NCBI GenBank assembly: GCA_965203445.1
Contig: OZ241883.1
Coordinates: 544,001-608,000 of the forward strand
DNA from: Candidatus Oxydemutator sp.
GTDB lineage: Bacteria > Pseudomonadota > Gammaproteobacteria > Poriferisulfidales > Oxydemutatoraceae
DNA: 64,000 bases
Reading direction: 5' to 3'
The translations under genes and the position numbers were made by a program. The notes beneath the pieces are model-generated. The model saw only the letters and a program-made list of their open reading frames with translations, was not told the origin of the DNA and searched no databases. This document shows positions 1 through 64,000 of the stretch, one piece after another (positions within the stretch are counted from its first letter, which is position 1; each line of letters begins with the position of its first letter).

Positions 1-154
1 GCGGCGTGGCGAAGCCTTCGTGCGCCGCCAGGTCGAAACCGTCCTCGCCGAAAGCGGCGGCGAGATTCGCGGCGAAGGTCTCGCCCAGGGCCCGCAAGCG
101 CGACGGCGGCAGTTCCTCGACGCCGATCTCGACCAACAGGGCGCGCGCGCTCAT
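1..154 (-). CDS. glyS: Glycine--tRNA ligase beta subunit, N-terminal fragment (runs off the window)
   Basis: Not in the ORF track. Manual translation from the ATG at 154 (ATGA overlap with the glyQ stop) gives [27 protein letters not shown]...FATP, matching the GlyS N-terminal LxEIGxEELP and FATPRR motifs; it lies directly downstream of glyQ. Confidence 0.92.
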
Positions 155-1026
155 CGCCGTTCGGGCAGCCCGCGGTACAGGCGCGCGACCGCCAGCGCCA
201 GTCTGCGCGTGCGCAGGACGTAGCGCTGCCTCTCGGTGACCGACACCGCGCGGCGCGCGTCGAGCAGGTTGAAGCCATGCGACGCCAACATCAACTGCTC
301 GTAGGCCGGCAGCACCAGTCCCTTCGACAGCAGCCTGCGACATTCGCTCTCGCTTTCGTCGAAACGACGCGCGAGCGCCCCGGTGTCGGCCTCGTCGAAG
401 TTATAGGCCGACTGTTCAGCCTCGTTGCGGTGGAACAGGTCGCGGTAGAGCACGCGCCGGCCCGCGCCTTGCGACCACACCAGGCCGAAGGCGTCGTCGC
501 TGCCTTGCAGGCTCATCGCCAGACGCTCGAGCCCGTACGTGATCTCGCCCGTTACCGGGCGGCACTCGAGTCCGCCGACCTGCTGAAAATACGTGAACTG
601 GCTGATCTCCATGCCGTTCAGCCACACCTCCCAGCCGAGTCCCCACGCGCCCAACGTCGGCGACTCCCAGTCGTCCTCGACGAAACGGACGTCGTTGACG
701 TCGCCGTCCAGGCCCAGCGCGTCGAGCGACGCCAGATACAGTTCCTGGACGTCGTCCGGCGACGGCTTCAGCACCACTTGAAACTGGTAATACTGCTGCA
801 ACCGGTTCGGATTTTCGCCGTAACGCCCGTCGGTCGGGCGCCGGCACGCCTGCACGTAGGCGCAGCGCCAGGGTTCAGGGCCGAGCGAGCGCAAAAACGT
901 CGCCGGGTGAAAGGTGGCCGCCCCCATCGGCAAATCGTACGGCTGTACCAGCGCGCAGCCTTGCGCCGCCCAGTATTCTTGCAGGCGCAGCAGGGTCTCC
1001 TGGAACGTCTTGGGTTGATTCGGCAT
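151..1026 (-). CDS. glyQ: Glycine--tRNA ligase alpha subunit
   Basis: Motifs [61 protein letters not shown] and [11 protein letters not shown]. Confidence 0.98.
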
Positions 1027-1392
1027 CGTGGGGTTCGCTCGGCGACGAACCTATTTTACCCAACATCGGCCATTCCGGTGGGATAAACGGCTCCATATAC
1101 AAATGGAGCGCCATCGGAGATTCGTGCCGAGCTTTCCTCTCAAACGGGTGCCCCCGGCGTCAGCGCCCGCTGCGCGACGCGCACTCCGCGCCATGGTCGC
1201 GCAACGCCTCGGCAGACCGAATGCGGTATCCGCACGCCTGGTCGGTTGTCCGTCGGCCAAACGATACCGTTCGTCTGTGAATCTGACGGGTGCGCAGCGT
1301 CCGCGGTTACCGTCGCATCCGGCAGGCCGTGCGTATTGGTCATCAACCTCCGGTGAGTGAGAGTGCGCGGCCTGTCTTGATTACCAAAAAAA

Positions 1393-1926
1393 ATGAAACC
1401 AAAGAAAGCCACGTGCCCGAGTCTTTCGACGAAGGCACATAGAACAATCCGCAGCCGCCGGCGTCCACGCGCGCGGGCGACGCACACGGCCGGCGCGGCG
1501 ACCGGCATGGCGGTGCTGCTATCGTCGCTCGTGGTCGCGCCCGCGACCCCGGCCGAGACGCGCGACGGGTTCGAGCGAGTCGCCCGGTACATCCTCGCGC
1601 ACAAGGAGGCGGCGGCGCCTGAGAAGCCCCTTGCCGAGGATGCTTTTGCCGTCGCCAAGGGCGTGGCGGACAAAGCCGGCCTCGGCGATCTTTCCGAACC
1701 CATAGTCGTGCACCACGACTCGATTCAGCTGCGCGATCTGCTGACCCATCTGATTCCCGACGGCTGGGAGCTGAGGCTGGAAATTCCGAAGCGCGAGGCG
1801 CGGCAGGTCATCGCGTTTCACGCCGAGACCTCGCGCCGGCGCGCGCTCGACGACCTGCTCAAAAAATTGAACCTGCGCGGCTCCTTTTATCCGGGCGCCG
1901 GCCTGCTGTTGGTGAGCAAGTCATGA
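1393..1926 (+). CDS. Putative exported pilus-associated protein (PilL/TcpQ/STN-like C-terminal domain); start may be ATG 1507
   Basis: Signal-like segment MAVLLSSLVVAPATPA. The C-terminus LRDLLTHLIPDGWEL...RRALDDLLKKLNL...LLLVS recalls TcpQ/PilL-type domains. ATGA overlap with the secretin gene. Confidence 0.55.
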   Translation: MKPKKATCPSLSTKAHRTIRSRRRPRARATHTAGAATGMAVLLSSLVVAPATPAETRDGFERVARYILAHKEAAAPEKPLAEDAFAVAKGVADKAGLGDLSEPIVVHHDSIQLRDLLTHLIPDGWELRLEIPKREARQVIAFHAETSRRRALDDLLKKLNLRGSFYPGAGLLLVSKS

Positions 1927-3497
1927 GCGCGCGTCGCGTCCTCGCGCTCCTGACGCTGGCGCTCGCCGCGGCGTGCGCGCAGCAGCCGTTGCCACCCGTG
2001 CAAATCGAAAACGCGGTCGCGGCGCGGCCCGACCGCCTCGCGTCGCCGCCGACTTTCGTGCGCGTCAAGGAGCGGGAGGAACACGAGCTGCTCGGCACAA
2101 AGATCAAGCGCACCAATCTGCCGGAAACGACGCTGTTGGAGGCGGTCTGGTCGGCGTTGCCGTTCTACGTAACGGTCGAGGGCGACAACCGCGTGGATCT
2201 GTCGCGCCCGGTCTCGGTGCGCGCCGACGAGGCGCTGGGCGTCGGCGACTACCTGCGCTATCTGTCGCAACTGACCGACTACCATTTCGAGCTGCTGCCC
2301 GGCACCAGAGTCGTGCGCGTGTCGTCTCATCGGGCCAAGACCTGGAACCTTGCGACGTTGGCGTCCGCCGGCGACACCGAAATTTCTTTGGGCGGCGGCG
2401 ACATCGGCGCCGACGGCGGGGACACCGGAGCGGGCGACGGGCAGCGCGGCACCGGCGCGGAAATCTCCAAATCCATCAGCAAGGACGACCCGTGGCGGCT
2501 GGTCGTCGCCGAGGCGAATTGCATCATGGGAACGCCGGCCTGCGGCGACGGCGCCGCGGGCGACGGGCAGGACGACGAGCCGGGCGTCGCCGCCTCGGGA
2601 CGCGCCGCGGACGGCTCGTGGGTCTCCTCCAACCGCCTGACCGGCGCGTTGCGCGCCTCCGGGCCGCCGCAAAAGATCGCGCAGCTCGACCGCTGGCTGG
2701 GGCCGCTGCAAAAGAGCGCGTCGCGCTTCATCCGCCTGGACGTCGCGGTGTTCGAGGTGCTTCTGGACCACGGCCGCGGGCGCAGCGTGGACTTTCGCGT
2801 GTTGAACGAGGGAATCGAGAGGACGACGAAACTCGACGGCATAGAAAACGACGACAACCGGCGCGCGCAATACCGCGGCGGCATCGTCGGCAACGCGCTG
2901 GAAAACGCCGGCAGCATGGTGCTCGGGGCGACCGCCAAGATCGGCGACGTGGTGCTGGACTTCGTGTTTCGCTTCCTCGAGACCGAAGGCGAAGTGACCC
3001 TGTTGAACCGCGCCAATCTGATCATCCCGAACGGCGAGACCGCGACGATACGCTCGGTCGAGAGCTTCTACTACGTGGACGACCAGGAGATCATTCCCGG
3101 CGACGCCAACAATCAGTCCCGGATCTCGACCTCGCTCGCGCGCGAGTCGGTCGGCCTGGAGATCGCGATCACGCCTCAGTATCTCGACGAACGACGGCTG
3201 CTGGTCAGCATCGTGCCGGCGCTGTCGGCGCTACAGCGTTTCGACAACATAGAATCCGCCGGCGTCGTGATTTCGGAGGCGCCGCGCACGACGCTGACCA
3301 CCCTGTCGGCGCGCGGCGTGACCGAGAACGGGCGCGCGATCGCGCTCGGCGGCATCCGCACCGAGGGCGTGCAGACGCGCCTGACCGACGTCGGCGCCGG
3401 CGGCGTCCCCGACGGCGGCCTGCTCGATTCCGGTTCGCGGCTCCATCAGCGCCGTCAGTTGATCGTGCTCGTCATCCCCCACGAGGTGGAGGTGTAG
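1923..3497 (+). CDS. Lipoprotein secretin (PilN/MshL/BfpB-like outer-membrane channel)
   Basis: Lipobox LALAAAC. Secretin C-domain features IRLDVAVFEV, FLETEGEVTLLNRANLIIPNGETATI, SVGLEIAITP, NGRAIALGG and RRQLIVLVIP. Confidence 0.88.
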   Translation: MSARRVLALLTLALAAACAQQPLPPVQIENAVAARPDRLASPPTFVRVKEREEHELLGTKIKRTNLPETTLLEAVWSALPFYVTVEGDNRVDLSRPVSVRADEALGVGDYLRYLSQLTDYHFELLPGTRVVRVSSHRAKTWNLATLASAGDTEISLGGGDIGADGGDTGAGDGQRGTGAEISKSISKDDPWRLVVAEANCIMGTPACGDGAAGDGQDDEPGVAASGRAADGSWVSSNRLTGALRASGPPQKIAQLDRWLGPLQKSASRFIRLDVAVFEVLLDHGRGRSVDFRVLNEGIERTTKLDGIENDDNRRAQYRGGIVGNALENAGSMVLGATAKIGDVVLDFVFRFLETEGEVTLLNRANLIIPNGETATIRSVESFYYVDDQEIIPGDANNQSRISTSLARESVGLEIAITPQYLDERRLLVSIVPALSALQRFDNIESAGVVISEAPRTTLTTLSARGVTENGRAIALGGIRTEGVQTRLTDVGAGGVPDGGLLDSGSRLHQRRQLIVLVIPHEVEV

Positions 3498-4370
3498 ATG
3501 GAGGCCCCGTTCCTGCCCGAGCGCCGCGCGACCATCGAGGGCGTCGAGTGCTTCATAGTCGCCGACGCGATTGCGAGCGGCGCCCCGGTCGAGGGCATGG
3601 TGCTGTTGGACGACGGCAGCCAGTCGTGGCGGATCTTGTGCAGCCTCGCGCACGTGACGGCGGTGCGCGCGGCCCACGCCGGACTGCCCCTCTACGGCTT
3701 CTGGCAGGTGCTGGAGGCGAGCGGCGTCTGGCGTCCGTCCACGCCGCTGCAAGCCTACCGCGACCAGGACGGAAACGGGCAGTTCGTGTTTTCCGACGAC
3801 GCGCAGATAGTCACCGGCGAGGTGGTGCGCGGAAAACTCGTGAGCACGCCGGTTGCGAAAGTGGATGACGCACAACCGGAGTGGCTGGATCTCGCGGGCG
3901 TCGTCGAAAGACTGAAACTACCGCGGCGCCAGGCCGAGACCGGCGCCGAGCGCCTCGAGCGCGCCCATGCCGCGACCAAAAAGAAGTGGGCGCGCGTCGC
4001 CGCGGCCGCGGCCGCGGCGACGCTCAGTTTTTTCGCGGCCGAGCAGCTCGGGCGCTTCGTCGAGGCCGGACGCGGCCACGAGCTCGCGCGCTTGCAGGAG
4101 CAGGCGCAAGCGCTGCAAGCCGCCGGCCGCCAAGCCGCGGCCGGACGCCTCGAGCGGTTGCCGGATCAATCGGCGAGACTCGATCAGCTGCTGCGGCTGA
4201 CTCTGCTCGATCCCGAGGTGCGCGTCGAACGCTCGCTTTCGCGCGGACTGAAAGACGCGCTGACGGTCAGGATACGGCGTCGCACCTACGAGAACTTCCT
4301 GAGCGAACAAGACGGGGACGCCCGCTACCTGCAATCGGGCGACGTCGAACTGGTGCTGCACCGGCCATGA
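3498..4370 (+). CDS. Putative pilus alignment/inner-membrane accessory protein (PilO/PilN-like position)
   Basis: Abuts the secretin stop codon; has a cytoplasmic N-domain, one hydrophobic segment (WARVAAAAAAATLSFFAA) and then a coiled coil. Function inferred from context only. Confidence 0.55.
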   Translation: MEAPFLPERRATIEGVECFIVADAIASGAPVEGMVLLDDGSQSWRILCSLAHVTAVRAAHAGLPLYGFWQVLEASGVWRPSTPLQAYRDQDGNGQFVFSDDAQIVTGEVVRGKLVSTPVAKVDDAQPEWLDLAGVVERLKLPRRQAETGAERLERAHAATKKKWARVAAAAAAATLSFFAAEQLGRFVEAGRGHELARLQEQAQALQAAGRQAAAGRLERLPDQSARLDQLLRLTLLDPEVRVERSLSRGLKDALTVRIRRRTYENFLSEQDGDARYLQSGDVELVLHRP

Positions 4371-4819
4371 ACCCGTTCATGAACGCGCGCAAGACCCTGG
4401 CCAGGACCTGGGGCAGGTACGGCACGGCGCTGGCGATCGCGGCGCTCGGCGCGAGCGGCGCGGTCGCGGGCTGGGGCGCGAACGTCGGCGCCGACTCGAG
4501 CGCGCGCATCGCGGCGTTGCATTCCGAGATCGCGACGCTGGAGCGGGAACTCGGCGCGAAGGCGAAGTGGCTGCCGCTGCCGCCGGCGCACGCCACCTGG
4601 GATCGGCTGGCGGCGATAGTCGGCGATCACCACGGGGTGGTTCTGCACAAACGGGGCGTGGACGGCGCCAACTGGAAGGGCGCGATCAGCGGCGAGGCGC
4701 GGCTGATATACGCGCTCGCCCACGGCCTGCAACGGCGCCATCGCCTGCCGCTCGAGTACTCGGCGATCCGGGCGCACGGCGACGCCGAATTGGGATTTCT
4801 CGTCTATGGATCGCACTGA
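4367..4819 (+). CDS. Putative pilus accessory bitopic membrane protein (GspM/PilO-like position)
   Basis: Likely start is ATG 4367 (ATGA overlap) inside track ORF 3881..4819; TM segment YGTALAIAALGASGAVAGW is followed by a short coiled coil. Confidence 0.55.
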   Translation: MNPFMNARKTLARTWGRYGTALAIAALGASGAVAGWGANVGADSSARIAALHSEIATLERELGAKAKWLPLPPAHATWDRLAAIVGDHHGVVLHKRGVDGANWKGAISGEARLIYALAHGLQRRHRLPLEYSAIRAHGDAELGFLVYGSH

Positions 4820-4837
4820 CAAGAACCGGAGAAAAGA

Positions 4838-5344
4838 ATGAAAACGTTGGTCATCGTGATCGCCGCGACCGTGGCGACCGCGCAGGCGCGGGACCTGGAC
4901 GCGGCGAGGGGGCAGATCCTGAACCACGCCGCGCAGGTGCAGGCCCTGAACCGGGAGATGGAATTGCTGCGGCTCCAGAATGAAATCGCAAAGCTGCGAA
5001 AAGAATGCCTGCTCCACGGTTACACGTGCGCCGCCGGCGGCCTGCGGGAGACGACCGCGGCGCCGCGCGGCGCACCTGATCCCGGCTCCTCGTTCGAGGC
5101 CGCGCCGGAGGCGGAGTTCGCTCTGGTCGGCGTCGGCGGCGGGCGCGCCCGCATCGCGCGCCAAGGCGGCGAGGCGGACGAGTACCGCGAGGGCGACGCC
5201 GTCGCCGGCTGGCGGCTCGAGACCATCGAGCTCGACCGCGTGCACCTGTCGCGCGGGAGCGCCCGGCGGACGCTGCACGTCGTACGCGAGGCGGGGCCAG
5301 GCGCGCGTGGCGGCGCACGAGTCCGGGGCGGGCCCAGGTCGTGA
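4838..5344 (+). CDS. Type IV pilus biogenesis protein, PilP-like
   Basis: Signal peptide and coiled coil (QALNREMELLRLQNEIAKLR). C-terminal LVGVGGGRARI...YREGDAVAGWRLETIELDRVHL is typical of PilP/GspC-HR beta domains. Confidence 0.65.
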   Translation: MKTLVIVIAATVATAQARDLDAARGQILNHAAQVQALNREMELLRLQNEIAKLRKECLLHGYTCAAGGLRETTAAPRGAPDPGSSFEAAPEAEFALVGVGGGRARIARQGGEADEYREGDAVAGWRLETIELDRVHLSRGSARRTLHVVREAGPGARGGARVRGGPRS

Positions 5345-7053
5345 CCAGGCAACGGGAAATTTTCAACCAGGTGAAGACGCGCCTGGTCGAACTGGGGCGC
5401 CTGGGGGCGGCGCAGGCCGAGGCCGTCGGGTGTCCCGACAATCCGGAGGAGATTCCGTCGAGTCTCATCCGCGCGGGCGTCTCGGCCGAAAAACTTCTCG
5501 CGGTGCTGTCGGAAGTGCTGGAGCTGCCGATCTACGACGCGGCCAGCCACGGCGCCGCGCGCGAACAAGCCCCCGACGGTTCCTGGCTGCTTGCAAACGG
5601 CGTCTTTTTTGTCGCCAATCCGTTCAGGATACCCTCGCTTCGGGCGATTCTGCCGCGCCTGGAGACCGCCGCGACGGGGGTGCGTTACGGGCTTCTGCCC
5701 CTGGAGGAGCGGGCCGCCGAGGACGAGGTCGGCCACGACGACGGCGAACGGCTGACGAAGGCACGGGCCAAAGTGCGGCAGTGGATACGCGACGCGATGC
5801 AGGGCAAGGCGAGCGACGTCCACTTGTGCCCGCGCGACGACAAGACCATAGCGATCAAGCACCGCGTGGATTCTCGCCTGCGCCTCGTCAGCGAGTGGAA
5901 GGCGTCGCGGGAGCTCGAGTACAAGCACATCTGCAACGTGCTGCTGACGCTGGCCGGGAAGAATTCGGGCATCTTCGGGCGCCTGGTGGACGGCTCGATT
6001 CGTCAGAAAATCGGCGCGCGTCCGGTGGAAATCCGGCTCTCGATGCGCCCGGTCTCGCTGCCCGACGGATCGGCGCCGGCGTTCTTCCTGCGCCTGCCGG
6101 GCGGCGCCGGACGGCGGGACCTGCGTCTGGCCTCGCTCGGCGTGCTGCCGGAGCAGCGGGCCGGATTGTCGAGGCTCGCCGACTGCGGCGACGGTTTTTC
6201 GGTGATGACCGGACCGACCGGCTCGGGCAAGACGACGACGCTGTACGCGCTGTTGCGGGAGATTCGCGCCAGATACCCGCACCGCTCGATTCAGACCCTG
6301 GAAGATCCGGTGGAACGCCACTTGGAGGGGATCGAACAAACCCAGATCAACGAAAAATCCCTGAGCTTCGCCGACGGCCTGCGCTCGCTGATGCGCACCG
6401 ACGTGGACACGATACTGTTGGGCGAGGTGCGCGACCGGACGACCGCCGATTTGTGCATATCGGCCTGCCTGACCGGCCACTACCTGATGACCACGCTGCA
6501 CGCGCCGACCGCCTTAGGGGCGATAGACCGGTTGATGGACCTGGGAGTGGATCTGCGACTGCTGGCGTCGTGGCTGCGTTTCGTGTCCGCGCAGCGCCTG
6601 GCGCGACGGGTGTGCCCGCGCTGTTCGAGCAGGGTCGTTCTCGGCGAACGTTACGAAAAACGCGAAGGTTCGATCCTGCGCGACGACGAGTTCGTCGCCG
6701 TCGCCGATCCCGCAGGCTGCGCGAAATGCGCGCGCGGCTACCGCGGCCTGGTGCCGTTGCTCGAGGTGGTGGAAGTAACCGACGGAATGCGCCCCCTGAT
6801 CCGGGGCGGCGGCTCGATCTACGAGCTGGAGCAACGCGCGCGCGCCGCGGGCAACGTTCTTTTACCCGAATACGCCGAGCGCGTCATACGCGGCGGCGAC
6901 ACGACTTTCGAGGCGGTGACCGAGGCCTGCGGCCTCACGCTCGCCGTCGCGAAAGACCCACGATCCGACAAACCGACACGTGAACCGACGGAGGAACCAA
7001 AGACATGTCCGACAAAAGATCCAAAAAACGCGCCGAGCGCGGCTTTACACTGA
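5341..7053 (+). CDS. GspE/PilB-family pilus assembly ATPase
   Basis: Walker A GPTGSGKTT, Asp box TLEDPVE, Walker B ILLGEVRD, His box GHYLMTTLHA and tetracysteine CPRC...CAKC. Confidence 0.95.
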   Translation: MTRQREIFNQVKTRLVELGRLGAAQAEAVGCPDNPEEIPSSLIRAGVSAEKLLAVLSEVLELPIYDAASHGAAREQAPDGSWLLANGVFFVANPFRIPSLRAILPRLETAATGVRYGLLPLEERAAEDEVGHDDGERLTKARAKVRQWIRDAMQGKASDVHLCPRDDKTIAIKHRVDSRLRLVSEWKASRELEYKHICNVLLTLAGKNSGIFGRLVDGSIRQKIGARPVEIRLSMRPVSLPDGSAPAFFLRLPGGAGRRDLRLASLGVLPEQRAGLSRLADCGDGFSVMTGPTGSGKTTTLYALLREIRARYPHRSIQTLEDPVERHLEGIEQTQINEKSLSFADGLRSLMRTDVDTILLGEVRDRTTADLCISACLTGHYLMTTLHAPTALGAIDRLMDLGVDLRLLASWLRFVSAQRLARRVCPRCSSRVVLGERYEKREGSILRDDEFVAVADPAGCAKCARGYRGLVPLLEVVEVTDGMRPLIRGGGSIYELEQRARAAGNVLLPEYAERVIRGGDTTFEAVTEACGLTLAVAKDPRSDKPTREPTEEPKTCPTKDPKNAPSAALH

Positions 7054-7448
7054 TCGAGATAGTCATCGTCACCGCGATACTCGCGGTGCTGGCGGGAGCG
7101 GGAATCTACGCGCTCACGACCAGCGGCCAGATCACCGACGCGCAGGTGGCGGTGGCGCGCGGCATCCTGATAAACCAGTTGCCGAACGCGATCGTCAGCC
7201 ACCACACGCGCAACAACGGGATACGGGCGGACTTTACGTTCGCCGGCGCCGGCAACGGCGGCACCCTGCGAGACTTTCCCGGAGACGGCAGCGCGCGCCT
7301 GGACGTCACCCCGGCGGACAACGAGGTCAAGATCACCCTGAGCGGCTACGACAGAGACGTCGTCAATCGCATCATGAGCGGCCTGGCCGCCTCGGCCATA
7401 GTAAAAAGCGCCTCCTCGCAAACCGCGTCGGTAACCTACGGCCTGTGA
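7005..7448 (+). CDS. Probable major type IV pilin (prepilin)
   Basis: Basic leader MSDKRSKKRAERG|FTLIEIVIVTAILAVLAG with the G/F cleavage site and E5; RBS GGAGG upstream; 147 aa. Confidence 0.9.
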   Translation: MSDKRSKKRAERGFTLIEIVIVTAILAVLAGAGIYALTTSGQITDAQVAVARGILINQLPNAIVSHHTRNNGIRADFTFAGAGNGGTLRDFPGDGSARLDVTPADNEVKITLSGYDRDVVNRIMSGLAASAIVKSASSQTASVTYGL

Positions 7449-7478
7449 CGGCCGGCAACGACCGATAACGACGGCGCC

Positions 7479-8627
7479 ATGGCCTATCTGGTTCGACACC
7501 TGTCCGACGGCGGCGAGATTCTGCAAAGCGTCTGCCGCGGGCGCACCCTGCGGGACGCGATAGCGGCGGCGGGGGTGCGCCGGAATCGGATGATCTCGGC
7601 GAAATGGACGTTCGTCGTCCCGGATTGTGTCGACCGGATTCCGCTCAAGGAGCAGGAGTTGATTCTGATGCGCCTGCAACCGTTGATTTCGAGCGGGCGC
7701 GCCGCGGAGGTCGCCGCCCAGTTGCCCGAGTTCGCCGCCGCCCGGCGACGGCTGAGAAAAAAACCGCACTTGCTGGACGACGGCCTGGCCCTGTCCGAAC
7801 GCCTGAGCGGCCTCGGTTTCGATCCCGGCGCGGTGACCCTGATCCGCGCCGGGGAGGAGGCGGGTTTCGTCGTGGAGCACTTGCGAGACGCCATCAACCA
7901 TCTCGAGGAGACCATCAAATTGTCGCGGCAGACCGCGCGCGGCGTCTATCTGGGCCTGGCCCTTACGGGCGTCTCGCTGGCGGTTCTATTGATCGTCGCC
8001 GCGTCTTTGCGCGCGCCGCTGCAATCATTGCGGGAACTGCAAAGCCTGGCGTTGGACTTCAACCTGCTGACCGAGGTGCTGCTGTTTTTCGGCTGGCTGG
8101 TAACCGAGGCGGGCTGGTTTCTGCTCGCGTTCGCGGGCGGCACGGGATACGCCGCGTGGAGATTCTGGGAGTCGCTGTCGCGGTGGTGGCCGCTCTCCTA
8201 TTTTCGGGACTTGAGCAACACCGCGCGGTCGCTGCGCCTAGCCAGAATCTGGGGTTCGCTCAACCGCAGCGGCCTGCCGATCGAGCAACACCACGATCTG
8301 ATAGAGGCCGCGGCCGGACGCCAGGCGGCCGCGGCGATCCGAACCGGCCTGGCCGCGGGGCTGACCTTCGGCGAGCTGCTCGCACCGCGCTGGTTTTCGC
8401 CGACGCTACGGGCCGGGTGCCGCGCCATCGGCGAGATCAGCGTGCGCGATTTCGGCGAACGCCTGGAGCAGCTGACGACGCTGCTGACGTCGGAAAAGGA
8501 GGTCCTCGCGCGGCGCGCGGCGGGCGTGTTCCACGTCGCCGGCGTCTGCATCATGCTCGCGGTCCTGATCCTGCTGTTGGGCGGCGTGCTGTGGCCGATC
8601 TATACCTCGGCGGGACTTGCGCCGTGA
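7479..8627 (+). CDS. GspF/PilC-family inner-membrane platform protein
   Basis: Two GspF-like repeats (LIRAGEEAG; SGLPI...GLAAGLTFGELL...IGE), TM segments and the C-terminal LLGGVLWPIY. Confidence 0.85.
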   Translation: MAYLVRHLSDGGEILQSVCRGRTLRDAIAAAGVRRNRMISAKWTFVVPDCVDRIPLKEQELILMRLQPLISSGRAAEVAAQLPEFAAARRRLRKKPHLLDDGLALSERLSGLGFDPGAVTLIRAGEEAGFVVEHLRDAINHLEETIKLSRQTARGVYLGLALTGVSLAVLLIVAASLRAPLQSLRELQSLALDFNLLTEVLLFFGWLVTEAGWFLLAFAGGTGYAAWRFWESLSRWWPLSYFRDLSNTARSLRLARIWGSLNRSGLPIEQHHDLIEAAAGRQAAAAIRTGLAAGLTFGELLAPRWFSPTLRAGCRAIGEISVRDFGERLEQLTTLLTSEKEVLARRAAGVFHVAGVCIMLAVLILLLGGVLWPIYTSAGLAP

Positions 8628-9154
8628 TCCGCGGGCACGGCTTCACGACGCTCGAGGCGCTGGTCGTCGTCGCGATCATCACGATCCTGCTGGTGTTCGC
8701 CGGCGTTCGCCCGGACGCCGCAAAGAGCCTGGACGACGCGACGCGCCAGAACCTCGCCGCGCAGGGCCGGCTGTATCTGCACGCGACCGCGCGCCTGCAA
8801 CGGCTCGGCTACGTCGGGCGGGCGCGGCAGGCGGGCGGCGCGATCCGGGCGTTAGCACCCGAACCGCTGCCGGATGCGGCCATCGAGCACCTCGCGGGCG
8901 TCGCGCGCGCCCGGGATTTCCCGGCCGACCGCGCGCTGCCGCCGGAACACGGGGTGTTTTCCTTCGACAGCAGCAGCGCCGGCGCCGTGGTGACGCTGAC
9001 GCTCGGCGGTCTCGCCGGCGATCTCGGCGCCGCAGCGCCTGCGGACGTCGAGAGCAGGCGCCTGGGCGACGGTAGCTGGTCGTGGATCTGGCGGTCGACG
9101 CCGGGCGTGCCCGGGCGCGCGCGACGGGTTACGGAGCGCCTGTACCGGCGATGA
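8624..9154 (+). CDS. Minor pilin / pseudopilin
   Basis: GTG start at 8624 (GTGA overlap) inside track ORF 7604..9154, giving MIRGHG|FTTLEALVVVAIITILLVF. Confidence 0.8.
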   Translation: MIRGHGFTTLEALVVVAIITILLVFAGVRPDAAKSLDDATRQNLAAQGRLYLHATARLQRLGYVGRARQAGGAIRALAPEPLPDAAIEHLAGVARARDFPADRALPPEHGVFSFDSSSAGAVVTLTLGGLAGDLGAAAPADVESRRLGDGSWSWIWRSTPGVPGRARRVTERLYRR

Positions 9155-10071
9155 ACGAACGCGGTTTCACGATGTTCGAGGTGATCATCGCCGTCGCGGT
9201 CATCTCGCTGCTGACGACCGGCTACTTCGCCTGGAAGGCGAACGCCGACGTCCGCGACTGGTTTGCGACGCTCGCGGCCACGCAAACCGACGAGATCGTG
9301 CGCATCGCCAACGCCGCGCAGAGCCACTACGCGCGGCACCACGCGTGGCCGGACCAGGCCAACACGTGCCGGGGCGCGTTCGAGGCGTTGGCGCCGATGC
9401 TCGCCGGCGTGGACCGGCTGTCGCCGTTCGACGGCACCTACGAAATGCGTTGCCCGACCACCGCGAACGGCCCGATCCAGATAGACGCGACGCTCCCGAA
9501 CGAGTCTTATAAGGAGTGGGCCGTCGTCGTCGCCGCCGGGTTGCCCGGGGCGCACGTAACCACCAGCGTCCAACCGCGAGGGTGGAAAGTCTCCTCCCCG
9601 TGGCCGGTGCCCGCGGAAATTCCGCTGCTGCAATCGCTGCTGCCCGTGGACGGCTCGCGCCCGATGGCCGGAGCGCTCGACATGGGCGGGAACGCGATCG
9701 TGAGCGCGACCTCGGTCACGGCGCGAAACGTAACGCTGGAGACCGGCCACAGCTTGGCGAACACCGTGCATTTCGCCGGGATCGTTCCGCATAAGACCGG
9801 CAACGTCATCCGACGCGGCATCCGCAAACCGGCCTGCCCGCCCGGCTACACGCCGCAGGTCTTTCTGGCGCCGGTGGACGTGCGACATTCCAGCGGCAGG
9901 CCGATCACGCAGTTCAGTATCTCGGCGCGGCAACACCCGGGGCTGCCCGACCGCTGGCAGGTGCTGTCCACGGTGCACGACACCGCCGGCGCCGAGACGA
10001 ATCACGCGGACGTGCGCGCGCTGGCTTTCACGAAGTGCTCGCCGCCGACGCTCGACCCGATATACCGATGA
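9151..10071 (+). CDS. PilV-like minor pilin / tip adhesin
   Basis: ATG 9151 (ATGA overlap) gives MNERG|FTMFEVIIAVAVISLL. Internal DGSRPMAGALDMGGNAI and C-terminal IRKPACPPGYTPQVFLAP resemble plasmid/ICE PilV adhesins. Confidence 0.75.
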   Translation: MNERGFTMFEVIIAVAVISLLTTGYFAWKANADVRDWFATLAATQTDEIVRIANAAQSHYARHHAWPDQANTCRGAFEALAPMLAGVDRLSPFDGTYEMRCPTTANGPIQIDATLPNESYKEWAVVVAAGLPGAHVTTSVQPRGWKVSSPWPVPAEIPLLQSLLPVDGSRPMAGALDMGGNAIVSATSVTARNVTLETGHSLANTVHFAGIVPHKTGNVIRRGIRKPACPPGYTPQVFLAPVDVRHSSGRPITQFSISARQHPGLPDRWQVLSTVHDTAGAETNHADVRALAFTKCSPPTLDPIYR

Positions 10072-10114
10072 AGGCGCGCGCCTCGGCCCGGGCCCGAAGG
10101 ACGGGAACCCGCCG

Positions 10115-10591
10115 ATGAAAAAATTGGCGGCGGCGTTGATGATGACGTTAGGCGCGGGCGCGACCGGCGACACGTCGGAGCGCGGCTACGTCGCATGCCG
10201 GCAACAAGCGGCGGCGGCCTTCGATCTGCCGGATGATCTGGTGCAGGCCGTCAAGGAAGTCGAAAGCGGCGCGTCTCTCGGCGCGCCGATCAGCACCAAC
10301 CGCAACGGCACCGAAGACATAGGCTTGATGCAGATCAACAGTTCCTGGCTGCCGACCCTGGGCCGGCACGGCATCAGCAAAGAAGGACTGCTCGACACCT
10401 GCGTCAATCTCCACGTCGGCGCCTGGATCCTGCGCCAGGCGATTGACGACGCCGGCGGCGACGTCTGGGCCGGCGTCGGCGCCTATCACTCGCCGACCCC
10501 GGCGCGCCAGCGGCGTTATCGCACACTGATAGTGCAAAAGTTACAAAAAATCAGGGCGCGTGCGCTGAATCAGGGCGCGAGGAGACGGTAA
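10115..10591 (+). CDS. Lytic transglycosylase (SLT domain; IagB/R64-PilT/BfpH-like)
   Basis: Motifs AVKEVES (catalytic Glu), DIGLMQINSSW and VGAYHS; N-terminal signal peptide. Confidence 0.93.
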   Translation: MKKLAAALMMTLGAGATGDTSERGYVACRQQAAAAFDLPDDLVQAVKEVESGASLGAPISTNRNGTEDIGLMQINSSWLPTLGRHGISKEGLLDTCVNLHVGAWILRQAIDDAGGDVWAGVGAYHSPTPARQRRYRTLIVQKLQKIRARALNQGARRR

Positions 10592-10592
10592 C

Positions 10593-11849
10593 TTGTCTTC
10601 GGTAAGCCGGATGCTCGCGCGCTCGATGCCGACCGCCCAAACCGCGGACGACGCCCGCAAGCGCCGCGTCGAAGCCGGTCGGGGCGCGCCGGCCGAGGAG
10701 TTTTTCGTCATTCCGGGACGCACCTTGCGGCCGGCGCGGTGGCCAGTGCGGTGGCCAATGGGGTGGTCAGTGCGGTGGTCAGTGCGGTGGCCAATGGGGT
10801 GGTCAGTGCGGTGGTCAGTGCGATGGCCAGCACGCCGGTCGCCGCGATGGCCGGCGCGCCCGGCACAAAGGCTGCTCGTCGCGGGCGGCGGCCTGCTGCT
10901 CAGCGCGGCCGTGGCCTCCCAGATCCTGATCGGGCCGACGGGGGCGCCCGCCAGGGCATCTGCGACGGCACCCGCGACGGCACCCGCGGGGGCGCTCACG
11001 GGCGACGCGGCTTTCACCCCGCTCCAAAAACGGCCCGAGCACCAGCCTCGCAGTCTGCCTCGCAGTCTGCCCCAGAGCCTACCACAGGACCCGGCCAGTC
11101 CGGTCGCGGAGCGCGAAACCGCGCCTGCCGGCGACGCGGGCGCGACGCCGCCAGACGCCGACGCCGCCATCGGTCATCAGCGCGAAACCGCGCCCGTTGG
11201 CGACGGGGACGCGGGCGAGACCGGGAATCACGCCGGCGATCTCACGCAAAAACTCGCCGACTTGTCGGCCACGCTAACCCGGGACCGGGCAACCGCGATA
11301 GCCTCGATACGCGGCGACTATTCCGCCCAGACCCGGAAAATAGAGCGCCTTGCGGCCACGCTGGCGCAACGTTCCGAGGAGTTTTCCCGCAGCCTTTCCC
11401 GGCTGCGGAATCTGGCCGAACGCAACGCCGCGCGCCTGATGGCGCAAGACACCGCGACGCCAAGCGCGGCGCCAGATGCGACACCGGGCAGGCGAGCGGG
11501 CGCCGCCGGGCGCGCCCCGCGCGCGGGGCGGCGGCCCGTCGGCCCGTCGGGAACGACGGAGCTTGTCGGACGCACCCCAGGCGCGGGGCGGCGGCGGCCG
11601 TTGCGACTGGCGGCGGTCGAATACCGGGGCCAAGAACCGGCGGCGGTCGTCTTGTTGGACGGACGCAGGCGCAGCCTGCACGAGGGGGACGCGCTCCTCG
11701 ACTACCGGGTGTCCGCGATTTCGGTCGCCGAGCGCGCCCTGACCCTGTTGGAACCGGCCACCGGCAAGCACTACGTGCTGGTCGTAGGAACAAACTACGT
11801 CGCCGAATACAACGCGGGTTCGGCGCGCGGGATTGATCATGCGGATTGA
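10593..11849 (+). CDS. Hypothetical bitopic membrane protein with low-complexity repeats, coiled coil and PilP/GspC-like C-terminal domain
   Basis: GAGGAG RBS before TTG 10593 (alternative ATG 10611). TM LLVAGGGLLLSAAVASQILIG; C-terminus LRLAAVEYRGQEPAAVVLLDG...LHEGDALLDYRVSAI. Confidence 0.6.
   Translation: MSSVSRMLARSMPTAQTADDARKRRVEAGRGAPAEEFFVIPGRTLRPARWPVRWPMGWSVRWSVRWPMGWSVRWSVRWPARRSPRWPARPAQRLLVAGGGLLLSAAVASQILIGPTGAPARASATAPATAPAGALTGDAAFTPLQKRPEHQPRSLPRSLPQSLPQDPASPVAERETAPAGDAGATPPDADAAIGHQRETAPVGDGDAGETGNHAGDLTQKLADLSATLTRDRATAIASIRGDYSAQTRKIERLAATLAQRSEEFSRSLSRLRNLAERNAARLMAQDTATPSAAPDATPGRRAGAAGRAPRAGRRPVGPSGTTELVGRTPGAGRRRPLRLAAVEYRGQEPAAVVLLDGRRRSLHEGDALLDYRVSAISVAERALTLLEPATGKHYVLVVGTNYVAEYNAGSARGIDHAD
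10736..10855 (+). repeat. In-frame 12-bp tandem repeat (~10 units, G[C/G]GGTGG[C/T]CA[G/A]T) containing a 36-bp duplication
   Basis: Read directly: GCGGTGGCCAGT GCGGTGGCCAAT GGGGTGGTCAGT GCGGTGGTCAGT GCGGTGGCCAAT GGGGTGGTCAGT GCGGTGGTCAGT GCGATGGCCAGC and two further degenerate units. Confidence 0.9.
11045..11080 (+). repeat. In-frame 12-bp tandem repeat, 3 units (encodes PRSL-PRSL-PQSL)
   Basis: GCCTCGCAGTCT GCCTCGCAGTCT GCCCCAGAGCCT. Confidence 0.8.
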
Positions 11850-11972
11850 GCGCGCGTCGAGGTTCGTTTTGCGCGCGCTCCGCGCCGTGCTCGCGGAGCG
11901 CGGCGGCGCGCCCGAGAAGAAACACCCCGAAGAAACCGCTTCGAGCAACGTTCAAAAAACAAGGAGAGCAAC

Positions 11973-12380
11973 ATGACCAGAGTTTGCGCAATTTTTCTGA
12001 TGTTCCTGGCCGCGGCCGCGACGTCCGGATGTATCGTCATCAAAAATCCGTTCCAGGGGCCGGGCGCCGACGCGCGCGCAGCGGCGCGTAGCGCGGGCGA
12101 ATCAAGCGAGGGCCGAATCGCGCGCACGCGCGCGGATCGCGCACAAGACGAGCGGGAACTGCTCAGGCGCGCCGTCGAGACGCTGGCGCGCACCCGGCGC
12201 ATCGGCCACGCGGCCTCGCTGAAACGGGCGCCCGGGGAGCGCGTGATCTTCGACTACGCCTATTTCGACCACGATCTCAAGGAGATGATCGAGGCCATAC
12301 GCGAATACCTGGCGGCGCGCGACACCGGCGTACGCGCGGCGCGCACGCCGGTGCCGCTCCAGTTGGACTACACGAGATAA
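11973..12380 (+). CDS. Hypothetical lipoprotein
   Basis: AAGGAG RBS; signal peptide with lipobox-like FLAAAATSGC; last gene co-oriented with the pilus cluster. Confidence 0.65.
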   Translation: MTRVCAIFLMFLAAAATSGCIVIKNPFQGPGADARAAARSAGESSEGRIARTRADRAQDERELLRRAVETLARTRRIGHAASLKRAPGERVIFDYAYFDHDLKEMIEAIREYLAARDTGVRAARTPVPLQLDYTR

Positions 12381-12455
12381 GGCGCGCGGCGTCATGGTCG
12401 GGGACGCGCCGTGGTCGTCATCGTCGTCCTCAAGCGGCTCGTGAAGTTCGGCCTG

Positions 12456-13550
12456 TTAGGACTGTACTGGGTCATGCGGTGACGGCCGAGGGCACCGTTC
12501 CTCGCTTGCGAGCACGCGCGTCGCGGCCTCGCTGAACGCGGCCTCGTCCATGCCGCGCAGGACGACGCGGACGGCGCCGGCGTAACCGCGAAAGTGGCGC
12601 TGCATCGAGCGCAGATAAAGCGGATCGTAATGCTCCTCGAGCAACGCGCGCACCAGCCCGGCGGCGTCGCCGGCGTCGCGCCGCGCAAGCCACCGCCGCA
12701 CGCGCGCCTCGCCGACGTGACCGCCCAAACGCGCCAGCGTCCGTTCGAGCAGTTCGGGGTCTTCTAGAAAACGGTGATACTCCGACACCAGAAAAGGCAC
12801 GCGCAGCCCGATACCGGCCTCGACGCGGATGCAGCGCGCCGCGCGTATCGCGCGAATCAGCGGCTCCGGCACGTGCAGCTTGCCGATGCGGCGGCTCTCG
12901 GCCTCGACGTACACCGGGCGTCCGGCGTCGAATTGCCGCATCGCCCGACACAACAGGCTCTCGAACCACCGCTGCGGCGGCTGCCCGCCTTCGGCGGGTT
13001 CGCCCAGCACCGAACCGCGGTGGCGCGCCAGGCCCTCGAGATCCAGCACCTGCCGGCCGCGCGCGCGCAGCACCTCGAGCAGGCGGCTCTTGCCGACGCC
13101 GGTGCGCCCGCACAGGACCCGGAATCCAAGCCGAGGCGACAGCTCCTCGAGCGCGGCGATGACCTCGCGGCGGTAGGCCTTGTAGCCTCCGGGCAGTTGG
13201 CGCGCCGGCCAGCCGATCTCGTTCAGCACGTGCACCATCGCCGCGCTGCGGGCGCCGCCGCGCCAGCAATAGATCAGCGGCCGCCAGTCGCCGCCGCGCG
13301 CCTGCCAATGCCGCTCCAAATGCCGCGCGACGTTGGCGGCGACTTTCGCGGCGCCGCGCTTTTTCGCCTCGAACGCGGAGACTTGCTTATAGACGGTGCC
13401 GACGGCGGCGCGCTCGGCGTCGTCCAACACCGGAAAGTTCCCGGCGCCCGGGACATGATCCTGCGTGTATTCGGCGGGCGAGCGCACGTCTATGATCTCG
13501 TCGAATTGATCCAGGCGTGCTAATGTCCAGCGTTTTTCGGAGGTCGTCAC
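12456..13550 (-). CDS. selU: tRNA 2-selenouridine(34) synthase
   Basis: Rhodanese domain IIDVRSPAEY...HVPGA...YCWRGGARS, then GGYKAYR, P-loop GRTGVGKS, LDLEGLARHRGS and EAESRRIG. Start placed at GTG 13550 because the longer track ORF overlaps selD. Confidence 0.95.
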   Translation of the reverse strand: MTTSEKRWTLARLDQFDEIIDVRSPAEYTQDHVPGAGNFPVLDDAERAAVGTVYKQVSAFEAKKRGAAKVAANVARHLERHWQARGGDWRPLIYCWRGGARSAAMVHVLNEIGWPARQLPGGYKAYRREVIAALEELSPRLGFRVLCGRTGVGKSRLLEVLRARGRQVLDLEGLARHRGSVLGEPAEGGQPPQRWFESLLCRAMRQFDAGRPVYVEAESRRIGKLHVPEPLIRAIRAARCIRVEAGIGLRVPFLVSEYHRFLEDPELLERTLARLGGHVGEARVRRWLARRDAGDAAGLVRALLEEHYDPLYLRSMQRHFRGYAGAVRVVLRGMDEAAFSEAATRVLASEERCPRPSPHDPVQS

Positions 13551-13551
13551 G

Positions 13552-14610
13552 GTGCTCCACCATCCCTGCAAACTGACCGCATTGTCGCACGGCGGCGGAT
13601 GCGGATGCAAAATACCGCCGGCCGCGCTGGCGCGGCTGCTGTCGCGGATACCGCCGCCATCCTCGCCGGCGCTGCTGGTGGGCGGCGCGCTGACGGACGA
13701 CGCCGCCGTGTATCGGCTCGACGATGAGCGCGCGCTGATCGCGACCGCCGATTTCTTCGCGCCCATCGTCGACGATCCGTTCGACTTCGGACGCATCGCC
13801 GCGGCCAACGCGCTGTCCGACGTCTATGCGATGGGCGGGCGCCCGGCGCTCGCGCTGAATCTCGTCGGCGCGCCGCTTGCGCGCATCGGCGAGGACGCGC
13901 TCGGCGAGATCGCAAGGGGCGGACACGAGATTTGCACGCGCGCCGGGGTCGCGGTCGGCGGCGGCCACTCGATAGACGCGCCCGAACCGTTCTACGGCCT
14001 CGCGGTGACCGGCTTCGCGCCGCCGGCAAAGATCAAGACCAACGCCGCGGCCGCCGACGGCGACGCGCTGATACTCGGCAAGCCGCTCGGTATCGGCGTG
14101 CTCGGCGCGGCGCTGAAGCAGGGGCGTCTCGACGAGAGCGGCTACCGCGAGATGATCCGGTGGACGACGCGCATCAACGACATCGGCGCACGCTTGGCCG
14201 AAGCCGACGACGAACCGTGCGCGGTGCACGCGATGACCGACGTCACCGGCTTCGGGCTGCTCGGCCACCTGCTCGAGATATGCCGGGCGTCCGGGATGCG
14301 CGCGTTCGTGCGCGCGCGCGACGTGCCGTTGATCGAGGCCGCGCTCGCGCTGGCGCGCGCCGGTTTCTCGCCCGGCGCCACGCGGCGCAACTGGGACGGC
14401 TACCGCGACCAGGTGCAAGCCGACGCGCTCGACGACGTCACGCGCGCGCTGCTGGCCGACCCGCAGACGAACGGCGGCCTGCTCGTCGCCTGCGCGCAAG
14501 ACGCGACGCCACGGGTGCTGGCGGAGTTCCACGCGCAAGGCTACACGCGCGCGGCCTGCATCGGGCGGCTGGAGCGCTCGTCCCGGGCCGGCGTCGTCGT
14601 CGAGGCCTGA
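13552..14610 (+). CDS. selD: Selenide, water dikinase (selenophosphate synthetase), Cys-type
   Basis: Motifs LTALSHGGGCGCKI, DDAAVY, DFFAPIVDDPFDFGRIAAANALSDVYAMGG, GGHSI, TDVTGFGLLGH and DPQTNGGLL. Confidence 0.97.
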   Translation: MLHHPCKLTALSHGGGCGCKIPPAALARLLSRIPPPSSPALLVGGALTDDAAVYRLDDERALIATADFFAPIVDDPFDFGRIAAANALSDVYAMGGRPALALNLVGAPLARIGEDALGEIARGGHEICTRAGVAVGGGHSIDAPEPFYGLAVTGFAPPAKIKTNAAAADGDALILGKPLGIGVLGAALKQGRLDESGYREMIRWTTRINDIGARLAEADDEPCAVHAMTDVTGFGLLGHLLEICRASGMRAFVRARDVPLIEAALALARAGFSPGATRRNWDGYRDQVQADALDDVTRALLADPQTNGGLLVACAQDATPRVLAEFHAQGYTRAACIGRLERSSRAGVVVEA

Positions 14611-14783
14611 GGCGAAACCGGCCGCCGGCGTCATTCGTCGGCTCACGTCGTTCGTCGGCCAGATGGGGCGTTTCATCCCCCTTTTCGTGCGCCGGCGGTT
14701 TCGTGTCCGCTACCTTCGTTTCCCTGTAAGCGGCGGCCGCGCACGTCTGGCCGGGGCCGCACCCAAACGACGGAGGAAACGAA

Positions 14784-15146
14784 ATGAAAGCAAAAAGAAT
14801 GGTCGCGCTGGCCGCGTTGGCGGTCGGCGTCGCCGGCGCGGGCTGCGCCACGGCGCCCGACAAAATACAGGCCGCGTCGCTGTCGCCGCTGGCCTACAAG
14901 GAGCATAGCTGCGAGGAAATCGCGGCGGAATACAACCGGGTGTCGGTGCGCGAGAGCGAACTGCACGCGGTCCTGAAGGAACGCGCCGACACCGACGCGA
15001 CGCAGATGGGCGTCGGCATGTTGCTGTTGTGGCCGACGCTGTTGTGGCTCGACGGAGACGGCGACGACACGCGGGAATACGCGCGCTTGAAGGGCGAGCA
15101 GGCCGCGCTGAAGGAAGCGGCGGCGGCCAGCCGGTGCGGGCTGTGA
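14784..15146 (+). CDS. Small hypothetical lipoprotein
   Basis: GGAGG RBS; lipobox VAGAGC; pattern SPLAYKEHSC...GVGMLLLWP...YARLKGE...C. Confidence 0.75.
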   Translation: MKAKRMVALAALAVGVAGAGCATAPDKIQAASLSPLAYKEHSCEEIAAEYNRVSVRESELHAVLKERADTDATQMGVGMLLLWPTLLWLDGDGDDTREYARLKGEQAALKEAAAASRCGL

Positions 15147-15173
15147 GGGTGCCGCCCGCGTGCAGGCCCGGCG

Positions 15174-16070
15174 TCAGAAGTCCGCGCTTAGATCGAAGGC
15201 GGTGACTTTGTTTTCGAGCATTTCGGGCACGATCAAAAGCCTGGTATCGGTCAGGAAGGCGACGTCCGCGGCGCCTTTGGGACGGATCAGCAAGGTGCGC
15301 GCCGCGCCGTTTGCGACGTGATGCACCATGCCCGCAACCCAGTCGGTCACGATGTAACCGCCCCGGCCGTCGGCCTCGATGCCGTCGAGGTTGCCGAGCG
15401 GCGCGGCCACCAGGTCGGTGCGCGCGCGCGTCTCGAGATCGAGCGCGAACACGCGCCCCGGCGTCTCGGTGCTGAAGTCGTCACCGATGCCGGCGCCCCA
15501 CGAGGCGACGATCAGCCGGCCCTCCTCGACGAGCAGGCCGTTGGGATGCTCCAGCGCGTCGCCCTCGGCGAATACCGACAGGTGCCCGTCTTTGTAGCGG
15601 TGGATGCGGCCGGCCACCATGTCGGAGACGTAGACCGCGCCGGCGGCGTCGCAGGCGACGTCGTTTAAGAACTTCGCGTCCGGCACCGCGACTTCGCGGG
15701 CGATCTCGCCGGTGGCGATGCGGATTGCGACGAGGCGGTCAATATCGGCGACCCACAACGTGCCGTCGTGGGCGCGCATACCCTTCGGCGCGTTCAGGCC
15801 GGTCGCCCATCGGTGTTCGAGGAGCGCGCCGGCGACGTCGAGCCTCGACACGAAGCCGTCGCCGTCCTTGCCGGTGGCGCCGCCAGCGCCCATCTGCGAC
15901 ACAAACAGCGAGCGCGAGGCGGCGTCGTAGTAGGCGCTTTCCGGCGCCTGCACCCCGTCGGCCTCGCCGATGCTCCAGACGACCGGCCGGGACGCGCCGG
16001 ACGCCGCGGCCACGGCCGCCTGGCAAAAAATCAGCACTGCCGCGAACGCGGCGGGTCTTGTAGCGGTCAT
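15174..16070 (-). CDS. SMP-30/gluconolactonase/LRE-family periplasmic beta-propeller protein
   Basis: Signal peptide; motifs APESAYYD, GLNAPKGM, LWVADID, FLNDV, VYVSD, PNGL and LDGI. Confidence 0.85.
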   Translation of the reverse strand: MTATRPAAFAAVLIFCQAAVAAASGASRPVVWSIGEADGVQAPESAYYDAASRSLFVSQMGAGGATGKDGDGFVSRLDVAGALLEHRWATGLNAPKGMRAHDGTLWVADIDRLVAIRIATGEIAREVAVPDAKFLNDVACDAAGAVYVSDMVAGRIHRYKDGHLSVFAEGDALEHPNGLLVEEGRLIVASWGAGIGDDFSTETPGRVFALDLETRARTDLVAAPLGNLDGIEADGRGGYIVTDWVAGMVHHVANGAARTLLIRPKGAADVAFLTDTRLLIVPEMLENKVTAFDLSADF

Positions 16071-16090
16071 AGTTGGCCCTCCTTCCTAAT

Positions 16091-16119
16091 TTGGCGGTGT
16101 ATCAAGCGCATATGATAAT
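16091..16119 (+). promoter_or_regulatory. Candidate sigma-70 promoter for nadA
   Basis: TTGGCG-N17-GATAAT in an AT-rich divergent intergenic gap; a second TATAAT lies at 16143-16148. Confidence 0.4.
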
Positions 16120-16188
16120 ACCACTCCCTCCTGTATTCTCTTTATAATAGAAGTGGACACCCCGCAGGGCGGGTGGAGAGATGGAGCG

Positions 16189-17238
16189 ATGGCGGCAAAT
16201 GTTGCATATGCGCCGCGAGTAGAGGCGCCTGAGACGGCGAGCGTGTGCGCGCTGGTGCCGCGCTATCGCGGCGCCGAGCGTCGCGAGCGGATGGCGCGCA
16301 TAGCGGACAAGCTGAAGGCACTCGACGCGGTGCTCGTGTCCCACTATTACGTGGACGAGGACTTGCAGATATTGGCCGAGCGCAGCGGCGGCTTCGTCGG
16401 CGACTCGCTGGAGATGGCGCGTTTCGGCCAGCGCGCCGACGCCTCGACGTTGGTGGTCGCGGGCGTGCGCTTCATGGGCGAGACCGCCAAGATACTGAGT
16501 CCCGACAAGCGCGTGCTGATGCCGACGCTTGAGGCGACCTGCTCGCTCGACGTCGGCTGCCCGATCGAGGCGTTCGCACCGTTTTGCGACGAACATCCCG
16601 AGCGCACGGTGGTCGTCTATGCGAACACCAGCGCCGAGGTCAAGGCGCGCGCCGACTGGGTCGTGACCTCCAGCATCGCGCTCGAGATCATCTGCCACCT
16701 GATGGATCGCGGCGAGAAAATCCTGTGGGCGCCCGACCGCCACCTCGGCAACTATTTACAGCGCGTCAGCGGCGCCGAGATGCTGACGTGGCCGGGCAGT
16801 TGCGTCGTGCACGAGGAGTTCAAGCACGCCGGCGTGCTCGAACTGAAGCGGCGCTACCCCGAGGCCGCGGTGCTGGTACACCCCGAGGCGCCGCGCGCGG
16901 TCATAGACGCCGCCGACGCGGTCGGTTCGACCAGCACGCTGGTGAAGGCCGTGCGCGAACTGCCGAACCGGCGCTTCATCGTCGCCACCGACAATCGCAT
17001 CTTCCACAAGATGCGCCAAGTCGCGCCGGGGCGCGAGTTCATAGAGGCGCCGACCGCGGGCGAGGGCGCGACCTGCAAAAGCTGCGCGCACTGCCCGTGG
17101 ATGGCGATGAACGGACTGCACAACCTGGAGCGGACGCTCGACGACGACGCCAACGAGATCCTCATTGACGAGCAGGTGCGGCGGCGCGCGCTGGTCTCGA
17201 CGCGGCGCATGATGGAGTTCGCGCGGCGCAGTCATTGA
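16189..17238 (+). CDS. nadA: Quinolinate synthase A
   Basis: Motifs [46 protein letters not shown] and [16 protein letters not shown] 16189 is preceded by GGAG. Confidence 0.97.
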
Positions 17239-17250
17239 GGCCCTGCAAAC

Positions 17251-17275
17251 GGCGCGCTTCATCGAGAAGCGCGCC
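17251..17275. terminator. Hairpin between the convergent nadA and porin genes (possible bidirectional terminator)
   Basis: Perfect 10-bp stem GGCGCGCTTC-ATCGA-GAAGCGCGCC; only a short T run follows on the minus strand. Confidence 0.6.
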
Positions 17276-17293
17276 CGCCGCCGCACCGAAAGA

Positions 17294-18028
17294 TTACAGA
17301 TCGAAAGTCGTGGACACCGTGAAGTAAATCCGCGTGTCGTCACCGTCGGCCAAGTCGGTTCCGTCGGCACCGAGGTCGCTGCTCGGATTCACAAACCCCA
17401 AACCGACGTCGAGCGCTTCCATGATGGTCGTGCCGTAGCCGACTTCGACGTAATGCCCCCCCCAGTCTTCACTGAAGCCGCCGTAGGTCAGGAACAACCC
17501 CTTGTAGCCCAGGGTAGCGGCGGCGAAGGTGTAGTCCGCGTCGCTCTCGTGACTGGCGGCGCCGCCGTTGGTGTGATCGCCGAACGAGTACTCAAGATCC
17601 AAGGTGAACGGAAAATCCTCGGACGCAAATCCCAACGCAAGGTTGGTTTCGTTATACGCCGAGTCGAAACCCTCGGTGTACTGATAGCTCGTGTAGCCGA
17701 CGCCGACCGTTACGGCCTCGCCGAGAGCATAAGACAGGCCGGCGTACAAGTCGTACTCTATGCTGCTGTCCTTGTCCATGGTGCTGTCGCCGTCGTCGCT
17801 CACGTCCGCAAGCCAGGTGCCCGCGTATAACGGACCGTACTCAACGTCTATCCCGCCCATCGCGGCGGTGTCGGATTGCTTGATGCCGCGGTAGATGTAT
17901 TGCGACATAAAGCCGACGTTGGCGGAAACCCCCAGTTCGTAGCCTGCGCCGTCGTCGGCGCTCGCCTTCGTATGCGGCAACGTCGCGCCCAACAAGAGCG
18001 CGGCGCACAGGTATCGAATGTTTTTCAT
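17294..18028 (-). CDS. TorF-family putative outer-membrane porin
   Basis: ATG 18028 with AAGGAG RBS; signal peptide; motifs SANVGFMSQYIYRGIKQSD, GGIDV, YAGTW and EYDLYAG; C-terminal beta-strand IYFTVSTTFDL. Confidence 0.85.
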   Translation of the reverse strand: MKNIRYLCAALLLGATLPHTKASADDGAGYELGVSANVGFMSQYIYRGIKQSDTAAMGGIDVEYGPLYAGTWLADVSDDGDSTMDKDSSIEYDLYAGLSYALGEAVTVGVGYTSYQYTEGFDSAYNETNLALGFASEDFPFTLDLEYSFGDHTNGGAASHESDADYTFAAATLGYKGLFLTYGGFSEDWGGHYVEVGYGTTIMEALDVGLGFVNPSSDLGADGTDLADGDDTRIYFTVSTTFDL

Positions 18029-18082
18029 GTTGTTCTCCTTATATATAGTCAGGTTATACGGGTGCTGACGATACAATATAGA

Positions 18083-18098
18083 AGCAGGAAACGTGCCA
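18083..18098 (-). promoter_or_regulatory. Sigma-54 (-24/-12) promoter upstream of the TorF-like porin
   Basis: Minus strand reads TGGCACGTTTCCTGCT, an exact GG-N10-GC spacing with the TGGCACG -24 box, 55 bp upstream of the ATG. Confidence 0.75.
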
Positions 18099-18316
18099 TA
18101 TACGATATATCTCGTGATTACAAGAGATTACATAATCCGCGGCGCCCTCCGCCGCCGGCCCGGTGCACGCTTGCGGAACACCGATGCCCACGCGCTGACG
18201 CGCGATAACGCCGGATGGCAAGAACCGTGCCGGCGACGCCTCGTGGTTTATCACTTATAATGAAGGCCAGTCTCGGGCGCGTCCGGAACCGGACGACAAG
18301 CAAAACGACAACCAGA

Positions 18317-19561
18317 ATGATGCAGGGCAAAGAAAGTCTCGGTCGCAAGCTGCTCGCGTTCGCGCTGGTGGCGGTGCTGGCGGGCGCACTCGGCAGCGTC
18401 GCCTACGAGACGCCCGCGGCCAACGTCTCCCTGCCGATCAAGGAATTGCGTCTGTTCAGCGACGTTTACGCGCGCATCAAGAGCGGCTACGTCGAGGAAG
18501 TGGCCGACGAAAAACTGCTCGAAGGGGCGATCAACGGAATGTTGCGCGAACTCGACCCGTATTCGGTTTATCTGAAGGAACGTTCCTACCAGGATCTGAA
18601 AATCGGCACCTCCGGCAAGTTCGGCGGCCTCGGCATCGAGGTGGACATGGAGGACGATTTCGTCAAGGTCATCGCGCCGATAGACGACACGCCGGCGCAG
18701 CGCGCCGGCATCATCGCTGGCGACCGCATCGCCAAGATAGGCGACAAGCTGGTCAAGGGCATGACGCTGTCCGAGGCCGTGGATCTGATGCGCGGCGAGG
18801 TCGGCACGCAAATCACGCTGACGATACTGCGCGAGAACGCCGCCGAACCCCTGACCGTCGAGTTGACGCGCGCCGTGATCAAGATCAAGAGCGCGCGCGC
18901 GACGCTGCTGGAGCCGGACTTCGGCTACGTCAGGCTGTCCAAGTTCCAGGAACGCACCGCGCAAGACCTGCTTGCGATGCTCGAGAAACTCGCCGCCGAC
19001 AACACGCGCCCGCTGCGCGGCCTGATTCTCGACTTGAGGAGCAACCCCGGCGGCGTGCTGGCCGAGGCGGTCGGTGTCGCCGACGTCTTTCTGAACGAGC
19101 AAAGCCTGATCGTGTTCACCCGCGGCCGCCACCACAACGCGGCCGTCGAATACAAGGCGACGACGCCCGATCGCCTGAACGGCACGCCGCTGGTCGTGCT
19201 GATAGACCGAGGTTCGGCGTCGGCGTCGGAAATCGTCGCCGGCGCGCTGCAAGACCTGAAGCGCGCGACCATCATGGGCGCCAACACGTTCGGCAAGGGT
19301 TCGGTGCAGTCCATCCACCAGCTGAATCAGGAAAGCGCGCTGAAACTGACGACCGCCAAGTACTACACGCCGTCGGGACGCACGATACACGAGGTCGGCA
19401 TCAAGCCCGACCTCGAGCTCGCACCGCTCGATCTGTCCGACGAGGACAAGGAGGCGCGCTCCAAAATCAGCCGTTCCGACCTGAAGGCGTGGCTCGCCTA
19501 CGACGCCCAGGTCACCGCGGCACTCGACAAGCTGAAGCTGATCGCGACAACGACGCAGTAG
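18317..19561 (+). CDS. ctpA: Carboxy-terminal processing protease, S41 family
   Basis: Motifs LDPYS, FGGLGIEV (PDZ), LILDLRSNPGG, SASASEIVAGALQD, TFGKGSVQ and YYTPSGRTI. Start placed at ATG 18317/18320, before the TM anchor. Confidence 0.93.
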   Translation: MMQGKESLGRKLLAFALVAVLAGALGSVAYETPAANVSLPIKELRLFSDVYARIKSGYVEEVADEKLLEGAINGMLRELDPYSVYLKERSYQDLKIGTSGKFGGLGIEVDMEDDFVKVIAPIDDTPAQRAGIIAGDRIAKIGDKLVKGMTLSEAVDLMRGEVGTQITLTILRENAAEPLTVELTRAVIKIKSARATLLEPDFGYVRLSKFQERTAQDLLAMLEKLAADNTRPLRGLILDLRSNPGGVLAEAVGVADVFLNEQSLIVFTRGRHHNAAVEYKATTPDRLNGTPLVVLIDRGSASASEIVAGALQDLKRATIMGANTFGKGSVQSIHQLNQESALKLTTAKYYTPSGRTIHEVGIKPDLELAPLDLSDEDKEARSKISRSDLKAWLAYDAQVTAALDKLKLIATTTQ

Positions 19562-19610
19562 CCGGGCTTCCCCCCTCCCCCCGCGACGTGATCGGCGGCG
19601 GCGTTGCCGC

Positions 19611-21047
19611 CTAATTTTTCGACCGGGTTTCCGCTTTTGCGGGAACGACGGACCCGAGGCGGAAGTGTCGGGCCAGTTTGTTTCTGACCGCCACCAGCAG
19701 CGCCAGGCTCGGCAGCACCATCAGCGCGGTGATGACGAAGAATTGCTCCCAGGCGCCGCCGAGGGCGTCCACCAGCTGGCCGCTGTGCGCCGACAGCGTC
19801 GTGCGCGCGAGGTTGCCGAGCGACGCCAGCAGCGCGTACTGGGTCGCGGTATAGACGCGCCCGCACAGTTGCGAGATGAAGGCCACGAAGGCGACGGTCG
19901 AGATCGCGGTCGTGAACTGGTCCAGGACGACGGCCGCGGCGAACAGCGCGCGCTCGGGGCCGACGGCGGCGAGCCACGCGAACAGCAGGTTGGTCGCGGC
20001 CATCGCCAGGCCGCAGATCAGCAGCCCCCGAAACAGGCCGAAGCGCACGCTGAAGAGGCTGCCGACGACGGAAAAGAAGGCGATGGTGCCCCAACCGATG
20101 AGCTTGGAATACGTCGCTATGTCGGCCTCGTCGAAGCCGACGTCGCGGTAGAACAACAGCGACATGCGGCCGAGAAAAGCCTCGCCGATCTTGAACAGAA
20201 ACACGAATCCGAGCAGCGCCGCGGCGACGCGCGCGCCGTTGGTGCGAAAGAAGTCGGCGAGCGGCTCCCAAACGGTCGCGCCCAGCCACGCCAGCGCGCG
20301 CGCGCCGTCGCCGCGCCGCGCCGTCGCCACCCGCTCGAGCGCCGCCTGGCGCGCGCGCGCCTGGGCCGCGGCGCGTTCGTCGCCGCCGCTTTCGCGCACG
20401 CACAACAGGCCGGCGTTGCAGGCGACGATCACCAGCGTCATCAGCAGGTAGGTCGTCTGCCACGGGTCGTCCACGCCGGTGCTCTTGAGCCAGTCGGCGC
20501 AGTAGAGCGCGATGGCGCCGCCGGCGTTGTAGCCGGTGTACCAGCCGGCCGTGGCCATGGCCGCGGCGGCCGCGACCAGCGCGGCCTCGTCCTTGCGCAC
20601 CAGTTCGATGCGCAGCGCGTCTATCGCCACGTCCTGCGTCGCCGACGCGGCCGCGATGACGACGACCGCGATTGCGACGTGCCACAGGCTGACCGCGGGC
20701 GACAGAAAATACATCGCCGTCGTCGCGCCCAGGATCAAGACCTGCATCAGCACGATCCACGCGCGGCGGTGACCGAGGACGCGCGTCAGCACCGGGACGC
20801 GCACCGCGTCCAACAGCGGCGCCCACAGGAAGTTGAGCGCGTAGAACGCGAAGGCGTAGCCGAACAGGCCTATCGAGCTCAGGCTGTATCCCTCGTCCCT
20901 GAGCCACAGCGACGCCAGCGAACTGATCAGCACCCACGGAAAACCGCTGATGATCCCGATCAGCAGGATTTTTGCGAGGCGCGCGTCGGCATAGACTTTG
21001 AGCGTCGCCGCCCAATCGCGCGAGGAATCGTCCGGTGTATGGTTCAA
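19611..21047 (-). CDS. ampG: AmpG-family muropeptide MFS permease (start uncertain; TTG 21047 assumed)
   Basis: Motifs SGFPWVL, NFLWAPLLD, RRAW, SATQDVAIDALRIE, FKIGEAF and YTATQYALLASL. Confidence 0.9.
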   Translation of the reverse strand: MNHTPDDSSRDWAATLKVYADARLAKILLIGIISGFPWVLISSLASLWLRDEGYSLSSIGLFGYAFAFYALNFLWAPLLDAVRVPVLTRVLGHRRAWIVLMQVLILGATTAMYFLSPAVSLWHVAIAVVVIAAASATQDVAIDALRIELVRKDEAALVAAAAAMATAGWYTGYNAGGAIALYCADWLKSTGVDDPWQTTYLLMTLVIVACNAGLLCVRESGGDERAAAQARARQAALERVATARRGDGARALAWLGATVWEPLADFFRTNGARVAAALLGFVFLFKIGEAFLGRMSLLFYRDVGFDEADIATYSKLIGWGTIAFFSVVGSLFSVRFGLFRGLLICGLAMAATNLLFAWLAAVGPERALFAAAVVLDQFTTAISTVAFVAFISQLCGRVYTATQYALLASLGNLARTTLSAHSGQLVDALGGAWEQFFVITALMVLPSLALLVAVRNKLARHFRLGSVVPAKAETRSKN

Positions 21048-21097
21048 GATTTTCGGCGCGGCTTCGGGCTCGCGTCTTCCAAGGCCGTCAAAGGCCG

Positions 21098-21871
21098 TCA
21101 GTCGGGCAGGTCGTAGTCTATCGTAAGCGGCGCGTGATCCGAGAAACGCCGCCTTTTGTAGATGGCGGCGCGCGTCGGCGCACCGCGCAGCGGCGGCGAC
21201 GTCACCTGGTAATCTATGCGCCAACCGACGTTTTTGTCCCACGCGCGCCCGCGGTTCGACCACCAGGTGTACTGCTCGGGCAGCGCGCACAGTTCGCGGA
21301 ACGCGTCGTTGTAGCCGAGGCGCCCAAACAGCCAGTCCATCCACGCGCGTTCCTCCGGCAGAAAACCGGAGTGGTTGCGGTTGCCGCGCCAGTTCTTCAG
21401 ATCGATCCGCTTGTGCGCGACGTTCCAGTCGCCGCAGATGACGTAGTTGCTACGCCGCCGTTTGAGCTTGCGCAGGTGCTCCCCGAACTCGTCGAGAAAA
21501 CGAAACTTGGCCTGCTGGCGCTCGTCGCCGGACGAACCGGACGGCGCGTAGAGCGAGACCACCGAAAGCGCGCCGAAGCGCGCCTCGAGATAGCGCCCCT
21601 CGCGGTCGAATTCGGCGCTGCCGAAACCCTCGACGACGGCCTCGGGACGCCGCCGGGAAAACAGCGCGACGCCGCTGTAGCCTTTCTTGTCGGCGGCGTG
21701 ATAGTTGCAGTGGTAGGCGCGCGGATGAAACACGGCGTCTTGCAGCTGCCACGTCTGCGCCTTCAATTCCTGGATGCAGACGAAGTCGGCTTTCTGTCTC
21801 GCCAGCCAGCCGAACAGGCCCTTGGACGCGGCCGAGCGTATGCCGTTGGCGTTGAGCGTGATCACGCGCAT
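21098..21871 (-). CDS. xth: Exodeoxyribonuclease III
   Basis: Motifs NANGIRSA, CIQELK, KKGYSGVA, EGR, CGDWNVAH, SGFLPEER, YTWWSNRG, GWRIDY and SDHAP. Confidence 0.96.
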   Translation of the reverse strand: MRVITLNANGIRSAASKGLFGWLARQKADFVCIQELKAQTWQLQDAVFHPRAYHCNYHAADKKGYSGVALFSRRRPEAVVEGFGSAEFDREGRYLEARFGALSVVSLYAPSGSSGDERQQAKFRFLDEFGEHLRKLKRRRSNYVICGDWNVAHKRIDLKNWRGNRNHSGFLPEERAWMDWLFGRLGYNDAFRELCALPEQYTWWSNRGRAWDKNVGWRIDYQVTSPPLRGAPTRAAIYKRRRFSDHAPLTIDYDLPD

Positions 21872-21883
21872 CGAGGCCCGGCC

Positions 21884-24800
21884 CTATTCTTTCGTACCGC
21901 CGCGCGCGGACAAAGACGCCGCGGTAGCGCCTCCCCGCCAGGTGCCGCGCACGAGCATCGTCTTCAGGTCGTCGGCGACCAGGTAGAAGCACGGCAGCAC
22001 GATCAAAATCAGCACCGTCGCCATCACCAGGCCGAAACCCAGGCTGATCGCCATCGGCGACAGAAAGGCGGTCTGGCCGGTGGCGAAAAAGATCAACGGC
22101 GAGACGCCGAGGAAGGTCGTAACCGTGGTCAGCAGTATCGGGCGCGCGCGCCGGCAGCCGGCGCGCACCACGGCGGTGTCGCGCGCGACGCCGTCCTTGC
22201 GCATGCGCTTGATACAGTCGATCAGTATCAGCGAGTCGTTGACGATGATGCCGCTGAGCGCGAGGATGCCGATGACCGAGACGAATTGCAGGTTGTAGCC
22301 GAGCAACAGGTGCCCGCCTATGACCCCGATCAGGCCGAACGGGATGGTCAGCATCACCAGCAGCGGGTCCAGCAGCGAACGGAACAATATGATCAGAATG
22401 AAGAAGATCAGAAACAGCGAGATGACGCCGGCGTCGTAGGCGCCGGCGAACGAGTCCGCGGCCTGTTTCTTTTCGCCGCCGAACACCATCTGGTAGCCGA
22501 CGCGGTTCTGGTACAGCGGCGCGAAGTGCCTGGTCAGCGCGTCGTAGATCTGGAGCGCGGTGGCGCGGCTCTGATCCACTTCCGCGCTGACCGTCGCGAC
22601 GCGCCGTTCGTCGAGACGTTTCAACGTGTTGAAGCCGCGGTCGAGGCTGGTGTCCGCGATCTCGTTGAAGTAGATCACCCTGCCGTCGGCGAGCGTGATC
22701 GGCAGTTCGGCCAGGCGCCCGCCGTCGTTGCGCACGTCCTCGTCGAAGATCAGGCGCACCGGGTAGCGCTCCTCGCCCCAGTTGACGTGCACCGTCTCGA
22801 CCCCGAGGTAGCCGGTGCGCACGGCCTCGGCGACGTCGCGCTGGGTCAGGCCGAGACGCCGCCCGTGCTCGTTGAGGCGGTAGCGGAACTCGAGTTTGCC
22901 CGGTTCCATGTCGTGGCGCACGTCGCGCACGCCTTCGAGCGACGCCAGAAAAGCAGCCATCTCGTCGGCGTAACTTTCGAGTATCCCGAGTTCCGGCCCG
23001 GTGAGATTCACCGACACGTCGGAACCGGCCGGCCCGGCCTCGGAGCGCGCAATCGAGAAACGCTTGACGCCGGGCATGCGTTCGACGCGCTCGCGCATCA
23101 GCGAGATGATGTCCTCGGTGTCGCGCGTGCGCCGCCCGCGCTCGCCAAAGTCGAGGCTCACCAGCGGCGTTACGAACCTCTCGATAAAGCCGCGCGGTTC
23201 GGGCTCGGTCAGCGTAACCACGAACTGAACGTAATTCTCGCCGATCTTCGAGCGCCGCGTCTCGGCGTCCACCAGCGTCAGCCCGATATTGGTCAACAAC
23301 ACCTCGAGCTCGTGCTCGGCGCCGTCGAAGGTGGCCAGAAGCTCGCGTTCGATCCTGGCCGACAGTTGTTCCGACTCCTCGATACTGTAGTTGTTCGGCG
23401 CCTCGATATTGACGAAAAACTGGCCGACCTCGACCTTGCCGAACAGTTGAAACGGCACGCGCGTGGCGGCGAGCGTCAGCGCCACGGCCAGGGTGCAGAT
23501 CGTCACGACCGAGACCAGATAGCGTCTTTGTATCGCCCATTCGAGATAGACGCGGTAGCGGCCGAGAAACTGGTGCCAGTAGCCGGAGGTCGCCGCCGGC
23601 GCGCGCCTTTCCTCCGCGTCCGCGGCCGGTGCCCGGCGGGCTTCATAGAGGGGACGCGGCGGCGTATCAGATTCCCGGGATTCGCGGCCGCGCAGAATCA
23701 GGTTGGCGTGTGCCGGCAGTATCAACAAAGCCTCCAGCAGCGAGCCCAGCAGCGCGGCGCTGACGACGACCGGGATGACGACGACAAACTGCCCCATGGT
23801 GCCGCCGATTGCGAAGATCGGCAAAAACGCCGCGATCGTGGTCAGCGTCGAGGCGCATACCGGCGCGATGACCTCGCGCGTCCCGTCCAGGGCCGCCTGC
23901 ATCACCGGCTCGCCCGCCTCGAGGTGGCGGTAGACGTTCTCGGTAATGATGATCGCGTCGTCCACTATCATGCCGAGCGCGATCAAAAACGCGAACAGCG
24001 ATACCATGTTGACCGTAAAGCCCGCGTACTTGAGGCAGATAATCGCCACCAGAAAAGACACCGGTATGCCCAGCGCGGTGATCAGCGCGACGCGGAAATT
24101 GAGCAGCAGGTAGAGCGACGTCAGGAGCATGACGAGACCAATCAGGCCGGACGAAAACACGGTTTGCAGGCGCGTGTTGACGTAATCGGAAAGATCGCTG
24201 TGGTAGCCGACGCGCACCGCCGGCGGCAGTTGCGGCGCGAGCCGCGTAATCAGCTCCTTGACGTCGTCGGCAATCTCGGTGGTCGAGGCGTCGGCGTCCT
24301 TGGTCACCACCAGATTCAGCGACGGCCTGCCGTTGAAGCGCGCGCGCGTCTCGACCATCTCCAATTTCAGATCGACCGCGGCGACGTCGCCTATGCGCAG
24401 TTGGCCGCCGTCGGCGTCGGTGCGGATTGTAATTTGCTTGAGCGCCTCGACGTCGGGCGCCGCGCTGACGCCGCGCAGTTGGATGTCGCCCTCCGCCGCC
24501 GCCAGCGAACCACCGGGCTGGTCCGTCAAGTTGGCCGCCAGGGCCGCGCGGATTTCGGCCAGCGACACGCCGCGCGCGGCGATCTCGTACGGATCCACCG
24601 CCACCCAGACCTCCCACTCGCGCTCGCCGGCGATTGCGACCGCGGCCACGCCGGCGATCTTCTGCAAGCGCCGTTTCACCAGCTTGCTGTTCTCGATCAG
24701 GTCGGCCTCGGGCACGTCGCCGTACACGCTGACGCTCAGCACCGGAAAGTTCGACTTGATGCGGCGGATGACCGGCGTCTCGGCGTCCTGCGGCAGATCG

Positions 24801-25141
24801 TCCATCGCGTCCACCGCCGAGCGCGTCTCGCGCAGAATTTCCTCGACGTCGCTGTTCGGTTTCAGCTTCAACAACACCACCGAAGAACCTTCGAGGCTGG
24901 TCGAGCGGAGTTCGTCGACGTCGGCGAAGTCCTTGACCTCCTTCTCTATCGGTATCGTAAGCTGGCGTTCGCTCTCTATCGGCGGCGCGCCCTCGAACAC
25001 AGTGCGTATCTCGACCAGGTCTTTCTCGATGGTCGGAAACATTTCCTGCGGCATCGAACGCCACGACAAAACGCCGATGATGACCACCGCGGCCAACAGA
25101 AAATTGACGATGAGCGGATTCTTTATCGAAAATTCGGTCAT
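21884..25141 (-). CDS. RND-family efflux transporter permease subunit (AcrB/AcrD/AcrF superfamily)
   Basis: 1085 aa with 1+5+1+5 TM organisation; motifs LGMIVDDAIIITEN, GIIVNDSLILID and RARPILLTTVTT. Confidence 0.93.
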   Translation of the reverse strand: MTEFSIKNPLIVNFLLAAVVIIGVLSWRSMPQEMFPTIEKDLVEIRTVFEGAPPIESERQLTIPIEKEVKDFADVDELRSTSLEGSSVVLLKLKPNSDVEEILRETRSAVDAMDDLPQDAETPVIRRIKSNFPVLSVSVYGDVPEADLIENSKLVKRRLQKIAGVAAVAIAGEREWEVWVAVDPYEIAARGVSLAEIRAALAANLTDQPGGSLAAAEGDIQLRGVSAAPDVEALKQITIRTDADGGQLRIGDVAAVDLKLEMVETRARFNGRPSLNLVVTKDADASTTEIADDVKELITRLAPQLPPAVRVGYHSDLSDYVNTRLQTVFSSGLIGLVMLLTSLYLLLNFRVALITALGIPVSFLVAIICLKYAGFTVNMVSLFAFLIALGMIVDDAIIITENVYRHLEAGEPVMQAALDGTREVIAPVCASTLTTIAAFLPIFAIGGTMGQFVVVIPVVVSAALLGSLLEALLILPAHANLILRGRESRESDTPPRPLYEARRAPAADAEERRAPAATSGYWHQFLGRYRVYLEWAIQRRYLVSVVTICTLAVALTLAATRVPFQLFGKVEVGQFFVNIEAPNNYSIEESEQLSARIERELLATFDGAEHELEVLLTNIGLTLVDAETRRSKIGENYVQFVVTLTEPEPRGFIERFVTPLVSLDFGERGRRTRDTEDIISLMRERVERMPGVKRFSIARSEAGPAGSDVSVNLTGPELGILESYADEMAAFLASLEGVRDVRHDMEPGKLEFRYRLNEHGRRLGLTQRDVAEAVRTGYLGVETVHVNWGEERYPVRLIFDEDVRNDGGRLAELPITLADGRVIYFNEIADTSLDRGFNTLKRLDERRVATVSAEVDQSRATALQIYDALTRHFAPLYQNRVGYQMVFGGEKKQAADSFAGAYDAGVISLFLIFFILIILFRSLLDPLLVMLTIPFGLIGVIGGHLLLGYNLQFVSVIGILALSGIIVNDSLILIDCIKRMRKDGVARDTAVVRAGCRRARPILLTTVTTFLGVSPLIFFATGQTAFLSPMAISLGFGLVMATVLILIVLPCFYLVADDLKTMLVRGTWRGGATAASLSARGGTKE

Positions 25142-25221
25142 ACGGGGTTACCTTTTGTCGGCGAATGGGTGGACGCTTACGCGAATGACGTGCCTAAGGG
25201 AGCGACTAAGCCGGCCACCGC

Positions 25222-28200
25222 CTACTGAATCGGAAACGTCCGGCGCCGACCCTTGTTCTCTATCACGAAATATCGATCGGCGGACAACACCTCGCCGTCA
25301 AAGTCCACGTCCGCGTCCACCGCGTAATGGCCGGCCGCGGCCGCGGCGCGGTAGTCGCCCGCACCCAACGACGACAAGTTGTACACGCGTATCAATACTT
25401 CGTCCCGCTCATCAATCACGCCGTTTCGATCCACGTCGCCCGCGACCATCGCATACACGCCCGCCCCCACTGCAATCTGCCCGCCCCCGTGCGACTGCCC
25501 GACGCGGAAGTCCACGCAGTAGTCCGCCTCGCAATCGGCGCCCGTGGTCGCGGCCGCCGGCATCGCCGACATCACCGACAGATGGTTGCGGTGGTGGATC
25601 AGCACGTACAGGTCCTCCCCTTCGGACAGCTCCGCCTCAAAGCGCACGCCGCCCAATGACAGCGCGTCCGCCACCGACGACGCCGCCTCGTTTATCCCCG
25701 CGATGCGACCGTCGCTCAACAGCAGACCCGCGGCGCGACCGCCCGTCGGCGGCCGCGACGACGCGGCCGCGGTCGTGCTCTCGCCGGTGCGCAACTCCAC
25801 CAGCACCCAGTCCACTATCGTCGAGGTGACACTGGCCAGGCCGACCGCCGCGCCCGCGTGCGGCACCGTCGTCGTCACCGGGTGCCCCCACGGCAACGCG
25901 CCGTACGGCTGGCGCCTCGGCAACAAGCCCGCCAAGTCGCTCCTCATCCGACCGGCCCCGGCAAGCAACGCCCCCTGCAAAACCACTCGTGCGTCCACCA
26001 CTACGACCCTCTCGCTGAAAATGCCAACGTCCGCAAACGACGGCGTCCCCAGCTCCGCCAGATGGGTGCCGCAATTCGGGCAGCCCGTCAGCCTCAAACG
26101 AAACCGCTCGCGGCCCTCGTCCCCCCTGCCGTCGCTCGGCACGCCCACCTCTATCCTCGCCACGCCCGCCTCATTCAGCACCACGCTCCCGGTAAACGGC
26201 AGCGAAACCACCGAGCGCACGCCGGCGGCGCCACGCCCCTCTACGTGCACCGCGGCCAGGTCCTCGTGCGTCAAACCCTCGGACGCGGCGGCAATCTCAT
26301 AGTCCACGACCACCGCCCGATCACCGCCGCCACTCAACGCGATCGTGAACGTCGCGGTAGTGCTTTCGCTCACCGTCGCGGACGTCGCCGCCACCGTCAC
26401 CTGACTCAGTTCATTGGCCTCTATCGTCGTACGCGCAACGGTGCTCGGCACGCCTAAAACCACGCGCGCAGGCGCCCCCGTGAGCCTCGCGCCCGTCAAC
26501 GTCACCGCCAGCACCTCGGACAACTCGGGCTCGCCGTCCACGCGCACCCTCAACGAAAACGACGCGCTGACGGCGCCCGATTCGATGGCCACGCTGCTCG
26601 CAGTCACGCCGACAAAGTCGGCGGCGTCGACTTCGCCGCCACCCACCGACCAATCCCAACTCGCACGCACCCCCGGCGGCAAGGCCTGCGGCAAGCGCAC
26701 CACGTAACTCGCGGTGCCGCCTTCCGACACCGTCTCGCTGCCGGTGAGCGTCGGGGCAAGACTCACCGCCGGCTGCGCCTCCCGCTGCGACGTGCGACGC
26801 GCCGCCTCCGTGTCGGTAGCGCCGCCGAACACCAGCACCGGGTAATCAAACACGCTGCCGAAGTCCCACGGACTGTCGTCGTTCAAGTTGCCGTCGCCTA
26901 TCCGATCCAAGCCGTCCACGTTCAACTGATCCCAACCCGCATAGATCGTGCCCGCGGCCGTCGTCGGGACGCGCAACTCGCTCGACGTCTTCGAGGTGTC
27001 GTCCGAACTCGGCGCATTCGTTCCGCAGCAACGGCTCAAGCCGCTGCGCTCGGCGTCAAAATAACTCGACTCCACCACGGCGCCGACTACCCGGTTGCCT
27101 ATCAGACCGCCGGCCGTGGCCGTCCCCGTCGTTACCCCGACCGAGTAGCTGGCGCTGACCACCGACGCGCCGCCGGCTTCGCCCACCAGACCGCCCGCGT
27201 TGCTTTCCTCCGCATGCACCTCCACGTCGGCGTAACTCGCCACCAGCCCGCCGTAATGACCCCCTATCAAACCGCCCACTCCCGAGGCGCCGGATATGCG
27301 ACCGCCGATCACGTAACTCGCCGCCACCTTGCCCTCGTTGCGGCCCACCAGCGCACCGGTATAGGTGCTGCTGCGACCCAAGTCCCCTAAGGCCACCCGC
27401 GCGTTGCGCAAGCCCACGTTGCGGATCACGCCGTCGGCGCCGACGGCGCCGAACAAACCCACGTGATACCGCTGCCCGTCCCCGGCCATCGTCAGATTGC
27501 TGATGACGTGGCCGTTGCCTTCAAAAACGGCGCTGTAGGCATCCCCCGGAAGGTCTTCAAGCCTGACGCCCCCGCCTATCGGCGTCCAGTCCGGGATGTC
27601 CGACAAGTCCAGGTCGGCCGACAACTCGTAGCCGGTGCACGTTCTCGGACAGGTCTGCATCCCGTCGAAAACGGGAAACGCCGCAAAATAAGCGGCCCTG
27701 TTGGCATCGCTCACGCCCGCTATCCCGACACCGCCCAGGTCGTAGCGGATCGCCGCCAACTGCGACGTCGTCGCCACGTCTATCAAGGTGTCGCCGTCGT
27801 CGTTGTAGGCTATTCCGTCGCTGAACGCAATGGTGGTCCTGACGGAAACCGGCGCGCCCAGATCCACGCCACGCGCGGGCGCCCCCGTGAGCCGCGCGCC
27901 CGTCAACGTTACCACCAGCACCTCGGACAACTCGGACACGTCGTCATCGCGCACCTCCACCGAAAACGACGCGCTGACGGCGCCCGAGACGACGACCACG
28001 GTGCTTGCGGTCACGCCGACAAAGTCGGCGGCGTCGACGTCGCCGCCGCCCACCGACCAATCCCAACGCACGCTCACCCCCGGCGGCAAGGCCTGTGGCA
28101 AGCGCACCACGTAACTCGCGCTCTCGCCTTCCGACACCGTCGCGCTGCCGGTGAGCGTCGCCACAAGCCTCACCTTCGGCTGCGCCTCCTGCTGCGACGT

Positions 28201-31200
28201 GCGACGCGCCTGCACCGTGCCGGTAGAACCGCCGAACACCAGCACCGGGTAATCGAACACGCTGCCGAAATCCCACGGCGCGTCGTCGTTCAAGTTGCCG
28301 TCGCGTCCCCGATCCAAGCCGTCCACGTTCAACTGATCCCAACCGGCGTAGATCGTGCCCGCGGTCGTCGTCGGGACGCGCAACTCGCTCGATGTCTTCG
28401 AGGTGTCGTCCGGACTCGGCGCATTCGTTCCGCAGCAACGGCTCAGACCGCTGCGCTCGGCGTCAAAATAGCTCGACTCCACCACGGCGCCGACTACCCG
28501 GTTGCCTATCAAACCGCCGAGCGTGCCGCTTCCCGTCGTTGCCCCGACCGAGTAGCTGGCGCTGACCACCGACGCGCCACCGGCTTCGCCCGCCAGACCG
28601 CCCGCGTTGCTTCCCTCCGCATGCACCTCCACGTCGGCGTAACTCGCCACCAGCCCGCCGTAATGACCCCCTATCAAACCGCCCACCCCGGATGCGCCGG
28701 ATATGCGACCGCCACTGACGTAACTCGCCGCCACCTTGCCCTCGTTGCGACCCACCAGCGCACCGGTATAGGTGCTGCTGCGACCCAGGTCCACCCGCGC
28801 GTTGCGCAAGCCGACGTTGCGGATCGCGCCGGCGGCGCCGACGGCGCCGAACAAACCCACGTGATACCGCTGCCCGTCCCCGGTCATCGTCAGATTGCTG
28901 ATGACGTGGCCGTTGCCTTCAAAAACAGCGGTGTAATAGTCCACCGGAGATTCCACCCCCGAGCCCCCGCCTAGCGGCGTCCAGTCCGGGATGCCGGACA
29001 AGTCCAGGTCGGCCGACAACTCGTAGCCGGTGCACGTGCCGGGGCAGATCTGCTCCACGTCGAAAACGGGAAACGCCGCCAGATAAGCGGCCCTGTTCGC
29101 ATCGCCGCTCACGCCCGCCAACCCGACACCGCCCAGGTCGTAGCGGATCGCCGCCAACTGCGACGTCGTCGCCACCTCTATCAAGTTGTCGTCGTCAACG
29201 TCGTAGTCTTTCGCGCCGCTCACCTCGATGGTGGTCCTGACGGAAAGCGGCACGCCTAAACTCACGTGCGCGGGCGCCCCCGTGAGCCTCGCGCCCGTCA
29301 ACGTCACCACCAGCACCTCGGACAACTCGGGCTCGCCGTCCACGCGCACCCTCAACGAAAACGACGCGCTGACGGTGCCCGATTCGATGGCCACGCTGCT
29401 CGCAGTCACGCCGACAAAGTCGTCGGCGTCGACTTCGCCGCCGCCCACCGACCAATCCCAACGCGCACGCACCCCCGGCGGCAAGGCCTGCGGCAAGCGC
29501 ACCACGTAACTCGCGGTGCCGCCTTCCGACACCGTCTCGCTGCCGGCGAGCGTCGGGGCAAGACTCACCGCCGGCTGCGCCTCCCGCTGCGACGTGCGAC
29601 GCGCCGCCTCCGTGTCGGTAGCGCCGCCGAACACCAGCACCGGGTAATCGAACACGCTGCCGAAGTCCCACGGACTGTCGTCGTTCAAGTTGCCGTCGCG
29701 TCCCCGATCCTCGCCGTCCACGTCCAACTGGTCCCAACCGGCGTAGATTGTGCCCGCGGTCGTCGTCGGGACGCGCAACTCGCTCGACGTCTTCGAGGTG
29801 TCATCCGAACTCGGCGCATTCGTTCCGCAGCAACGGCTCAAGCCGCTGCGCTCGGCGTCAAAATAACTCGACTCCACCACGGCGCCGACTACCCGGTTCC
29901 CTATCAGACCGCCGGCCGTGGCCGTCCCCGTCGTTACCCCGACCGAGTAGCTGGCGCTGACCACCGACGCGCCGCCGGCTTCGCCCACCAGACCGCCCGC
30001 GTTGCTTTCCTCTGCATGCACCTCCACGTCGGCGTAACTCGCCACCAGCCCGCCGTAATGACCCCCTATCAAACCGCCCACTCCCGAGGCGCCGGATATG
30101 CGACCGCCGATCACGTAACTCGCCGCCACCTTGCCCTCGTTGCGGCCCACCAGCGCACCGGTATAGGTGCTGCTGTGGCCCAAGACCACCCGCGCGTTAC
30201 GCAAGCCCACGTTGCGGATGGTGCCGACGGCGCTGACGGCGCCGAACAAACCCACGTGATACCGCTGCCCGTCCCCGGTCACCCGCAGATTGCTTATGAC
30301 GCGGCCGTTGCCTTCAAAAACGGCAGTGTAATAATCCACCGGAGATTCCACCCCCGAGCCCCCGCCTATCGGCGTCCAATCCGCTATGCTGTCCAAGTCC
30401 AGGTCGCCCGACAACTCGTAGCCGGTGCACGTGCCGGGACAGGTCCGTTTCTCGTCGAAAAAGGGAAACGCCGCATAATAAGCGGCCCTGTTCGCACTGC
30501 TCACGCCCGCCGGCCCGACACCGCCCAGGTCGTAGCGGATCGCCGCCAACTGCGACGTCGTCTCCACATCTATCAAGGTGTCGCCGTCGCCGTTGTAGAT
30601 TGTTTCGTCGCTCGCCTCGATGATGGTCCTGACGGAAACCGGCATGCCCAGATCCACGCCGCGCGCGGGCGCCCCCGTGAGCCTCGCGCCCGTCAACGCC
30701 ACCACCAGCACCTCGGAAAACTCGGGCTCGTCGTCGTCGCGCACCCCCACCGAAAACGACGCGCTGACGGCGCCCGATTCGATGACCACGCTGCTCGCAG
30801 TCACGCTGACAAAGTCGTCGGCGTCGACTTCGCCGCCGCCCACCGACCAATCCCAGCTCGCACGCACCCCCGGCGGCAAGGCCTGCGGCAAACTCACCAC
30901 GTAACTCGCGGTGCCGCCTTCCGACACCGTCTCGCTGCCGGCGAGCGTCGGGGCAAGACTCACCGCCGGCTGCGCCTCCCGCTGCAACGTGCGACGCGCC
31001 TGCATCGTTTCGGTGGAGCCGCCGAACACCAGCACCGGATACTCGAACACGCTGCCGAAGTCCCACGGCGCGTCGTCGTTCAAGTCGCCGTCGCGTCCCC
31101 GATCCAAGCCGTCCACGTTCAACTGATCCCAACCCGCATAGATCGTGCCCGCGGCCGTCGTCGGGACGCGCAACTCGCTCGATGTCTTCGAGGTGTCATC

Positions 31201-34200
31201 CGAACTCGGCGCATTCGTTCCGCAGCAACGGCTCAAGCCGCTGCGCTCGGCGTCAAAATAACTCGACTCGACCACGGCGCCGACTACCCGGTTCCCTATC
31301 AGACCGCCGGCCGTGGCCGTCCCCGTCGTTACCCCGACCGAGTAACTGGCGCTGACCACCGACGCGCCGCCGGCTTCGCCCACCAGACCGCCCGCGTTGC
31401 TTTCCTCTGCATGCACCTCCACGTCGGCGTAACTCGCCACCAGACTGCCGTAATGACCCCCTATCAAACCGCCCACTCTCGAGGCGCCGGATACGCGACC
31501 GCCACTGACGTAACTTGCCGCTACTTTGCCCTCGTTGCGGCCCACCAGCGCACCGGTATAGGTGCTGCTGCGACCCAAGTCCACCCGCGCGTTGCGCAAA
31601 CCGACGTTGCGGATCGCGCCGTCGGCGCCGACGGCGCCGAACAAACCCACGTGATACCGCTGCCCGTCCCCGGTCACCCGCAAATTGCTGATGACGCGGC
31701 CGTTGCCTTCAAAAACGGCAGTGTAATAATCCACCGGATATTCCACCCCCGAGCCCCCGCCTATCGGCGTCCAATCCGCTATGCTGTCCAAGTCCAGGTC
31801 GGCAGACAACTCGTAGCCGGTGCACGTGCTGGGACAGGTCCGTTTCTCGTCGAAAAAGGGAAACGCCGCATAATAAGCGGCCCTGTTCGCACTGCTCACG
31901 CCCGCCAACCCGACACCGCCCAGGTCGTAGCGTATCGCCGCCAACTGCGACGTCGTCTCCACGTCTATCAAGGTATCGCCGTCGCCGTTGTAGATTGTTT
32001 CGTCGCTCGCCTCGATGATGGTCCTGACGGAAACCGGCATGCCCAGATCCACGCCGCGCGCGGGCGCCCCCGTGAGCCTCGCGCCCGTCAACGTCACCAC
32101 CAGCACCTCGGAAAACTCGGGCGCGTCGTCGTCGCGCACCCCCACCGAAAACGACGCGCTGACGGCGCCCGATTCGATGGCCACGCTGCTCGCGGTCACG
32201 CCGACAAAGTCGGCGGCGTCGACTTCGCCGCCGCCCACCGACCAATCCCAACGCGCACGCACCCCCGGCGGCAAGGCCTGCGGCAAGCGCACCACGTAAC
32301 TCGCGGTGCCGCCTTCCGACACCGTCTCGCTGCCGGCGAGCGTCGGGGCAAGACTCACCGCCGGCTGCGCCTCCCGCTGCAACGTGCGACGCGCCACCTC
32401 CGTGTCGGTAGCGCCGCCGAACACCAGCACCGGGTAATCGAACACGCTGCCGAAGTCCCACGGCGCGTCGTCGTTCAAGTCGCCGTCGCGTCCCCGATCC
32501 ACGCCGTCCACGTCCAACTGGTCCCAACCGGCGTAGATCGTGCCCGCGGTCGTCGTCGGGACGCGCAACTCGCTCGACGTCTTCGAGGTGTCGTCCGGAC
32601 TCGGCGCATTCGTTCCGCAGCAACGGCTCAGACCGCTGCGCTCGGCGTCAAAATAACTCGACTCGACCACGGCGCCGACTACCCGGTTGCCTATCAGACC
32701 GCCGGCCGTGGCCGTCCCCGTCGTTACCCCGACCGAGTAGCTGGCGCTGACCACCGACGCGCCACCGGCTTCGCCCACCAGACCGCCCGCGTTGCTTCCC
32801 TCCGCATGCACCTCCACGTCGGCGTAACTCGCCACCAGCCTGCCGTAATGACCCCCTATCAAACCGCCCACTCTCGAGGCGCCGGATACGCGACCGCCAC
32901 TCACGTAACTCGCCGCCACCTTGCCCTCGTTGCGGCCCACCAGCGCACCGGTATAGGTGCTGCTGCGGCCCAAGTTCATCCGCGCGTTGCGCAAGCCCAC
33001 GTTGCGGATCACGCCGGCGGCGCCGACGGCGCCGAACAAACCCACGTGATACCACGACCCGCTCCTGGTCACCCGCAAATTGCTGATGACGTGGCCGTTG
33101 CCTTCAAAAATGGCGCTGTACGCATCCCCCGGAAGGTCTTGAAGCCCGACCCCCCCGCCTAACGGCGTCCAGTCCGGGATGCCGGACAAGTCCAGATCGT
33201 TGGACAACTCGTAGCCGGTGCACGTGCTCGGACAGGTCCGTTTCTCGTCGAAAAAGGGAAACGCCGCATAATAAGCGGATTTGTTAGTCTTGCTCACGCC
33301 CGCCGGCCCGACACCGCCCAGGTCGTAGCGTATCGCCGCCAACTGCGACGTCGTCTCCACGTCTATCAAGGTGTCGCCGTCGCCGTTGTAGATTGTTTCG
33401 TCGCTCGCCTCGATGATGGTCCTGACGGAAACCGGCATGCCCAGATCCACGCCACGCGCGGGCGCCCCCGTGAGCCTCGCGCCCGTCAACGTCACCACCA
33501 GCACCTCGGAAAACTCGGGCGCGTCGTCATCAAACACCCCCACCGAAAACGACGCGCTGACGGCGCCCGATTCGATGACCACGCTGCTCGCAGTCACGCC
33601 GACAAAGTCGGCGGCGTCGGCTTCGCCGCCGCCCACCGACCAATCCCAGCTCGCACGCACCCCCGGCGGCAAGGCCTGCGGCAAGCGCACCACGTAACTC
33701 GCGGTGCCGCCTTCCGACACCGTCTCGCTGCCGGCGAGCGTCGGGGCAAGACTCACCGCCGGCTGCGCCTCCCGCTGCGACGTGCGACGCGCCTGCACCG
33801 TTTCGGTGGAGCCGCCGAACACCAGCACCGGGTAATCGAACACGCTGCCGAAGTCCCACGGACTGTCGTCGTTCAAGTCCCCGTTGTCACCCTGATCCAA
33901 GCCGTCCACGTTCAACTGATCCCAACCCGCATAGATCGTGCCCGCGGTCGTCGTCGGGACGCGCAATTCGCTCGACGTCTTCGAGGTGTCGTCCGGACTC
34001 GGCGCATTCGTTCCGCAGCAACGGCTCAAGCCGCTGCGCTCGGCGTCAAAATAACTCGACTCGACCACGGCGCCGGCAACCCGGTTGCCTATCAGACCGC
34101 CGGCCGTGGCCGTCCCCGTCGTTACCCCGACCGAGTAGCTGGCGCTGACCACCGACGCGCCACCGGCTTCGCCCACCAGACCGCCCGCGTTGCTTTCCTC

Positions 34201-37200
34201 CGCATGCACCTCCACGTCGGCGTAACTCGCCACCAGCCTGCCGTAATGACCCCCTATCAAACCGCCCACCCCCGAGGCGCCGGATATGCGACCGCCACTC
34301 ACGTAACTCGCCGCCACCTTGCCCTCGTTGCGGCCCACCAGCGCACCGGTATAGGTGCTGCTGCGACCCAAGACCACCCGCGCGTTGCGCAAGCCCACGT
34401 TGCGGATCACGCCGGCGGCGCCGACGGCGCCGAACAAACCCACGTGATACCACGACCCGCTCCTGGTCACCCGCAAATTGCTGATGACGTGGCCGTTGCC
34501 TTCAAAAATGGCGCTGTACGCATCCCCCGGAAGGTCTTGAAGCCCGACCCCCCCGCCTAACGGCGTCCAGTCCGGGATGCCGGACAAGTCCAGATCGTTG
34601 GACAACTCGTAGCCGGTGCACGTGCTCGGACAGGTCCGTTTCTCGTCGAAAAAGGGAAACGCCGCATAATAAGCGGATTTGTTAGTCTTGCTCACGCCCG
34701 CCGGCCCGACACCGCCCAGGTCGTAGCGGATCGCCGCCAACTGCGACGTCGTCTCCACGTCTATCAAGGTATCGCCGTCGCCGTTGTAGATTGTTTCGTC
34801 GCTCGCCTCGATGATGGTCCTGACGGAAAGCGGCACGCCTAAACTCACGTGCGCGGGCGCCCCCGTGAGCCTCGCGCCCGTCAACGTCACCACCAACACC
34901 TCGGACAACTCGGGCATGCCGTCGTCGCGCACCCTCAACGAAAACGACGCGCTGACGGCGCCCGAGACGATGACCACGTTGCCTGCGGTCGTGCCGACAA
35001 AGTCGTCGGCGTCGACTTCGCCGCCGCCCACCGACCAATCCCAACGCGCACGCACCCCCGGCGGCAAGGCCTGCGGCAAGCGCACCACGTAACTCGCGGT
35101 GCCGCCTTCCGACACCGTCTCGCTGCCGGTGAGCGTCGGGGCAAGACTCACCGCCGGCTGCGCCTCCCGCTGCGACGTGCGACGCGCCGCCTCCGTGTCG
35201 GTAGCGCCGCCGAACACCAATACCGGGTAATCAAACACGCTGCCGAAGTCCCACGGACTGTCGTCGTTCAAGTTGCCGTCGCGTCCCCGATCCAAGCCGT
35301 CCACGTTCAACTGATCCCAACCCGCATAGATCGTGCCCGCGGTCGTCGTCGGGACGCGCAATTCGCTCGACGTCTTCGAGGTGTCGTCCGGACTCGGCGC
35401 ATTCGTTCCGCAGCAACGGCTCAAGCCGCTGCGCTCGGCGTCAAAATAACTCGACTCCACCACGGCGCCGACTACCCGGTTGCCTATCAGACCGCCGGCC
35501 GTGGTCGTCCCCGTCGTTACCCCGACCGAGTAGCTGGCGCTGACCACCGACGCGGCGCCGGCTTCGCCCACCAGACCACCCGCGTTGCTTTCCTCCGCAT
35601 GCACCTCCACGTCGGCGTAACTCGCCACCAGCCCGCCGTAATGACCCCCTATCAAACCGCCCACTCTCGAGGCGCCGGATACGCGACCGCCGATCACGTA
35701 ACTCGCCGCCACCTTGCCCTCGTTGCGGCCCACCAGCGCACCGGTATAGGTGCTGCTGCGACCCAAGACCACCCGCGCGTTGCGCAAGCCCACGTTGCGG
35801 ATCACGCCGCCGGCGCCGACGGCGCCGAACAAACCCACGTGATACCGCTGCCCGTCCCCGGTCATCGTCAGATTGCTGACGACGCGGCCGTTGCCTTCAA
35901 AAACCGCAGTGTAATAATCCACCGGAGCTTCCACCCCCGAGCCCCCGCCTATCGGCGTCCAGTCGGGGATGCCAGACAAGTCCAGGTCGGCCGACAACTC
36001 GTAGCCGGTGCACGTGCTCGGACAGGTCCGTTTCTCGTCGAAAAAGGGAAACGCCGCATAATAAGCGGCCTTGTTCGCACTGCTCACGCCCGCCGGCCCG
36101 ACACCGCCCAGGTCGTAGCGTATCGCCGCCAACTGCGACGTCGTCTCCACGTCTATCAAGGTATCGCCGTCGCCGTTGTAGATTGTTTCGTCGCTCGCCT
36201 CGATCGTGGTCCTGACGGAAAGCGGCACGCCTAAACTCACGCGCGCGGGCGCCCCCGTGAGCCTCGCGCCCGTCAACGTCACCACCAGCACCTCGGAAAA
36301 CTCGGGCGCGTCGTCGTCGCGCACCGCCACCGAAAACGACGCGCTGACGGCGCCCGAGACGATGGCCACGTTGCCCGTGGTCGCGCCGATAAAGTCGTCG
36401 GCGTCGACTTCGCCGCCGCCCACCGACCAATCCCAATGCGCACGCACCCCCGGCGGCAAGGCCTGCGGCAAGCGCACCACGTAACTCGCGGTGCCGCCTT
36501 CCGACACCGTCTCGCTGCCGGTGAGCGTCGGGGCAAGACTCACCGCCGGCTGCGCCTCCCGCTGCGACGTGCGACGCGCCGCCTCCGTGTCGGTAGCGCC
36601 GCCGAACACCAATACCGGGTAATCAAACACGCTGCCGAAGTCCCACGGACTGTCGTCGTTCAAGTTGCCGTCGCGTCCCCGATCCAAGCCGTCCACGTTC
36701 AACTGATCCCAACCCGCATAGATCGTGCCCGCGGTCGTCGTCGGGACGCGCAACTCGCTCGACGTCCTCGGGGCAACGTTGTCCGTATCACCCGGCTCCG
36801 TTCCGCAGCAACTGGCCTGGAGGCTGCGCCCCGTGTCAAAATAACTGGACTCCACCACGGCGCCGGCTAGCCTCTGCCCTATCAGGCCGCCGGCCGTAGC
36901 CCCCGTCGGTTCCCCGACGGAGTAACTGGCGCTGACCACCGACGCGCCGCCGGCCTCGCCCACCAGACCGCCCACGTTGGCCCCCCCTGCATGCACTTCC
37001 ACGTCGGCGTAACTCGCCACCAACCTGCCGAAGTTACCCCCTATCAAGCCACCCACCGCCCATACGCCGGATATGCGACCGCCACTGACGTAACTCGCCG
37101 CCACTTTGCCCTCGTTGCGACCCACCAGCGCTCCTATATAAGTACTATGATTACCCAGGGACACCCGCGCGTCGCGCAAGCCCACGTTGCGAATCACGCC

Positions 37201-40200
37201 GACGGCGCTCACGGCGCCGAACAAACCCGCGTGAGACAACCGTCCATCCCTGGTCATCCGCATATTGCTGATGACGTGGCCGTTGCCTTCAAAAACAGCG
37301 GTGTAATAATCCTCATCCAGAAGGGGGCTAACCCCCCCGCCCAGCGGCGTCCAGCCCGGGCCCGGGGCCGGTTCCACGCTGGACAAGTCCAGGTCGGCCG
37401 ACAACTCGTAGCCGGTGCACGTGGTAGGGCAGGTCTGCTCCACGTCGAAAACGGGAAACGCATCCAGATAAGCGTCCCTGTTCGCATCGCCGCTCACGCC
37501 CGCCAACCCGACACCGTCCAGGTCATAGCGGATCATCGCCAACTGCGACGTCGTCGCCACCTCTATCAAGGTGTCATTGTCAAGATCGTAGTCTATCTCG
37601 CCGCTCCCCTCGATGGTGGTCCTGACGGAAACCGGCACGCCTACACTCACGTGCGCGGGTGCCCCCGTGAGCCTTGCGCCCGTCAACGTTACCACCAGCA
37701 CCTCGGAAAACTCGAGCTCGCCGTCCACGCGCACCCTCAACGAAAACGACGCACTGACGGCGCCCGAGACGATGACCACGGTGCCCGTGATCGCGTCGAC
37801 AAAGTCGTCGGCGTCGACTTCGCCGCCGCCCACCGACCAATCCCAGCTCGCACGCACCCCCGGCGGCAAGGCCTGCGGCAAGCGCACCACGTAACTCGCG
37901 GTGCCGCCTTCCGACACCGTCTCGCTGCCGGCGAGCGTCGGTGCAAGACTCACCGCCGGCTGCGCCTCCCGCTGCAACGTGCGACGCGCCGCCTCCGTGT
38001 CGGTAGCACCGCCGAACACCAGCACCGGGTAATCGAACACGCTGCCGAAGTCCCACGGCGCGTCGTCGTTCAAGTCGCCGTCGCGTCCCCGATCCAAGCC
38101 GTCCACGTTCAACTGATCCCAACCCGCATAGATCGTGCCCGCGGTCGTCGTCGGGACGCGCAACTCGCTCGACGTCTTCGAGGTGTCGTCCGGACTCGGC
38201 GCATTCGTTCCGCAGCAACGGCTCAAGCCGCTGCGCTCGGCGTCAAAATAACTCGACTCCACCACGGCGCCGACCACCCGGTTCCCTATCAAACCGCCGA
38301 CCGTGCCGCTCCCCGTCGTTGCCCCGACCGAGTAGCTGGCGCTGACCACCGACGCGCCGCCGGCTTCGCCCACCAGACCGCCCGCGTTGCTTCCCTCCGC
38401 ATGCACCTCCACGTCGGCGTAACTCGCCACCAGCCCGCCGTAATGACCCCCTATCAAACCACCCACTCTCGAGGCGCCGGATATGCGACCGCCACTCACG
38501 TAACTCGCCGCCACCGTGCCCTCGTTGCGGCCCACCAGCGCACCGGTATAGGTGCTGCTGCGACCCAAGACCACCCGCGCGTTACGCAAGCCCACGTTGC
38601 GGATCGCGCCGTCGGCGCCGACGGCACCAAACAAACCCACGTGATACCGCTGCCCGTCCCCGGTCATCGTCAGATTGCTGACGACGCGGCCGTTGCCTTC
38701 AAAAACGGCGGTGTAAGAATCCACCGGATATTCCACCCCCGAGCCCCCGCCTATCGGCGTCCAGTCGGGGATGCCAGACAAGTCCAGGTCGGCCGACAAC
38801 TCGTAGCCGGTGCACGTGCCGGGGCAGATCTGCTCCACGTCGAAAACGGGAAACGCCGCCAGATAAGCGGCCCTGTTCGCATCGCCGCTCACGCCCGCCA
38901 ACCCGACACCGCCCAGGTCGTAGCGGATCGCCGCCAACTGCGACGTCGTCGCCACCTCTATCAAGTTGTCGTCGTCAACGTCGTAGTCTTTCGCGCCGCT
39001 CGCCTCGATCGTGGTCCTGACGGAAAGCGGCACGCCTAAACTCACGTGCGCGGGCGCCCCCGTGAGCCTCGCGCCCGTCAACGTCACCACCAGCACCTCG
39101 GACAACTCGGGCTCGTCGTCCACGCGCACCCTCAACGAAAACGACGCGCTGACGGCGCCCGATTCGATGGCCACGCTGCTCGCAGTCACGCCGACAAAGT
39201 CGTCGGCGTCGACTTCGCCGCCGCCCACCGACCAATCCCAACGCGCACGCACCCCCGGCGGCAAGGCCTGCGGCAAGCGCACCACGTAACTCGCGGTGCC
39301 GCCTTCCGACACCGTCTCGCTGCCGGCGAGCGTCGGGGCAAGACTCACCGCCGGCTGCGCCTCCCGCTGCGACGTGCGACGCGCCTGCACCGTTTCGGTG
39401 GAGCCGCCGAACACCAGCACCGGGTAATCGAACACGCTGCCGAAGTCCCACGGCGCGTCGTCGTTCAAGTTGCCGTCGCCTATCCGATCCAAGCCGTCCA
39501 CGTTCAACTGATCCCAACCGGCGTAGATCGTGCCCGCGGTCGTCGTCGGAACGCGCAACTGAGAGGAAGTCCTGGGCGCGGTATCCGTAGTCGGCACGTT
39601 CGTTCCGCAGCAACGGCTCAGACCGCTGCGCTCGGCGTCAAAATAACTCGACTCCACCACGGCGCCGACTACCCGGTTGCCTATCAGACCGCCGGCCGTG
39701 GCCGTCCCCGTCGTTACCCCGACCGAGTAGCTGGCGCTGACCACCGACGCGCCGCCGGCTTCGCCCGCCAGACCGCCCGCGTTGCTTCCCTCCGCATGCA
39801 CCTCCACGTCGGCGTAACTCGCAACCAACCGGCCGTAATGACCCCCTATCAAACCGCCCACCCCCGAGGCGCCGGATATGCGACCGCCGATCACGTAACT
39901 CGCCGCCACCTTGCCCTCGTTGCGGCCCACCAGCGCACCGGTATAGGTGCTGCTGCGACCCAAGTCCACCCGCGCGTTGCGCAAGCCCACGTTGCGGATC
40001 ACGCCGGCGGCGCCGACGGCGCCGAACAAACCCACGTGATACCGCTGCCCGTCCGTGGCCACCCGCAAATTGCTGATGACGTGGCCGTTGCCCTCGAAAA
40101 CAGCGGTGTAAGCATCCCCCGGAAGGTCTTGAAGCCCGACCCCCCCGCCTATCGGCGTCCAATCCGCTACGTCGGACAAGTCCAGGTCGCCCGACAACTC

Positions 40201-43200
40201 GTAGCCAGTGCACGTGCTCGGACAGGTCCGTTTCTCGTCGAAAAAGGGAAACGCCGCATAATAAGCGGCCCTGTTCGCATCGCTCACGCCCGCCAACCCG
40301 ACACCGCCCAGGTCGTAGCGGATCGCCGCCAACCGCGACGTCGTCGCCACGTCTATCAAACCGTCGTTGTCGTCGTCGTAATCTATCTCGTCGCTCGCCT
40401 CGATGATGGTCCTGACGGAAACCGGCGCGCCCAGATCCACGCCACGCGCGGGCGCCCCCGTGAGCCGCGCGCCCGTCAGCGTCACCACTATGACCTCGGA
40501 CAACTCGGGCTCGTCGTCGTCGCGCACCTCCACCGAAAACGACGCGCTGACGGCGCCCGATTCGATGGCCACGGTGCTTGCGGTCACGCCGACAAAGTCG
40601 GCGGCGTCGACGTCGCCGCCGCCCACCGACCAATCCCAACTCACGGTCACCCCCGCAGGCAAGGCCTGCGGCAGGCGCACTACGTAACTCGCGCTCTCGC
40701 CTTCCGACACCGTCGCGCTGCCGGTGAGCGTCGCCGCAAGACTTGCCTTCGGCTGCGCCTCCCGCTGCAACGTGCGACGCGCCGACTCCGTGTCGGTAGC
40801 GCCACCGAACACCAATACCGGATAATCGAACACGCTGCCGAAGTCCCACGGACTGTCGTCGTTCAAATCGTCGTCGCGTCCCTGATCCACGCCGTCCACG
40901 TTCAACTGGTCCCAACCGGCGTAGATGGTGCCCGTGGCCGTCGTCGGGGCGCGCAACTGGCTCGACGTCTTCGAGGTGTTGTCCGGATCCGGCGCCCCGA
41001 ATCCGCAGCAAGCGCTCTGGCCGCTGCGCTCGGCGTCATAATAACTGGACCACACCACGGTGCCGGCGGCTATATTCCCTATCAAGCCGCCACTCGGTAA
41101 CCCCCCCGTCGTTCTCCCGACCGAGTAGCTGGCGCTCACCACCGACGCGAAATCGGTTGCGCCTACCAGACCGCCCGCGTTACTTGCACTTGCACGCACT
41201 TCCACGTCGGCGTAACTCGCCACCAGACTGCCGTAATGACCCCCTATCAAACCGCCTATGTACAATGCGCCGGATATGCGACCGCCGCTGACGTAACTCG
41301 CCGCCACCGCGCCCTCGTTGGTTCCCACCAGCGCACCTACGTGCTCGCTATTCCCACCCAGGGACACCCGCGCGTTATGCAAACCCACGTTGCGGATCCT
41401 GCCGTCGGCACCCACGGCACCGAACAAACCCATGTAAAACCACTGTCCACTCCTGTTCATCCGCAAATTGCTGATGACGTGGCCGTTGCCTTCAAAAACG
41501 GCGGTGTAATAATCCACCGAATAGTTGTTATCCGGGATGCCCCCGCCTAGCGGCGTCCAGCCCGCGCCCGGGGCCGGCTCCACACTGGACAGGTCCAGGT
41601 CGGCCGCCAACTCGTAGCCGGTGCACGTTCTCGGACAGGTCTGCTTCTCGTCGAAAACGGGAAACGCCGCGAAATAAGCAAGTCTGTTCGCCTTGCCCAC
41701 CACGCCCGCTATCCCGGCACCGCCCAGGTCATAGCGGATCGCCGCCAACTGCGACGTCGTCGCCACGTCTATCAAGGTGTCGTTGTCGTCGTCGTAGTCG
41801 GTGCCGTCGCTTAACTCGATGATGGTCATCACGGAAGCCGGCACGCCTAAGCGCACGTACTGCGGCGCCCCCGTGAGCCGCGCGCTTGCCAACGCGACCA
41901 CCAGTACCTCGGACAACTCGGGCTCGTCGTCGTCGCGCACCCGCAACGAAAACGACGCGCTGACGGCGCCCGAGACGATGGCCACGCTGCCCGCGGTCAC
42001 GCCGACAAAGTCGGCGGCGTCGACTTCGCCGCCCACCGACCAATCCCAACTCGCGGTCGTCTCCAGCGGCAAAGCCCCCGGCAAACTCACCACGTACGTC
42101 GCGGTGCCACCTTCCGACACCGTCGCGCTCCCGGCAAGCGTCGGCGCAAAACTCACCGCCGGCTGCGCCTCCCGCTGCGACGCGCGACGCATCGCCATAG
42201 TCTCGGTGGCGCCGCCGAACACCAACACCGGGTAATCGAACACGCTGCCGAAGTCCCACGGCGCGTCGTCGTTATAGTTGCCGTCGCGTCTCCGATCCAC
42301 GTTGTCCACGTTCAACTTGTCCCAACCCGCATAAATCGTGCCCGTCGCCGTCGTCGGGACGCGCAACTGAGAGGAAGTCCTGGGCGCAGTGTCCGTGGTC
42401 GGCACGTTCGTTCCACAGCAACGGCTCAGGCCGCTGCGCTCGGAGTCAAAATAACTGGACTCCAGCGCGGCGGCAGCGTGCTTCCTCCCTATCAAACCGC
42501 CGACCGTGCTCGTCCCCGTCGTTACCCCGACCGAGTAGCTGGCGTTGACCACCGACGCGCCGCCGGCTTCGCCTACCAGACCGCCCGCGTTGCTTCCCTC
42601 TGCATGCACCTCCACGTCGGCGTAACTCGCCACCAAACTGCCGTAATGACCCCCTATCAAACCACCCACTCTCGAGGCGCCGGATATGCGACCGCCTATC
42701 ACGTAACTCGCCGCCACCTTGCCCTCGTTGCGGCCCACCAACGCACCGGTATAGGTGCTGCTGCGACCCAAGGCCCCTAAGGCCACCCGCGCGTTGCGCA
42801 AGCCCACGTTGCGGATCACGCCGTCGGCGCCGACGGCGCCGAACAAACCCACGTGATACCACTGCCCGTCCCCGGTCATCGTCAGATTGCTGATGACGTG
42901 GCCGTTGCCTTCAAAAACCGCGGTGTAAGAATCCGGCGGAGATTCCACCCCCGAGCCCCCGCCTATCGGCGTCCAGTCCGGGATGCCGGACAAGTCCAGG
43001 TCGCCCGACAACTCGTAGCCGGTGCACGTGCTGGGACAGGTCCGTTTCTCGTCGAAAAAGGGAAACGCCGCATAATAAGCGGCCCTGTTCGCGTCGCTCA
43101 CGCCCGCCGGCCCGACACCGCCCAGGTCGTAGCGGATCGCCGCCAACCGCGACGTCGTCGCCACGTCTATCAAGGTGTCGTTGTCGTCGTTGTAGTCGCT

Positions 43201-46200
43201 ACCGTCGCTGAACTCGATGATGGTGCTGACGGAAGCCGGCGCGCCCACGGTCACGTCCTGCGGCGCCCCCGCGAGCCGCGCGCTTGCCAACGTTACCACC
43301 AGTACCTCGGGAAACTCGGGCGCGTCGTCATCGAACACCCTGACCGAAAACGACGCGCTGCTCGCGCCGGAACCGATGGCCACGATGCCGGTCGTGCCGA
43401 CAAAGTCGTCGGCGTCGACTTCGTCGCCGCCCACCATCCAATTCCAGCTCGCGGTCACCCCTGCCGGCAGGATCACCGGCAAACTCACCACGTAACTCGC
43501 GACCTCGCCTTCCGCCACCGTCGCGCTGCCGGTGAGCGTCGCCGCGAGACCTACCGGCGGCTGCGTCTCCCGCTGCGACGTGCGGCGCGCCAACCTCGTC
43601 TCGGTAGCGCCGCCGAACACCAGCACCGGATAATCGAACGCGGTGCCGAAATCCCACGGCGCGTCGTCGTTGTAGTCGCCGTCGTCGCCCTGATCCACGC
43701 GGTCCACGTTCAACTTGTCCCAACCCGCGTAGATCGTGCCCGCGGCCGTGGTCGGGGCGCGCAACTGGTGTGACGTCTTCGATCCGCAGCAATCACTCTG
43801 GACGCCGCGCTCTTTGTCAAAATAACTGGACTCCACCACGGAGTTGCGAAACCCACTCCCTATCAAGCCGCCAATCGGGGAAAAAAATCCCGTCACTCTC
43901 CCGACGGAGTAGCTGGCGCTGACCACCGACGCGAGATCGGCCTGGCCTACCAGGCCGCCCACTGTACTGAATGCATGCACTGCCACGTCGGCGTAACTCG
44001 CCACTACCCTGCCTGCATTATTCCCTATCAAGCCACCCACCCCAAATCCGCCGGATACGCGACCGCCAATCACGTAGCTCACCGCCACTTGGCCCCGGTT
44101 GTCTCCCACCAGCGCACCTACAAAGGGGCTTTGGCCAAAGCCAGAGGCCGCCACCTCCACCCGTGCGTTACGCAAGCCCACGTTGCGGATTGTGCCGCTG
44201 GCACTCACGGCACCGAACAAACCCATCTGATACCACCCCTCGTCCCTGGCCACCCGCAAATTGCTGATGACGTGGCCGTTGCCTTCAAAAACAGCGGTGT
44301 AGTAATCCCCTGGAAAGTCTTGAACCTCAACACCCCCGCCTAGCGGCGTCCAGCCCGTGCCCGGGTGCGGCTCCACGCTGGACAGATCCAGGTCGGCCGA
44401 TAACTCGTAGCCGGCGCACGTGCCAGGGCAGGTTTGGACCTGATCAAACTCATCGAACAAGGGAAACGCCGCCAGATAAGCGGCCCTGTTGGCACTGCTC
44501 ACGCCCGCCAGCCCGGCACCGTCCAGGTCGTAGCGGATCGCCGCCAACTGCGACGTCGTCGCCACCTCTATCAGGTTGTCGTCGTCGACGTCGTAGTCCA
44601 GCGCGTCGCTGAACTCGATGGTGGTCTTCACGGAAACCGGCACGCCCAGATCCACACCACGCGCGGGCGCCCCCGTGAGCCGCGCGCTTGCCAACGTTAC
44701 CACCAGTACCTCGGAAAACTCAGGGATCGCGTCATCGAAGACCCCGACCGAAAACGACGCGCTGACGGCGCCCGAGGCGACGACCACGCTGCCGGTCACG
44801 CCGACAAAGTCGGCGACGGTGACTTCGTCGCCGCCCACCGACCAATCCCAACGCACGCTCACCCCCGGCGGCAAGGCCTGCGGCAAACTCACCACGTAAC
44901 TCGCGCTCTCGCCTTCCGACACCGTCACGCTGCCGGTGAGCGTCGCCGCAAGACTTACCCGCGGCTGCGTCTCCTGCTGCGACGTGCGGCGCATCGCCTC
45001 GGTCTCGGTAGCGCCGCCGAACACCAGCACCGGATAATCAAACGCGCCGCCGAAGTCCCACGGCGCGTCGTCGTTGTAGTCGTCGTCGTCGTTCTGATCC
45101 ACGCGGTCCACGTTCAACCGGTCCCAACCCGCGTAGATGGTGCCCGCGGCCGTCGTCGGGGCGCGCAACTCGCTCGACGTCTGCCGGGCGTCGTCCGGAT
45201 CCGGCACGTTCAAGCCGCAGCAGTCACGCTGGCCGCTGCGCTCCGCGTCAAAATAACTCGACTCCACCACGGCGCCGACGACCCGGTTCCCTACCAGGCC
45301 GCCGACCGGGCTGGCCCCCGCCGTTCTCCCGACCGAGTAGCTGGCGCTCACCACCGACGCGCCACCGACCTCGCCCGCCAGACCACCCACGTTGCTTTCA
45401 CCCGCCTGCACCTCCACGTCGGCGTAACTCGCCACCAGCCTGCCGTAATGACCCCCTATCAAACCGCCCACGAACCATACGCCGGATATGCGACCGCCAC
45501 TGACGTAACTCGCCGCCACCGTGCCCTCGTTGCGGCCCACCAGCGCGCCCGTGAACTCGCTGTTACTACCCAGGGACACCCGCGCGTCGCGCAAGCCCAC
45601 GTTGCGGATAGTGCCGGCGGCGCCGACGGCGCCGAACAAGCCCACGCGATACCACTGCCCGGCCCTGGCCACCCGCATATTGCGGATGACGTGGCCGTTG
45701 CCTTCAAAAACCGCGGTGTAGGCATCCCCCGGAAGGTCATGAAGCATGACGCCCCCGCCTATCGGCGTCCAGCCAGGGCCCGGGGCCGGGTTCACGCTGG
45801 ACAGATCCAGGTCGTTCACCAACTCGTAGCCGGTGCATGTTCTCGGACAGGTCTCCTGCTTGCCGAAAAAGGGAAACGCCGCCAGATACGCGTCCCTGTT
45901 CGCGTCGCTCACGCCCGCCAACCCGGCACCGCCCAGGTCGTGGCGGATCATCGCCAACTGCGACGTCGTCTCCACCTCTATCAAGGTGTCGTCGTCAAAG
46001 TCGTAGTCTATCTCGTCGCTCGCCTCGATCGTGGTCACCACGGAAACCGGTACGCCCAAACTCACGCCACGCGCGGGCAACCCCGTGAGCCTCGCGTTGC
46101 TCAACGTTACCACCAGAGCCTCGGGCAACTCGGGCTCGTCGTCATCGCGCACCCTGACCGAAAACGACGTGCTGTCGGCGCCCGAGGCGATGACCGCGTT

Positions 46201-49200
46201 GCCCGTGGTCGCGCCGACAAAGTCGGCGGTGTCGACTTCGCCGCCCACGACCCAACCCCAACGCACGATCACCCCCGGCGGCAAAGGCTCCGGCAAGCGC
46301 ACCACGTAACTCGCCCTCTCGCCTTCCGACACCGTCGTGCTCCCGACGAGCGTCGCCGCAAAATTGGCCTTCGGCTGCGCCTCCCGCTGCAACGTGCGAC
46401 GCGCCTGCATCGTTTCGGTAGAACCGCCGAACACCAGCACCGGATACTCGAACACGGTGCCGAAGTCCCACGGCGCGTCGTCGTTCAAGTTGCCGTCGCC
46501 TATCCGATCCAAGCCGTCCACGTTCAACTGATCCCAACCCGCGTAGATCGTGCCCGCGGTCGTCGTCGGGACGCGCAACTGGCTCGACGTCTTCGAGGTG
46601 TCGTCCGGACTCGGCGCATTCGTTCCGCAGCAACGGCTCAAGCCGCTGCGCTCGGCGTCAAAATAACTCGACTCCACCACGGCGCCGACTACCCGGTTGC
46701 CTATCAGACCGCCGGCCGTGGCCGTCCCCGTCGTTACCCCGACCGAGTAGCTGGCGCTGACCACCGACGCGCCGCCGGCTTCGCCCACCAGACCGCCCGC
46801 GTTGCTTCCCTCTGCATGCACTCCCACGTCGGCGTAACTCGCCACCAGCCCGCCGTAATGACCCCCTATCAAACCGCCCACTCCCGAGGCGCCGGATATG
46901 CGACCGCCGATCACGTAACTCGCCGCCACCTTGCCCTCGTTGCGGCCCACCAGCGCACCGGTATAGGTGCTGCTGCGACCCAAGTCCCCCAAGGCCACCC
47001 GCGCGTTGCGCAAGCCGACGTTGCGGATCACGCCGTCGGCGCCGACGGCGCCGAACAAACCCACGTGATACCGCTGCCCGTCCCCGGTCATCGTCAGATT
47101 GCTGATGACGTGGCCGTTGCCTTCAAAAACGGCGCTGTAGGCATCCCCCGGAAGGTCTTCAAGCCTGACGCCCCCGCCTATCGGCGTCCAGTCCGCTATG
47201 TCCGACAAGTCCAGGTCGGCCGACAACTCGTAGCCGGTGCACGTTCTTGGACAGGTCTTCGTCCCGTCGAAAACGGGAAACGCCGCGAAATAAGCGGCCC
47301 TGTTGGCACTGCTCACGCCCGCTATCCCGACACCGCCCAGGTCGTGGCCGATCGCCGCCAACTGCGACGTCGTCGCCACGTCTATCAAGGTGTCGCCGTC
47401 GTCGTTGTAGGCTATTCCGTCGCTGAACGCAATGGTGGTCCTGACGGAAACCGGCGCGCCCAGATCCACGCCACGCGCGGGCGCCCCCGTGAGCCGCGCG
47501 CCCGTCAACGTCACCACCAGCACCTCGGACAACTCGGACACGTCGTCATCGCGCACCTCCACCGAAAACGACGCGCTGACGGCGCCCGAGACGACGACCA
47601 CGGTGCTTGCGGTCACGCCGACAAAGTCGTCGGCGTCGACGTCGCCGCCGCCCACCGACCAATCCCAACGCACGCTCACCCCCGGCGGCAAGGCCTGCGG
47701 CAAGCGCACCACGTAACTCGCGCTCTCGCCTTCCGACACCGTCGCGCTGCCGGCGAGCGTCGCCACAAGCCTCACCTTCGGCTGCGCCTCCTGCTGCGAC
47801 GTGCGACGCGCCTGCACCGTGCCGGTAGAACCGCCGAACACCAGCACCGGGTAATCGAACACGCTGCCGAAATCCCACGGCGCGTCGTCGTTCAAGTCGC
47901 CGTCGCGTCCCCGATCCAAGCCGTCCACGTTCAACTGATCCCAACCCGCGTAGATCGTGCCCGCGGCCGTCGTCGGGACGCGCAACTCGCTCGATGTCTT
48001 CGAGGTGTCGTCCGGACTCGGCGCATTCGTTCCGCAGCAACGGCTCAGACCGCTGCGCTCGGCGTCAAAATAACTCGACTCCACCACGGCGCCGGCAACC
48101 CGGTTGCCTATCAAACCGCCGACCGTGCCGCTCCCCGTCGTTGCCCCGACCGAGTAGCTGGCGCTGACCACCGACGCGCCGCCGGCTACTCCCACCAGAC
48201 CGCCCGCGTTGCTTTCCTCTGCATGCACTCCCACGTCGGCGTAACTCGCCACCAGCCCGCCGTAATGACCCCCTATCAAACCGCCCACCCCGGATGCGCC
48301 GGATATGCGACCGCCACTGACGTAACTCGCCGCCACCGTGCCCTCGTTGCGACCCACCAGCGCACCGGTATAGGTGCTGCTGCGACCCAGGTCCACCCGC
48401 GCGTTGCGCAAGCCGACGTTGCGGATCGCGCCGTCGGCGCCGACGGCGCCGAACAAACCCACGTGATACCGCTGCCCGTCCCCGGTCATCGTCAGATTGC
48501 TGATGACGTGGCCGTTGCCTTCAAAAACAGCGGTGTAATAGTCCACCGGAGATTCCACCCCCGAGCCCCCGCCTAGCGGCGTCCAGTCGGGGATGCCGGA
48601 CAAGTCCAGGTCGGCCGACAACTCATAGCCGGTGCACGTTCTCGGACAGGTCTGCGTCTCGCCGAAAACGGGAAACGCCGCATAATAAGCGGCCCTGTTG
48701 GCACTGCTTACGCCCGCTATCCCGACACCGCCCAGGTCGTGGCCGATCGCCGCCAACTGCGACGTCGTCGCCACGTCTATCAAACCGTCGTTGTCGTCGT
48801 CGTAGTCTCTCTGGTCGCTCGCCTCGATCATGGTCCTGACGGAAACCGGCGCGCCCAGATCCACGCCACGCGCGGGCGCCCCCGTGAGCCTCGCGTCACT
48901 CAACGTTACCACTATGACCTCGGACAACTCGGGCTCGTCGTCGTCGCGCACCCCCACCGAAAACGACGCGCTGACGGCGCCCGAGGCGATGGCCACGGTG
49001 CCGGTCGTAGTGACAAAGTCGGCGGCGCTGACTTGGTCGCCGCCCACCTCCCAATCCCAACGCACGCTCGCCCCCGGCGGCAAGGCCTCCGGCAAACCCA
49101 CCACGTAACTCGCGGTGCTGCCTTCCGACACCGTCGCGCTGCCGGCGAGCGTCGGTGCGAGACTCACCTTCGGCTGCGCCTCCCGCTGCGACGCACGACG

Positions 49201-52200
49201 CATCGCGCTGGTCTCGGTAGCGCCGCCGAACACCAATATCGGATACTCGAACACGCTGCCGAAGTCCCACGGCGCGTCGTCGTTATAGTCGCCGTCGCGT
49301 CTCCGATCCACGCCGTCCACGTCCAACTGGTCCCAACCCGCGTAGATCGTGCCCGCGGTCGTCGTCGGGACGCGCAACTGAGAGGAAGTCCTGGGCGCGG
49401 TATCCGTAGTCGGCACGTTCGTTCCACAGCAACGGCTCAGGCCGCTGCGCTCGGCGTCAAAATAACTGGACTTCAGCGCGGCGGCAGCATGCTTCCTCCC
49501 TATCAAACCGCCGACCGTGCTCGTCCCCGTCGTTACCCCGACCGAGTAACTGGCGCTGACCACCGACGCGCCGCCGGCTTCGCCCACCAGACCGCCCGCG
49601 TTGCTTCCCTCTGCTTGCACCTCCACGTCGGCGTAACTCGCGACCAGACTGCCGTAATGACCCCCTATCAAACCGCCCACCCCAAAGGCGCCGGATACGC
49701 GACCGCCACTGACGTAACTCGCCGCCACCTTGCCCTCGTTGCGGCCCACCAGCGCACCGGTATAGGTGCTGCTGCGACCCAAGTCCACCCGCGCGTTGCG
49801 CAAACCCACGTTGCGGATCACGCCGTCGGCGCCGACGGCGCCGAACAAACCCACGCGATACCGCTGCCCGTCCCCGGTCATCGTCAGATTGCTGATGACG
49901 TGGCCGTTGCCTTCAAAAACCGCGGTGTAAGAATCCGGCGTACCTCCCCCGCCTATCGGCGTCCAATCCGCTACGTCGGACAAGTCCAGGTCGGCAGACA
50001 ACTCGTAGCCGGTGCACGTGCTGGGACAGGTCCGTTTCTCGTCGAAAAAGGGAAACGCCGCATAATAAGCGGATTTGTTAGTCTTGCCCACGCCCGCCAA
50101 CCCGACACCGCCCAGGTCGTAGCGTATCGCCGCCAACTGCGACGTCGTCTCCACGTCTATCAAGGTATCGCCGTCGCCGTTGTAGGTTGTTCCGTCGCTC
50201 GCCTCGATCATGGTCCTGACGGAAACCGGCGCGCCCAGATCCACGCCGCGCGCGGGCGCCCCCGTGATCCGCGCGCCCGTCAACGTCACCACCAGCACCT
50301 CGGAAAACTCGGGCTCGTCGTCGTCGAATATCGTCACCGAAAACGACGCGCTGACGGCGCCCGATTCGATGGCCACGGTGCTTGCGGTCACGCCGACAAA
50401 GTCGGCGGCGTCGACGTCGCCGCCGCCCACCGACCAATCCCAACGCACGCGCACCCCCGCAGGCAAGGCCTGCGGCAGGCGCACTACGTAACTCGCGCTC
50501 TCGCCTTCCGACACCGTCGCGCTGCCGGCGAGCGTCGCCGCAAGACTTGCCTTCGGCTGCGCCTCCCGCTGCAACGTGCGACGCATCGCCATAGTCTCGG
50601 TAGCGCCGCCGAACACCAATACCGGGTAATCGAACACGCTGCCGAAGTCCCACGGAGCGTCGTCGTTCAAATCGTCGTCGCCTCTCCGAGCCACGCCGTC
50701 CACGTTCAACTGGTCCCAACCCTCATAGATGGTTCCCGCGGCCATCGTCGGGGCGCGCAACTGGCCCGACGTCTTCGAGGTGTTGTCCGGATCCGGCGCC
50801 CTGAATCCGCAGCAAGCGCTCTGGCCGCTGCGCCCGGCCTCATAATAACTGGACCACACCACGGTGCCGGCGGCCATGTTCCCTATCAAGCCGCCACTCG
50901 GTAACCCCCCCGTCGTTCTCCCGACCGAGTAGCTGGCGCTCACCACCGACGCGAAACCGGTTGCGCCTACCAGACCGCCCACGTTGCTTTCATCCGCATG
51001 CACCCTCACGTCGGCGTAACTCGCCACCAACCCGCCGTAATGACTCCCCAATAAACCGCCCACGAACGCTCCGCCGGATATGCGACCGCCGCTGACGTAA
51101 CTCGCCGCCACCCCGCCCTCGCTGGTTCCCACCAGCGCACCTACGTGATCGGCATCCCTACCCAGGGACACCCGCGCGTTATGCAAACCCACGTTGCGGA
51201 TCCTGCCGTCGGCACCCACGGCGCCGAACAGACCCATGTAAAACCACTGTCCACTCCTGTTCATCCGCAAATTGCTGATGACGTGGCCGTTGCCTTCAAA
51301 AACGGCGGTGTAATAACCCACCGAATAGTTGTCATCCGGGATGCCCCCGCCTAGCGGCGTCCAGCCCGCGCCCGGGGCCGGCTCCACACTGGACAGGTCC
51401 AGGTCGTTCGCCAACTCGTAGCCGGTGCACGTTCTCGGACAGGTCCGTTTCTCGTCGAAAAAGGGAAACGCCGCAAAATAAGCGGCCCTGTTGGCAGTGC
51501 CCACCACACCCGCTATCCCGACACCGCCCAGGTCGTAGCGGATCGCCGCCAACTGCGACGTCGTCGCCACGTCTATCAAAGTGTCGTTGTCGTCGTCGTA
51601 GCCGGTGCCGTCGCTTAACTCGATGATGGTCATCACGGAAGCCGGCACGCCTAAGCGCACGTACTGCGGCGCCCCCGTGAGCCGCGCGCTTGCCAACGTT
51701 ACCACCAGGGCCTCGGACAATTCGGGCGCGTCGTCGTCGCGCACCTCCACCGAAAACGACGCGCTGCTCGCGCCGGAACCGATGGCCACGATGCCGGTCG
51801 TGCCGACAAAGTCGGCGATGTCGGCTTCGCCGCCGCCCACCGTCCAATTCCAGCTCGCGGTCACCCCTGTCGGCAGGATCACCGGCAAACTCACCACGTA
51901 ACTCGCGACCTCGCCTTCCGCCACCGTCGCGCTGCCGGTGAGCGCCGCCGCAAGACCTACCTGCGGCTGCGTCTCCCGCTGCGACGTGCGACGCGCCAAC
52001 CTGGTCTCGGTAGCGCCGCCGAACACCAGCACCGGGTAATCGAACGCGCTGCCGAAATCCCACGGCGCGTCGTCGTTGTAGTCGCCGTCGCCTTCCTGAT
52101 CCACGCCGTCCACGTTCAACTGGTCCCAACCCGCGTAGATCGTGCCCGCGGCCGTGGTCGGGGTGCGCAACCCGTGTGACGTCTGCCGGGCGTCGTCCGA

Positions 52201-55200
52201 ATCCCGCACGTTCGATCCGCAGCAACGGTCCTGGCCGCTGCGCTCTGCGTCAAAATAACTAGACTCCACCACGGCGCCGACGTTCCTGATCCCCATCAAG
52301 CCACCAGGGCTATCCCCCGTCGGTCTCCCGACCGAGTAACTGGCACGCACCACCGACGCGCCACCGGCTTCGCCTACCAGGCCGCCCACGCTATTTCCAT
52401 CCGCATGCACTGCCACGTCGGCGTAACTCGCCACTACCCTGCCCAAATTCCTCCCTACCAGGCCGCCCACGTGCCACGTGCCGGATATGCGACCGCCTAT
52501 CACGTAGCTCGCCGCCACTTGGCCCCGGTTGTCTCCCGCCAGCGCACCCGTATAAAGGCTACCGCCAACGTTATCGAACCTCACCTCCACCCGCGCGTTG
52601 CGCAAACCCACGTTGCGGATCACGCCGCTGGCACTCACGGCGCCGAACAAACCCGTGAAATACCACCGGCCCATCCTGACCACCCGCAAATTGCTGATGA
52701 CGTGGCCGTTGCCTTCAAAAACAGCGGTGTAAAAGTCCACCGAAGAATCCCCCACAAGGTCTTCGGACCTGATCCCCCCGCCTAGCGGCGTCCAGCCCGG
52801 CGCCGGGTGCGGCTCCACGCTGGACAGATCCAGGTCGGCCGCCAACTCGTAGCCGGTGCACGTGCTGGGACAGGATCGTATCTCATCAAACACGCCGAAC
52901 AAGGGAAACGCCACCCGATAAGCGGCCCTGTTGGCAGTGCTCACGCCCGCTATCCCGGCACCGCCCAGGTCGTAGCGGATCGCCGCCAACTGCGACGTCG
53001 TCGCCACCTCTATCAGGGTGTCGTCGTCGACGTCGTAGTCCGGCACGTCGCTGAACTCGATCGTGGTCTTCACGGAAACCGGCGCGCCCAGATCCACATT
53101 GCGCGCGGGCGCCCCCGTGAGCCGCGCGTTGCTTAACGTTACCACCAGTACCTCGGACAACTCAGGGATCGCGTCATCGAAGATCCTGACCGAAAACGAC
53201 GCACTGACGGCGCCCGAGGCGACGACCACGCTGCCGGTCACGCCGACAAAGTCGGCGACGGTGACTTCGTCGCCGCCCACAGACCAATCCCAACGCACGC
53301 TCACCCCCGGCGGCAAGGCCTGCGGCAAACTCACCACGTAACCCGCGCTCTCGCCTTCCGACACCGTCACGCTGCCGGTGAGCGTCGCCGCAAGACTTGC
53401 CCGTGGCTGCGTCTCCTGCTGCGACGTGCGGCGCATCGCCATCGTCTCGGTAGCGCCGCCGAACACCAGCACCGGATAATCAAACGCGCCGCCGAAGTCC
53501 CACGGCGCGTCGTCGTTGTAGTCGTCGTCGTCGTTCTGATCCACGCGGTCCACGTTCAACCGGTCCCAGCCCGCGTAGATGGTGCCCGCGGCCGTCGTCG
53601 GGGCGCGCAACTCGCTCGACGTCTGCCGGGCGTCGTCCGGATCCGGCGCGTTCAAGCCGCAGCAATCACGCTGGCCGCTGCGCTCCGCGTCAAAATAACT
53701 CGACTCCACCACGGCGCCGACGACCCGGTTCCCTACCAGGCCGCCGACCGGGCTGGCCCCCGCCGTTCTCCCGACCGAGTAGCTGGCGCTCACCACCGAC
53801 GCGCCACCGACCTCGCCCGCCAGACCACCCACGTTGCTTTCACCCGCCTGCACCTCCACGTCGGCGTAACTCGCCACCAGCCTGCCGTAATGACCCCCTA
53901 TCAAACCGCCCACGAACCATACGCCGGATATGCGACCGCCACTGACGTAACTCGCCGCCACCGTGCCCTCGTTGCGGCCCACCAGCGCGCCCGTGAACTC
54001 GCTGTTACTACCCAGGGACACCCGCGCGTCGCGCAAGCCCACGTTGCGGATAGTGCCGGCGGCGCCGACGGCGCCGAACAAGCCCACGCGATACCACTGC
54101 CCGGCCCTGGCCACCCGCATATTGCGGATGACGTGGCCGTTGCCTTCAAAAACCGCGGTGTAGGCATCCCCCGGAAGGTCATGAAGCATGACGCCCCCGC
54201 CTATCGGCGTCCAGCCAGGGCCCGGGGCCGGGTTCACGCTGGACAGATCCAGGTCGTTCACCAACTCGTAGCCGGTGCACGTTCTCGGACAGGTCTCCTG
54301 CTTGCCGAAAAAGGGAAACGCCGCCAGATACGCGTCCCTGTTCGCGTCGCTCACGCCCGCCAACCCGACACCGCCCAGGTCGTAGCGGATCGCCGCCAAC
54401 TGCGACGTCGTCTCCACGTCTATCAGGGTGTCGTCGTCGCCGTTGTAGTCTATCTCGTCGCTCACCTCGATCGTGGTCACCGCGGAAACCGGCACGCCCA
54501 GATCCACACCGCGCACGGGCGCCCCCGTGAGCCGCACGTTGCTCAACGTTGCCACCAGAGTCTCGGAAAACTCGGGCTCGTCGTCATCGCGCACCCTGAC
54601 CGAAAACGACGTGCGGTCGGCGCCCGAGGCGATGACCGCGTTGCCCGTGGTCGCGCCGACAAAGTCGGCGGTGTCGACTTCGCCGCCGCCCACGACCCAA
54701 CCCCAACGCATGATCACCCCCGGCGGCAAGGGCTCCGGCAAGCGCACCACGAAGCTCGCGACCTCGCCTTCCGACACCGTCGCGCTGCCGGTGATCGTCG
54801 CCGCAAGATTTACCTTCGGCTGCGCCTCCTGCTGCGACGTGCGACGCGCCTGCCGCGTTTCGGTAGCACCGCCGAACACCAGCACCGGGTAATCGAAGAC
54901 GCTGCCGAAGTCCCACGGACTGTCGTCGTTCAGGTTGTTGTCGTCGTTCTGATCCACGCCGTCCACGTCCAACTTGTCCCAACCCGCGTAGATCGTGCCC
55001 GCGGCCGTGGTCGGGATGCGCAAGTCGCGCGACCTCTTCGGTCCGCAGCAACGGCCCTCGCCGCTGCGCTGGCTGTCAAAATAACTTGAATCCACGTAAC
55101 CTGGCCCTATGTAACCGCCGTCGCCCCTAGCTCCTATCAAGCCGCCAGACGAGGAAGACCTATCTAATGTATTTGTCACTTTCCCGACGGAGTAACTGGC

Positions 55201-58200
55201 TTTCACGGACGAGCCGAAATAGACCAGGCCTACCAGGCCACCCACCCTGCTCCCAATCACTTCCACGTCGGCGTAACTCGCCACCACCTCACCGTCATTA
55301 ACTCCTATCAAGCCGCCCCCGGCCGAGAATAAGGATACGCGACCGCCAATCACGTAACTCGCCGCCACCTTGCCCCGGTTGTATCCCACCAGCGCACCTA
55401 CTTCTCTGAAGGATGAACCCGAATTCATCAGCACGTTACGCAAGCCCACGTTGCGGATTCTGCCGTTGGCGCCCACGGCGCCGAACAAACCTGTCCCACT
55501 CCAACCATCACGACTAAATAGGCGCCTATACTCCATCCTCAAATTGCGGATGACGTGGCCGTTGCCTTCAAAAACAGCGGCGTAACCAACTTCCTCCGGA
55601 TAGACAAAGAAAAAGCCCTGAGCAAGTCCGCCTATCGGCGTCCAGCCCGTGCCCGGGGCCGGGTTCACGCTGGACAGGTCCAGGTCGGCCGCCAACTCGT
55701 AGCCTTTGCACGTGCCCGGACAGGTGCGCGCCTCGTCGTAAACGGGAAACGCCGCCTGATAAGCCCGATAAGCGGCCTCGTTGGCACTGCTCACGCCCGC
55801 CAGCCCGGCGCCGCCCAGGTCGTAGCGGATCGCCGACAACTGCGACGTCGTCGCCACCTCTATCAAGTTGTCGTCATCAAAGTCGTAGTCTATCTCGTCG
55901 CTCACCTCGATCGTGGTCCTGACGGAAAGCGGCACGCCCAAACCCACGTGCGCGGGCGCCCCCGCGAGCCTCACGCCCGTCAACGTTACCACCATGACCT
56001 CGGACAACTCGGGCACGTCGTCATCGAACACCCGCACCGAAAACGACGCGCTGACGGCGCCCGAGGCGATGACCACGCTGCCCGCGGTCGTGCCGACGAA
56101 GTCGTCGGCGCTGACGTCGCCGCCGCCCACCGCCCAGCTCCAACTCGCGCTCACCCCCGCCGGCAAGACCATCGGCAGGCGCACCACGTAACTCGCGGTG
56201 CCGCCTTCCGACACGGTCTCGCTGCCGGCGAGCGTCGCCGCAACCGTTACCTCCAAGGCCCGCTGCTGCGACGTGCGACGCGCCGCCTGCGTGTCGGTGG
56301 CGCCGCCGAACACCAGCACCGGGTAATCGAACGTGCTGCCGAAATCCCACGGCGCGTCGTCGTTATAGTCGCCGTTGTGATCCACGCCGTCCACGTTCAA
56401 CCGGTCCCAACCCTCGTAGATGGTGCCCGCGGCCGCGGTCGGGGCGCGCAACTGAACGGAAGTCCTGGGCGCGTTGTCGGTAGTTGGTACATTGCTGCCG
56501 CAACACGCGGACTGGCCGCTGCGCTGTTTGTCAAAATAGCTTGTCTGTAGCGTGCCGGAAAGATAGTCCCCGACCAGACCGCCGGATGGAGACCCTTGCA
56601 GGCCGTCGCCGTCCCTGGTCAGCCTCGAGAGCGCGTAGCTGGCGCTGACTATGCCCCCGTTCGCAACGGCGCCTATCAACCCCCCCACGCTTCGCCCCGG
56701 CGACCGCTGATGCACCGGCACGTCCGCATAACTGGCAATCACGACGCCCCCGTCCAATCCGCCTACCAGACCGCCCAAGGCCGAACCGCCGCGCACTTGT
56801 CCGCCGCCGCCCACCACGTAACACGCCGCCACTTTGCCCGCGTTGTACCCCGCCAACGCGCCCGCCCCCATGCTTGCGCCGGACACGTCCGTATGCACGT
56901 TGTCCAAACCCACGTTGCGGATTATGCCGCCTGCGCCCACGGCACCAAAAAGGCCCACGTTATCGAGCCGGGCGGCTCCATTGTTCGCGCTGCGGATCGT
57001 TACATTGCTGATGACGTGGCCGTTGCCTTCAAAAACCGCGGTGTAATAATCCGACGTACCGGCCCCGCCTAACGGCGTCCAGTCCTCGCCGGCCAAGTCC
57101 AGGTCGGCCGACAACTCGTAGCCGGTACACGTGCCGGGACAGGTCTGCTCCACGTCGAAAAAGGGAAACGCCGCCAGATAAGCGGCCCTGTTGGCGCTGC
57201 TCACGCCCGCCAGCCCGGCACCGCCCAGGTCATAGCGGATCGCCGCCAACCGCGACGTCGTCGCCACCTGTATCAAGTCGTCGCCGTCGACGTCGTAGTC
57301 TATCTCGTCGCTCGCCTCGATCGTGGTCCTGACCGAAAGCGGCACGCCCAGACTCACGCGGCGCGGTGCTCCCGTGAGCCTCGCGCCCGTCAACGTTACC
57401 ACCAGCACCTCGGACAACTCAGGCACGTCGTCATCGAACACCCTGACCGAAAACGACGCGCTGCTCGCGCCGGAGCCGATGACTACGGCGCCGGTCGTGG
57501 CGACGAAGTCGGCGGCGTCGGCTTCGCCGCCGCCCACCGTCCAATCCCAGCTCGCGGTCACCCCTCTCGGCAGAATCACCGGCAGACTCACCACGTAACT
57601 CGCGGTGCCGCCTTCCGGCACGGTAACGCTGCCGGTGAACGCCGGCGCAAGAATTATCCGCGGCTGCGCTTCCTGCTGCGACGTGCGACGCATCGCCACA
57701 GTCTCGGTAGCGCCACCGAACACCAGCACCGGGTAATCGAACACGGTGCCGAAATCCCACGGCGCGTCGTCGTTATAGTCGCCGTCGTCTCCCTGATCCA
57801 CGTCGTCCACGTGCAACTTGTCCCAACCCGCGTAGAGGGTGCCCACCGCGGTGGTCGGGGCGCGCAACTGGTGTGACGCCCTCGGTTTGCAGCAACCACC
57901 CTGGCGACTACGCTCCTGGTCAAAATAACTGGACTCCACCACGGCGCCGGCCACCCGGTTCCCTATCAAACCGCCAATCGGGTAAATCCCCGTCACTCTC
58001 CCGACCGAGTAGCTGGCGCTCACCACCGACGCGCCACCGGCTTCGCCTATCAGACCGCCCACGTTAGCTCCATCTGCACGCACTTCCACGTCGGCGTAAC
58101 TCGCCACCAGCCTGCCGGCGTAATGACCCCCTATCAAACCGCCCACCCCCGCATTGCCGGATACGCGACCGCCAATGACGTAACTCGCCAACACTTCGCC

Positions 58201-61200
58201 CTCGTTGTCTCCCACCAGCGCACCTATAAACAAGCTATCACCACCCATTTCCACCCGCGCGTTGTGCAAGCCCACGTTGCGGATCACGCCGCCGGCGCCC
58301 ACCCTGCCGAACAAACCTATCTGCCACTCCCCGTCCCTGGCCACCCGCAAATTGCGGATGACGTGGCCGTTGCCTTCAAAAACGGCGGTGTAAGCATCCC
58401 CCGGCACGGCACGCGGAACCCCCCCGCCCAGCGGCGTCCAGCCTGGGCCCGGGGCCGGGTTCACACTGGACAGATCCAGGTCGGCCGACAACTCGTAGCC
58501 GGCGCACGTGCCCGGACAGGTCTGCTTCTCGTCGTAATGGGGAAACGCCGCCCGATAAGCCCGATAAGCGGCCTCGTTGGCACTGCTCACGCCCGCCAGC
58601 CCGGCACCGCCCAGGTCGTGGCGGATCATCGCCAACTGCGACGTCGTCGCCACCTCTATCAAGTTGTCGTCATCAAAGTCGTAGTCTATCTGGTCGCTCG
58701 TCTCGATCGTGGTCCTGACGGAAACCGGCACGCCCAAACTCACGTGGCGCGGCGCCCCGGTGAGCCTCGCGCCCGTCAACGTTACCACCAGCACCTCGGA
58801 CAACTCAGGCACGTCGTCATCGAACACTACCACCGAAAACGACGCGCTGACGGCGCCCGAGGCGATAACCACGCTGCCCGCGGTCGTGCCGACAAAGTCG
58901 TCGGCGCCGACGTCGTCGCCACCCACCGCCCAGCTCCAACTCGCGGTCACCCCCGCCGGCAAGACCAGCGGCAGACTCACCACGTAACTCGCGGTGCCGC
59001 CTTCCGACGTGGTCTCGCTGCCGACGAACGTCACCGCAAGAATTACCCGCGGCTGCGCCTGCTGCTGCGACGTGCGACGCATCGCCATAGTCTCGGTAGC
59101 GCCGCCGAACACCAGCACCGGGTAATCAAACACGCTGCCGAAGTCCCACGGCGCGTCGTCGTTGTAGTCGTCGTCGCCTCCCTGATCCACGCGATCCACG
59201 TTCAACTGGTCCCAACCCTCGTAGATGCCCGCGGCCGTGGTGGGGGCGTACAACTGGCTCGACCTCCTCGGGACGACGTTGTCCAGACCCCGCGCAAACG
59301 TTCCGCAGCAACTGCTCTGGCCGCTGCGCTCCTGGTCAAAATAACTCGACTGCACCAGGGCGCTGGCAGCCCCGCTCCCTATCAAACCGCCGATGCTGGA
59401 CACGCCCGGCGCCCCCGTCGTTTCCCCAACGGAGTAACTGGCGCTCACCACCGCCCCGAGACTGATTTCGCCTATCAGACCGCCCACCACGCTTTCCTCT
59501 GCATACACTTCCACGTCGGCGTAACCCGCCACCAGCCTGCCGTAATGAGCACCCGCCAAACCGCCCACCGCGGAGGCGCCGGATACGCGACCGCCACCGG
59601 CGTAACTCGCCGCCACTTCGCCCTGGTTGAATCCCACCAGCGCGCCTACAAAATAACCGCCGTGCACCCGTGCGTTACGCAAGCCCACGTTGCGGATGGT
59701 GCCGCCGGCACCCACGGCGCCGAACAAACCTATCTGATACCACCCGTCCCTAGCCACCCGCAAATTGCGAATGACGTGGCCGTTGCCTTCAAAAACGGCG
59801 GTGTAGGCATCCCCCGGGAAGGTTGCAGGCCCGACCCCTCCGCCTATCGGCGTCCAGCCCGGGCGCGGGGCCGGGTTCACGCCGGACAGATCCAGGTCGG
59901 CCGACAACTCGTAGCCGGCGCACGTGCCGGGACAGGTGCGCACCTCGTTGTACAGGGGAAACGCCGCCAGATACGCGGCCCTGTTCGCGTCGCCCACGAC
60001 GCCCGCCAGCCCGGCACCGCCCAGGTCGTGGCGGATCGCCGCCAACTGCGACGTCGTCGCCACCTCTATCAAGTTGTCGTCATCAAAGTCGTAGTCTATC
60101 TCGTCGCTCACCTCGATCGTGGTCCTGACCGAAAGCGGCACGCCCAGACTCACGCGGCGCGGCGCCCCGGTGATCCTCGCGCCCGTCAACGTTACCACCA
60201 GTACCTCGGAAAACTCGGGCACGTCGTCATCGAGCACCCCGACCGAAAACGACGCGCTGCTAGCGCCGGAGCCGATGACTACGGCGCCGGTCGTGTTGAC
60301 AAAGTCGGCGGCGTCGGCTTCGCCGCCACCCACCGTCCAATCCCAGCTCGCGGTCACCCCTCTCGGCAGGATCACCGGCAGACTCACCACGTAACTCGCG
60401 GTGCCGCCTTCCGGCACGGTAACGCTGCCGGTGAACGCCGGCACAAGAATTATCCGCGGCTGCGCTTCCTGCTGCGACGTGCGACGTATCGCCATAGTCT
60501 CGGTAGCGCCACCGAACACCAACACCGGGTAATCAAACACGCCGCCGAAATCCCACGGCGCGTCGTCGTTCAAATCGCCGTCGTCTCCCCGATCCACGTC
60601 GTCCACGTTCAACTTGTCCCAACCCGCATAGATGGTGCCCGTCGCCGTAGTGGGACCAATCAACTCGCCTGACGTCTTCGAGGTGTTGTCCGGACTCGGC
60701 ACGTTCGCTCCACAGCAACGGCTCCGGCCGCTGCTCTCGGCGTCAAAATAACTCGACTCCAGCGTGGCGCCGACCACCCTGTTCCCTATCAAGCCACCGA
60801 CCAGACCGGCCCCCGTCGTTGCCCCGATGGAGTAACTGGCGCTCACTACCGACGCGCCACCGCTTGCGCCCACCAGACCGCCCACGGTACCCAATCCATG
60901 CACTTCCACGTCGGCGTAACTCGCCACCACTCTGCCGAAATGAGACCCTATCAAGCCGCCCACCGAAAACGCGCCGGATACGCGACCGCCACTGACGTAA
61001 CTCGCCGCCACTTTGCCCCGGTTGGAACCCACCAGCGCGCCTATATAAGTACCATTATTACCCACGCTCACCCGCGCGTTGCGCAAACCCACGTTGCGGA
61101 TCACGCCGACGTCGCTGACGACGCCGAACAAACCCATGCTGTACCACGGGCGATCATTCCTGGTTATCGTCAGATCGCTGATAACGCGGCCGTTGCCCTC

Positions 61201-64000
61201 AAAAACGGCGCTGTAAGGATTCCTCAAACGGTGTGTGAGCGTGGTGGCCTCTCCGCCTATCGGCTTCCAGTTCAAGCCGGACAGATCCAGGTCGGCCGAC
61301 AACTCGTAGCCGGTGCACGTGCCCGGACAGGTCTGCTTCTCGTCGTAATGGGGAAACGCCGCCCGATAAGCCCGATAAGCGGCCTCGTTGGCACTGCTCA
61401 CGCCCGCCAGCCCGGCACCGCCCAGGTCGTGGCCGATCGCCGCCAACTGCGACGTCGTCGCCACCTCTATCAAGGTGTCGTCATCAAAGTCGTAGTCCAT
61501 CTGGTCGCTCGTCTTGATCGTGGTCCTGACGGAAACCGGCACGCCCAAACTCACGTGGCGCGGCGCCCCGGTGAGCCTCGCGCCCGTCAACGTTACCACC
61601 AGCACCTCGGACAACTCAGGCACGTCGTCATCGAACACCCTGACCGAAAACGACGCGCTGCTCGCGCCGGAGCCGATGGCCACGCTGCCAGTCGTGCCGA
61701 CAAAGTCGTCGGCGTCGACGTCGCCGCCGCCCACCGCCCAATCCCAACGCGCGGTCACCCCCGCCGGCAAGACCAGCGGCAGACTCACCACGTAACTCGC
61801 GGTGCCGCCTTCCGACACCGTCTCGCTGCCGGTGAGCGTCGCCGCAAGAATTACCCGCGGCTGCGCCTGCTGCTGCGACGTGCGACGCATCGCCATAGTC
61901 TCGGTAGCGCCGCCGAACACCAGCACCGGGTAATCAAACACGCTGCCGAAGTCCCACGGCGCGTCGTCGTTGTAGTCGTCGTCGCCTCCCTGATCCACGC
62001 GATCCACGTTCAACTGGTCCCAACCCTCGTAGATGCCCGCGGCCGTGGTGGGGGCGTACAACTGGCTCGACCTCCTCGGGACGACGTTGTCCAGACCCCG
62101 CGCAAACGTTCCGCAGCAACTGCTCTGGCCGCTGCGCTCCTGGTCAAAATAACTCGACTGCACCAGGGCGCTGGCAGCCCCGCTCCCTATCAAACCGCCG
62201 ATGCTGGACACGCCCGGCGCCCCCGTCGTTTCCCCAACGGAGTAACTGGCGCTCACCACCGCCCCGAGACTGATTTCGCCTATCAGACCGCCCACCACGC
62301 TTTCCTCTGCATACACTTCCACGTCGGCGTAACCCGCCACCAGCCTGCCGTAATGAGCACCCGCCAAACCGCCCACCGCGGAGGCGCCGGATACGCGACC
62401 GCCACCGGCGTAACTCGCCGCCACTTCGCCCTGGTTGAATCCCACCAGCGCGCCTACAAAATAACCGCCGTGCACCCGTGCGTTACGCAAGCCCACGTTG
62501 CGGATGGTGCCGCCGGCACCCACGGCGCCGAACAAACCTATCTGATACCACCCGTCCCTGGCCACCCGCAAATTGCGAATGACGTGGCCGTTGCCTTCAA
62601 AAACGGCGGTGTAGGTATCCCCCGGAAAGGCCGCAGGCCCGACCCCCCCGCCTATCGGCGTCCAGCCCGGGCGCGGGGCCGGGTTCACGCCGGACAGGTC
62701 CAGGTCGGCCGACAACTCGTAGCCGGCGCACGTGCCGGGACAGGTGCGCACCCCGTTGTACAGGGGAAACGCCGCCAGATACGCGGCCCTGTTCGCGTCG
62801 CCCACGACGCCCGCCAGCCCGGCACCGCCCAGGTCGTGGCGGATCGCCGCCAACTGCGACGTCGTCGCCACCTCTATCAAGTTGTCGTCATCAAAGTCGT
62901 AATCTATCCGGTCGCTCACCTCGATCGTGGTCCTGACCGAAAGCGGCACGCCCAGACTCACGCGACGCGGCGCCCCCGTGATCCTCGCGCCCGTCAACGT
63001 TACCACCAGTACCTCGGAAAACTCGGGCACGTCGTCATCGAGCACCCCGACCGAAAACGACGCGCTGACGGCGCCGGAGGCGATGGCCACGCTGCCGGTC
63101 GTGTTGACGAAGTCGGCGACGTCGGCTTCGCCGCCACCCACCGTCCAATCCCAACGCGCGCGCACTCCCGTCGGCAAGACCAGCGGCAGACTCACCACGT
63201 AACTCGCGGTGCCGCCTTCCGACGTGGTCTCGCTGCCGGCAAGCATCGGCGTAAGAATCACCTGCTGCGCCTGCTGCTGCGACGTGCGACGTATCGCCAT
63301 AGTCTCGGTAGCGCCACCGAACACCAACACCGGGTAATCAAACACGCCGCCGAAATCCCACGGCGCGTCGTCGTTCAAATCGCCGTCGTCTCCCCGATCC
63401 ACGTCGTCCACGTTCAACTTGTCCCAACCCGCATAGATGGTGCCCGTCGCCGTAGTGGGACCAATCAACTCGCCTGACGTCTTCGAGGTGTTGTCCGGAC
63501 TCGGCACGTTCGCTCCACAGCAACGGCTCCGGCCGCTGCTCTCGGCGTCAAAATAACTCGACTCCAGCGTGGCGCCGACCACCCTGTTCCCTATCAAGCC
63601 ACCGACCAGACCGGCCCCCGTCGTTGCCCCGATGGAGTAACTGGCGCTCACTACCGACGCGCCACCGCTTGCGCCCACCAGACCGCCCACGGTACCCAAT
63701 CCATGCACTTCCACGTCGGCGTAACTCGCCACCACTCTGCCGAAATGAGACCCTATCAAGCCGCCCACCGAAAACGCGCCGGATACGCGACCGCCACTGA
63801 CGTAACTCGCCGCCACTTTGCCCCGGTTGGAACCCACCAGCGCGCCTATATAAGTGCTATTACTACCCACGCTCACCTGACCCACGCTCACCCGCGCGTT
63901 GCGCAAACCCACGTTGCGGATCACGCCGACGTCGCTGACGACGCCGAACAAACCCATGCTGTACCACGGGCGATCATTCCTGGTTATCGTCAGATTGCTG
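25222..64000 (-). CDS. Giant repetitive surface/secreted protein (>12,900 aa, 5' end outside the window): tandem GLUG-type/Calx-beta-like modules and a dockerin-like C-terminus
   Basis: No stop codon in the frame from 64000 to the TAG at 25222-25224. The Met at 63957 is internal: upstream codons read SNLTITRNDRPWYS, matching another module. Repeated motifs GLFG, GALVG, VGGLIG, GGLVG, SYFD, PWDFG...YPVL, VSEG...DF...DDD.PE.SE and DYDxDDDxLIxV. Confidence 0.93.
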   Translation of the reverse strand, partial: SNLTITRNDRPWYSMGLFGVVSDVGVIRNVGLRNARVSVGQVSVGSNSTYIGALVGSNRGKVAASYVSGGRVSGAFSVGGLIGSHFGRVVASYADVEVHGLGTVGGLVGASGGASVVSASYSIGATTGAGLVGGLIGNRVVGATLESSYFDAESSGRSRCCGANVPSPDNTSKTSGELIGPTTATGTIYAGWDKLNVDDVDRGDDGDLNDDAPWDFGGVFDYPVLVFGGATETMAIRRTSQQQAQQVILTPMLAGSETTSEGGTASYVVSLPLVLPTGVRARWDWTVGGGEADVADFVNTTGSVAIASGAVSASFSVGVLDDDVPEFSEVLVVTLTGARITGAPRRVSLGVPLSVRTTIEVSDRIDYDFDDDNLIEVATTSQLAAIRHDLGGAGLAGVVGDANRAAYLAAFPLYNGVRTCPGTCAGYELSADLDLSGVNPAPRPGWTPIGGGVGPAAFPGDTYTAVFEGNGHVIRNLRVARDGWYQIGLFGAVGAGGTIRNVGLRNARVHGGYFVGALVGFNQGEVAASYAGGGRVSGASAVGGLAGAHYGRLVAGYADVEVYAEESVVGGLIGEISLGAVVSASYSVGETTGAPGVSSIGGLIGSGAASALVQSSYFDQERSGQSSCCGTFARGLDNVVPRRSSQLYAPTTAAGIYEGWDQLNVDRVDQGGDDDYNDDAPWDFGSVFDYPVLVFGGATETMAMRRTSQQQAQPRVILAATLTGSETVSEGGTASYVVSLPLVLPAGVTARWDWAVGGGDVDADDFVGTTGSVAIGSGASSASFSVRVFDDDVPELSEVLVVTLTGARLTGAPRHVSLGVPVSVRTTIKTSDQMDYDFDDDTLIEVATTSQLAAIGHDLGGAGLAGVSSANEAAYRAYRAAFPHYDEKQTCPGTCTGYELSADLDLSGLNWKPIGGEATTLTHRLRNPYSAVFEGNGRVISDLTITRNDRPWYSMGLFGVVSDVGVIRNVGLRNARVSVGNNGTYIGALVGSNRGKVAASYVSGGRVSGAFSVGGLIGSHFGRVVASYADVEVHGLGTVGGLVGASGGASVVSASYSIGATTGAGLVGGLIGNRVVGATLESSYFDAESSGRSRCCGANVPSPDNTSKTSGELIGPTTATGTIYAGWDKLNVDDVDRGDDGDLNDDAPWDFGGVFDYPVLVFGGATETMAIRRTSQQEAQPRIILVPAFTGSVTVPEGGTASYVVSLPVILPRGVTASWDWTVGGGEADAADFVNTTGAVVIGSGASSASFSVGVLDDDVPEFSEVLVVTLTGARITGAPRRVSLGVPLSVRTTIEVSDEIDYDFDDDNLIEVATTSQLAAIRHDLGGAGLAGVVGDANRAAYLAAFPLYNEVRTCPGTCAGYELSADLDLSGVNPAPRPGWTPIGGGVGPATFPGDAYTAVFEGNGHVIRNLRVARDGWYQIGLFGAVGAGGTIRNVGLRNARVHGGYFVGALVGFNQGEVAASYAGGGRVSGASAVGGLAGAHYGRLVAGYADVEVYAEESVVGGLIGEISLGAVVSASYSVGETTGAPGVSSIGGLIGSGAASALVQSSYFDQERSGQSSCCGTFARGLDNVVPRRSSQLYAPTTAAGIYEGWDQLNVDRVDQGGDDDYNDDAPWDFGSVFDYPVLVFGGATETMAMRRTSQQQAQPRVILAVTFVGSETTSEGGTASYVVSLPLVLPAGVTASWSWAVGGDDVGADDFVGTTAGSVVIASGAVSASFSVVVFDDDVPELSEVLVVTLTGARLTGAPRHVSLGVPVSVRTTIETSDQIDYDFDDDNLIEVATTSQLAMIRHDLGGAGLAGVSSANEAAYRAYRAAFPHYDEKQTCPGTCAGYELSADLDLSSVNPAPGPGWTPLGGGVPRAVPGDAYTAVFEGNGHVIRNLRVARDGEWQIGLFGRVGAGGVIRNVGLHNARVEMGGDSLFIGALVGDNEGEVLASYVIGGRVSGNAGVGGLIGGHYAGRLVASYADVEVRADGANVGGLIGEAGGASVVSASYSVGRVTGIYPIGGLIGNRVAGAVVESSYFDQERSRQGGCCKPRASHQLRAPTTAVGTLYAGWDKLHVDDVDQGDDGDYNDDAPWDFGTVFDYPVLVFGGATETVAMRRTSQQEAQPRIILAPAFTGSVTVPEGGTASYVVSLPVILPRGVTASWDWTVGGGEADAADFVATTGAVVIGSGASSASFSVRVFDDDVPELSEVLVVTLTGARLTGAPRRVSLGVPLSVRTTIEASDEIDYDVDGDDLIQVATTSRLAAIRYDLGGAGLAGVSSANRAAYLAAFPFFDVEQTCPGTCTGYELSADLDLAGEDWTPLGGAGTSDYYTAVFEGNGHVISNVTIRSANNGAARLDNVGLFGAVGAGGIIRNVGLDNVHTDVSGASMGAGALAGYNAGKVAACYVVGGGGQVRGGSALGGLVGGLDGGVVIASYADVPVHQRSPGRSVGGLIGAVANGGIVSASYALSRLTRDGDGLQGSPSGGLVGDYLSGTLQTSYFDKQRSGQSACCGSNVPTTDNAPRTSVQLRAPTAAAGTIYEGWDRLNVDGVDHNGDYNDDAPWDFGSTFDYPVLVFGGATDTQAARRTSQQRALEVTVAATLAGSETVSEGGTASYVVRLPMVLPAGVSASWSWAVGGGDVSADDFVGTTAGSVVIASGAVSASFSVRVFDDDVPELSEVMVVTLTGVRLAGAPAHVGLGVPLSVRTTIEVSDEIDYDFDDDNLIEVATTSQLSAIRYDLGGAGLAGVSSANEAAYRAYQAAFPVYDEARTCPGTCKGYELAADLDLSSVNPAPGTGWTPIGGLAQGFFFVYPEEVGYAAVFEGNGHVIRNLRMEYRRLFSRDGWSGTGLFGAVGANGRIRNVGLRNVLMNSGSSFREVGALVGYNRGKVAASYVIGGRVSLFSAGGGLIGVNDGEVVASYADVEVIGSRVGGLVGLVYFGSSVKASYSVGKVTNTLDRSSSSGGLIGARGDGGYIGPGYVDSSYFDSQRSGEGRCCGPKRSRDLRIPTTAAGTIYAGWDKLDVDGVDQNDDNNLNDDSPWDFGSVFDYPVLVFGGATETRQARRTSQQEAQPKVNLAATITGSATVSEGEVASFVVRLPEPLPPGVIMRWGWVVGGGEVDTADFVGATTGNAVIASGADRTSFSVRVRDDDEPEFSETLVATLSNVRLTGAPVRGVDLGVPVSAVTTIEVSDEIDYNGDDDTLIDVETTSQLAAIRYDLGGVGLAGVSDANRDAYLAAFPFFGKQETCPRTCTGYELVNDLDLSSVNPAPGPGWTPIGGGVMLHDLPGDAYTAVFEGNGHVIRNMRVARAGQWYRVGLFGAVGAAGTIRNVGLRDARVSLGSNSEFTGALVGRNEGTVAASYVSGGRISGVWFVGGLIGGHYGRLVASYADVEVQAGESNVGGLAGEVGGASVVSASYSVGRTAGASPVGGLVGNRVVGAVVESSYFDAERSGQRDCCGLNAPDPDDARQTSSELRAPTTAAGTIYAGWDRLNVDRVDQNDDDDYNDDAPWDFGGAFDYPVLVFGGATETMAMRRTSQQETQPRASLAATLTGSVTVSEGESAGYVVSLPQALPPGVSVRWDWSVGGDEVTVADFVGVTGSVVVASGAVSASFSVRIFDDAIPELSEVLVVTLSNARLTGAPARNVDLGAPVSVKTTIEFSDVPDYDVDDDTLIEVATTSQLAAIRYDLGGAGIAGVSTANRAAYRVAFPLFGVFDEIRSCPSTCTGYELAADLDLSSVEPHPAPGWTPLGGGIRSEDLVGDSSVDFYTAVFEGNGHVISNLRVVRMGRWYFTGLFGAVSASGVIRNVGLRNARVEVRFDNVGGSLYTGALAGDNRGQVAASYVIGGRISGTWHVGGLVGRNLGRVVASYADVAVHADGNSVGGLVGEAGGASVVRASYSVGRPTGDSPGGLMGIRNVGAVVESSYFDAERSGQDRCCGSNVRDSDDARQTSHGLRTPTTAAGTIYAGWDQLNVDGVDQEGDGDYNDDAPWDFGSAFDYPVLVFGGATETRLARRTSQRETQPQVGLAAALTGSATVAEGEVASYVVSLPVILPTGVTASWNWTVGGGEADIADFVGTTGIVAIGSGASSASFSVEVRDDDAPELSEALVVTLASARLTGAPQYVRLGVPASVMTIIELSDGTGYDDDNDTLIDVATTSQLAAIRYDLGGVGIAGVVGTANRAAYFAAFPFFDEKRTCPRTCTGYELANDLDLSSVEPAPGAGWTPLGGGIPDDNYSVGYYTAVFEGNGHVISNLRMNRSGQWFYMGLFGAVGADGRIRNVGLHNARVSLGRDADHVGALVGTSEGGVAASYVSGGRISGGAFVGGLLGSHYGGLVASYADVRVHADESNVGGLVGATGFASVVSASYSVGRTTGGLPSGGLIGNMAAGTVVWSSYYEAGRSGQSACCGFRAPDPDNTSKTSGQLRAPTMAAGTIYEGWDQLNVDGVARRGDDDLNDDAPWDFGSVFDYPVLVFGGATETMAMRRTLQREAQPKASLAATLAGSATVSEGESASYVVRLPQALPAGVRVRWDWSVGGGDVDAADFVGVTASTVAIESGAVSASFSVTIFDDDEPEFSEVLVVTLTGARITGAPARGVDLGAPVSVRTMIEASDGTTYNGDGDTLIDVETTSQLAAIRYDLGGVGLAGVGKTNKSAYYAAFPFFDEKRTCPSTCTGYELSADLDLSDVADWTPIGGGGTPDSYTAVFEGNGHVISNLTMTGDGQRYRVGLFGAVGADGVIRNVGLRNARVDLGRSSTYTGALVGRNEGKVAASYVSGGRVSGAFGVGGLIGGHYGSLVASYADVEVQAEGSNAGGLVGEAGGASVVSASYSVGVTTGTSTVGGLIGRKHAAAALKSSYFDAERSGLSRCCGTNVPTTDTAPRTSSQLRVPTTTAGTIYAGWDQLDVDGVDRRRDGDYNDDAPWDFGSVFEYPILVFGGATETSAMRRASQREAQPKVSLAPTLAGSATVSEGSTASYVVGLPEALPPGASVRWDWEVGGDQVSAADFVTTTGTVAIASGAVSASFSVGVRDDDEPELSEVIVVTLSDARLTGAPARGVDLGAPVSVRTMIEASDQRDYDDDNDGLIDVATTSQLAAIGHDLGGVGIAGVSSANRAAYYAAFPVFGETQTCPRTCTGYELSADLDLSGIPDWTPLGGGSGVESPVDYYTAVFEGNGHVISNLTMTGDGQRYHVGLFGAVGADGAIRNVGLRNARVDLGRSSTYTGALVGRNEGTVAASYVSGGRISGASGVGGLIGGHYGGLVASYADVGVHAEESNAGGLVGVAGGASVVSASYSVGATTGSGTVGGLIGNRVAGAVVESSYFDAERSGLSRCCGTNAPSPDDTSKTSSELRVPTTAAGTIYAGWDQLNVDGLDRGRDGDLNDDAPWDFGSVFDYPVLVFGGSTGTVQARRTSQQEAQPKVRLVATLAGSATVSEGESASYVVRLPQALPPGVSVRWDWSVGGGDVDADDFVGVTASTVVVVSGAVSASFSVEVRDDDVSELSEVLVVTLTGARLTGAPARGVDLGAPVSVRTTIAFSDGIAYNDDGDTLIDVATTSQLAAIGHDLGGVGIAGVSSANRAAYFAAFPVFDGTKTCPRTCTGYELSADLDLSDIADWTPIGGGVRLEDLPGDAYSAVFEGNGHVISNLTMTGDGQRYHVGLFGAVGADGVIRNVGLRNARVALGDLGRSSTYTGALVGRNEGKVAASYVIGGRISGASGVGGLIGGHYGGLVASYADVGVHAEGSNAGGLVGEAGGASVVSASYSVGVTTGTATAGGLIGNRVVGAVVESSYFDAERSGLSRCCGTNAPSPDDTSKTSSQLRVPTTTAGTIYAGWDQLNVDGLDRIGDGNLNDDAPWDFGTVFEYPVLVFGGSTETMQARRTLQREAQPKANFAATLVGSTTVSEGERASYVVRLPEPLPPGVIVRWGWVVGGEVDTADFVGATTGNAVIASGADSTSFSVRVRDDDEPELPEALVVTLSNARLTGLPARGVSLGVPVSVVTTIEASDEIDYDFDDDTLIEVETTSQLAMIRHDLGGAGLAGVSDANRDAYLAAFPFFGKQETCPRTCTGYELVNDLDLSSVNPAPGPGWTPIGGGVMLHDLPGDAYTAVFEGNGHVIRNMRVARAGQWYRVGLFGAVGAAGTIRNVGLRDARVSLGSNSEFTGALVGRNEGTVAASYVSGGRISGVWFVGGLIGGHYGRLVASYADVEVQAGESNVGGLAGEVGGASVVSASYSVGRTAGASPVGGLVGNRVVGAVVESSYFDAERSGQRDCCGLNVPDPDDARQTSSELRAPTTAAGTIYAGWDRLNVDRVDQNDDDDYNDDAPWDFGGAFDYPVLVFGGATETEAMRRTSQQETQPRVSLAATLTGSVTVSEGESASYVVSLPQALPPGVSVRWDWSVGGDEVTVADFVGVTGSVVVASGAVSASFSVGVFDDAIPEFSEVLVVTLASARLTGAPARGVDLGVPVSVKTTIEFSDALDYDVDDDNLIEVATTSQLAAIRYDLDGAGLAGVSSANRAAYLAAFPLFDEFDQVQTCPGTCAGYELSADLDLSSVEPHPGTGWTPLGGGVEVQDFPGDYYTAVFEGNGHVISNLRVARDEGWYQMGLFGAVSASGTIRNVGLRNARVEVAASGFGQSPFVGALVGDNRGQVAVSYVIGGRVSGGFGVGGLIGNNAGRVVASYADVAVHAFSTVGGLVGQADLASVVSASYSVGRVTGFFSPIGGLIGSGFRNSVVESSYFDKERGVQSDCCGSKTSHQLRAPTTAAGTIYAGWDKLNVDRVDQGDDGDYNDDAPWDFGTAFDYPVLVFGGATETRLARRTSQRETQPPVGLAATLTGSATVAEGEVASYVVSLPVILPAGVTASWNWMVGGDEVDADDFVGTTGIVAIGSGASSASFSVRVFDDDAPEFPEVLVVTLASARLAGAPQDVTVGAPASVSTIIEFSDGSDYNDDNDTLIDVATTSRLAAIRYDLGGVGPAGVSDANRAAYYAAFPFFDEKRTCPSTCTGYELSGDLDLSGIPDWTPIGGGSGVESPPDSYTAVFEGNGHVISNLTMTGDGQWYHVGLFGAVGADGVIRNVGLRNARVALGALGRSSTYTGALVGRNEGKVAASYVIGGRISGASRVGGLIGGHYGSLVASYADVEVHAEGSNAGGLVGEAGGASVVNASYSVGVTTGTSTVGGLIGRKHAAAALESSYFDSERSGLSRCCGTNVPTTDTAPRTSSQLRVPTTATGTIYAGWDKLNVDNVDRRRDGNYNDDAPWDFGSVFDYPVLVFGGATETMAMRRASQREAQPAVSFAPTLAGSATVSEGGTATYVVSLPGALPLETTASWDWSVGGEVDAADFVGVTAGSVAIVSGAVSASFSLRVRDDDEPELSEVLVVALASARLTGAPQYVRLGVPASVMTIIELSDGTDYDDDNDTLIDVATTSQLAAIRYDLGGAGIAGVVGKANRLAYFAAFPVFDEKQTCPRTCTGYELAADLDLSSVEPAPGAGWTPLGGGIPDNNYSVDYYTAVFEGNGHVISNLRMNRSGQWFYMGLFGAVGADGRIRNVGLHNARVSLGGNSEHVGALVGTNEGAVAASYVSGGRISGALYIGGLIGGHYGSLVASYADVEVRASASNAGGLVGATDFASVVSASYSVGRTTGGLPSGGLIGNIAAGTVVWSSYYDAERSGQSACCGFGAPDPDNTSKTSSQLRAPTTATGTIYAGWDQLNVDGVDQGRDDDLNDDSPWDFGSVFDYPVLVFGGATDTESARRTLQREAQPKASLAATLTGSATVSEGESASYVVRLPQALPAGVTVSWDWSVGGGDVDAADFVGVTASTVAIESGAVSASFSVEVRDDDEPELSEVIVVTLTGARLTGAPARGVDLGAPVSVRTIIEASDEIDYDDDNDGLIDVATTSRLAAIRYDLGGVGLAGVSDANRAAYYAAFPFFDEKRTCPSTCTGYELSGDLDLSDVADWTPIGGGVGLQDLPGDAYTAVFEGNGHVISNLRVATDGQRYHVGLFGAVGAAGVIRNVGLRNARVDLGRSSTYTGALVGRNEGKVAASYVIGGRISGASGVGGLIGGHYGRLVASYADVEVHAEGSNAGGLAGEAGGASVVSASYSVGVTTGTATAGGLIGNRVVGAVVESSYFDAERSGLSRCCGTNVPTTDTAPRTSSQLRVPTTTAGTIYAGWDQLNVDGLDRIGDGNLNDDAPWDFGSVFDYPVLVFGGSTETVQARRTSQREAQPAVSLAPTLAGSETVSEGGTASYVVRLPQALPPGVRARWDWSVGGGEVDADDFVGVTASSVAIESGAVSASFSLRVRVDDEPELSEVLVVTLTGARLTGAPAHVSLGVPLSVRTTIEASGAKDYDVDDDNLIEVATTSQLAAIRYDLGGVGLAGVSGDANRAAYLAAFPVFDVEQICPGTCTGYELSADLDLSGIPDWTPIGGGSGVEYPVDSYTAVFEGNGRVVSNLTMTGDGQRYHVGLFGAVGADGAIRNVGLRNARVVLGRSSTYTGALVGRNEGTVAASYVSGGRISGASRVGGLIGGHYGGLVASYADVEVHAEGSNAGGLVGEAGGASVVSASYSVGATTGSGTVGGLIGNRVVGAVVESSYFDAERSGLSRCCGTNAPSPDDTSKTSSELRVPTTTAGTIYAGWDQLNVDGLDRGRDGDLNDDAPWDFGSVFDYPVLVFGGATDTEAARRTLQREAQPAVSLAPTLAGSETVSEGGTASYVVRLPQALPPGVRASWDWSVGGGEVDADDFVDAITGTVVIVSGAVSASFSLRVRVDGELEFSEVLVVTLTGARLTGAPAHVSVGVPVSVRTTIEGSGEIDYDLDNDTLIEVATTSQLAMIRYDLDGVGLAGVSGDANRDAYLDAFPVFDVEQTCPTTCTGYELSADLDLSSVEPAPGPGWTPLGGGVSPLLDEDYYTAVFEGNGHVISNMRMTRDGRLSHAGLFGAVSAVGVIRNVGLRDARVSLGNHSTYIGALVGRNEGKVAASYVSGGRISGVWAVGGLIGGNFGRLVASYADVEVHAGGANVGGLVGEAGGASVVSASYSVGEPTGATAGGLIGQRLAGAVVESSYFDTGRSLQASCCGTEPGDTDNVAPRTSSELRVPTTTAGTIYAGWDQLNVDGLDRGRDGNLNDDSPWDFGSVFDYPVLVFGGATDTEAARRTSQREAQPAVSLAPTLTGSETVSEGGTASYVVRLPQALPPGVRAHWDWSVGGGEVDADDFIGATTGNVAIVSGAVSASFSVAVRDDDAPEFSEVLVVTLTGARLTGAPARVSLGVPLSVRTTIEASDETIYNGDGDTLIDVETTSQLAAIRYDLGGVGPAGVSSANKAAYYAAFPFFDEKRTCPSTCTGYELSADLDLSGIPDWTPIGGGSGVEAPVDYYTAVFEGNGRVVSNLTMTGDGQRYHVGLFGAVGAGGVIRNVGLRNARVVLGRSSTYTGALVGRNEGKVAASYVIGGRVSGASRVGGLIGGHYGGLVASYADVEVHAEESNAGGLVGEAGAASVVSASYSVGVTTGTTTAGGLIGNRVVGAVVESSYFDAERSGLSRCCGTNAPSPDDTSKTSSELRVPTTTAGTIYAGWDQLNVDGLDRGRDGNLNDDSPWDFGSVFDYPVLVFGGATDTEAARRTSQREAQPAVSLAPTLTGSETVSEGGTASYVVRLPQALPPGVRARWDWSVGGGEVDADDFVGTTAGNVVIVSGAVSASFSLRVRDDGMPELSEVLVVTLTGARLTGAPAHVSLGVPLSVRTIIEASDETIYNGDGDTLIDVETTSQLAAIRYDLGGVGPAGVSKTNKSAYYAAFPFFDEKRTCPSTCTGYELSNDLDLSGIPDWTPLGGGVGLQDLPGDAYSAIFEGNGHVISNLRVTRSGSWYHVGLFGAVGAAGVIRNVGLRNARVVLGRSSTYTGALVGRNEGKVAASYVSGGRISGASGVGGLIGGHYGRLVASYADVEVHAEESNAGGLVGEAGGASVVSASYSVGVTTGTATAGGLIGNRVAGAVVESSYFDAERSGLSRCCGTNAPSPDDTSKTSSELRVPTTTAGTIYAGWDQLNVDGLDQGDNGDLNDDSPWDFGSVFDYPVLVFGGSTETVQARRTSQREAQPAVSLAPTLAGSETVSEGGTASYVVRLPQALPPGVRASWDWSVGGGEADAADFVGVTASSVVIESGAVSASFSVGVFDDDAPEFSEVLVVTLTGARLTGAPARGVDLGMPVSVRTIIEASDETIYNGDGDTLIDVETTSQLAAIRYDLGGVGPAGVSKTNKSAYYAAFPFFDEKRTCPSTCTGYELSNDLDLSGIPDWTPLGGGVGLQDLPGDAYSAIFEGNGHVISNLRVTRSGSWYHVGLFGAVGAAGVIRNVGLRNARMNLGRSSTYTGALVGRNEGKVAASYVSGGRVSGASRVGGLIGGHYGRLVASYADVEVHAEGSNAGGLVGEAGGASVVSASYSVGVTTGTATAGGLIGNRVVGAVVESSYFDAERSGLSRCCGTNAPSPDDTSKTSSELRVPTTTAGTIYAGWDQLDVDGVDRGRDGDLNDDAPWDFGSVFDYPVLVFGGATDTEVARRTLQREAQPAVSLAPTLAGSETVSEGGTASYVVRLPQALPPGVRARWDWSVGGGEVDAADFVGVTASSVAIESGAVSASFSVGVRDDDAPEFSEVLVVTLTGARLTGAPARGVDLGMPVSVRTIIEASDETIYNGDGDTLIDVETTSQLAAIRYDLGGVGLAGVSSANRAAYYAAFPFFDEKRTCPSTCTGYELSADLDLDSIADWTPIGGGSGVEYPVDYYTAVFEGNGRVISNLRVTGDGQRYHVGLFGAVGADGAIRNVGLRNARVDLGRSSTYTGALVGRNEGKVAASYVSGGRVSGASRVGGLIGGHYGSLVASYADVEVHAEESNAGGLVGEAGGASVVSASYSVGVTTGTATAGGLIGNRVVGAVVESSYFDAERSGLSRCCGTNAPSSDDTSKTSSELRVPTTAAGTIYAGWDQLNVDGLDRGRDGDLNDDAPWDFGSVFEYPVLVFGGSTETMQARRTLQREAQPAVSLAPTLAGSETVSEGGTASYVVSLPQALPPGVRASWDWSVGGGEVDADDFVSVTASSVVIESGAVSASFSVGVRDDDEPEFSEVLVVALTGARLTGAPARGVDLGMPVSVRTIIEASDETIYNGDGDTLIDVETTSQLAAIRYDLGGVGPAGVSSANRAAYYAAFPFFDEKRTCPGTCTGYELSGDLDLDSIADWTPIGGGSGVESPVDYYTAVFEGNGRVISNLRVTGDGQRYHVGLFGAVSAVGTIRNVGLRNARVVLGHSSTYTGALVGRNEGKVAASYVIGGRISGASGVGGLIGGHYGGLVASYADVEVHAEESNAGGLVGEAGGASVVSASYSVGVTTGTATAGGLIGNRVVGAVVESSYFDAERSGLSRCCGTNAPSSDDTSKTSSELRVPTTTAGTIYAGWDQLDVDGEDRGRDGNLNDDSPWDFGSVFDYPVLVFGGATDTEAARRTSQREAQPAVSLAPTLAGSETVSEGGTASYVVRLPQALPPGVRARWDWSVGGGEVDADDFVGVTASSVAIESGTVSASFSLRVRVDGEPELSEVLVVTLTGARLTGAPAHVSLGVPLSVRTTIEVSGAKDYDVDDDNLIEVATTSQLAAIRYDLGGVGLAGVSGDANRAAYLAAFPVFDVEQICPGTCTGYELSADLDLSGIPDWTPLGGGSGVESPVDYYTAVFEGNGHVISNLTMTGDGQRYHVGLFGAVGAAGAIRNVGLRNARVDLGRSSTYTGALVGRNEGKVAASYVSGGRISGASGVGGLIGGHYGGLVASYADVEVHAEGSNAGGLAGEAGGASVVSASYSVGATTGSGTLGGLIGNRVVGAVVESSYFDAERSGLSRCCGTNAPSPDDTSKTSSELRVPTTTAGTIYAGWDQLNVDGLDRGRDGNLNDDAPWDFGSVFDYPVLVFGGSTGTVQARRTSQQEAQPKVRLVATLTGSATVSEGESASYVVRLPQALPPGVSVRWDWSVGGGDVDAADFVGVTASTVVVVSGAVSASFSVEVRDDDVSELSEVLVVTLTGARLTGAPARGVDLGAPVSVRTTIAFSDGIAYNDDGDTLIDVATTSQLAAIRYDLGGVGIAGVSDANRAAYFAAFPVFDGMQTCPRTCTGYELSADLDLSDIPDWTPIGGGVRLEDLPGDAYSAVFEGNGHVISNLTMAGDGQRYHVGLFGAVGADGVIRNVGLRNARVALGDLGRSSTYTGALVGRNEGKVAASYVIGGRISGASGVGGLIGGHYGGLVASYADVEVHAEESNAGGLVGEAGGASVVSASYSVGVTTGTATAGGLIGNRVVGAVVESSYFDAERSGLSRCCGTNAPSSDDTSKTSSELRVPTTAAGTIYAGWDQLNVDGLDRIGDGNLNDDSPWDFGSVFDYPVLVFGGATDTEAARRTSQREAQPAVSLAPTLTGSETVSEGGTASYVVRLPQALPPGVRASWDWSVGGGEVDAADFVGVTASSVAIESGAVSASFSLRVRVDGEPELSEVLAVTLTGARLTGAPARVVLGVPSTVARTTIEANELSQVTVAATSATVSESTTATFTIALSGGGDRAVVVDYEIAAASEGLTHEDLAAVHVEGRGAAGVRSVVSLPFTGSVVLNEAGVARIEVGVPSDGRGDEGRERFRLRLTGCPNCGTHLAELGTPSFADVGIFSERVVVVDARVVLQGALLAGAGRMRSDLAGLLPRRQPYGALPWGHPVTTTVPHAGAAVGLASVTSTIVDWVLVELRTGESTTAAASSRPPTGGRAAGLLLSDGRIAGINEAASSVADALSLGGVRFEAELSEGEDLYVLIHHRNHLSVMSAMPAAATTGADCEADYCVDFRVGQSHGGGQIAVGAGVYAMVAGDVDRNGVIDERDEVLIRVYNLSSLGAGDYRAAAAAGHYAVDADVDFDGEVLSADRYFVIENKGRRRTFPIQ
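26420..64000 (-). repeat. Tandem array of 27 modules of ~1.38-1.44 kb (the first truncated by the window edge)
   Basis: The PWDFG marker (plus strand tcccacgg) was counted 27 times between ~26864 and ~63356; mean spacing ~1404 bp. Confidence 0.9.

Follow-up and report, generated by a model that had tools for sequence, protein, structure and literature searches.

The window, that is, the whole stretch of 64,000 nucleotides that was analysed, corresponds to positions 544,001-608,000 of contig OZ241883.1 of Candidatus Oxydemutator sp. (GCA_965203445.1), a genome position being the window position plus 544,000; the genome is a closed single contig of 2.38 Mb, rated 100% complete. From position 25222 to the window end at 64000, the ORF list and the motif counts delimit part of one giant gene, which continues past the window end and lies on the minus strand, as do all the features of this gene given below. 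Its frame in the ORF list (25222..63999) comprises 12,925 codons, is open at the 5' end and closes with a TAG stop at 25222-25224, bearing out the single stop-free frame of more than 38.7 kb reported, without its strand, in a preliminary description of this DNA; since random DNA of 66% GC is calculated to contain about 0.024 stops per codon, a frame of this length does not arise by chance. The window holds the 3' four-fifths of the gene, which measures 48.4 kb. The extension past the window edge that the preliminary description had proposed led to genome position 617,587, giving 16,130 codons without a stop inside one closed contig, and yielded both an in-frame GTG (genome 617,585-617,587) and an N-terminus which, judged from the sequence, is signal-like and of the Sec type, the boundary falling between VRSLLLLLGLSVAATVSA and QE. 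The product of the whole gene is an acidic protein (pI 4.4) of 16,121 aa and 1.65 MDa. It opens with the signal peptide and two PKD domains and continues with 33 modules, each about 467 aa long, after which come one additional Calx-like unit and a conserved C-terminal domain that ends in a dockerin-like EF-hand pair. The two PKD domains are K319L-like (PF22352, E 1.2e-27; genome ~616,700-617,500) and lie, together with the N-terminus and six more complete modules, beyond the window, in genome 608,001-617,587. Promoter and terminator scans at both ends of the giant gene returned nothing usable. The true size of the gene, its dockerin-like C-terminus, the paralogue family, the breadth of the module and the 5' poly-G tract were all absent from the preliminary description.

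According to the module alignment, the window part of the gene comprises 26 complete modules in tandem, each 460-480 aa long (26419..62901), preceded in the direction of translation by the C-terminal two-thirds of another one, cut by the window edge (62902..64000) and recognized from its motifs and from the extended gene; the 27 modules of about 468 aa counted previously fit this arrangement. Most of the motifs formerly assigned to every module are found 25 to 27 times in the window part (GLFG and PWDFG 27 each; FEGNG, CPxTCxGYEL and YPVL 26 each; SYFD 25), with PWDFG-to-PWDFG distances of 461-480 aa, but DYDxDDD in its strict form is seen just 10 times, the relaxed pattern LI[EDQ]V[AE]TTS being present 26 times. 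Identity among the modules ranges from 62 to 96% (mean 74%), and in the module alignment the diverged ones retain many invariant columns. Among modules, the ladders that make up the helix core (GGLxG and ASY) are invariant, with GGLxG occurring once per rung (invariant G177 G178 L179 G181, G204 G205 L206 G208, G235 G236 L237 G239), while variation is located at periodic turn positions and in two loops; in the Calx-beta part, D425, E429 and E432 are invariant within a DDDxPExSE stretch, an acidic cluster which is predicted to bind calcium. The giant protein contains 140 Cys, arranged in conserved pairs, which together with the signal-like N-terminus and the pI of 4.4 point to a location outside the cytoplasm. 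When several phyla are compared, the invariant columns hold Gly, Leu, Trp, Pro, Phe, Cys and one Glu in the cap, which do not amount to a catalytic set on the face of the helix. The median dN/dS between modules is 0.68, a value which could mean relaxed constraint or codon bias and not diversifying selection; the ratio of 1.48 obtained for "hypervariable" columns is a circular result, these columns having been picked for their variability.

In each module, a helical cap bearing a calcium-loop motif is followed by a right-handed beta-helix of the GLUG type, and then by a C-cap and a Calx-beta domain. In the AF2 model of one module of 469 aa (61495..62901; pLDDT 87.1, pTM 0.84), the helical N-cap, with its DxDxD-LIE loop and CxxxC, extends over 62728-62901, the beta-helix over 62137-62727, the C-cap, with its CC and PWDFG..YPVL motifs, over 61906-62136, a linker helix over 61864-61905 and the Calx-beta domain over 61495-61863. 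The top PDB match found by Foldseek is 3n6z (E 2.5e-6, 338 columns on a target of 339 residues), although with a moderate TM-score on target of 0.46; a GLUG-type beta-helix is also the top PDB sequence match, there non-significant. The next matches are Calx-beta domains (NCX CBD1 and CALX), with TM-scores on target of 0.77-0.81 (2dpk, E 2.9e-6, 0.77; 3ead, 0.81), the Calx-beta domain of integrin beta4 being matched as well. The GLUG and Calx-beta assignments made at first sight are thus supported by the AlphaFold and Foldseek analysis that had been recommended, here run on one module. The claim that, unlike in adhesins built of Ig repeats, a solenoid is found in every module holds as well. The corresponding profile searches gave a more divided outcome: Glug (PF07581) matches 13 of the 26 modules at E<=0.1 (best 1.1e-4) and Calx-beta (PF03160) six of them at the same threshold (best 0.0059), but at the sequence level most matches to these two families, and to Dockerin_1, remain under the Pfam cut-offs. 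In particular, the score of module 1 against Calx-beta is 15.3 bits (E 0.021), below the gathering score of 27 bits, and this module has no match to the Glug and Peptidase_M26_N (PF05342) profiles even at E<=10; the relative P0005 does match Peptidase_M26_N (E 9.5e-9).

At the other end of the protein, the last module is followed by an extra Calx-like or Ig-like unit, seen in the sequence (26005..26418, borders approximate), whose equivalent in the paralogue P0001 matches Pfam Calx-beta with an E of 1.8e-18, and by the conserved C-terminal domain, some 260 aa long (25225..26007), delimited by paralogue alignments and common to at least 10 giant paralogues of the genome. A beta-rich part of this domain, carrying the LQGA, DWVLVELR and HHRNHL motifs, precedes a dockerin-like part in which two EF-hand loops, GDVDRNGVIDERDE and DADVDFDGEVLSADR, are paired (25261..25443). 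Pfam Dockerin_1 (PF00404) reaches 21.1 bits on the giant protein, short of its cut-off of 22.9 bits; it matches the C-terminal domain in 8 of 10 paralogues (best E 9.3e-6); the PDB profile match of this end is 4uyp_B (E 1.8e-5), in two stretches. The cohesin family PF00963 has no match at E<=0.01 in the complete genome. The matches of the C-terminal domain in the ESM Atlas are hypothetical proteins only, some of them with Dockerin_1 (score 0.90), and AF2 modelling of the domain together with those of 10 paralogues gave a pLDDT of 40 and an unusable fold.

The giant gene is one member of a large family. A census of the genome finds full modules, 155 in all, in 16 ORFs; the ORFs that match the module profile number 24 and cover 428,778 bp or 18.0% of the 2.38 Mb; six module genes, the giant gene among them, form a single tandem cluster of 159 kb (569-728 kb). 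Two ideas about this region were discarded: the recoding of stop codons at 645-728 kb, where four giant ORFs in the same frame are split by single TAGs, since behind each TAG a conserved spacer some 75 nt long leads to another signal peptide, which makes these ORFs separate tandem genes; and the insertion of the cluster between acrA and acrB, since the upstream genes are a Mur ligase, YaaA, PmbA/TldD and a Hsp70-family gene, with no AcrA.

Five of the module genes, including the giant one, bear poly-G/C tracts of 13-27 nt at their 5' ends, and these account for 5 of the 13 G/C tracts of at least 13 nt in the genome. The tract of the giant gene, a run of 27 G on the coding strand (genome 617,587-617,613), is a candidate slipped-strand switch placed between an out-of-frame ATG and the in-frame GTG; it is by the length of the tract that this ATG is out of frame, that of the neighbouring paralogue being in frame. 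Short-read contigs stop at this tract, and its assembled length may be off by one base. Tracts of at least 18 nt are found in 14 of 31 genomes (G000 and 30 relatives), in a pattern structured by genus. The position of the tracts in the five module genes suggests phase variation. Two ORFs with internal poly-G tracts had also been guessed to be glycosyltransferases; they have no Pfam match and the guess was dropped.

As to the route of export, a type I system of the LapA/SiiE kind does not fit the signal-like N-terminus, the lack of RTX families in C-terminal scans of the giant protein and the lack of any match to TIGR01843 (type_I_hlyD) in the genome; nor do Pfam and NCBIfam scans agree with type V secretion, as they return only PKD-type families at the N-terminus and only Dockerin_1 at the C-terminus. 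A folded rod of 1.65 MDa would be an awkward substrate of type II secretion. That the secretin encoded in the window belongs to a system dedicated to module proteins was considered and rejected, carriage of the two being unassociated in 20 relatives (both in 6, modules only in 4, secretin only in 5, neither in 5).

The distribution of the module extends well beyond this genome. The cap-plus-helix module matches more than 50,000 protein clusters and is concentrated in MAGs of uncultured bacteria that belong to several phyla and are for the most part of sponge type. PF07581 is annotated on 76 of the 120 closest relatives listed, all of which lack a source name; apart from the short GLUG motif, the unit is covered by no Pfam model. 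The search for the same architecture elsewhere, also proposed in the preliminary description, retrieved proteins of other assemblies that are 47-80% identical, and the module is not unique to the giant gene. A run labelled "sponge metagenome" contains near-identical pieces; together with the relatives in sponge-type MAG lineages, this gives indirect support to the host-associated setting that had been suspected. The cap-plus-helix module may thus be regarded as a strong candidate for a host-interaction device shared across the phyla of sponge-type MAGs. Literature searches retrieved no paper on this module family, although supplementary tables may list such proteins.

Repeat arrays misassemble easily, and it might be argued that the giant gene is an assembly artefact, or else a decaying or selfishly expanding repeat devoid of function; the fairly high dN/dS, the assembled ATG lying out of frame and the fragmented short-read contigs with module-skipping joints could all be taken in this sense. 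The four read runs consist of Logan contigs in short pieces, none bridging a module or the poly-G tract; the joints, which in runs X1 and X2 skip 1,405 and 2,838 nt, are flanked by only 22-33 letters and are probably due to paralogous modules, less probably to copy-number variants. Against this explanation, however, stand 48 kb without one stop, a closed single-contig assembly and a longest exact internal repeat of only 718 bp, which makes the array resolvable by long reads; moreover, the fifteen other full-module ORFs are likewise open, open frames reach 15,193 aa among family relatives, and the proteins from other assemblies share the same architecture. Artefact or decay is thus very improbable, and the giant gene is intact and genuine, not a chance frame.

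The reading of its function that appears most likely is that the giant protein is exported across the inner membrane and acts as a calcium-stiffened, multivalent surface fibre or adhesin; we infer surface location, filament shape, ligand and export route from sequence. After export, calcium would bind the cap loop, the acidic cluster of Calx-beta and the dockerin loops and make the chain rigid, as a rod or a fibre of beaded form whose length, going by usual domain sizes, would be a few hundred nm; with 33 beta-helix faces that differ slightly from one another, it would attach in a multivalent manner to host matrix, host cells or other bacteria, and the shared C-terminal domain would tether or sort all family members. 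A repertoire of module genes would be kept, the 5' homopolymer tracts of five of them probably switching single fibres on or off. The points counted in favour of a binding role are the variation of turns and loops, the median dN/dS and the precedent of the IgA1 protease of S. pneumoniae, in which a beta-helix domain binds the Fab of IgA1 (PMC7695701); this is the one studied relative of the helix class. The same variation might instead serve evasion, the fibres forming a dense, variable protective coat against host phagocytes, grazers or phages, a role with a rather low probability. The very large genome investment (18%), the single C-terminal tether domain common to many paralogues, the high amino-acid change between modules and the homopolymer tracts, which are typical of evasion (contingency) loci, all speak for a coat; nothing here separates it from an adhesin, and both roles could coexist, but ligand binding is the sole functional precedent for the helix class. 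Right-handed beta-helices are also a common fold in polysaccharide lyases and depolymerases, and each helix could be envisaged as a lyase- or hydrolase-like unit of an enzyme array digesting host matrix glycans, the more so as giant proteins of Omnitrophota are tied to carbohydrate degradation in a preprint (West-Roberts et al. 2023, bioRxiv 10.1101/2023.11.21.568195). This proposal is improbable, however, since Pfam and NCBIfam scans of the modules detect no carbohydrate-active enzyme family, the cross-phylum invariant columns include no catalytic set on the face of the helix, and the top structural match is a small non-catalytic GLUG helix. A bolder elaboration of the surface-fibre reading, speculative and rather unlikely as a whole, would see in the switchable repertoire a megadalton-scale counterpart of an antigenic-variation family, with about one-sixth of a streamlined genome devoted to interchangeable beta-helix/Calx-beta fibres and hypermutable 13-27-nt G/C tracts toggling single genes; rods rich in Calx-beta would fit into, or mimic, the equally Calx-beta-rich aggregation-factor matrix of a sponge host, so that the cells would be accepted as residents and not eaten, and the spread of the module among unrelated sponge-type symbiont phyla would reflect a shared "residency" device.

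Among known systems, the GLUG helices of BACOVA_03286 of Bacteroides ovatus (3n6z) and of the N-terminal domain of the S. pneumoniae IgA1 metalloprotease (6xja/6xjb) are alike in being small right-handed beta-helices with one GGLxG turn per rung; in those proteins, however, the helix is single, either alone or attached to a protease, whereas here it is repeated 33 times, each copy with its own calcium-loop helical cap and Calx-beta spacer, and no protease domain is present. With the giant calcium-dependent repeat adhesins of Gram-negative bacteria (LapA, SiiE and the ice-binding adhesin of Marinomonas primoryensis) the giant protein shares megadalton size, acidity, calcium-binding tandem repeats and, probably, a role as a long surface fibre. 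Those adhesins are type I secreted and have RTX repeats, no Sec signal, simple Ig-like extenders and their ligand-binding parts at the tip; the giant protein differs from these three adhesins in its signal-like N-terminus, in having no RTX or type_I_hlyD match and in carrying a solenoid in every repeat. The "dockerin-type" giant proteins of Omnitrophota (West-Roberts et al. 2023) possess EF-hand/dockerin-like motifs and have been proposed to function in attachment, in bacteria for which a predatory lifestyle has been proposed; they resemble the present protein in their uncultured hosts, their dockerin-like calcium motifs and a nearby locus of the secretin/GspE/GspF type, but belong to another phylum and are built of CBM35-like barrels and thrombospondin type 3 repeats, and an association with the secretin locus is unsupported for the module genes here. 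A likeness by size and genome share is offered by Giant1-5 of Apilactobacillus kunkeei, consecutive genes for very large extracellular proteins of 3,000-8,000 aa which are reported to take up 6% of a 1.5-Mb genome (PMC12863079); both genomes are small and have consecutive giant genes, but A. kunkeei is Gram-positive, and in the present case the share is 18% of 2.38 Mb. The largest module-bearing protein here, at 16,121 aa, ranks with the biggest of all intact proteins of bacteria. Metagenome assemblies mostly lose or fragment giant repeat proteins, and the closed genome shows such a gene intact, in the company of its family of 24 ORFs and 155 module copies; if the 5' tracts do switch the module genes, contingency-locus biology, known from pathogens, would extend to such a symbiont.

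On the minus strand of the window, a frame spanning 25222 to 63999 runs for 12,925 codons without a single stop, is terminated by a TAG and is still open at the window end; since in random sequence of 66% GC a stop would be met about once every 40 codons (by our arithmetic), such a frame is not to be ascribed to chance. The preliminary description had counted 27 modules built on recurring motifs, and both the motifs (in the window, GLFG and PWDFG 27 times each, FEGNG, CPxTCxGYEL and YPVL 26 times each, SYFD 25 times) and the count, to be read as 26 complete modules plus one cut module, are borne out; the window modules are 62–96% identical in pairwise comparisons (mean 74%), and the interval from one PWDFG to the next is 461–480 aa in the window part of the gene. 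Extended past the window, as had also been proposed, the frame reaches position 617,614 of the contig; from an in-frame GTG at 617,587 the giant gene encodes a protein of 16,121 aa with 33 modules (1,648 kDa, pI 4.4, 140 Cys), and the signal peptide sought by this extension is recognizable by eye as a Sec-type signal in the N-terminus VRSLLLLLGLSVAATVSA/QE. The signal is followed by two K319L-like PKD domains (PF22352, E 1.2e-27), and downstream of the last module one extra Calx-like unit precedes a conserved ~260-aa C-terminal domain.

The GLUG-type and Calx-beta domains assigned to the module in the preliminary description hold at the level of the fold; Pfam alone gives little. With Pfam, module 1 shows a sub-threshold Calx-beta match (E 0.021) and no match to Glug, and at E ≤ 0.1 Glug is found in 13 of the 26 complete window modules (best E 1.1e-4) and Calx-beta in six (best E 0.0059); the best match of the module profile to PDB sequences, the IgA1 protease of S. 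pneumoniae, has an E-value of only 0.28. The AlphaFold model of the module, computed from 13 of the 26 window modules aligned with 27 translated loci from other phyla (pLDDT 87.1, pTM 0.84), is composed of a three-helix N-cap, a beta-helix (about residues 59–255), a C-cap, a linker helix and a beta-sandwich. In a Foldseek search of the PDB, the top match is 3n6z (E 2.5e-6, TMt 0.46, 338 columns of a 339-residue chain), a "putative IgA1 protease" (BACOVA_03286) with a GLUG-type helix, followed by the Calx-beta domains of NCX1 and CALX (TMt 0.77–0.81). The cap opens with a DxDxD-LIE loop, which in relatives reads DxDxDGLIE..L..L and which we take to resemble an EF-hand or dockerin loop.

A comparison of the genome's 155 full modules shows hardly any change in the GGLxG turns or the ASY ladder; variation is highest in loops 87–98 and 114–120 and in the stretch after each GGLxG turn, a sequence pattern consistent with a conserved scaffold that presents a variable face. 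The median dN/dS among window modules is 0.68 (median dS 0.27), a value that could alternatively derive from relaxed constraint or codon bias; the value of 1.48 obtained for the most variable columns is a circular result and is disregarded. Within window 25222–64000, the distant module pairs 1/3, 7/13, 9/16 and 11/25 are 88–96% identical, their neighbours being 62–75% identical, and the C-terminal modules 17–26 are 78–95% alike; taken together, this points to duplications of multi-module blocks and to recent growth at the 3' end. The contigs of two short-read runs of one sample (X1 and X2) lack 3 nt at L098:3516 (G000:C1:602116; window 58116), an in-frame length variant within a module.

The giant protein is best read as a putative calcium-stiffened, multivalent extracellular fibre, in which 33 modules of about 10 nm each, as typical domain sizes suggest, would span a few hundred nm. 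The sole functional precedent for the GLUG helix class comes from the pneumococcal IgA1 protease, whose helix domain binds IgA1 Fab (PMC7695701). A rival explanation is that the fibres form a protective coat; another, that the module helices are an array of enzymes, lacks support because no enzyme family is matched by the module scans and the columns invariant across phyla are structural. The gene might, on a third account, be an artefact; it lies on a single contig of 2,378,814 bp (completeness 100%, contamination 0.19%), of which the window occupies positions 544,001–608,000, and we infer that, its longest exact internal repeat being 718 bp, the 33-module array would be resolvable by accurate long reads.

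Returning to the fibre reading, mimicry of the host matrix is an attractive hypothesis, since Calx-beta domains abound in the sponge aggregation factor (PMC5400394 and PMC11670116). Giant repeat adhesins are a known kind of protein, and the parts are known as well; giant proteins of marine host-associated bacteria are already in print (bioRxiv 10.1101/2025.03.06.641946), as is a run of giant genes making up 6% of a small symbiont genome (PMC12863079). No paper on this module family was found in our literature searches, and what is new is a protein of Sec type with 33 repeats of the composite module, the scale of the module-gene repertoire in one genome and the 5' homopolymer tracts at module genes.

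The last ~300 residues of the giant protein recur in ten or more of the genome's giant ORFs, including a module-less frame of 17,496 codons. Judging from its sequence, this domain ends in two EF-hand loops that form a dockerin-like pair: eight of ten paralogue C-terminal domains match Dockerin_1 of Pfam (best E 9.3e-6), the giant protein itself scores 21.1 bits, below the cut-off of 22.9, and the PDB profile match is 4uyp_B (E 1.8e-5). For the beta-rich part ahead of it, which carries the motifs LQGA, DWVLVELR and HHRNHL, AF2 on the C-terminal domain gave no usable fold (pLDDT 40), and no cohesin is encoded in the genome. The domain looks like a tether or sorting tag, so many secreted paralogues having it. 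The module-less frame (G000:C1:838791-891281, minus strand) is the longest of the genome; it has the same dockerin-like domain, a signal-like N-terminus and no match to the module profile. Three giant ORFs (G000:C1:1679020-1712808, 1094169-1117187 and 1186153-1194978) instead have C-termini made up of a Gly-rich stretch, then a hydrophobic helix and an Arg-rich tail, presumably akin to GlyGly-CTERM or PEP-CTERM sorting signals; if this resemblance holds, C-terminal tags of two or more kinds would be in use among the giant proteins of the genome.

As to export, the signal-like N-terminus points to Sec; the giant protein appears to be of Sec type, tests for type I and for type V secretion were negative, and no type I membrane-fusion protein was found in the genome. 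A divergent cluster on the plus strand (window 1923–10591) comprises one of the three secretins of the genome (1923–3497), a T2SSE ATPase (GspE, 5341–7053), a T2SSF protein (GspF, 7479–8627), a pseudopilin (9082–10071) and an SLT transglycosylase (10115–10591). In G005, G009 and G012, which belong to another genus, the orthologue of this secretin is ~15 kb away from listed module matches, and giant genes of Omnitrophota are reported to have comparable surroundings (bioRxiv 10.1101/2023.11.21.568195). Among 20 relatives, carriage of the secretin does not track that of the modules (six have both, four modules only, five the secretin only, five neither), and the proximity is treated as shared gene order, not as functional evidence. 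An AcrB-type RND pump gene (window 21884–25141, minus strand) lies 80 nt past the stop of the giant gene on the same strand; no AcrA-like gene adjoins it, and the upstream side of the 159-kb cluster of module genes holds housekeeping genes.

The module HMM recovers 155 full copies in 16 ORFs of the genome, which sum to 91,967 codons (~11.6% of the genome); counting any match to the module profile, including cap-plus-helix variants and Calx-only arrays, 24 ORFs, 428,778 bp and 18.0% of the genome are reached. Six module genes are arranged in tandem on a single strand at 569,222–727,874 and measure, stop to stop, 16,130, 9,081, 10,540, 3,521, 9,139 and 4,326 codons, four of them being contiguous in one frame with single TAGs in between. 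Stop-codon recoding across these TAGs was rejected, since at the junctions a C-terminal domain is followed by a short, conserved spacer and then by a new signal peptide. A further frame (G000:C1:793573-806802, minus strand; 4,409 codons, 8 full modules) starts mid-module with no signal peptide and may be a truncated or frameshifted member of the family.

Outside this genome, the module profile matches 50,662 cluster representatives at E ≤ 0.001, a number that drops to 8,490 at E ≤ 1e-30; most matches are confined to profile positions 1–246 or 1–330, in proteins of 1,200–7,800 aa with up to 36 matched stretches. In species-representative genomes, relatives occur in 132 stretches at 75 loci (28–42% identity), whose titles name Dehalococcoidia, Chloroflexota, SAR202, Acidobacteria, Latescibacterota, Candidatus Poriferisocius, Pseudomonadales and others; the Calx part is covered in two of the 75 loci only. 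Among the best 120 relatives listed, 76 carry PF07581, others have Calx-beta, fn3 or cadherin-like domains, and none bears a source name. Three cluster representatives have the same sequence as paralogues encoded here, and others with a full module are 47–80% identical, so that the architecture, which the preliminary description had suggested seeking elsewhere, is shared by related organisms. Module matches occur in 14 of 18 genomes from the same bacterial family, where open frames reach 15,193 aa; since the three same-genus genomes (1.6–1.8 Mb) match only weakly, the great expansion seems specific to this species among the genomes searched. A run labelled "sponge metagenome" yielded 33 contigs on the tested 20-kb stretch, 16 of them at ≥99% identity, and about half of the sampled words were present in two runs of one sample; a sponge-type setting is supported only modestly by these run matches.

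Immediately 5' of the GTG of the giant gene, the coding strand carries a run of 27 G with an ATG directly ahead of it; at the assembled length, this ATG is out of frame and reaches a TAG. At the same place three tandem paralogues read ATG GGG GGG GTG, in frame, and the next gene upstream has a 25-G run with its ATG in frame; altogether, five of the 13 G/C runs of at least 13 nt in the genome are at the 5' ends of module genes. Slipped-strand switching would be the natural reading of these tracts, whose lengths come from the assembly and are unreliable for homopolymers; short-read contigs end on both sides of the 27-G tract. Runs of at least 18 nt are present in 14 of 31 genomes (this one and 30 relatives), some at contig ends, and, their distribution being structured by genus (5 of 5 genomes in one genus, 0 of 5 in another), the tracts look like a lineage trait and not a one-off error. 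Apart from module genes, the genome has eight G/C tracts of 18–28 nt, two of which fall shortly after the start of ORFs (286 and 158 aa) matching no Pfam family; the eight are located at 81736-81758, 359212-359231, 1459668, 1480509, 1824504 and 1918062, and at 1381142-1381166 and 1381208-1381235, the last two forming a facing pair 41 nt apart.

Follow-up and report, generated by a model that had tools for sequence, protein, structure and literature searches.

The 64,000-nucleotide stretch of DNA analysed here, hereafter called the window, encodes most of a giant, putatively extracellular protein of an uncultured gammaproteobacterium. The protein is probably a giant extracellular fibre which evolves by tandem duplication and gene conversion and which carries structurally tolerant loops. 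Exchange between its modules is strongly supported and extends to further giant genes elsewhere in the genome. The diversity of its loops resembles drift that is tolerated rather than a proven binding repertoire.

A giant frame of GLUG and Calx-beta modules

The minus strand of the window contains, at positions 25222-63999, a single open reading frame with 12,925 codons inside the window and an open 5' end. The full frame (G000:C1:569225-617614) has 16,130 codons, extends beyond the end of the window and contains neither a stop nor a frameshift over its 48 kb. It corresponds to a secreted-type protein of approximately 16,000 residues with 33 near-copies of a two-domain module. Module boundaries were cut at the motif [DE]YP[IV]LVFGG, and the anchor motifs recurred every 453-488 amino acids, 26-27 times in all. 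The original prediction had counted 27 modules, in agreement with the 26 complete modules, one cut module and 27 GLFG motifs found in the window. The parts of the frame are the following.

25222-63999, minus strand: part of the giant open reading frame within the window, with the stop codon at 25222-25224 and the 5' end off the window
63313-63999, minus strand: last 229 residues of one more module, truncated by the window edge and near-identical to the corresponding part of M02 (exact repeat of 582 nt)
26821-63312, minus strand: 26 complete tandem modules of 461-480 amino acids, from M01 (61909-63312) to M26 (26821-28227), each consisting of a domain with the Calx-beta fold and, after it, a GLUG-type beta-helix domain
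25225-26820, minus strand: C-terminal 532 residues, with a final Calx-like repeat, a further region and a weak dockerin-type match

Pairwise nucleotide identity between modules was 73-98 % (median 82 %), and an exact offset scan identified exact repeats as long as 718 nt at whole-module offsets. The invariant residues of the module are glycines, aromatic residues, cysteines and acidic motifs resembling calcium sites. The predicted protein begins with a signal-peptide-like segment, Sec-looking when judged by eye, followed by two K319L-like PKD domains (E 5.7e-28), the tandem modules and the C-terminal region, in which dockerin type I (PF00404) scored 20.4 and 19.0 bits (E 6e-4 and 1.6e-3) against a cut-off of 22.9. 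This weak, sub-cut-off match to a calcium-binding domain spans residues 460-520 of the C-terminal 532-residue piece, in which no RTX or haemolysin-type family was found at E <= 1.

Each module combines a Calx-beta domain with a GLUG-type right-handed beta-helix; the helix is entered through an acidic DxDxDG-like segment and contains two conserved pairs of cysteines. The model of the beta-helix domain reached a pLDDT of 92.3 and a pTM of 0.92, and its top PDB match in Foldseek was 3n6z (E 2e-5, TM 0.52/0.51), the only match with E <= 0.001, followed by IgA1 protease chains. The predicted model thus has a right-handed beta-helix fold like that of the solved member 3n6z. Among the 120 helix-domain homologues listed at E <= 1e-18, 86 have precomputed matches to the GLUG family PF07581. 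Altogether 22,911 cluster representatives matched at E <= 1e-3, and among the best 150 the majority were multi-module giants. PF07581 itself scored 18.6 bits against M21 (gathering cut-off 20.5, E 0.0025) and was found at E <= 0.1 in ten of the 26 modules, with a best E of 9.3e-5, below the Pfam cut-off.

The first approximately 135 residues of the module have the fold of a Calx-beta sandwich in the predicted whole-module model, matching 2dpk (CBD1) in Foldseek with E 1.6e-6, a TM score on the target of 0.78 and an rmsd of 3.0 A, as well as many CBD1/CBD2 and integrin beta4 Calx chains. The alignment behind this model consisted of the 26 paralogues only and its overall pLDDT was 56.6, so only the Calx part (pLDDT 79-87) was used. 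No sequence match to PF03160 exceeded the cut-off (best E 0.0059, 15.3 bits against 27), and at E <= 0.1 it was found in seven of the 26 modules, all under the cut-off. The Calx-like part also contains an acidic DDDxPExSE segment, and calcium may stiffen the array. Pfam and NCBIfam at E <= 0.01 gave no match for a module, GLUG and Calx-beta surfacing only at relaxed thresholds, and no PDB sequence matched a module at E <= 1. In the literature that was found, the GLUG motif, GLUG domain or PF07581 received passing mentions only.

The genome contains 23 GLUG frames, with approximately 200 related modules in its other giant genes, and the family fills 18.6 % of the 2.38-Mb genome. It was not detected in three congeneric genomes. 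The share of the genome taken up by the family and the 48-kb stop-free frame point to an importance of these proteins for the cell. RpoB of this genome had its best hit, at 79 %, in a MAG labelled 'Gammaproteobacteria bacterium', which bears on the class alone, and a scan of genome contigs with the S41 peptidase gave no relative. Long G/C homopolymer tracts are present at the 5' ends of five of the 23 frames. A tract of 27 G lies immediately ahead of the GTG start of the 16,130-codon frame, and an upstream ATG would share the frame of the gene with 25 or 28 G but does not with 27 G. Several genes of the family carry possible slipped-strand switches.

Variable positions and exchange between modules

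The original prediction that variation concentrates at fixed sites of a conserved scaffold held, the entropy per alignment column being non-uniform and clustered. Of 513 columns 167 were invariant, and the top 10 % and 20 % of columns contained 30 % and 53 % of the summed entropy, respectively. The lag-1 autocorrelation of entropy was 0.24, compared with a maximum of 0.18 among 2000 shuffles. By far the highest peak (smoothed, 2.32 bits) was the loop after WTP(I/L)GG, and the remaining peaks, of 1.1-1.6 bits, were more numerous than had been listed earlier. Examples of the variable loops and of the modules are the following.

34519-34551, minus strand: variable loop 1 (after WTP[IL]GG) of M21, GVGLQDLPGDA, alignment columns 231-246, the top entropy peak
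34441-34470, minus strand: variable loop 2 (before GLFG) of M21, VTRSGSWYHV, which opens the variable stripe on the last turn of the beta-helix
33976-34011, minus strand: variable loop 3 (after the CCG motif) of M21, TNAPSPDDTSKT, gapped in approximately half of the external homologues
39403-40800, minus strand: M17, a clear mosaic in which the nearest donor changes 11 times over 513 columns, with tracts 95-100 % identical

In the helix core, two stripes of turns were variable in the coil register (1.11 and 1.27 bits) and the rungs were conserved (0.15 and 0.37 bits). The original prediction had named clustering of variable columns on one face as support for a binding role; the alignment of these columns in stripes along the helix was read from the coil register. 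Strand and coil residues did not differ significantly in variability (0.67 and 0.73 bits, p = 0.31). Many loops had also been described as rich in aromatic residues, which was correct for the loop before GLFG (fraction 0.113) but not for the first loop (0.073), compared with 0.069 overall in 123 modules genome-wide. Entropy within the gene followed the entropy of the whole family (Spearman rho 0.62, 55 external homologues), i.e. the module positions that vary are those which vary or carry indels in unrelated family members.

All 23 peptides quoted in the original prediction were located in the sequence where it had placed them, including those used to illustrate the independent reassortment of variants. 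GVGLQDLPGDA was paired with VATDGQRYHV at 40111-40143 (partner at 40033-40062) and with VTRSGSWYHV at both 34519-34551 and 33121-33153, and TNVPTTDTAPRT, at 49387, 42376 and 39568, had RKHAAAAL (49474 and 42463) or NRVVGAVV (39655) as its partner. Such reassortment was far above chance in the PHI test, with a value of 0.569 compared with 0.659 ± 0.005 after permutation (z = -18.8, with no value as low in 1000 permutations). Intragenic recombination or gene conversion, which had been proposed as its source, was likewise borne out by PHI, by conflict between segment trees and by mosaic maps. Four segments of the module each rejected the trees of the other three (delta lnL 144-478, AU p <= 0.0011). 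A copying model placed 207 breakpoints, 5-16 per 27-codon bin, spread across the whole module without a focus at the loop flanks.

The mosaic structure was clearest in M17, in which the order of donors was M19, M10, M11, M15, M10, M21, M08, M20, M26, M10, M12 and M21. The majority of mosaic tracts were 10-100 codons long and 93-99 % identical to the donor. Exchange was not confined to the array, as 117 of 322 tiles of 150 nt were nearer to another giant gene than to anything within their own gene, and 16 variants of loop 1 were common to more than one gene. The 123 parsed modules contained 85 distinct loop-1 and 84 distinct loop-2 sequences, and 15 of the 23 recurrent loop-1 variants had more than one loop-2 partner. 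Loop variants differed through indels and the replacement of whole segments. No report of recombining GLUG module arrays was found in the literature on GLUG, PF07581 and giant proteins of sponge symbionts.

Selection on the loops and competing explanations

An excess of non-synonymous change in the loops had been named in the original prediction as the mark of a selected repertoire. It was not observed, the pairwise dN/dS of the three loops being 0.98, 1.26 and 1.06, i.e. about 1. In the other seven regions dN/dS was 0.33-0.88, including 0.78 in the helix-end loop (columns 401-425), and it was 0.69 overall. Minimum-change counts did not separate the loops from the rest of the module (Fisher p = 0.15 and 0.07), and a counting test on nine segment trees gave 1.00, 1.17 and 1.00 for the three loops. 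Per-site counting identified seven nominally positive sites out of 298, with approximately 15 expected by chance and none in the three loops, and 50 negative sites. Synonymous change was raised as well in loop 1 (3.48 per site, compared with 1.98 overall). Loop 2 tilted towards non-synonymous change (1.17-1.26), and in the 12 youngest modules all eight of its minimum changes were non-synonymous, a tilt that was not significant. Weak diversifying selection would escape detection, because indel-rich loops lower the power of counting methods and the trees are blurred by recombination.

Mosaic recombination among copies, a feature of gene-conversion systems of antigenic or adhesive variation, was thus present, and the excess of non-synonymous change expected of such systems was not. 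By the standard which the original prediction had set itself, its functional reading, a selected repertoire of binding surfaces or a variable-receptor array, is unsupported, since the loops carry no such excess; in addition, breakpoints are unfocused and the same positions vary throughout the family.

Tandem and block duplications would account for the growth of the array. It would be continually reshuffled by unequal crossing-over and by gene conversion over short tracts, within itself as well as with the approximately 200 modules in other giant genes, conversion homogenising the scaffold. The tolerant parts, namely the cap loop after WTPIGG, the turns flanking the GGLxG rung and the loop that follows CCG, would drift at an approximately neutral rate, and the reassortment of loops would be a by-product of recombination. 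The variable residues are distributed non-randomly on the fold, and stripes are also the appearance expected of a binding edge. The N-terminal beta-helix domain of the S. pneumoniae IgA1 protease is reported to bind its substrate Fab (PMC7695701). Variable stripes on a helix, together with a relative that binds a protein through this domain, mean that a binding role may apply.

Selection of the loop diversity itself, with recombination building different binding surfaces along one polypeptide as a multivalent variable adhesin or receptor array, is conceivable and in our judgement rather doubtful. Recombination is real and extends to other genes, the loop types are many and change partners, the variable positions lie in stripes along the helix of a domain through which a structural relative is reported to bind a protein (PMC7695701), and G/C homopolymer tracts stand at the 5' ends of some GLUG frames, so that such a repertoire may extend genome-wide through exchange among about 23 giant genes and through on/off switching. 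The loops, however, evolve with dN/dS of about 1 and have no site that passes even the nominal per-site test, unrelated family members vary at the same positions, breakpoints are not focused on the loop flanks, and loop 1 is not enriched in aromatic residues. We regard as unlikely a programmed system in which more than 200 modules from about 23 giant genes recombine as one pool across the genome and, together with the homopolymer tracts, vary which fibres are made and their binding edges as a combinatorial adhesin or decoy repertoire. Were the modules enzymes, i.e. beta-helix glycan lyases or hydrolases or protease accessory domains, the loops would set substrate specificity. Pectate lyases, tailspikes and other beta-helix enzymes were among the weaker Foldseek matches, and GLUG adjoins the Peptidase_M26 N-terminal region (PF05342) in three of the 120 listed homologues, but those matches had E values no better than about 0.4 and TM scores of 0.1-0.25, the modules matched no catalytic Pfam family, and their invariant residues are the glycines, aromatics, cysteines and acidic calcium-site-like motifs described above. 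We regard an enzymatic role as very unlikely.

The mosaics and the order of modules could also be assembly chimeras of a highly repetitive gene, given the exact repeats of up to 718 nt at whole-module offsets, and this was judged highly improbable. Parts of the stretch were present in five public runs, and the four that were examined yielded unitigs of <= 300 nt, none bridging a module, which report on local sequence only; a few weakly supported alternative joints had sides of 20-26 letters. At >= 97 % likeness, runs X3 and X4, from one sample, covered the local sequence in all 30 bins, and X5, from another study, in 28 of 30. The genome is a single contig of 2,378,814 bp with 100 % completeness, the 48-kb frame is intact, and the mosaics are unlike read-level mis-joins because most tracts are 93-99 %, and not 100 %, identical to the donor. 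A run labelled as sponge metagenome contained six small pieces, in three of 30 bins, which are too few to point to a habitat. Targeted hypermutation, for example by a diversity-generating retroelement, would account for variation packed in short segments on a conserved scaffold, but the variants differ by indels and whole-segment replacement, and identical variants recur in several modules and genes. A search of the complete genome with PF00078 (RVT_1) gave no match, whereas three control genomes were matched, and this explanation is close to refuted.

Comparison with known systems

The pattern is the usual one for tandem-repeat surface proteins, in which recombination keeps the scaffold alike while tolerant loops diverge, and with the evidence now available the gene should therefore not be classed as a new variable-receptor system. 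What is noteworthy is the scale: a single protein carries 33 GLUG/Calx-beta modules, and its gene family, not detected in the closest relatives that were searched, accounts for close to one fifth of a genome that is small and complete. Should the loop diversity prove functional, it would represent bacterial multivalent, recombination-built binding diversity inside single polypeptides, and the large, uncharacterised GLUG family would gain a function.

The solved members of the GLUG family (PF07581), i.e. PDB 3n6z (BACOVA_03286, 'putative IgA1 protease') and the N-terminal helix of the S. pneumoniae IgA1 protease (7uvl, 7jgj and 6xja), share the fold and the repeated GGLxG rungs with the modules. 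The family is large and often present in many copies in giant proteins, as it is here. Unlike the solved members, the modules have no peptidase domain, and their helix is paired with a Calx-beta domain, the pair being repeated 33 times. The predicted first domain shares its fold with Calx-beta (PF03160) as in CBD1 of the Na+/Ca2+ exchanger (2dpk and 3e9t), with a weak sequence match and putative calcium binding. Another GLUG giant protein of the same genome, of 4,083 codons and among the 23 GLUG frames, belongs to the same domain family and has a putative dockerin-type C-terminus and growth by block duplication in common with the gene described here, which is four times longer and whose modules are only 50-55 % identical to those of the shorter protein.

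RTX adhesins (MpIBP, LapA and SiiE) are giant calcium-dependent repetitive adhesins of Gram-negative bacteria, built of Ig-like repeats and ending in an RTX / type I secretion signal. They are likewise very long and extracellular, with tandem beta-rich repeats kept alike by recombination and likely calcium sites, whereas the protein described here has a Sec-like start, as judged by eye, and its C-terminal 532 residues match no RTX family at E <= 1. In the systems of Neisseria pilE/pilS, Borrelia vlsE and Mycoplasma genitalium MgPa, silent cassettes are copied into one expression site under strong diversifying selection. Mosaic variable segments arise there by short-tract recombination among many copies, as in the present gene, in which, in contrast, every copy lies in an intact, expressed-looking frame and loop dN/dS is about 1. 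Cag_663 and Cag_665 of Chlorobium chlorochromatii, a bacterium attached to a partner, are also very large calcium-binding beta-helical extracellular proteins; they are described as continuous haemagglutinin-type helices with a link to type I secretion (bioRxiv 10.64898/2026.03.19.712371), rather than homologous modules of GLUG and Calx-beta.

Layout of the giant gene and fold of its modules

The giant gene is one open frame on the minus strand, occupying window positions 25222-63999 (12,925 codons, with the 5′ end open) and extending past the window end to a full frame of 16,130 codons (genome 569225-617614) in an assembly consisting of a single contig of 2,378,814 bp with a completeness score of 100 %; the window corresponds to genome positions 544001-608000. 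Anchor motifs occur 26-27 times at a spacing of 453-488 residues. Splitting at the motif [DE]YP[IV]LVFGG gave 26 complete modules of 461-480 amino acids (window 26821-63312), numbered M01 to M26 from the 63312 end, together with one module cut by the window edge and a C-terminal piece of 532 residues; a profile search found 33 full modules across the whole gene. The N-terminus, beyond the window, is signal-peptide-like as read by eye and is followed by two PKD domains (K319L-like, E 5.7e-28). The sole match of the C-terminus was a dockerin, below threshold. The transporter gene listed below shares its strand with the giant gene and starts 81 nt past the stop codon of the latter, and a type II / type IV-pilus-like secretion gene set (window 1923-8627) lies approximately 16 kb from the giant gene on its 3′ side.

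Neighbouring genes on the 3′ side of the giant gene (window positions)
1923-3497, plus strand, secretin of the secretion set
5341-7053, plus strand, T2SSE ATPase of the secretion set
7479-8627, plus strand, T2SSF platform protein of the secretion set
21884-25141, minus strand, AcrB-family RND transporter (E 1.4e-173)

Pfam Glug matched 10 of the 26 modules and Pfam Calx-beta 7 of the 26 at E ≤ 0.1, every one under the curated cut-off. The second domain, modelled over 331 residues from 69 input sequences, was predicted to be a beta-helix (pLDDT 92.3, pTM 0.92), and its sole PDB match at E ≤ 0.001 was the GLUG protein BACOVA_03286 (3n6z, E 2e-5, TM 0.52), followed by the N-terminal beta-helix of IgA1 proteases from S. 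pneumoniae and G. haemolysans. The first domain resembled the Calx-beta domain CBD1 (2dpk, E 1.6e-6, TM on target 0.78) in a comparison drawn from the whole-module model, in which the Calx part had a pLDDT of 79-87. In a library of 1.84 billion proteins, 22,911 representatives matched the helix domain at E ≤ 1e-3 and 2,440 at E ≤ 1e-30; most of the best 150 matches were to proteins thousands of residues long, each matched in 4-31 stretches, and PF07581 was present in 86 of 120 homologues among the matches listed. These matches place the module in a large family that is known but uncharacterised and whose members are often parts of giant proteins. The helix domain of every module starts with an acidic DxDxDG-like segment (YNGDGDTLID or YDFDDDNLIE, e.g. 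window 34750-34790 in M21), and every module also keeps two cysteine pairs, CPxTC and CC, together with an NDDxPWDFG motif. Judged by eye, these features resemble the calcium sites and disulfides expected in an extracellular protein.

Variation and recombination among the modules

All 23 peptide strings quoted in the original prediction were found, and the loop pairings it described lie where it had placed them. In the 513-column alignment of the window modules, 167 columns are invariant, and the top 10 % and 20 % of columns hold 30 and 53 % of the entropy, respectively. Variation is concentrated at sites, as had been proposed, the entropy correlation of neighbouring columns being 0.24 compared with at most 0.18 in 2000 shuffles. 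The highest peak is the loop after WTP(I/L)GG (loop 1; smoothed 2.32 bits), and among about 12 other peaks (1.1-1.6 bits) are the loop before GLFG (loop 2), the loop after the CCG motif (loop 3), the inter-domain linker and one to two turns per helix coil. Enrichment in aromatic residues, claimed for many loops, holds for loop 2 (0.113 compared with 0.069 overall) but not for loop 1 (0.073). When the five helix coils were stacked in register, entropy was 0.15 bits in the GGLxG rung, 1.11 in the turn after it, 0.37 in the following ten residues and 1.27 in the last turn. Variable residues thus line up as two stripes running along the helix, loop 2 being the first element of one of them; strand versus coil alone did not separate variable residues (p = 0.31). 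Entropy within the gene tracks that among 55 external homologues (rho 0.62, p 8e-34), approximately half of which are gapped at loops 1 and 3.

Pairs of modules share 73-98 % nucleotide identity (median 82 %). The C-terminal block is homogenised, and near-twin modules occur at offsets of 2, 6-7 and 14 modules (M01/M03 96 %, M07/M13 96 %, M12/M26 98 %, M18/M25 97 % nucleotide identity), which together point to block duplications in the array. The exact repeats listed below are marks of recent block duplication or conversion; repeats of 582-718 nt are difficult for short-read assembly.

Exact repeats in the array (window positions)
61842-62559 and 59034-59751, 718 nt, offset 2 modules
53666-54279 and 45224-45837, 614 nt, offset 6 modules
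63274-63855 and 60469-61050, 582 nt, offset 2 modules

The nearest neighbour of a module shifts along the module length. Recombination among modules, which the original prediction had inferred, was confirmed: the PHI statistic was 0.569 (529 informative sites) compared with 0.659 ± 0.005 after permutation, none of 1000 permutations being this low, and four segment trees rejected one another (delta lnL 144-478, AU p ≤ 0.0011, with 5000 replicates, below the IQ-TREE recommendation). A copying model placed 207 switches over the entire module, 5-16 per 27-codon bin, with tracts often of 10-100 codons and 93-99 % identity to the donor. Among 123 modules parsed genome-wide, there were 85 loop-1 variants, 16 of them found in more than one gene, and 84 loop-2 variants. 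Of the 23 loop-1 variants that recur, 15 pair with more than one loop-2 variant. Exchange extends to other giant genes: for 117 of 322 tiles (150 nt) of the giant gene the best match lies in a different giant gene, and for 72 tiles identity to such a gene is 98 % or higher, chiefly to the neighbouring 10,540-codon gene.

The module family in the genome and its relatives

Approximately 235 helix-domain profile hits fall in 23 open frames totalling 442 kb, or 18.6 % of the 2.38-Mb genome. A stretch of 158 kb (genome 569225-727874) carries six giant genes of 16130, 9081, 10540, 3521, 9139 and 4326 codons, arranged head to tail and all on one strand, and three of their junctions read TAG, 4 nt, ATG; 17 further frames lie elsewhere. 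Protein and profile queries found no match to the module in three same-genus genomes (1.6-1.8 Mb, 85-98 % complete), and in 9 of 18 further genomes from the family there are 26-120 matches per genome (35-45 % identity), with many frames of approximately 5,800-6,000 codons in several of the nine. This distribution suggests lineage-specific expansions of the module. The RpoB sequence shows 79 % identity to its counterpart in a 'Gammaproteobacteria bacterium' MAG.

Immediately before the GTG opening the signal-peptide-like sequence of the giant gene, the coding strand carries a poly-G tract of 27 nt (genome 617587-617613). With 27 G, an ATG a short way upstream is out of frame, and a length of 25 or 28 G would bring it into frame; the 9,081-codon neighbour is laid out likewise, with 25 G. 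The tract is a candidate slipped-strand on/off switch, and assembled homopolymer lengths may be wrong. The genome has 13 G/C homopolymer runs of at least 12 nt, of which at least 5 (617587, 644946, 793242, 2324554 and 2328499) sit at the 5′ end of a GLUG giant frame or shortly before it. The upstream regions at 2324554 and 2328499 are paralogous, with tract lengths of 13 and 19.

Selection on the loops and readings of the array

Pairwise Nei-Gojobori sums gave a dN/dS of 0.69 overall, 0.98, 1.26 and 1.06 in the three loops and 0.33-0.88 in the other seven regions (helix-end loop, columns 401-425, 0.78). Minimum changes were 29 non-synonymous and 9 synonymous in the loops compared with 194 and 114 in the rest for the 12 youngest modules (Fisher p = 0.15), and 129 and 49 compared with 648 and 342 for all 26 (p = 0.07). 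A per-site counting test over nine segment trees gave 7 nominally positive sites among 298, compared with approximately 15 expected by chance, 50 nominally negative sites and loop values of 1.00, 1.17 and 1.00; none of the nominally positive sites is inside the three loops. An excess of non-synonymous change in the loops was thus not borne out. Synonymous change is higher in loop 1 (3.48 per site compared with 1.98 overall), which fits old or replaced segments escaping homogenisation, or alignment noise, and is at odds with selection at the amino-acid level.

The most economical account, which we consider fairly probable, is that of a giant extracellular fibre: concerted evolution would keep its modules alike, and structurally tolerant loops would diverge by drift. 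The loop observation and the recombination of the original prediction stand, but its unproven reading of the loop diversity as a selected repertoire of binding surfaces is not favoured by the selection tests and is less probable. On the side of this reading, the two variable stripes could form a binding edge, the cell invests heavily in giant genes, and the IgA1 protease domain related to the helix contacts the Fab of its substrate (PMC7695701). No RVT_1 reverse transcriptase was found in the genome. That the mosaics are assembly chimeras is unlikely, because the tracts are short and imperfect and the 48-kb frame is intact. Unitigs from public runs, all of at most 300 nt, reached all 30 bins in two runs of one sample and 28 of the 30 in a run of another study. 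It is the scale of the array that is unusual; the principle is not.
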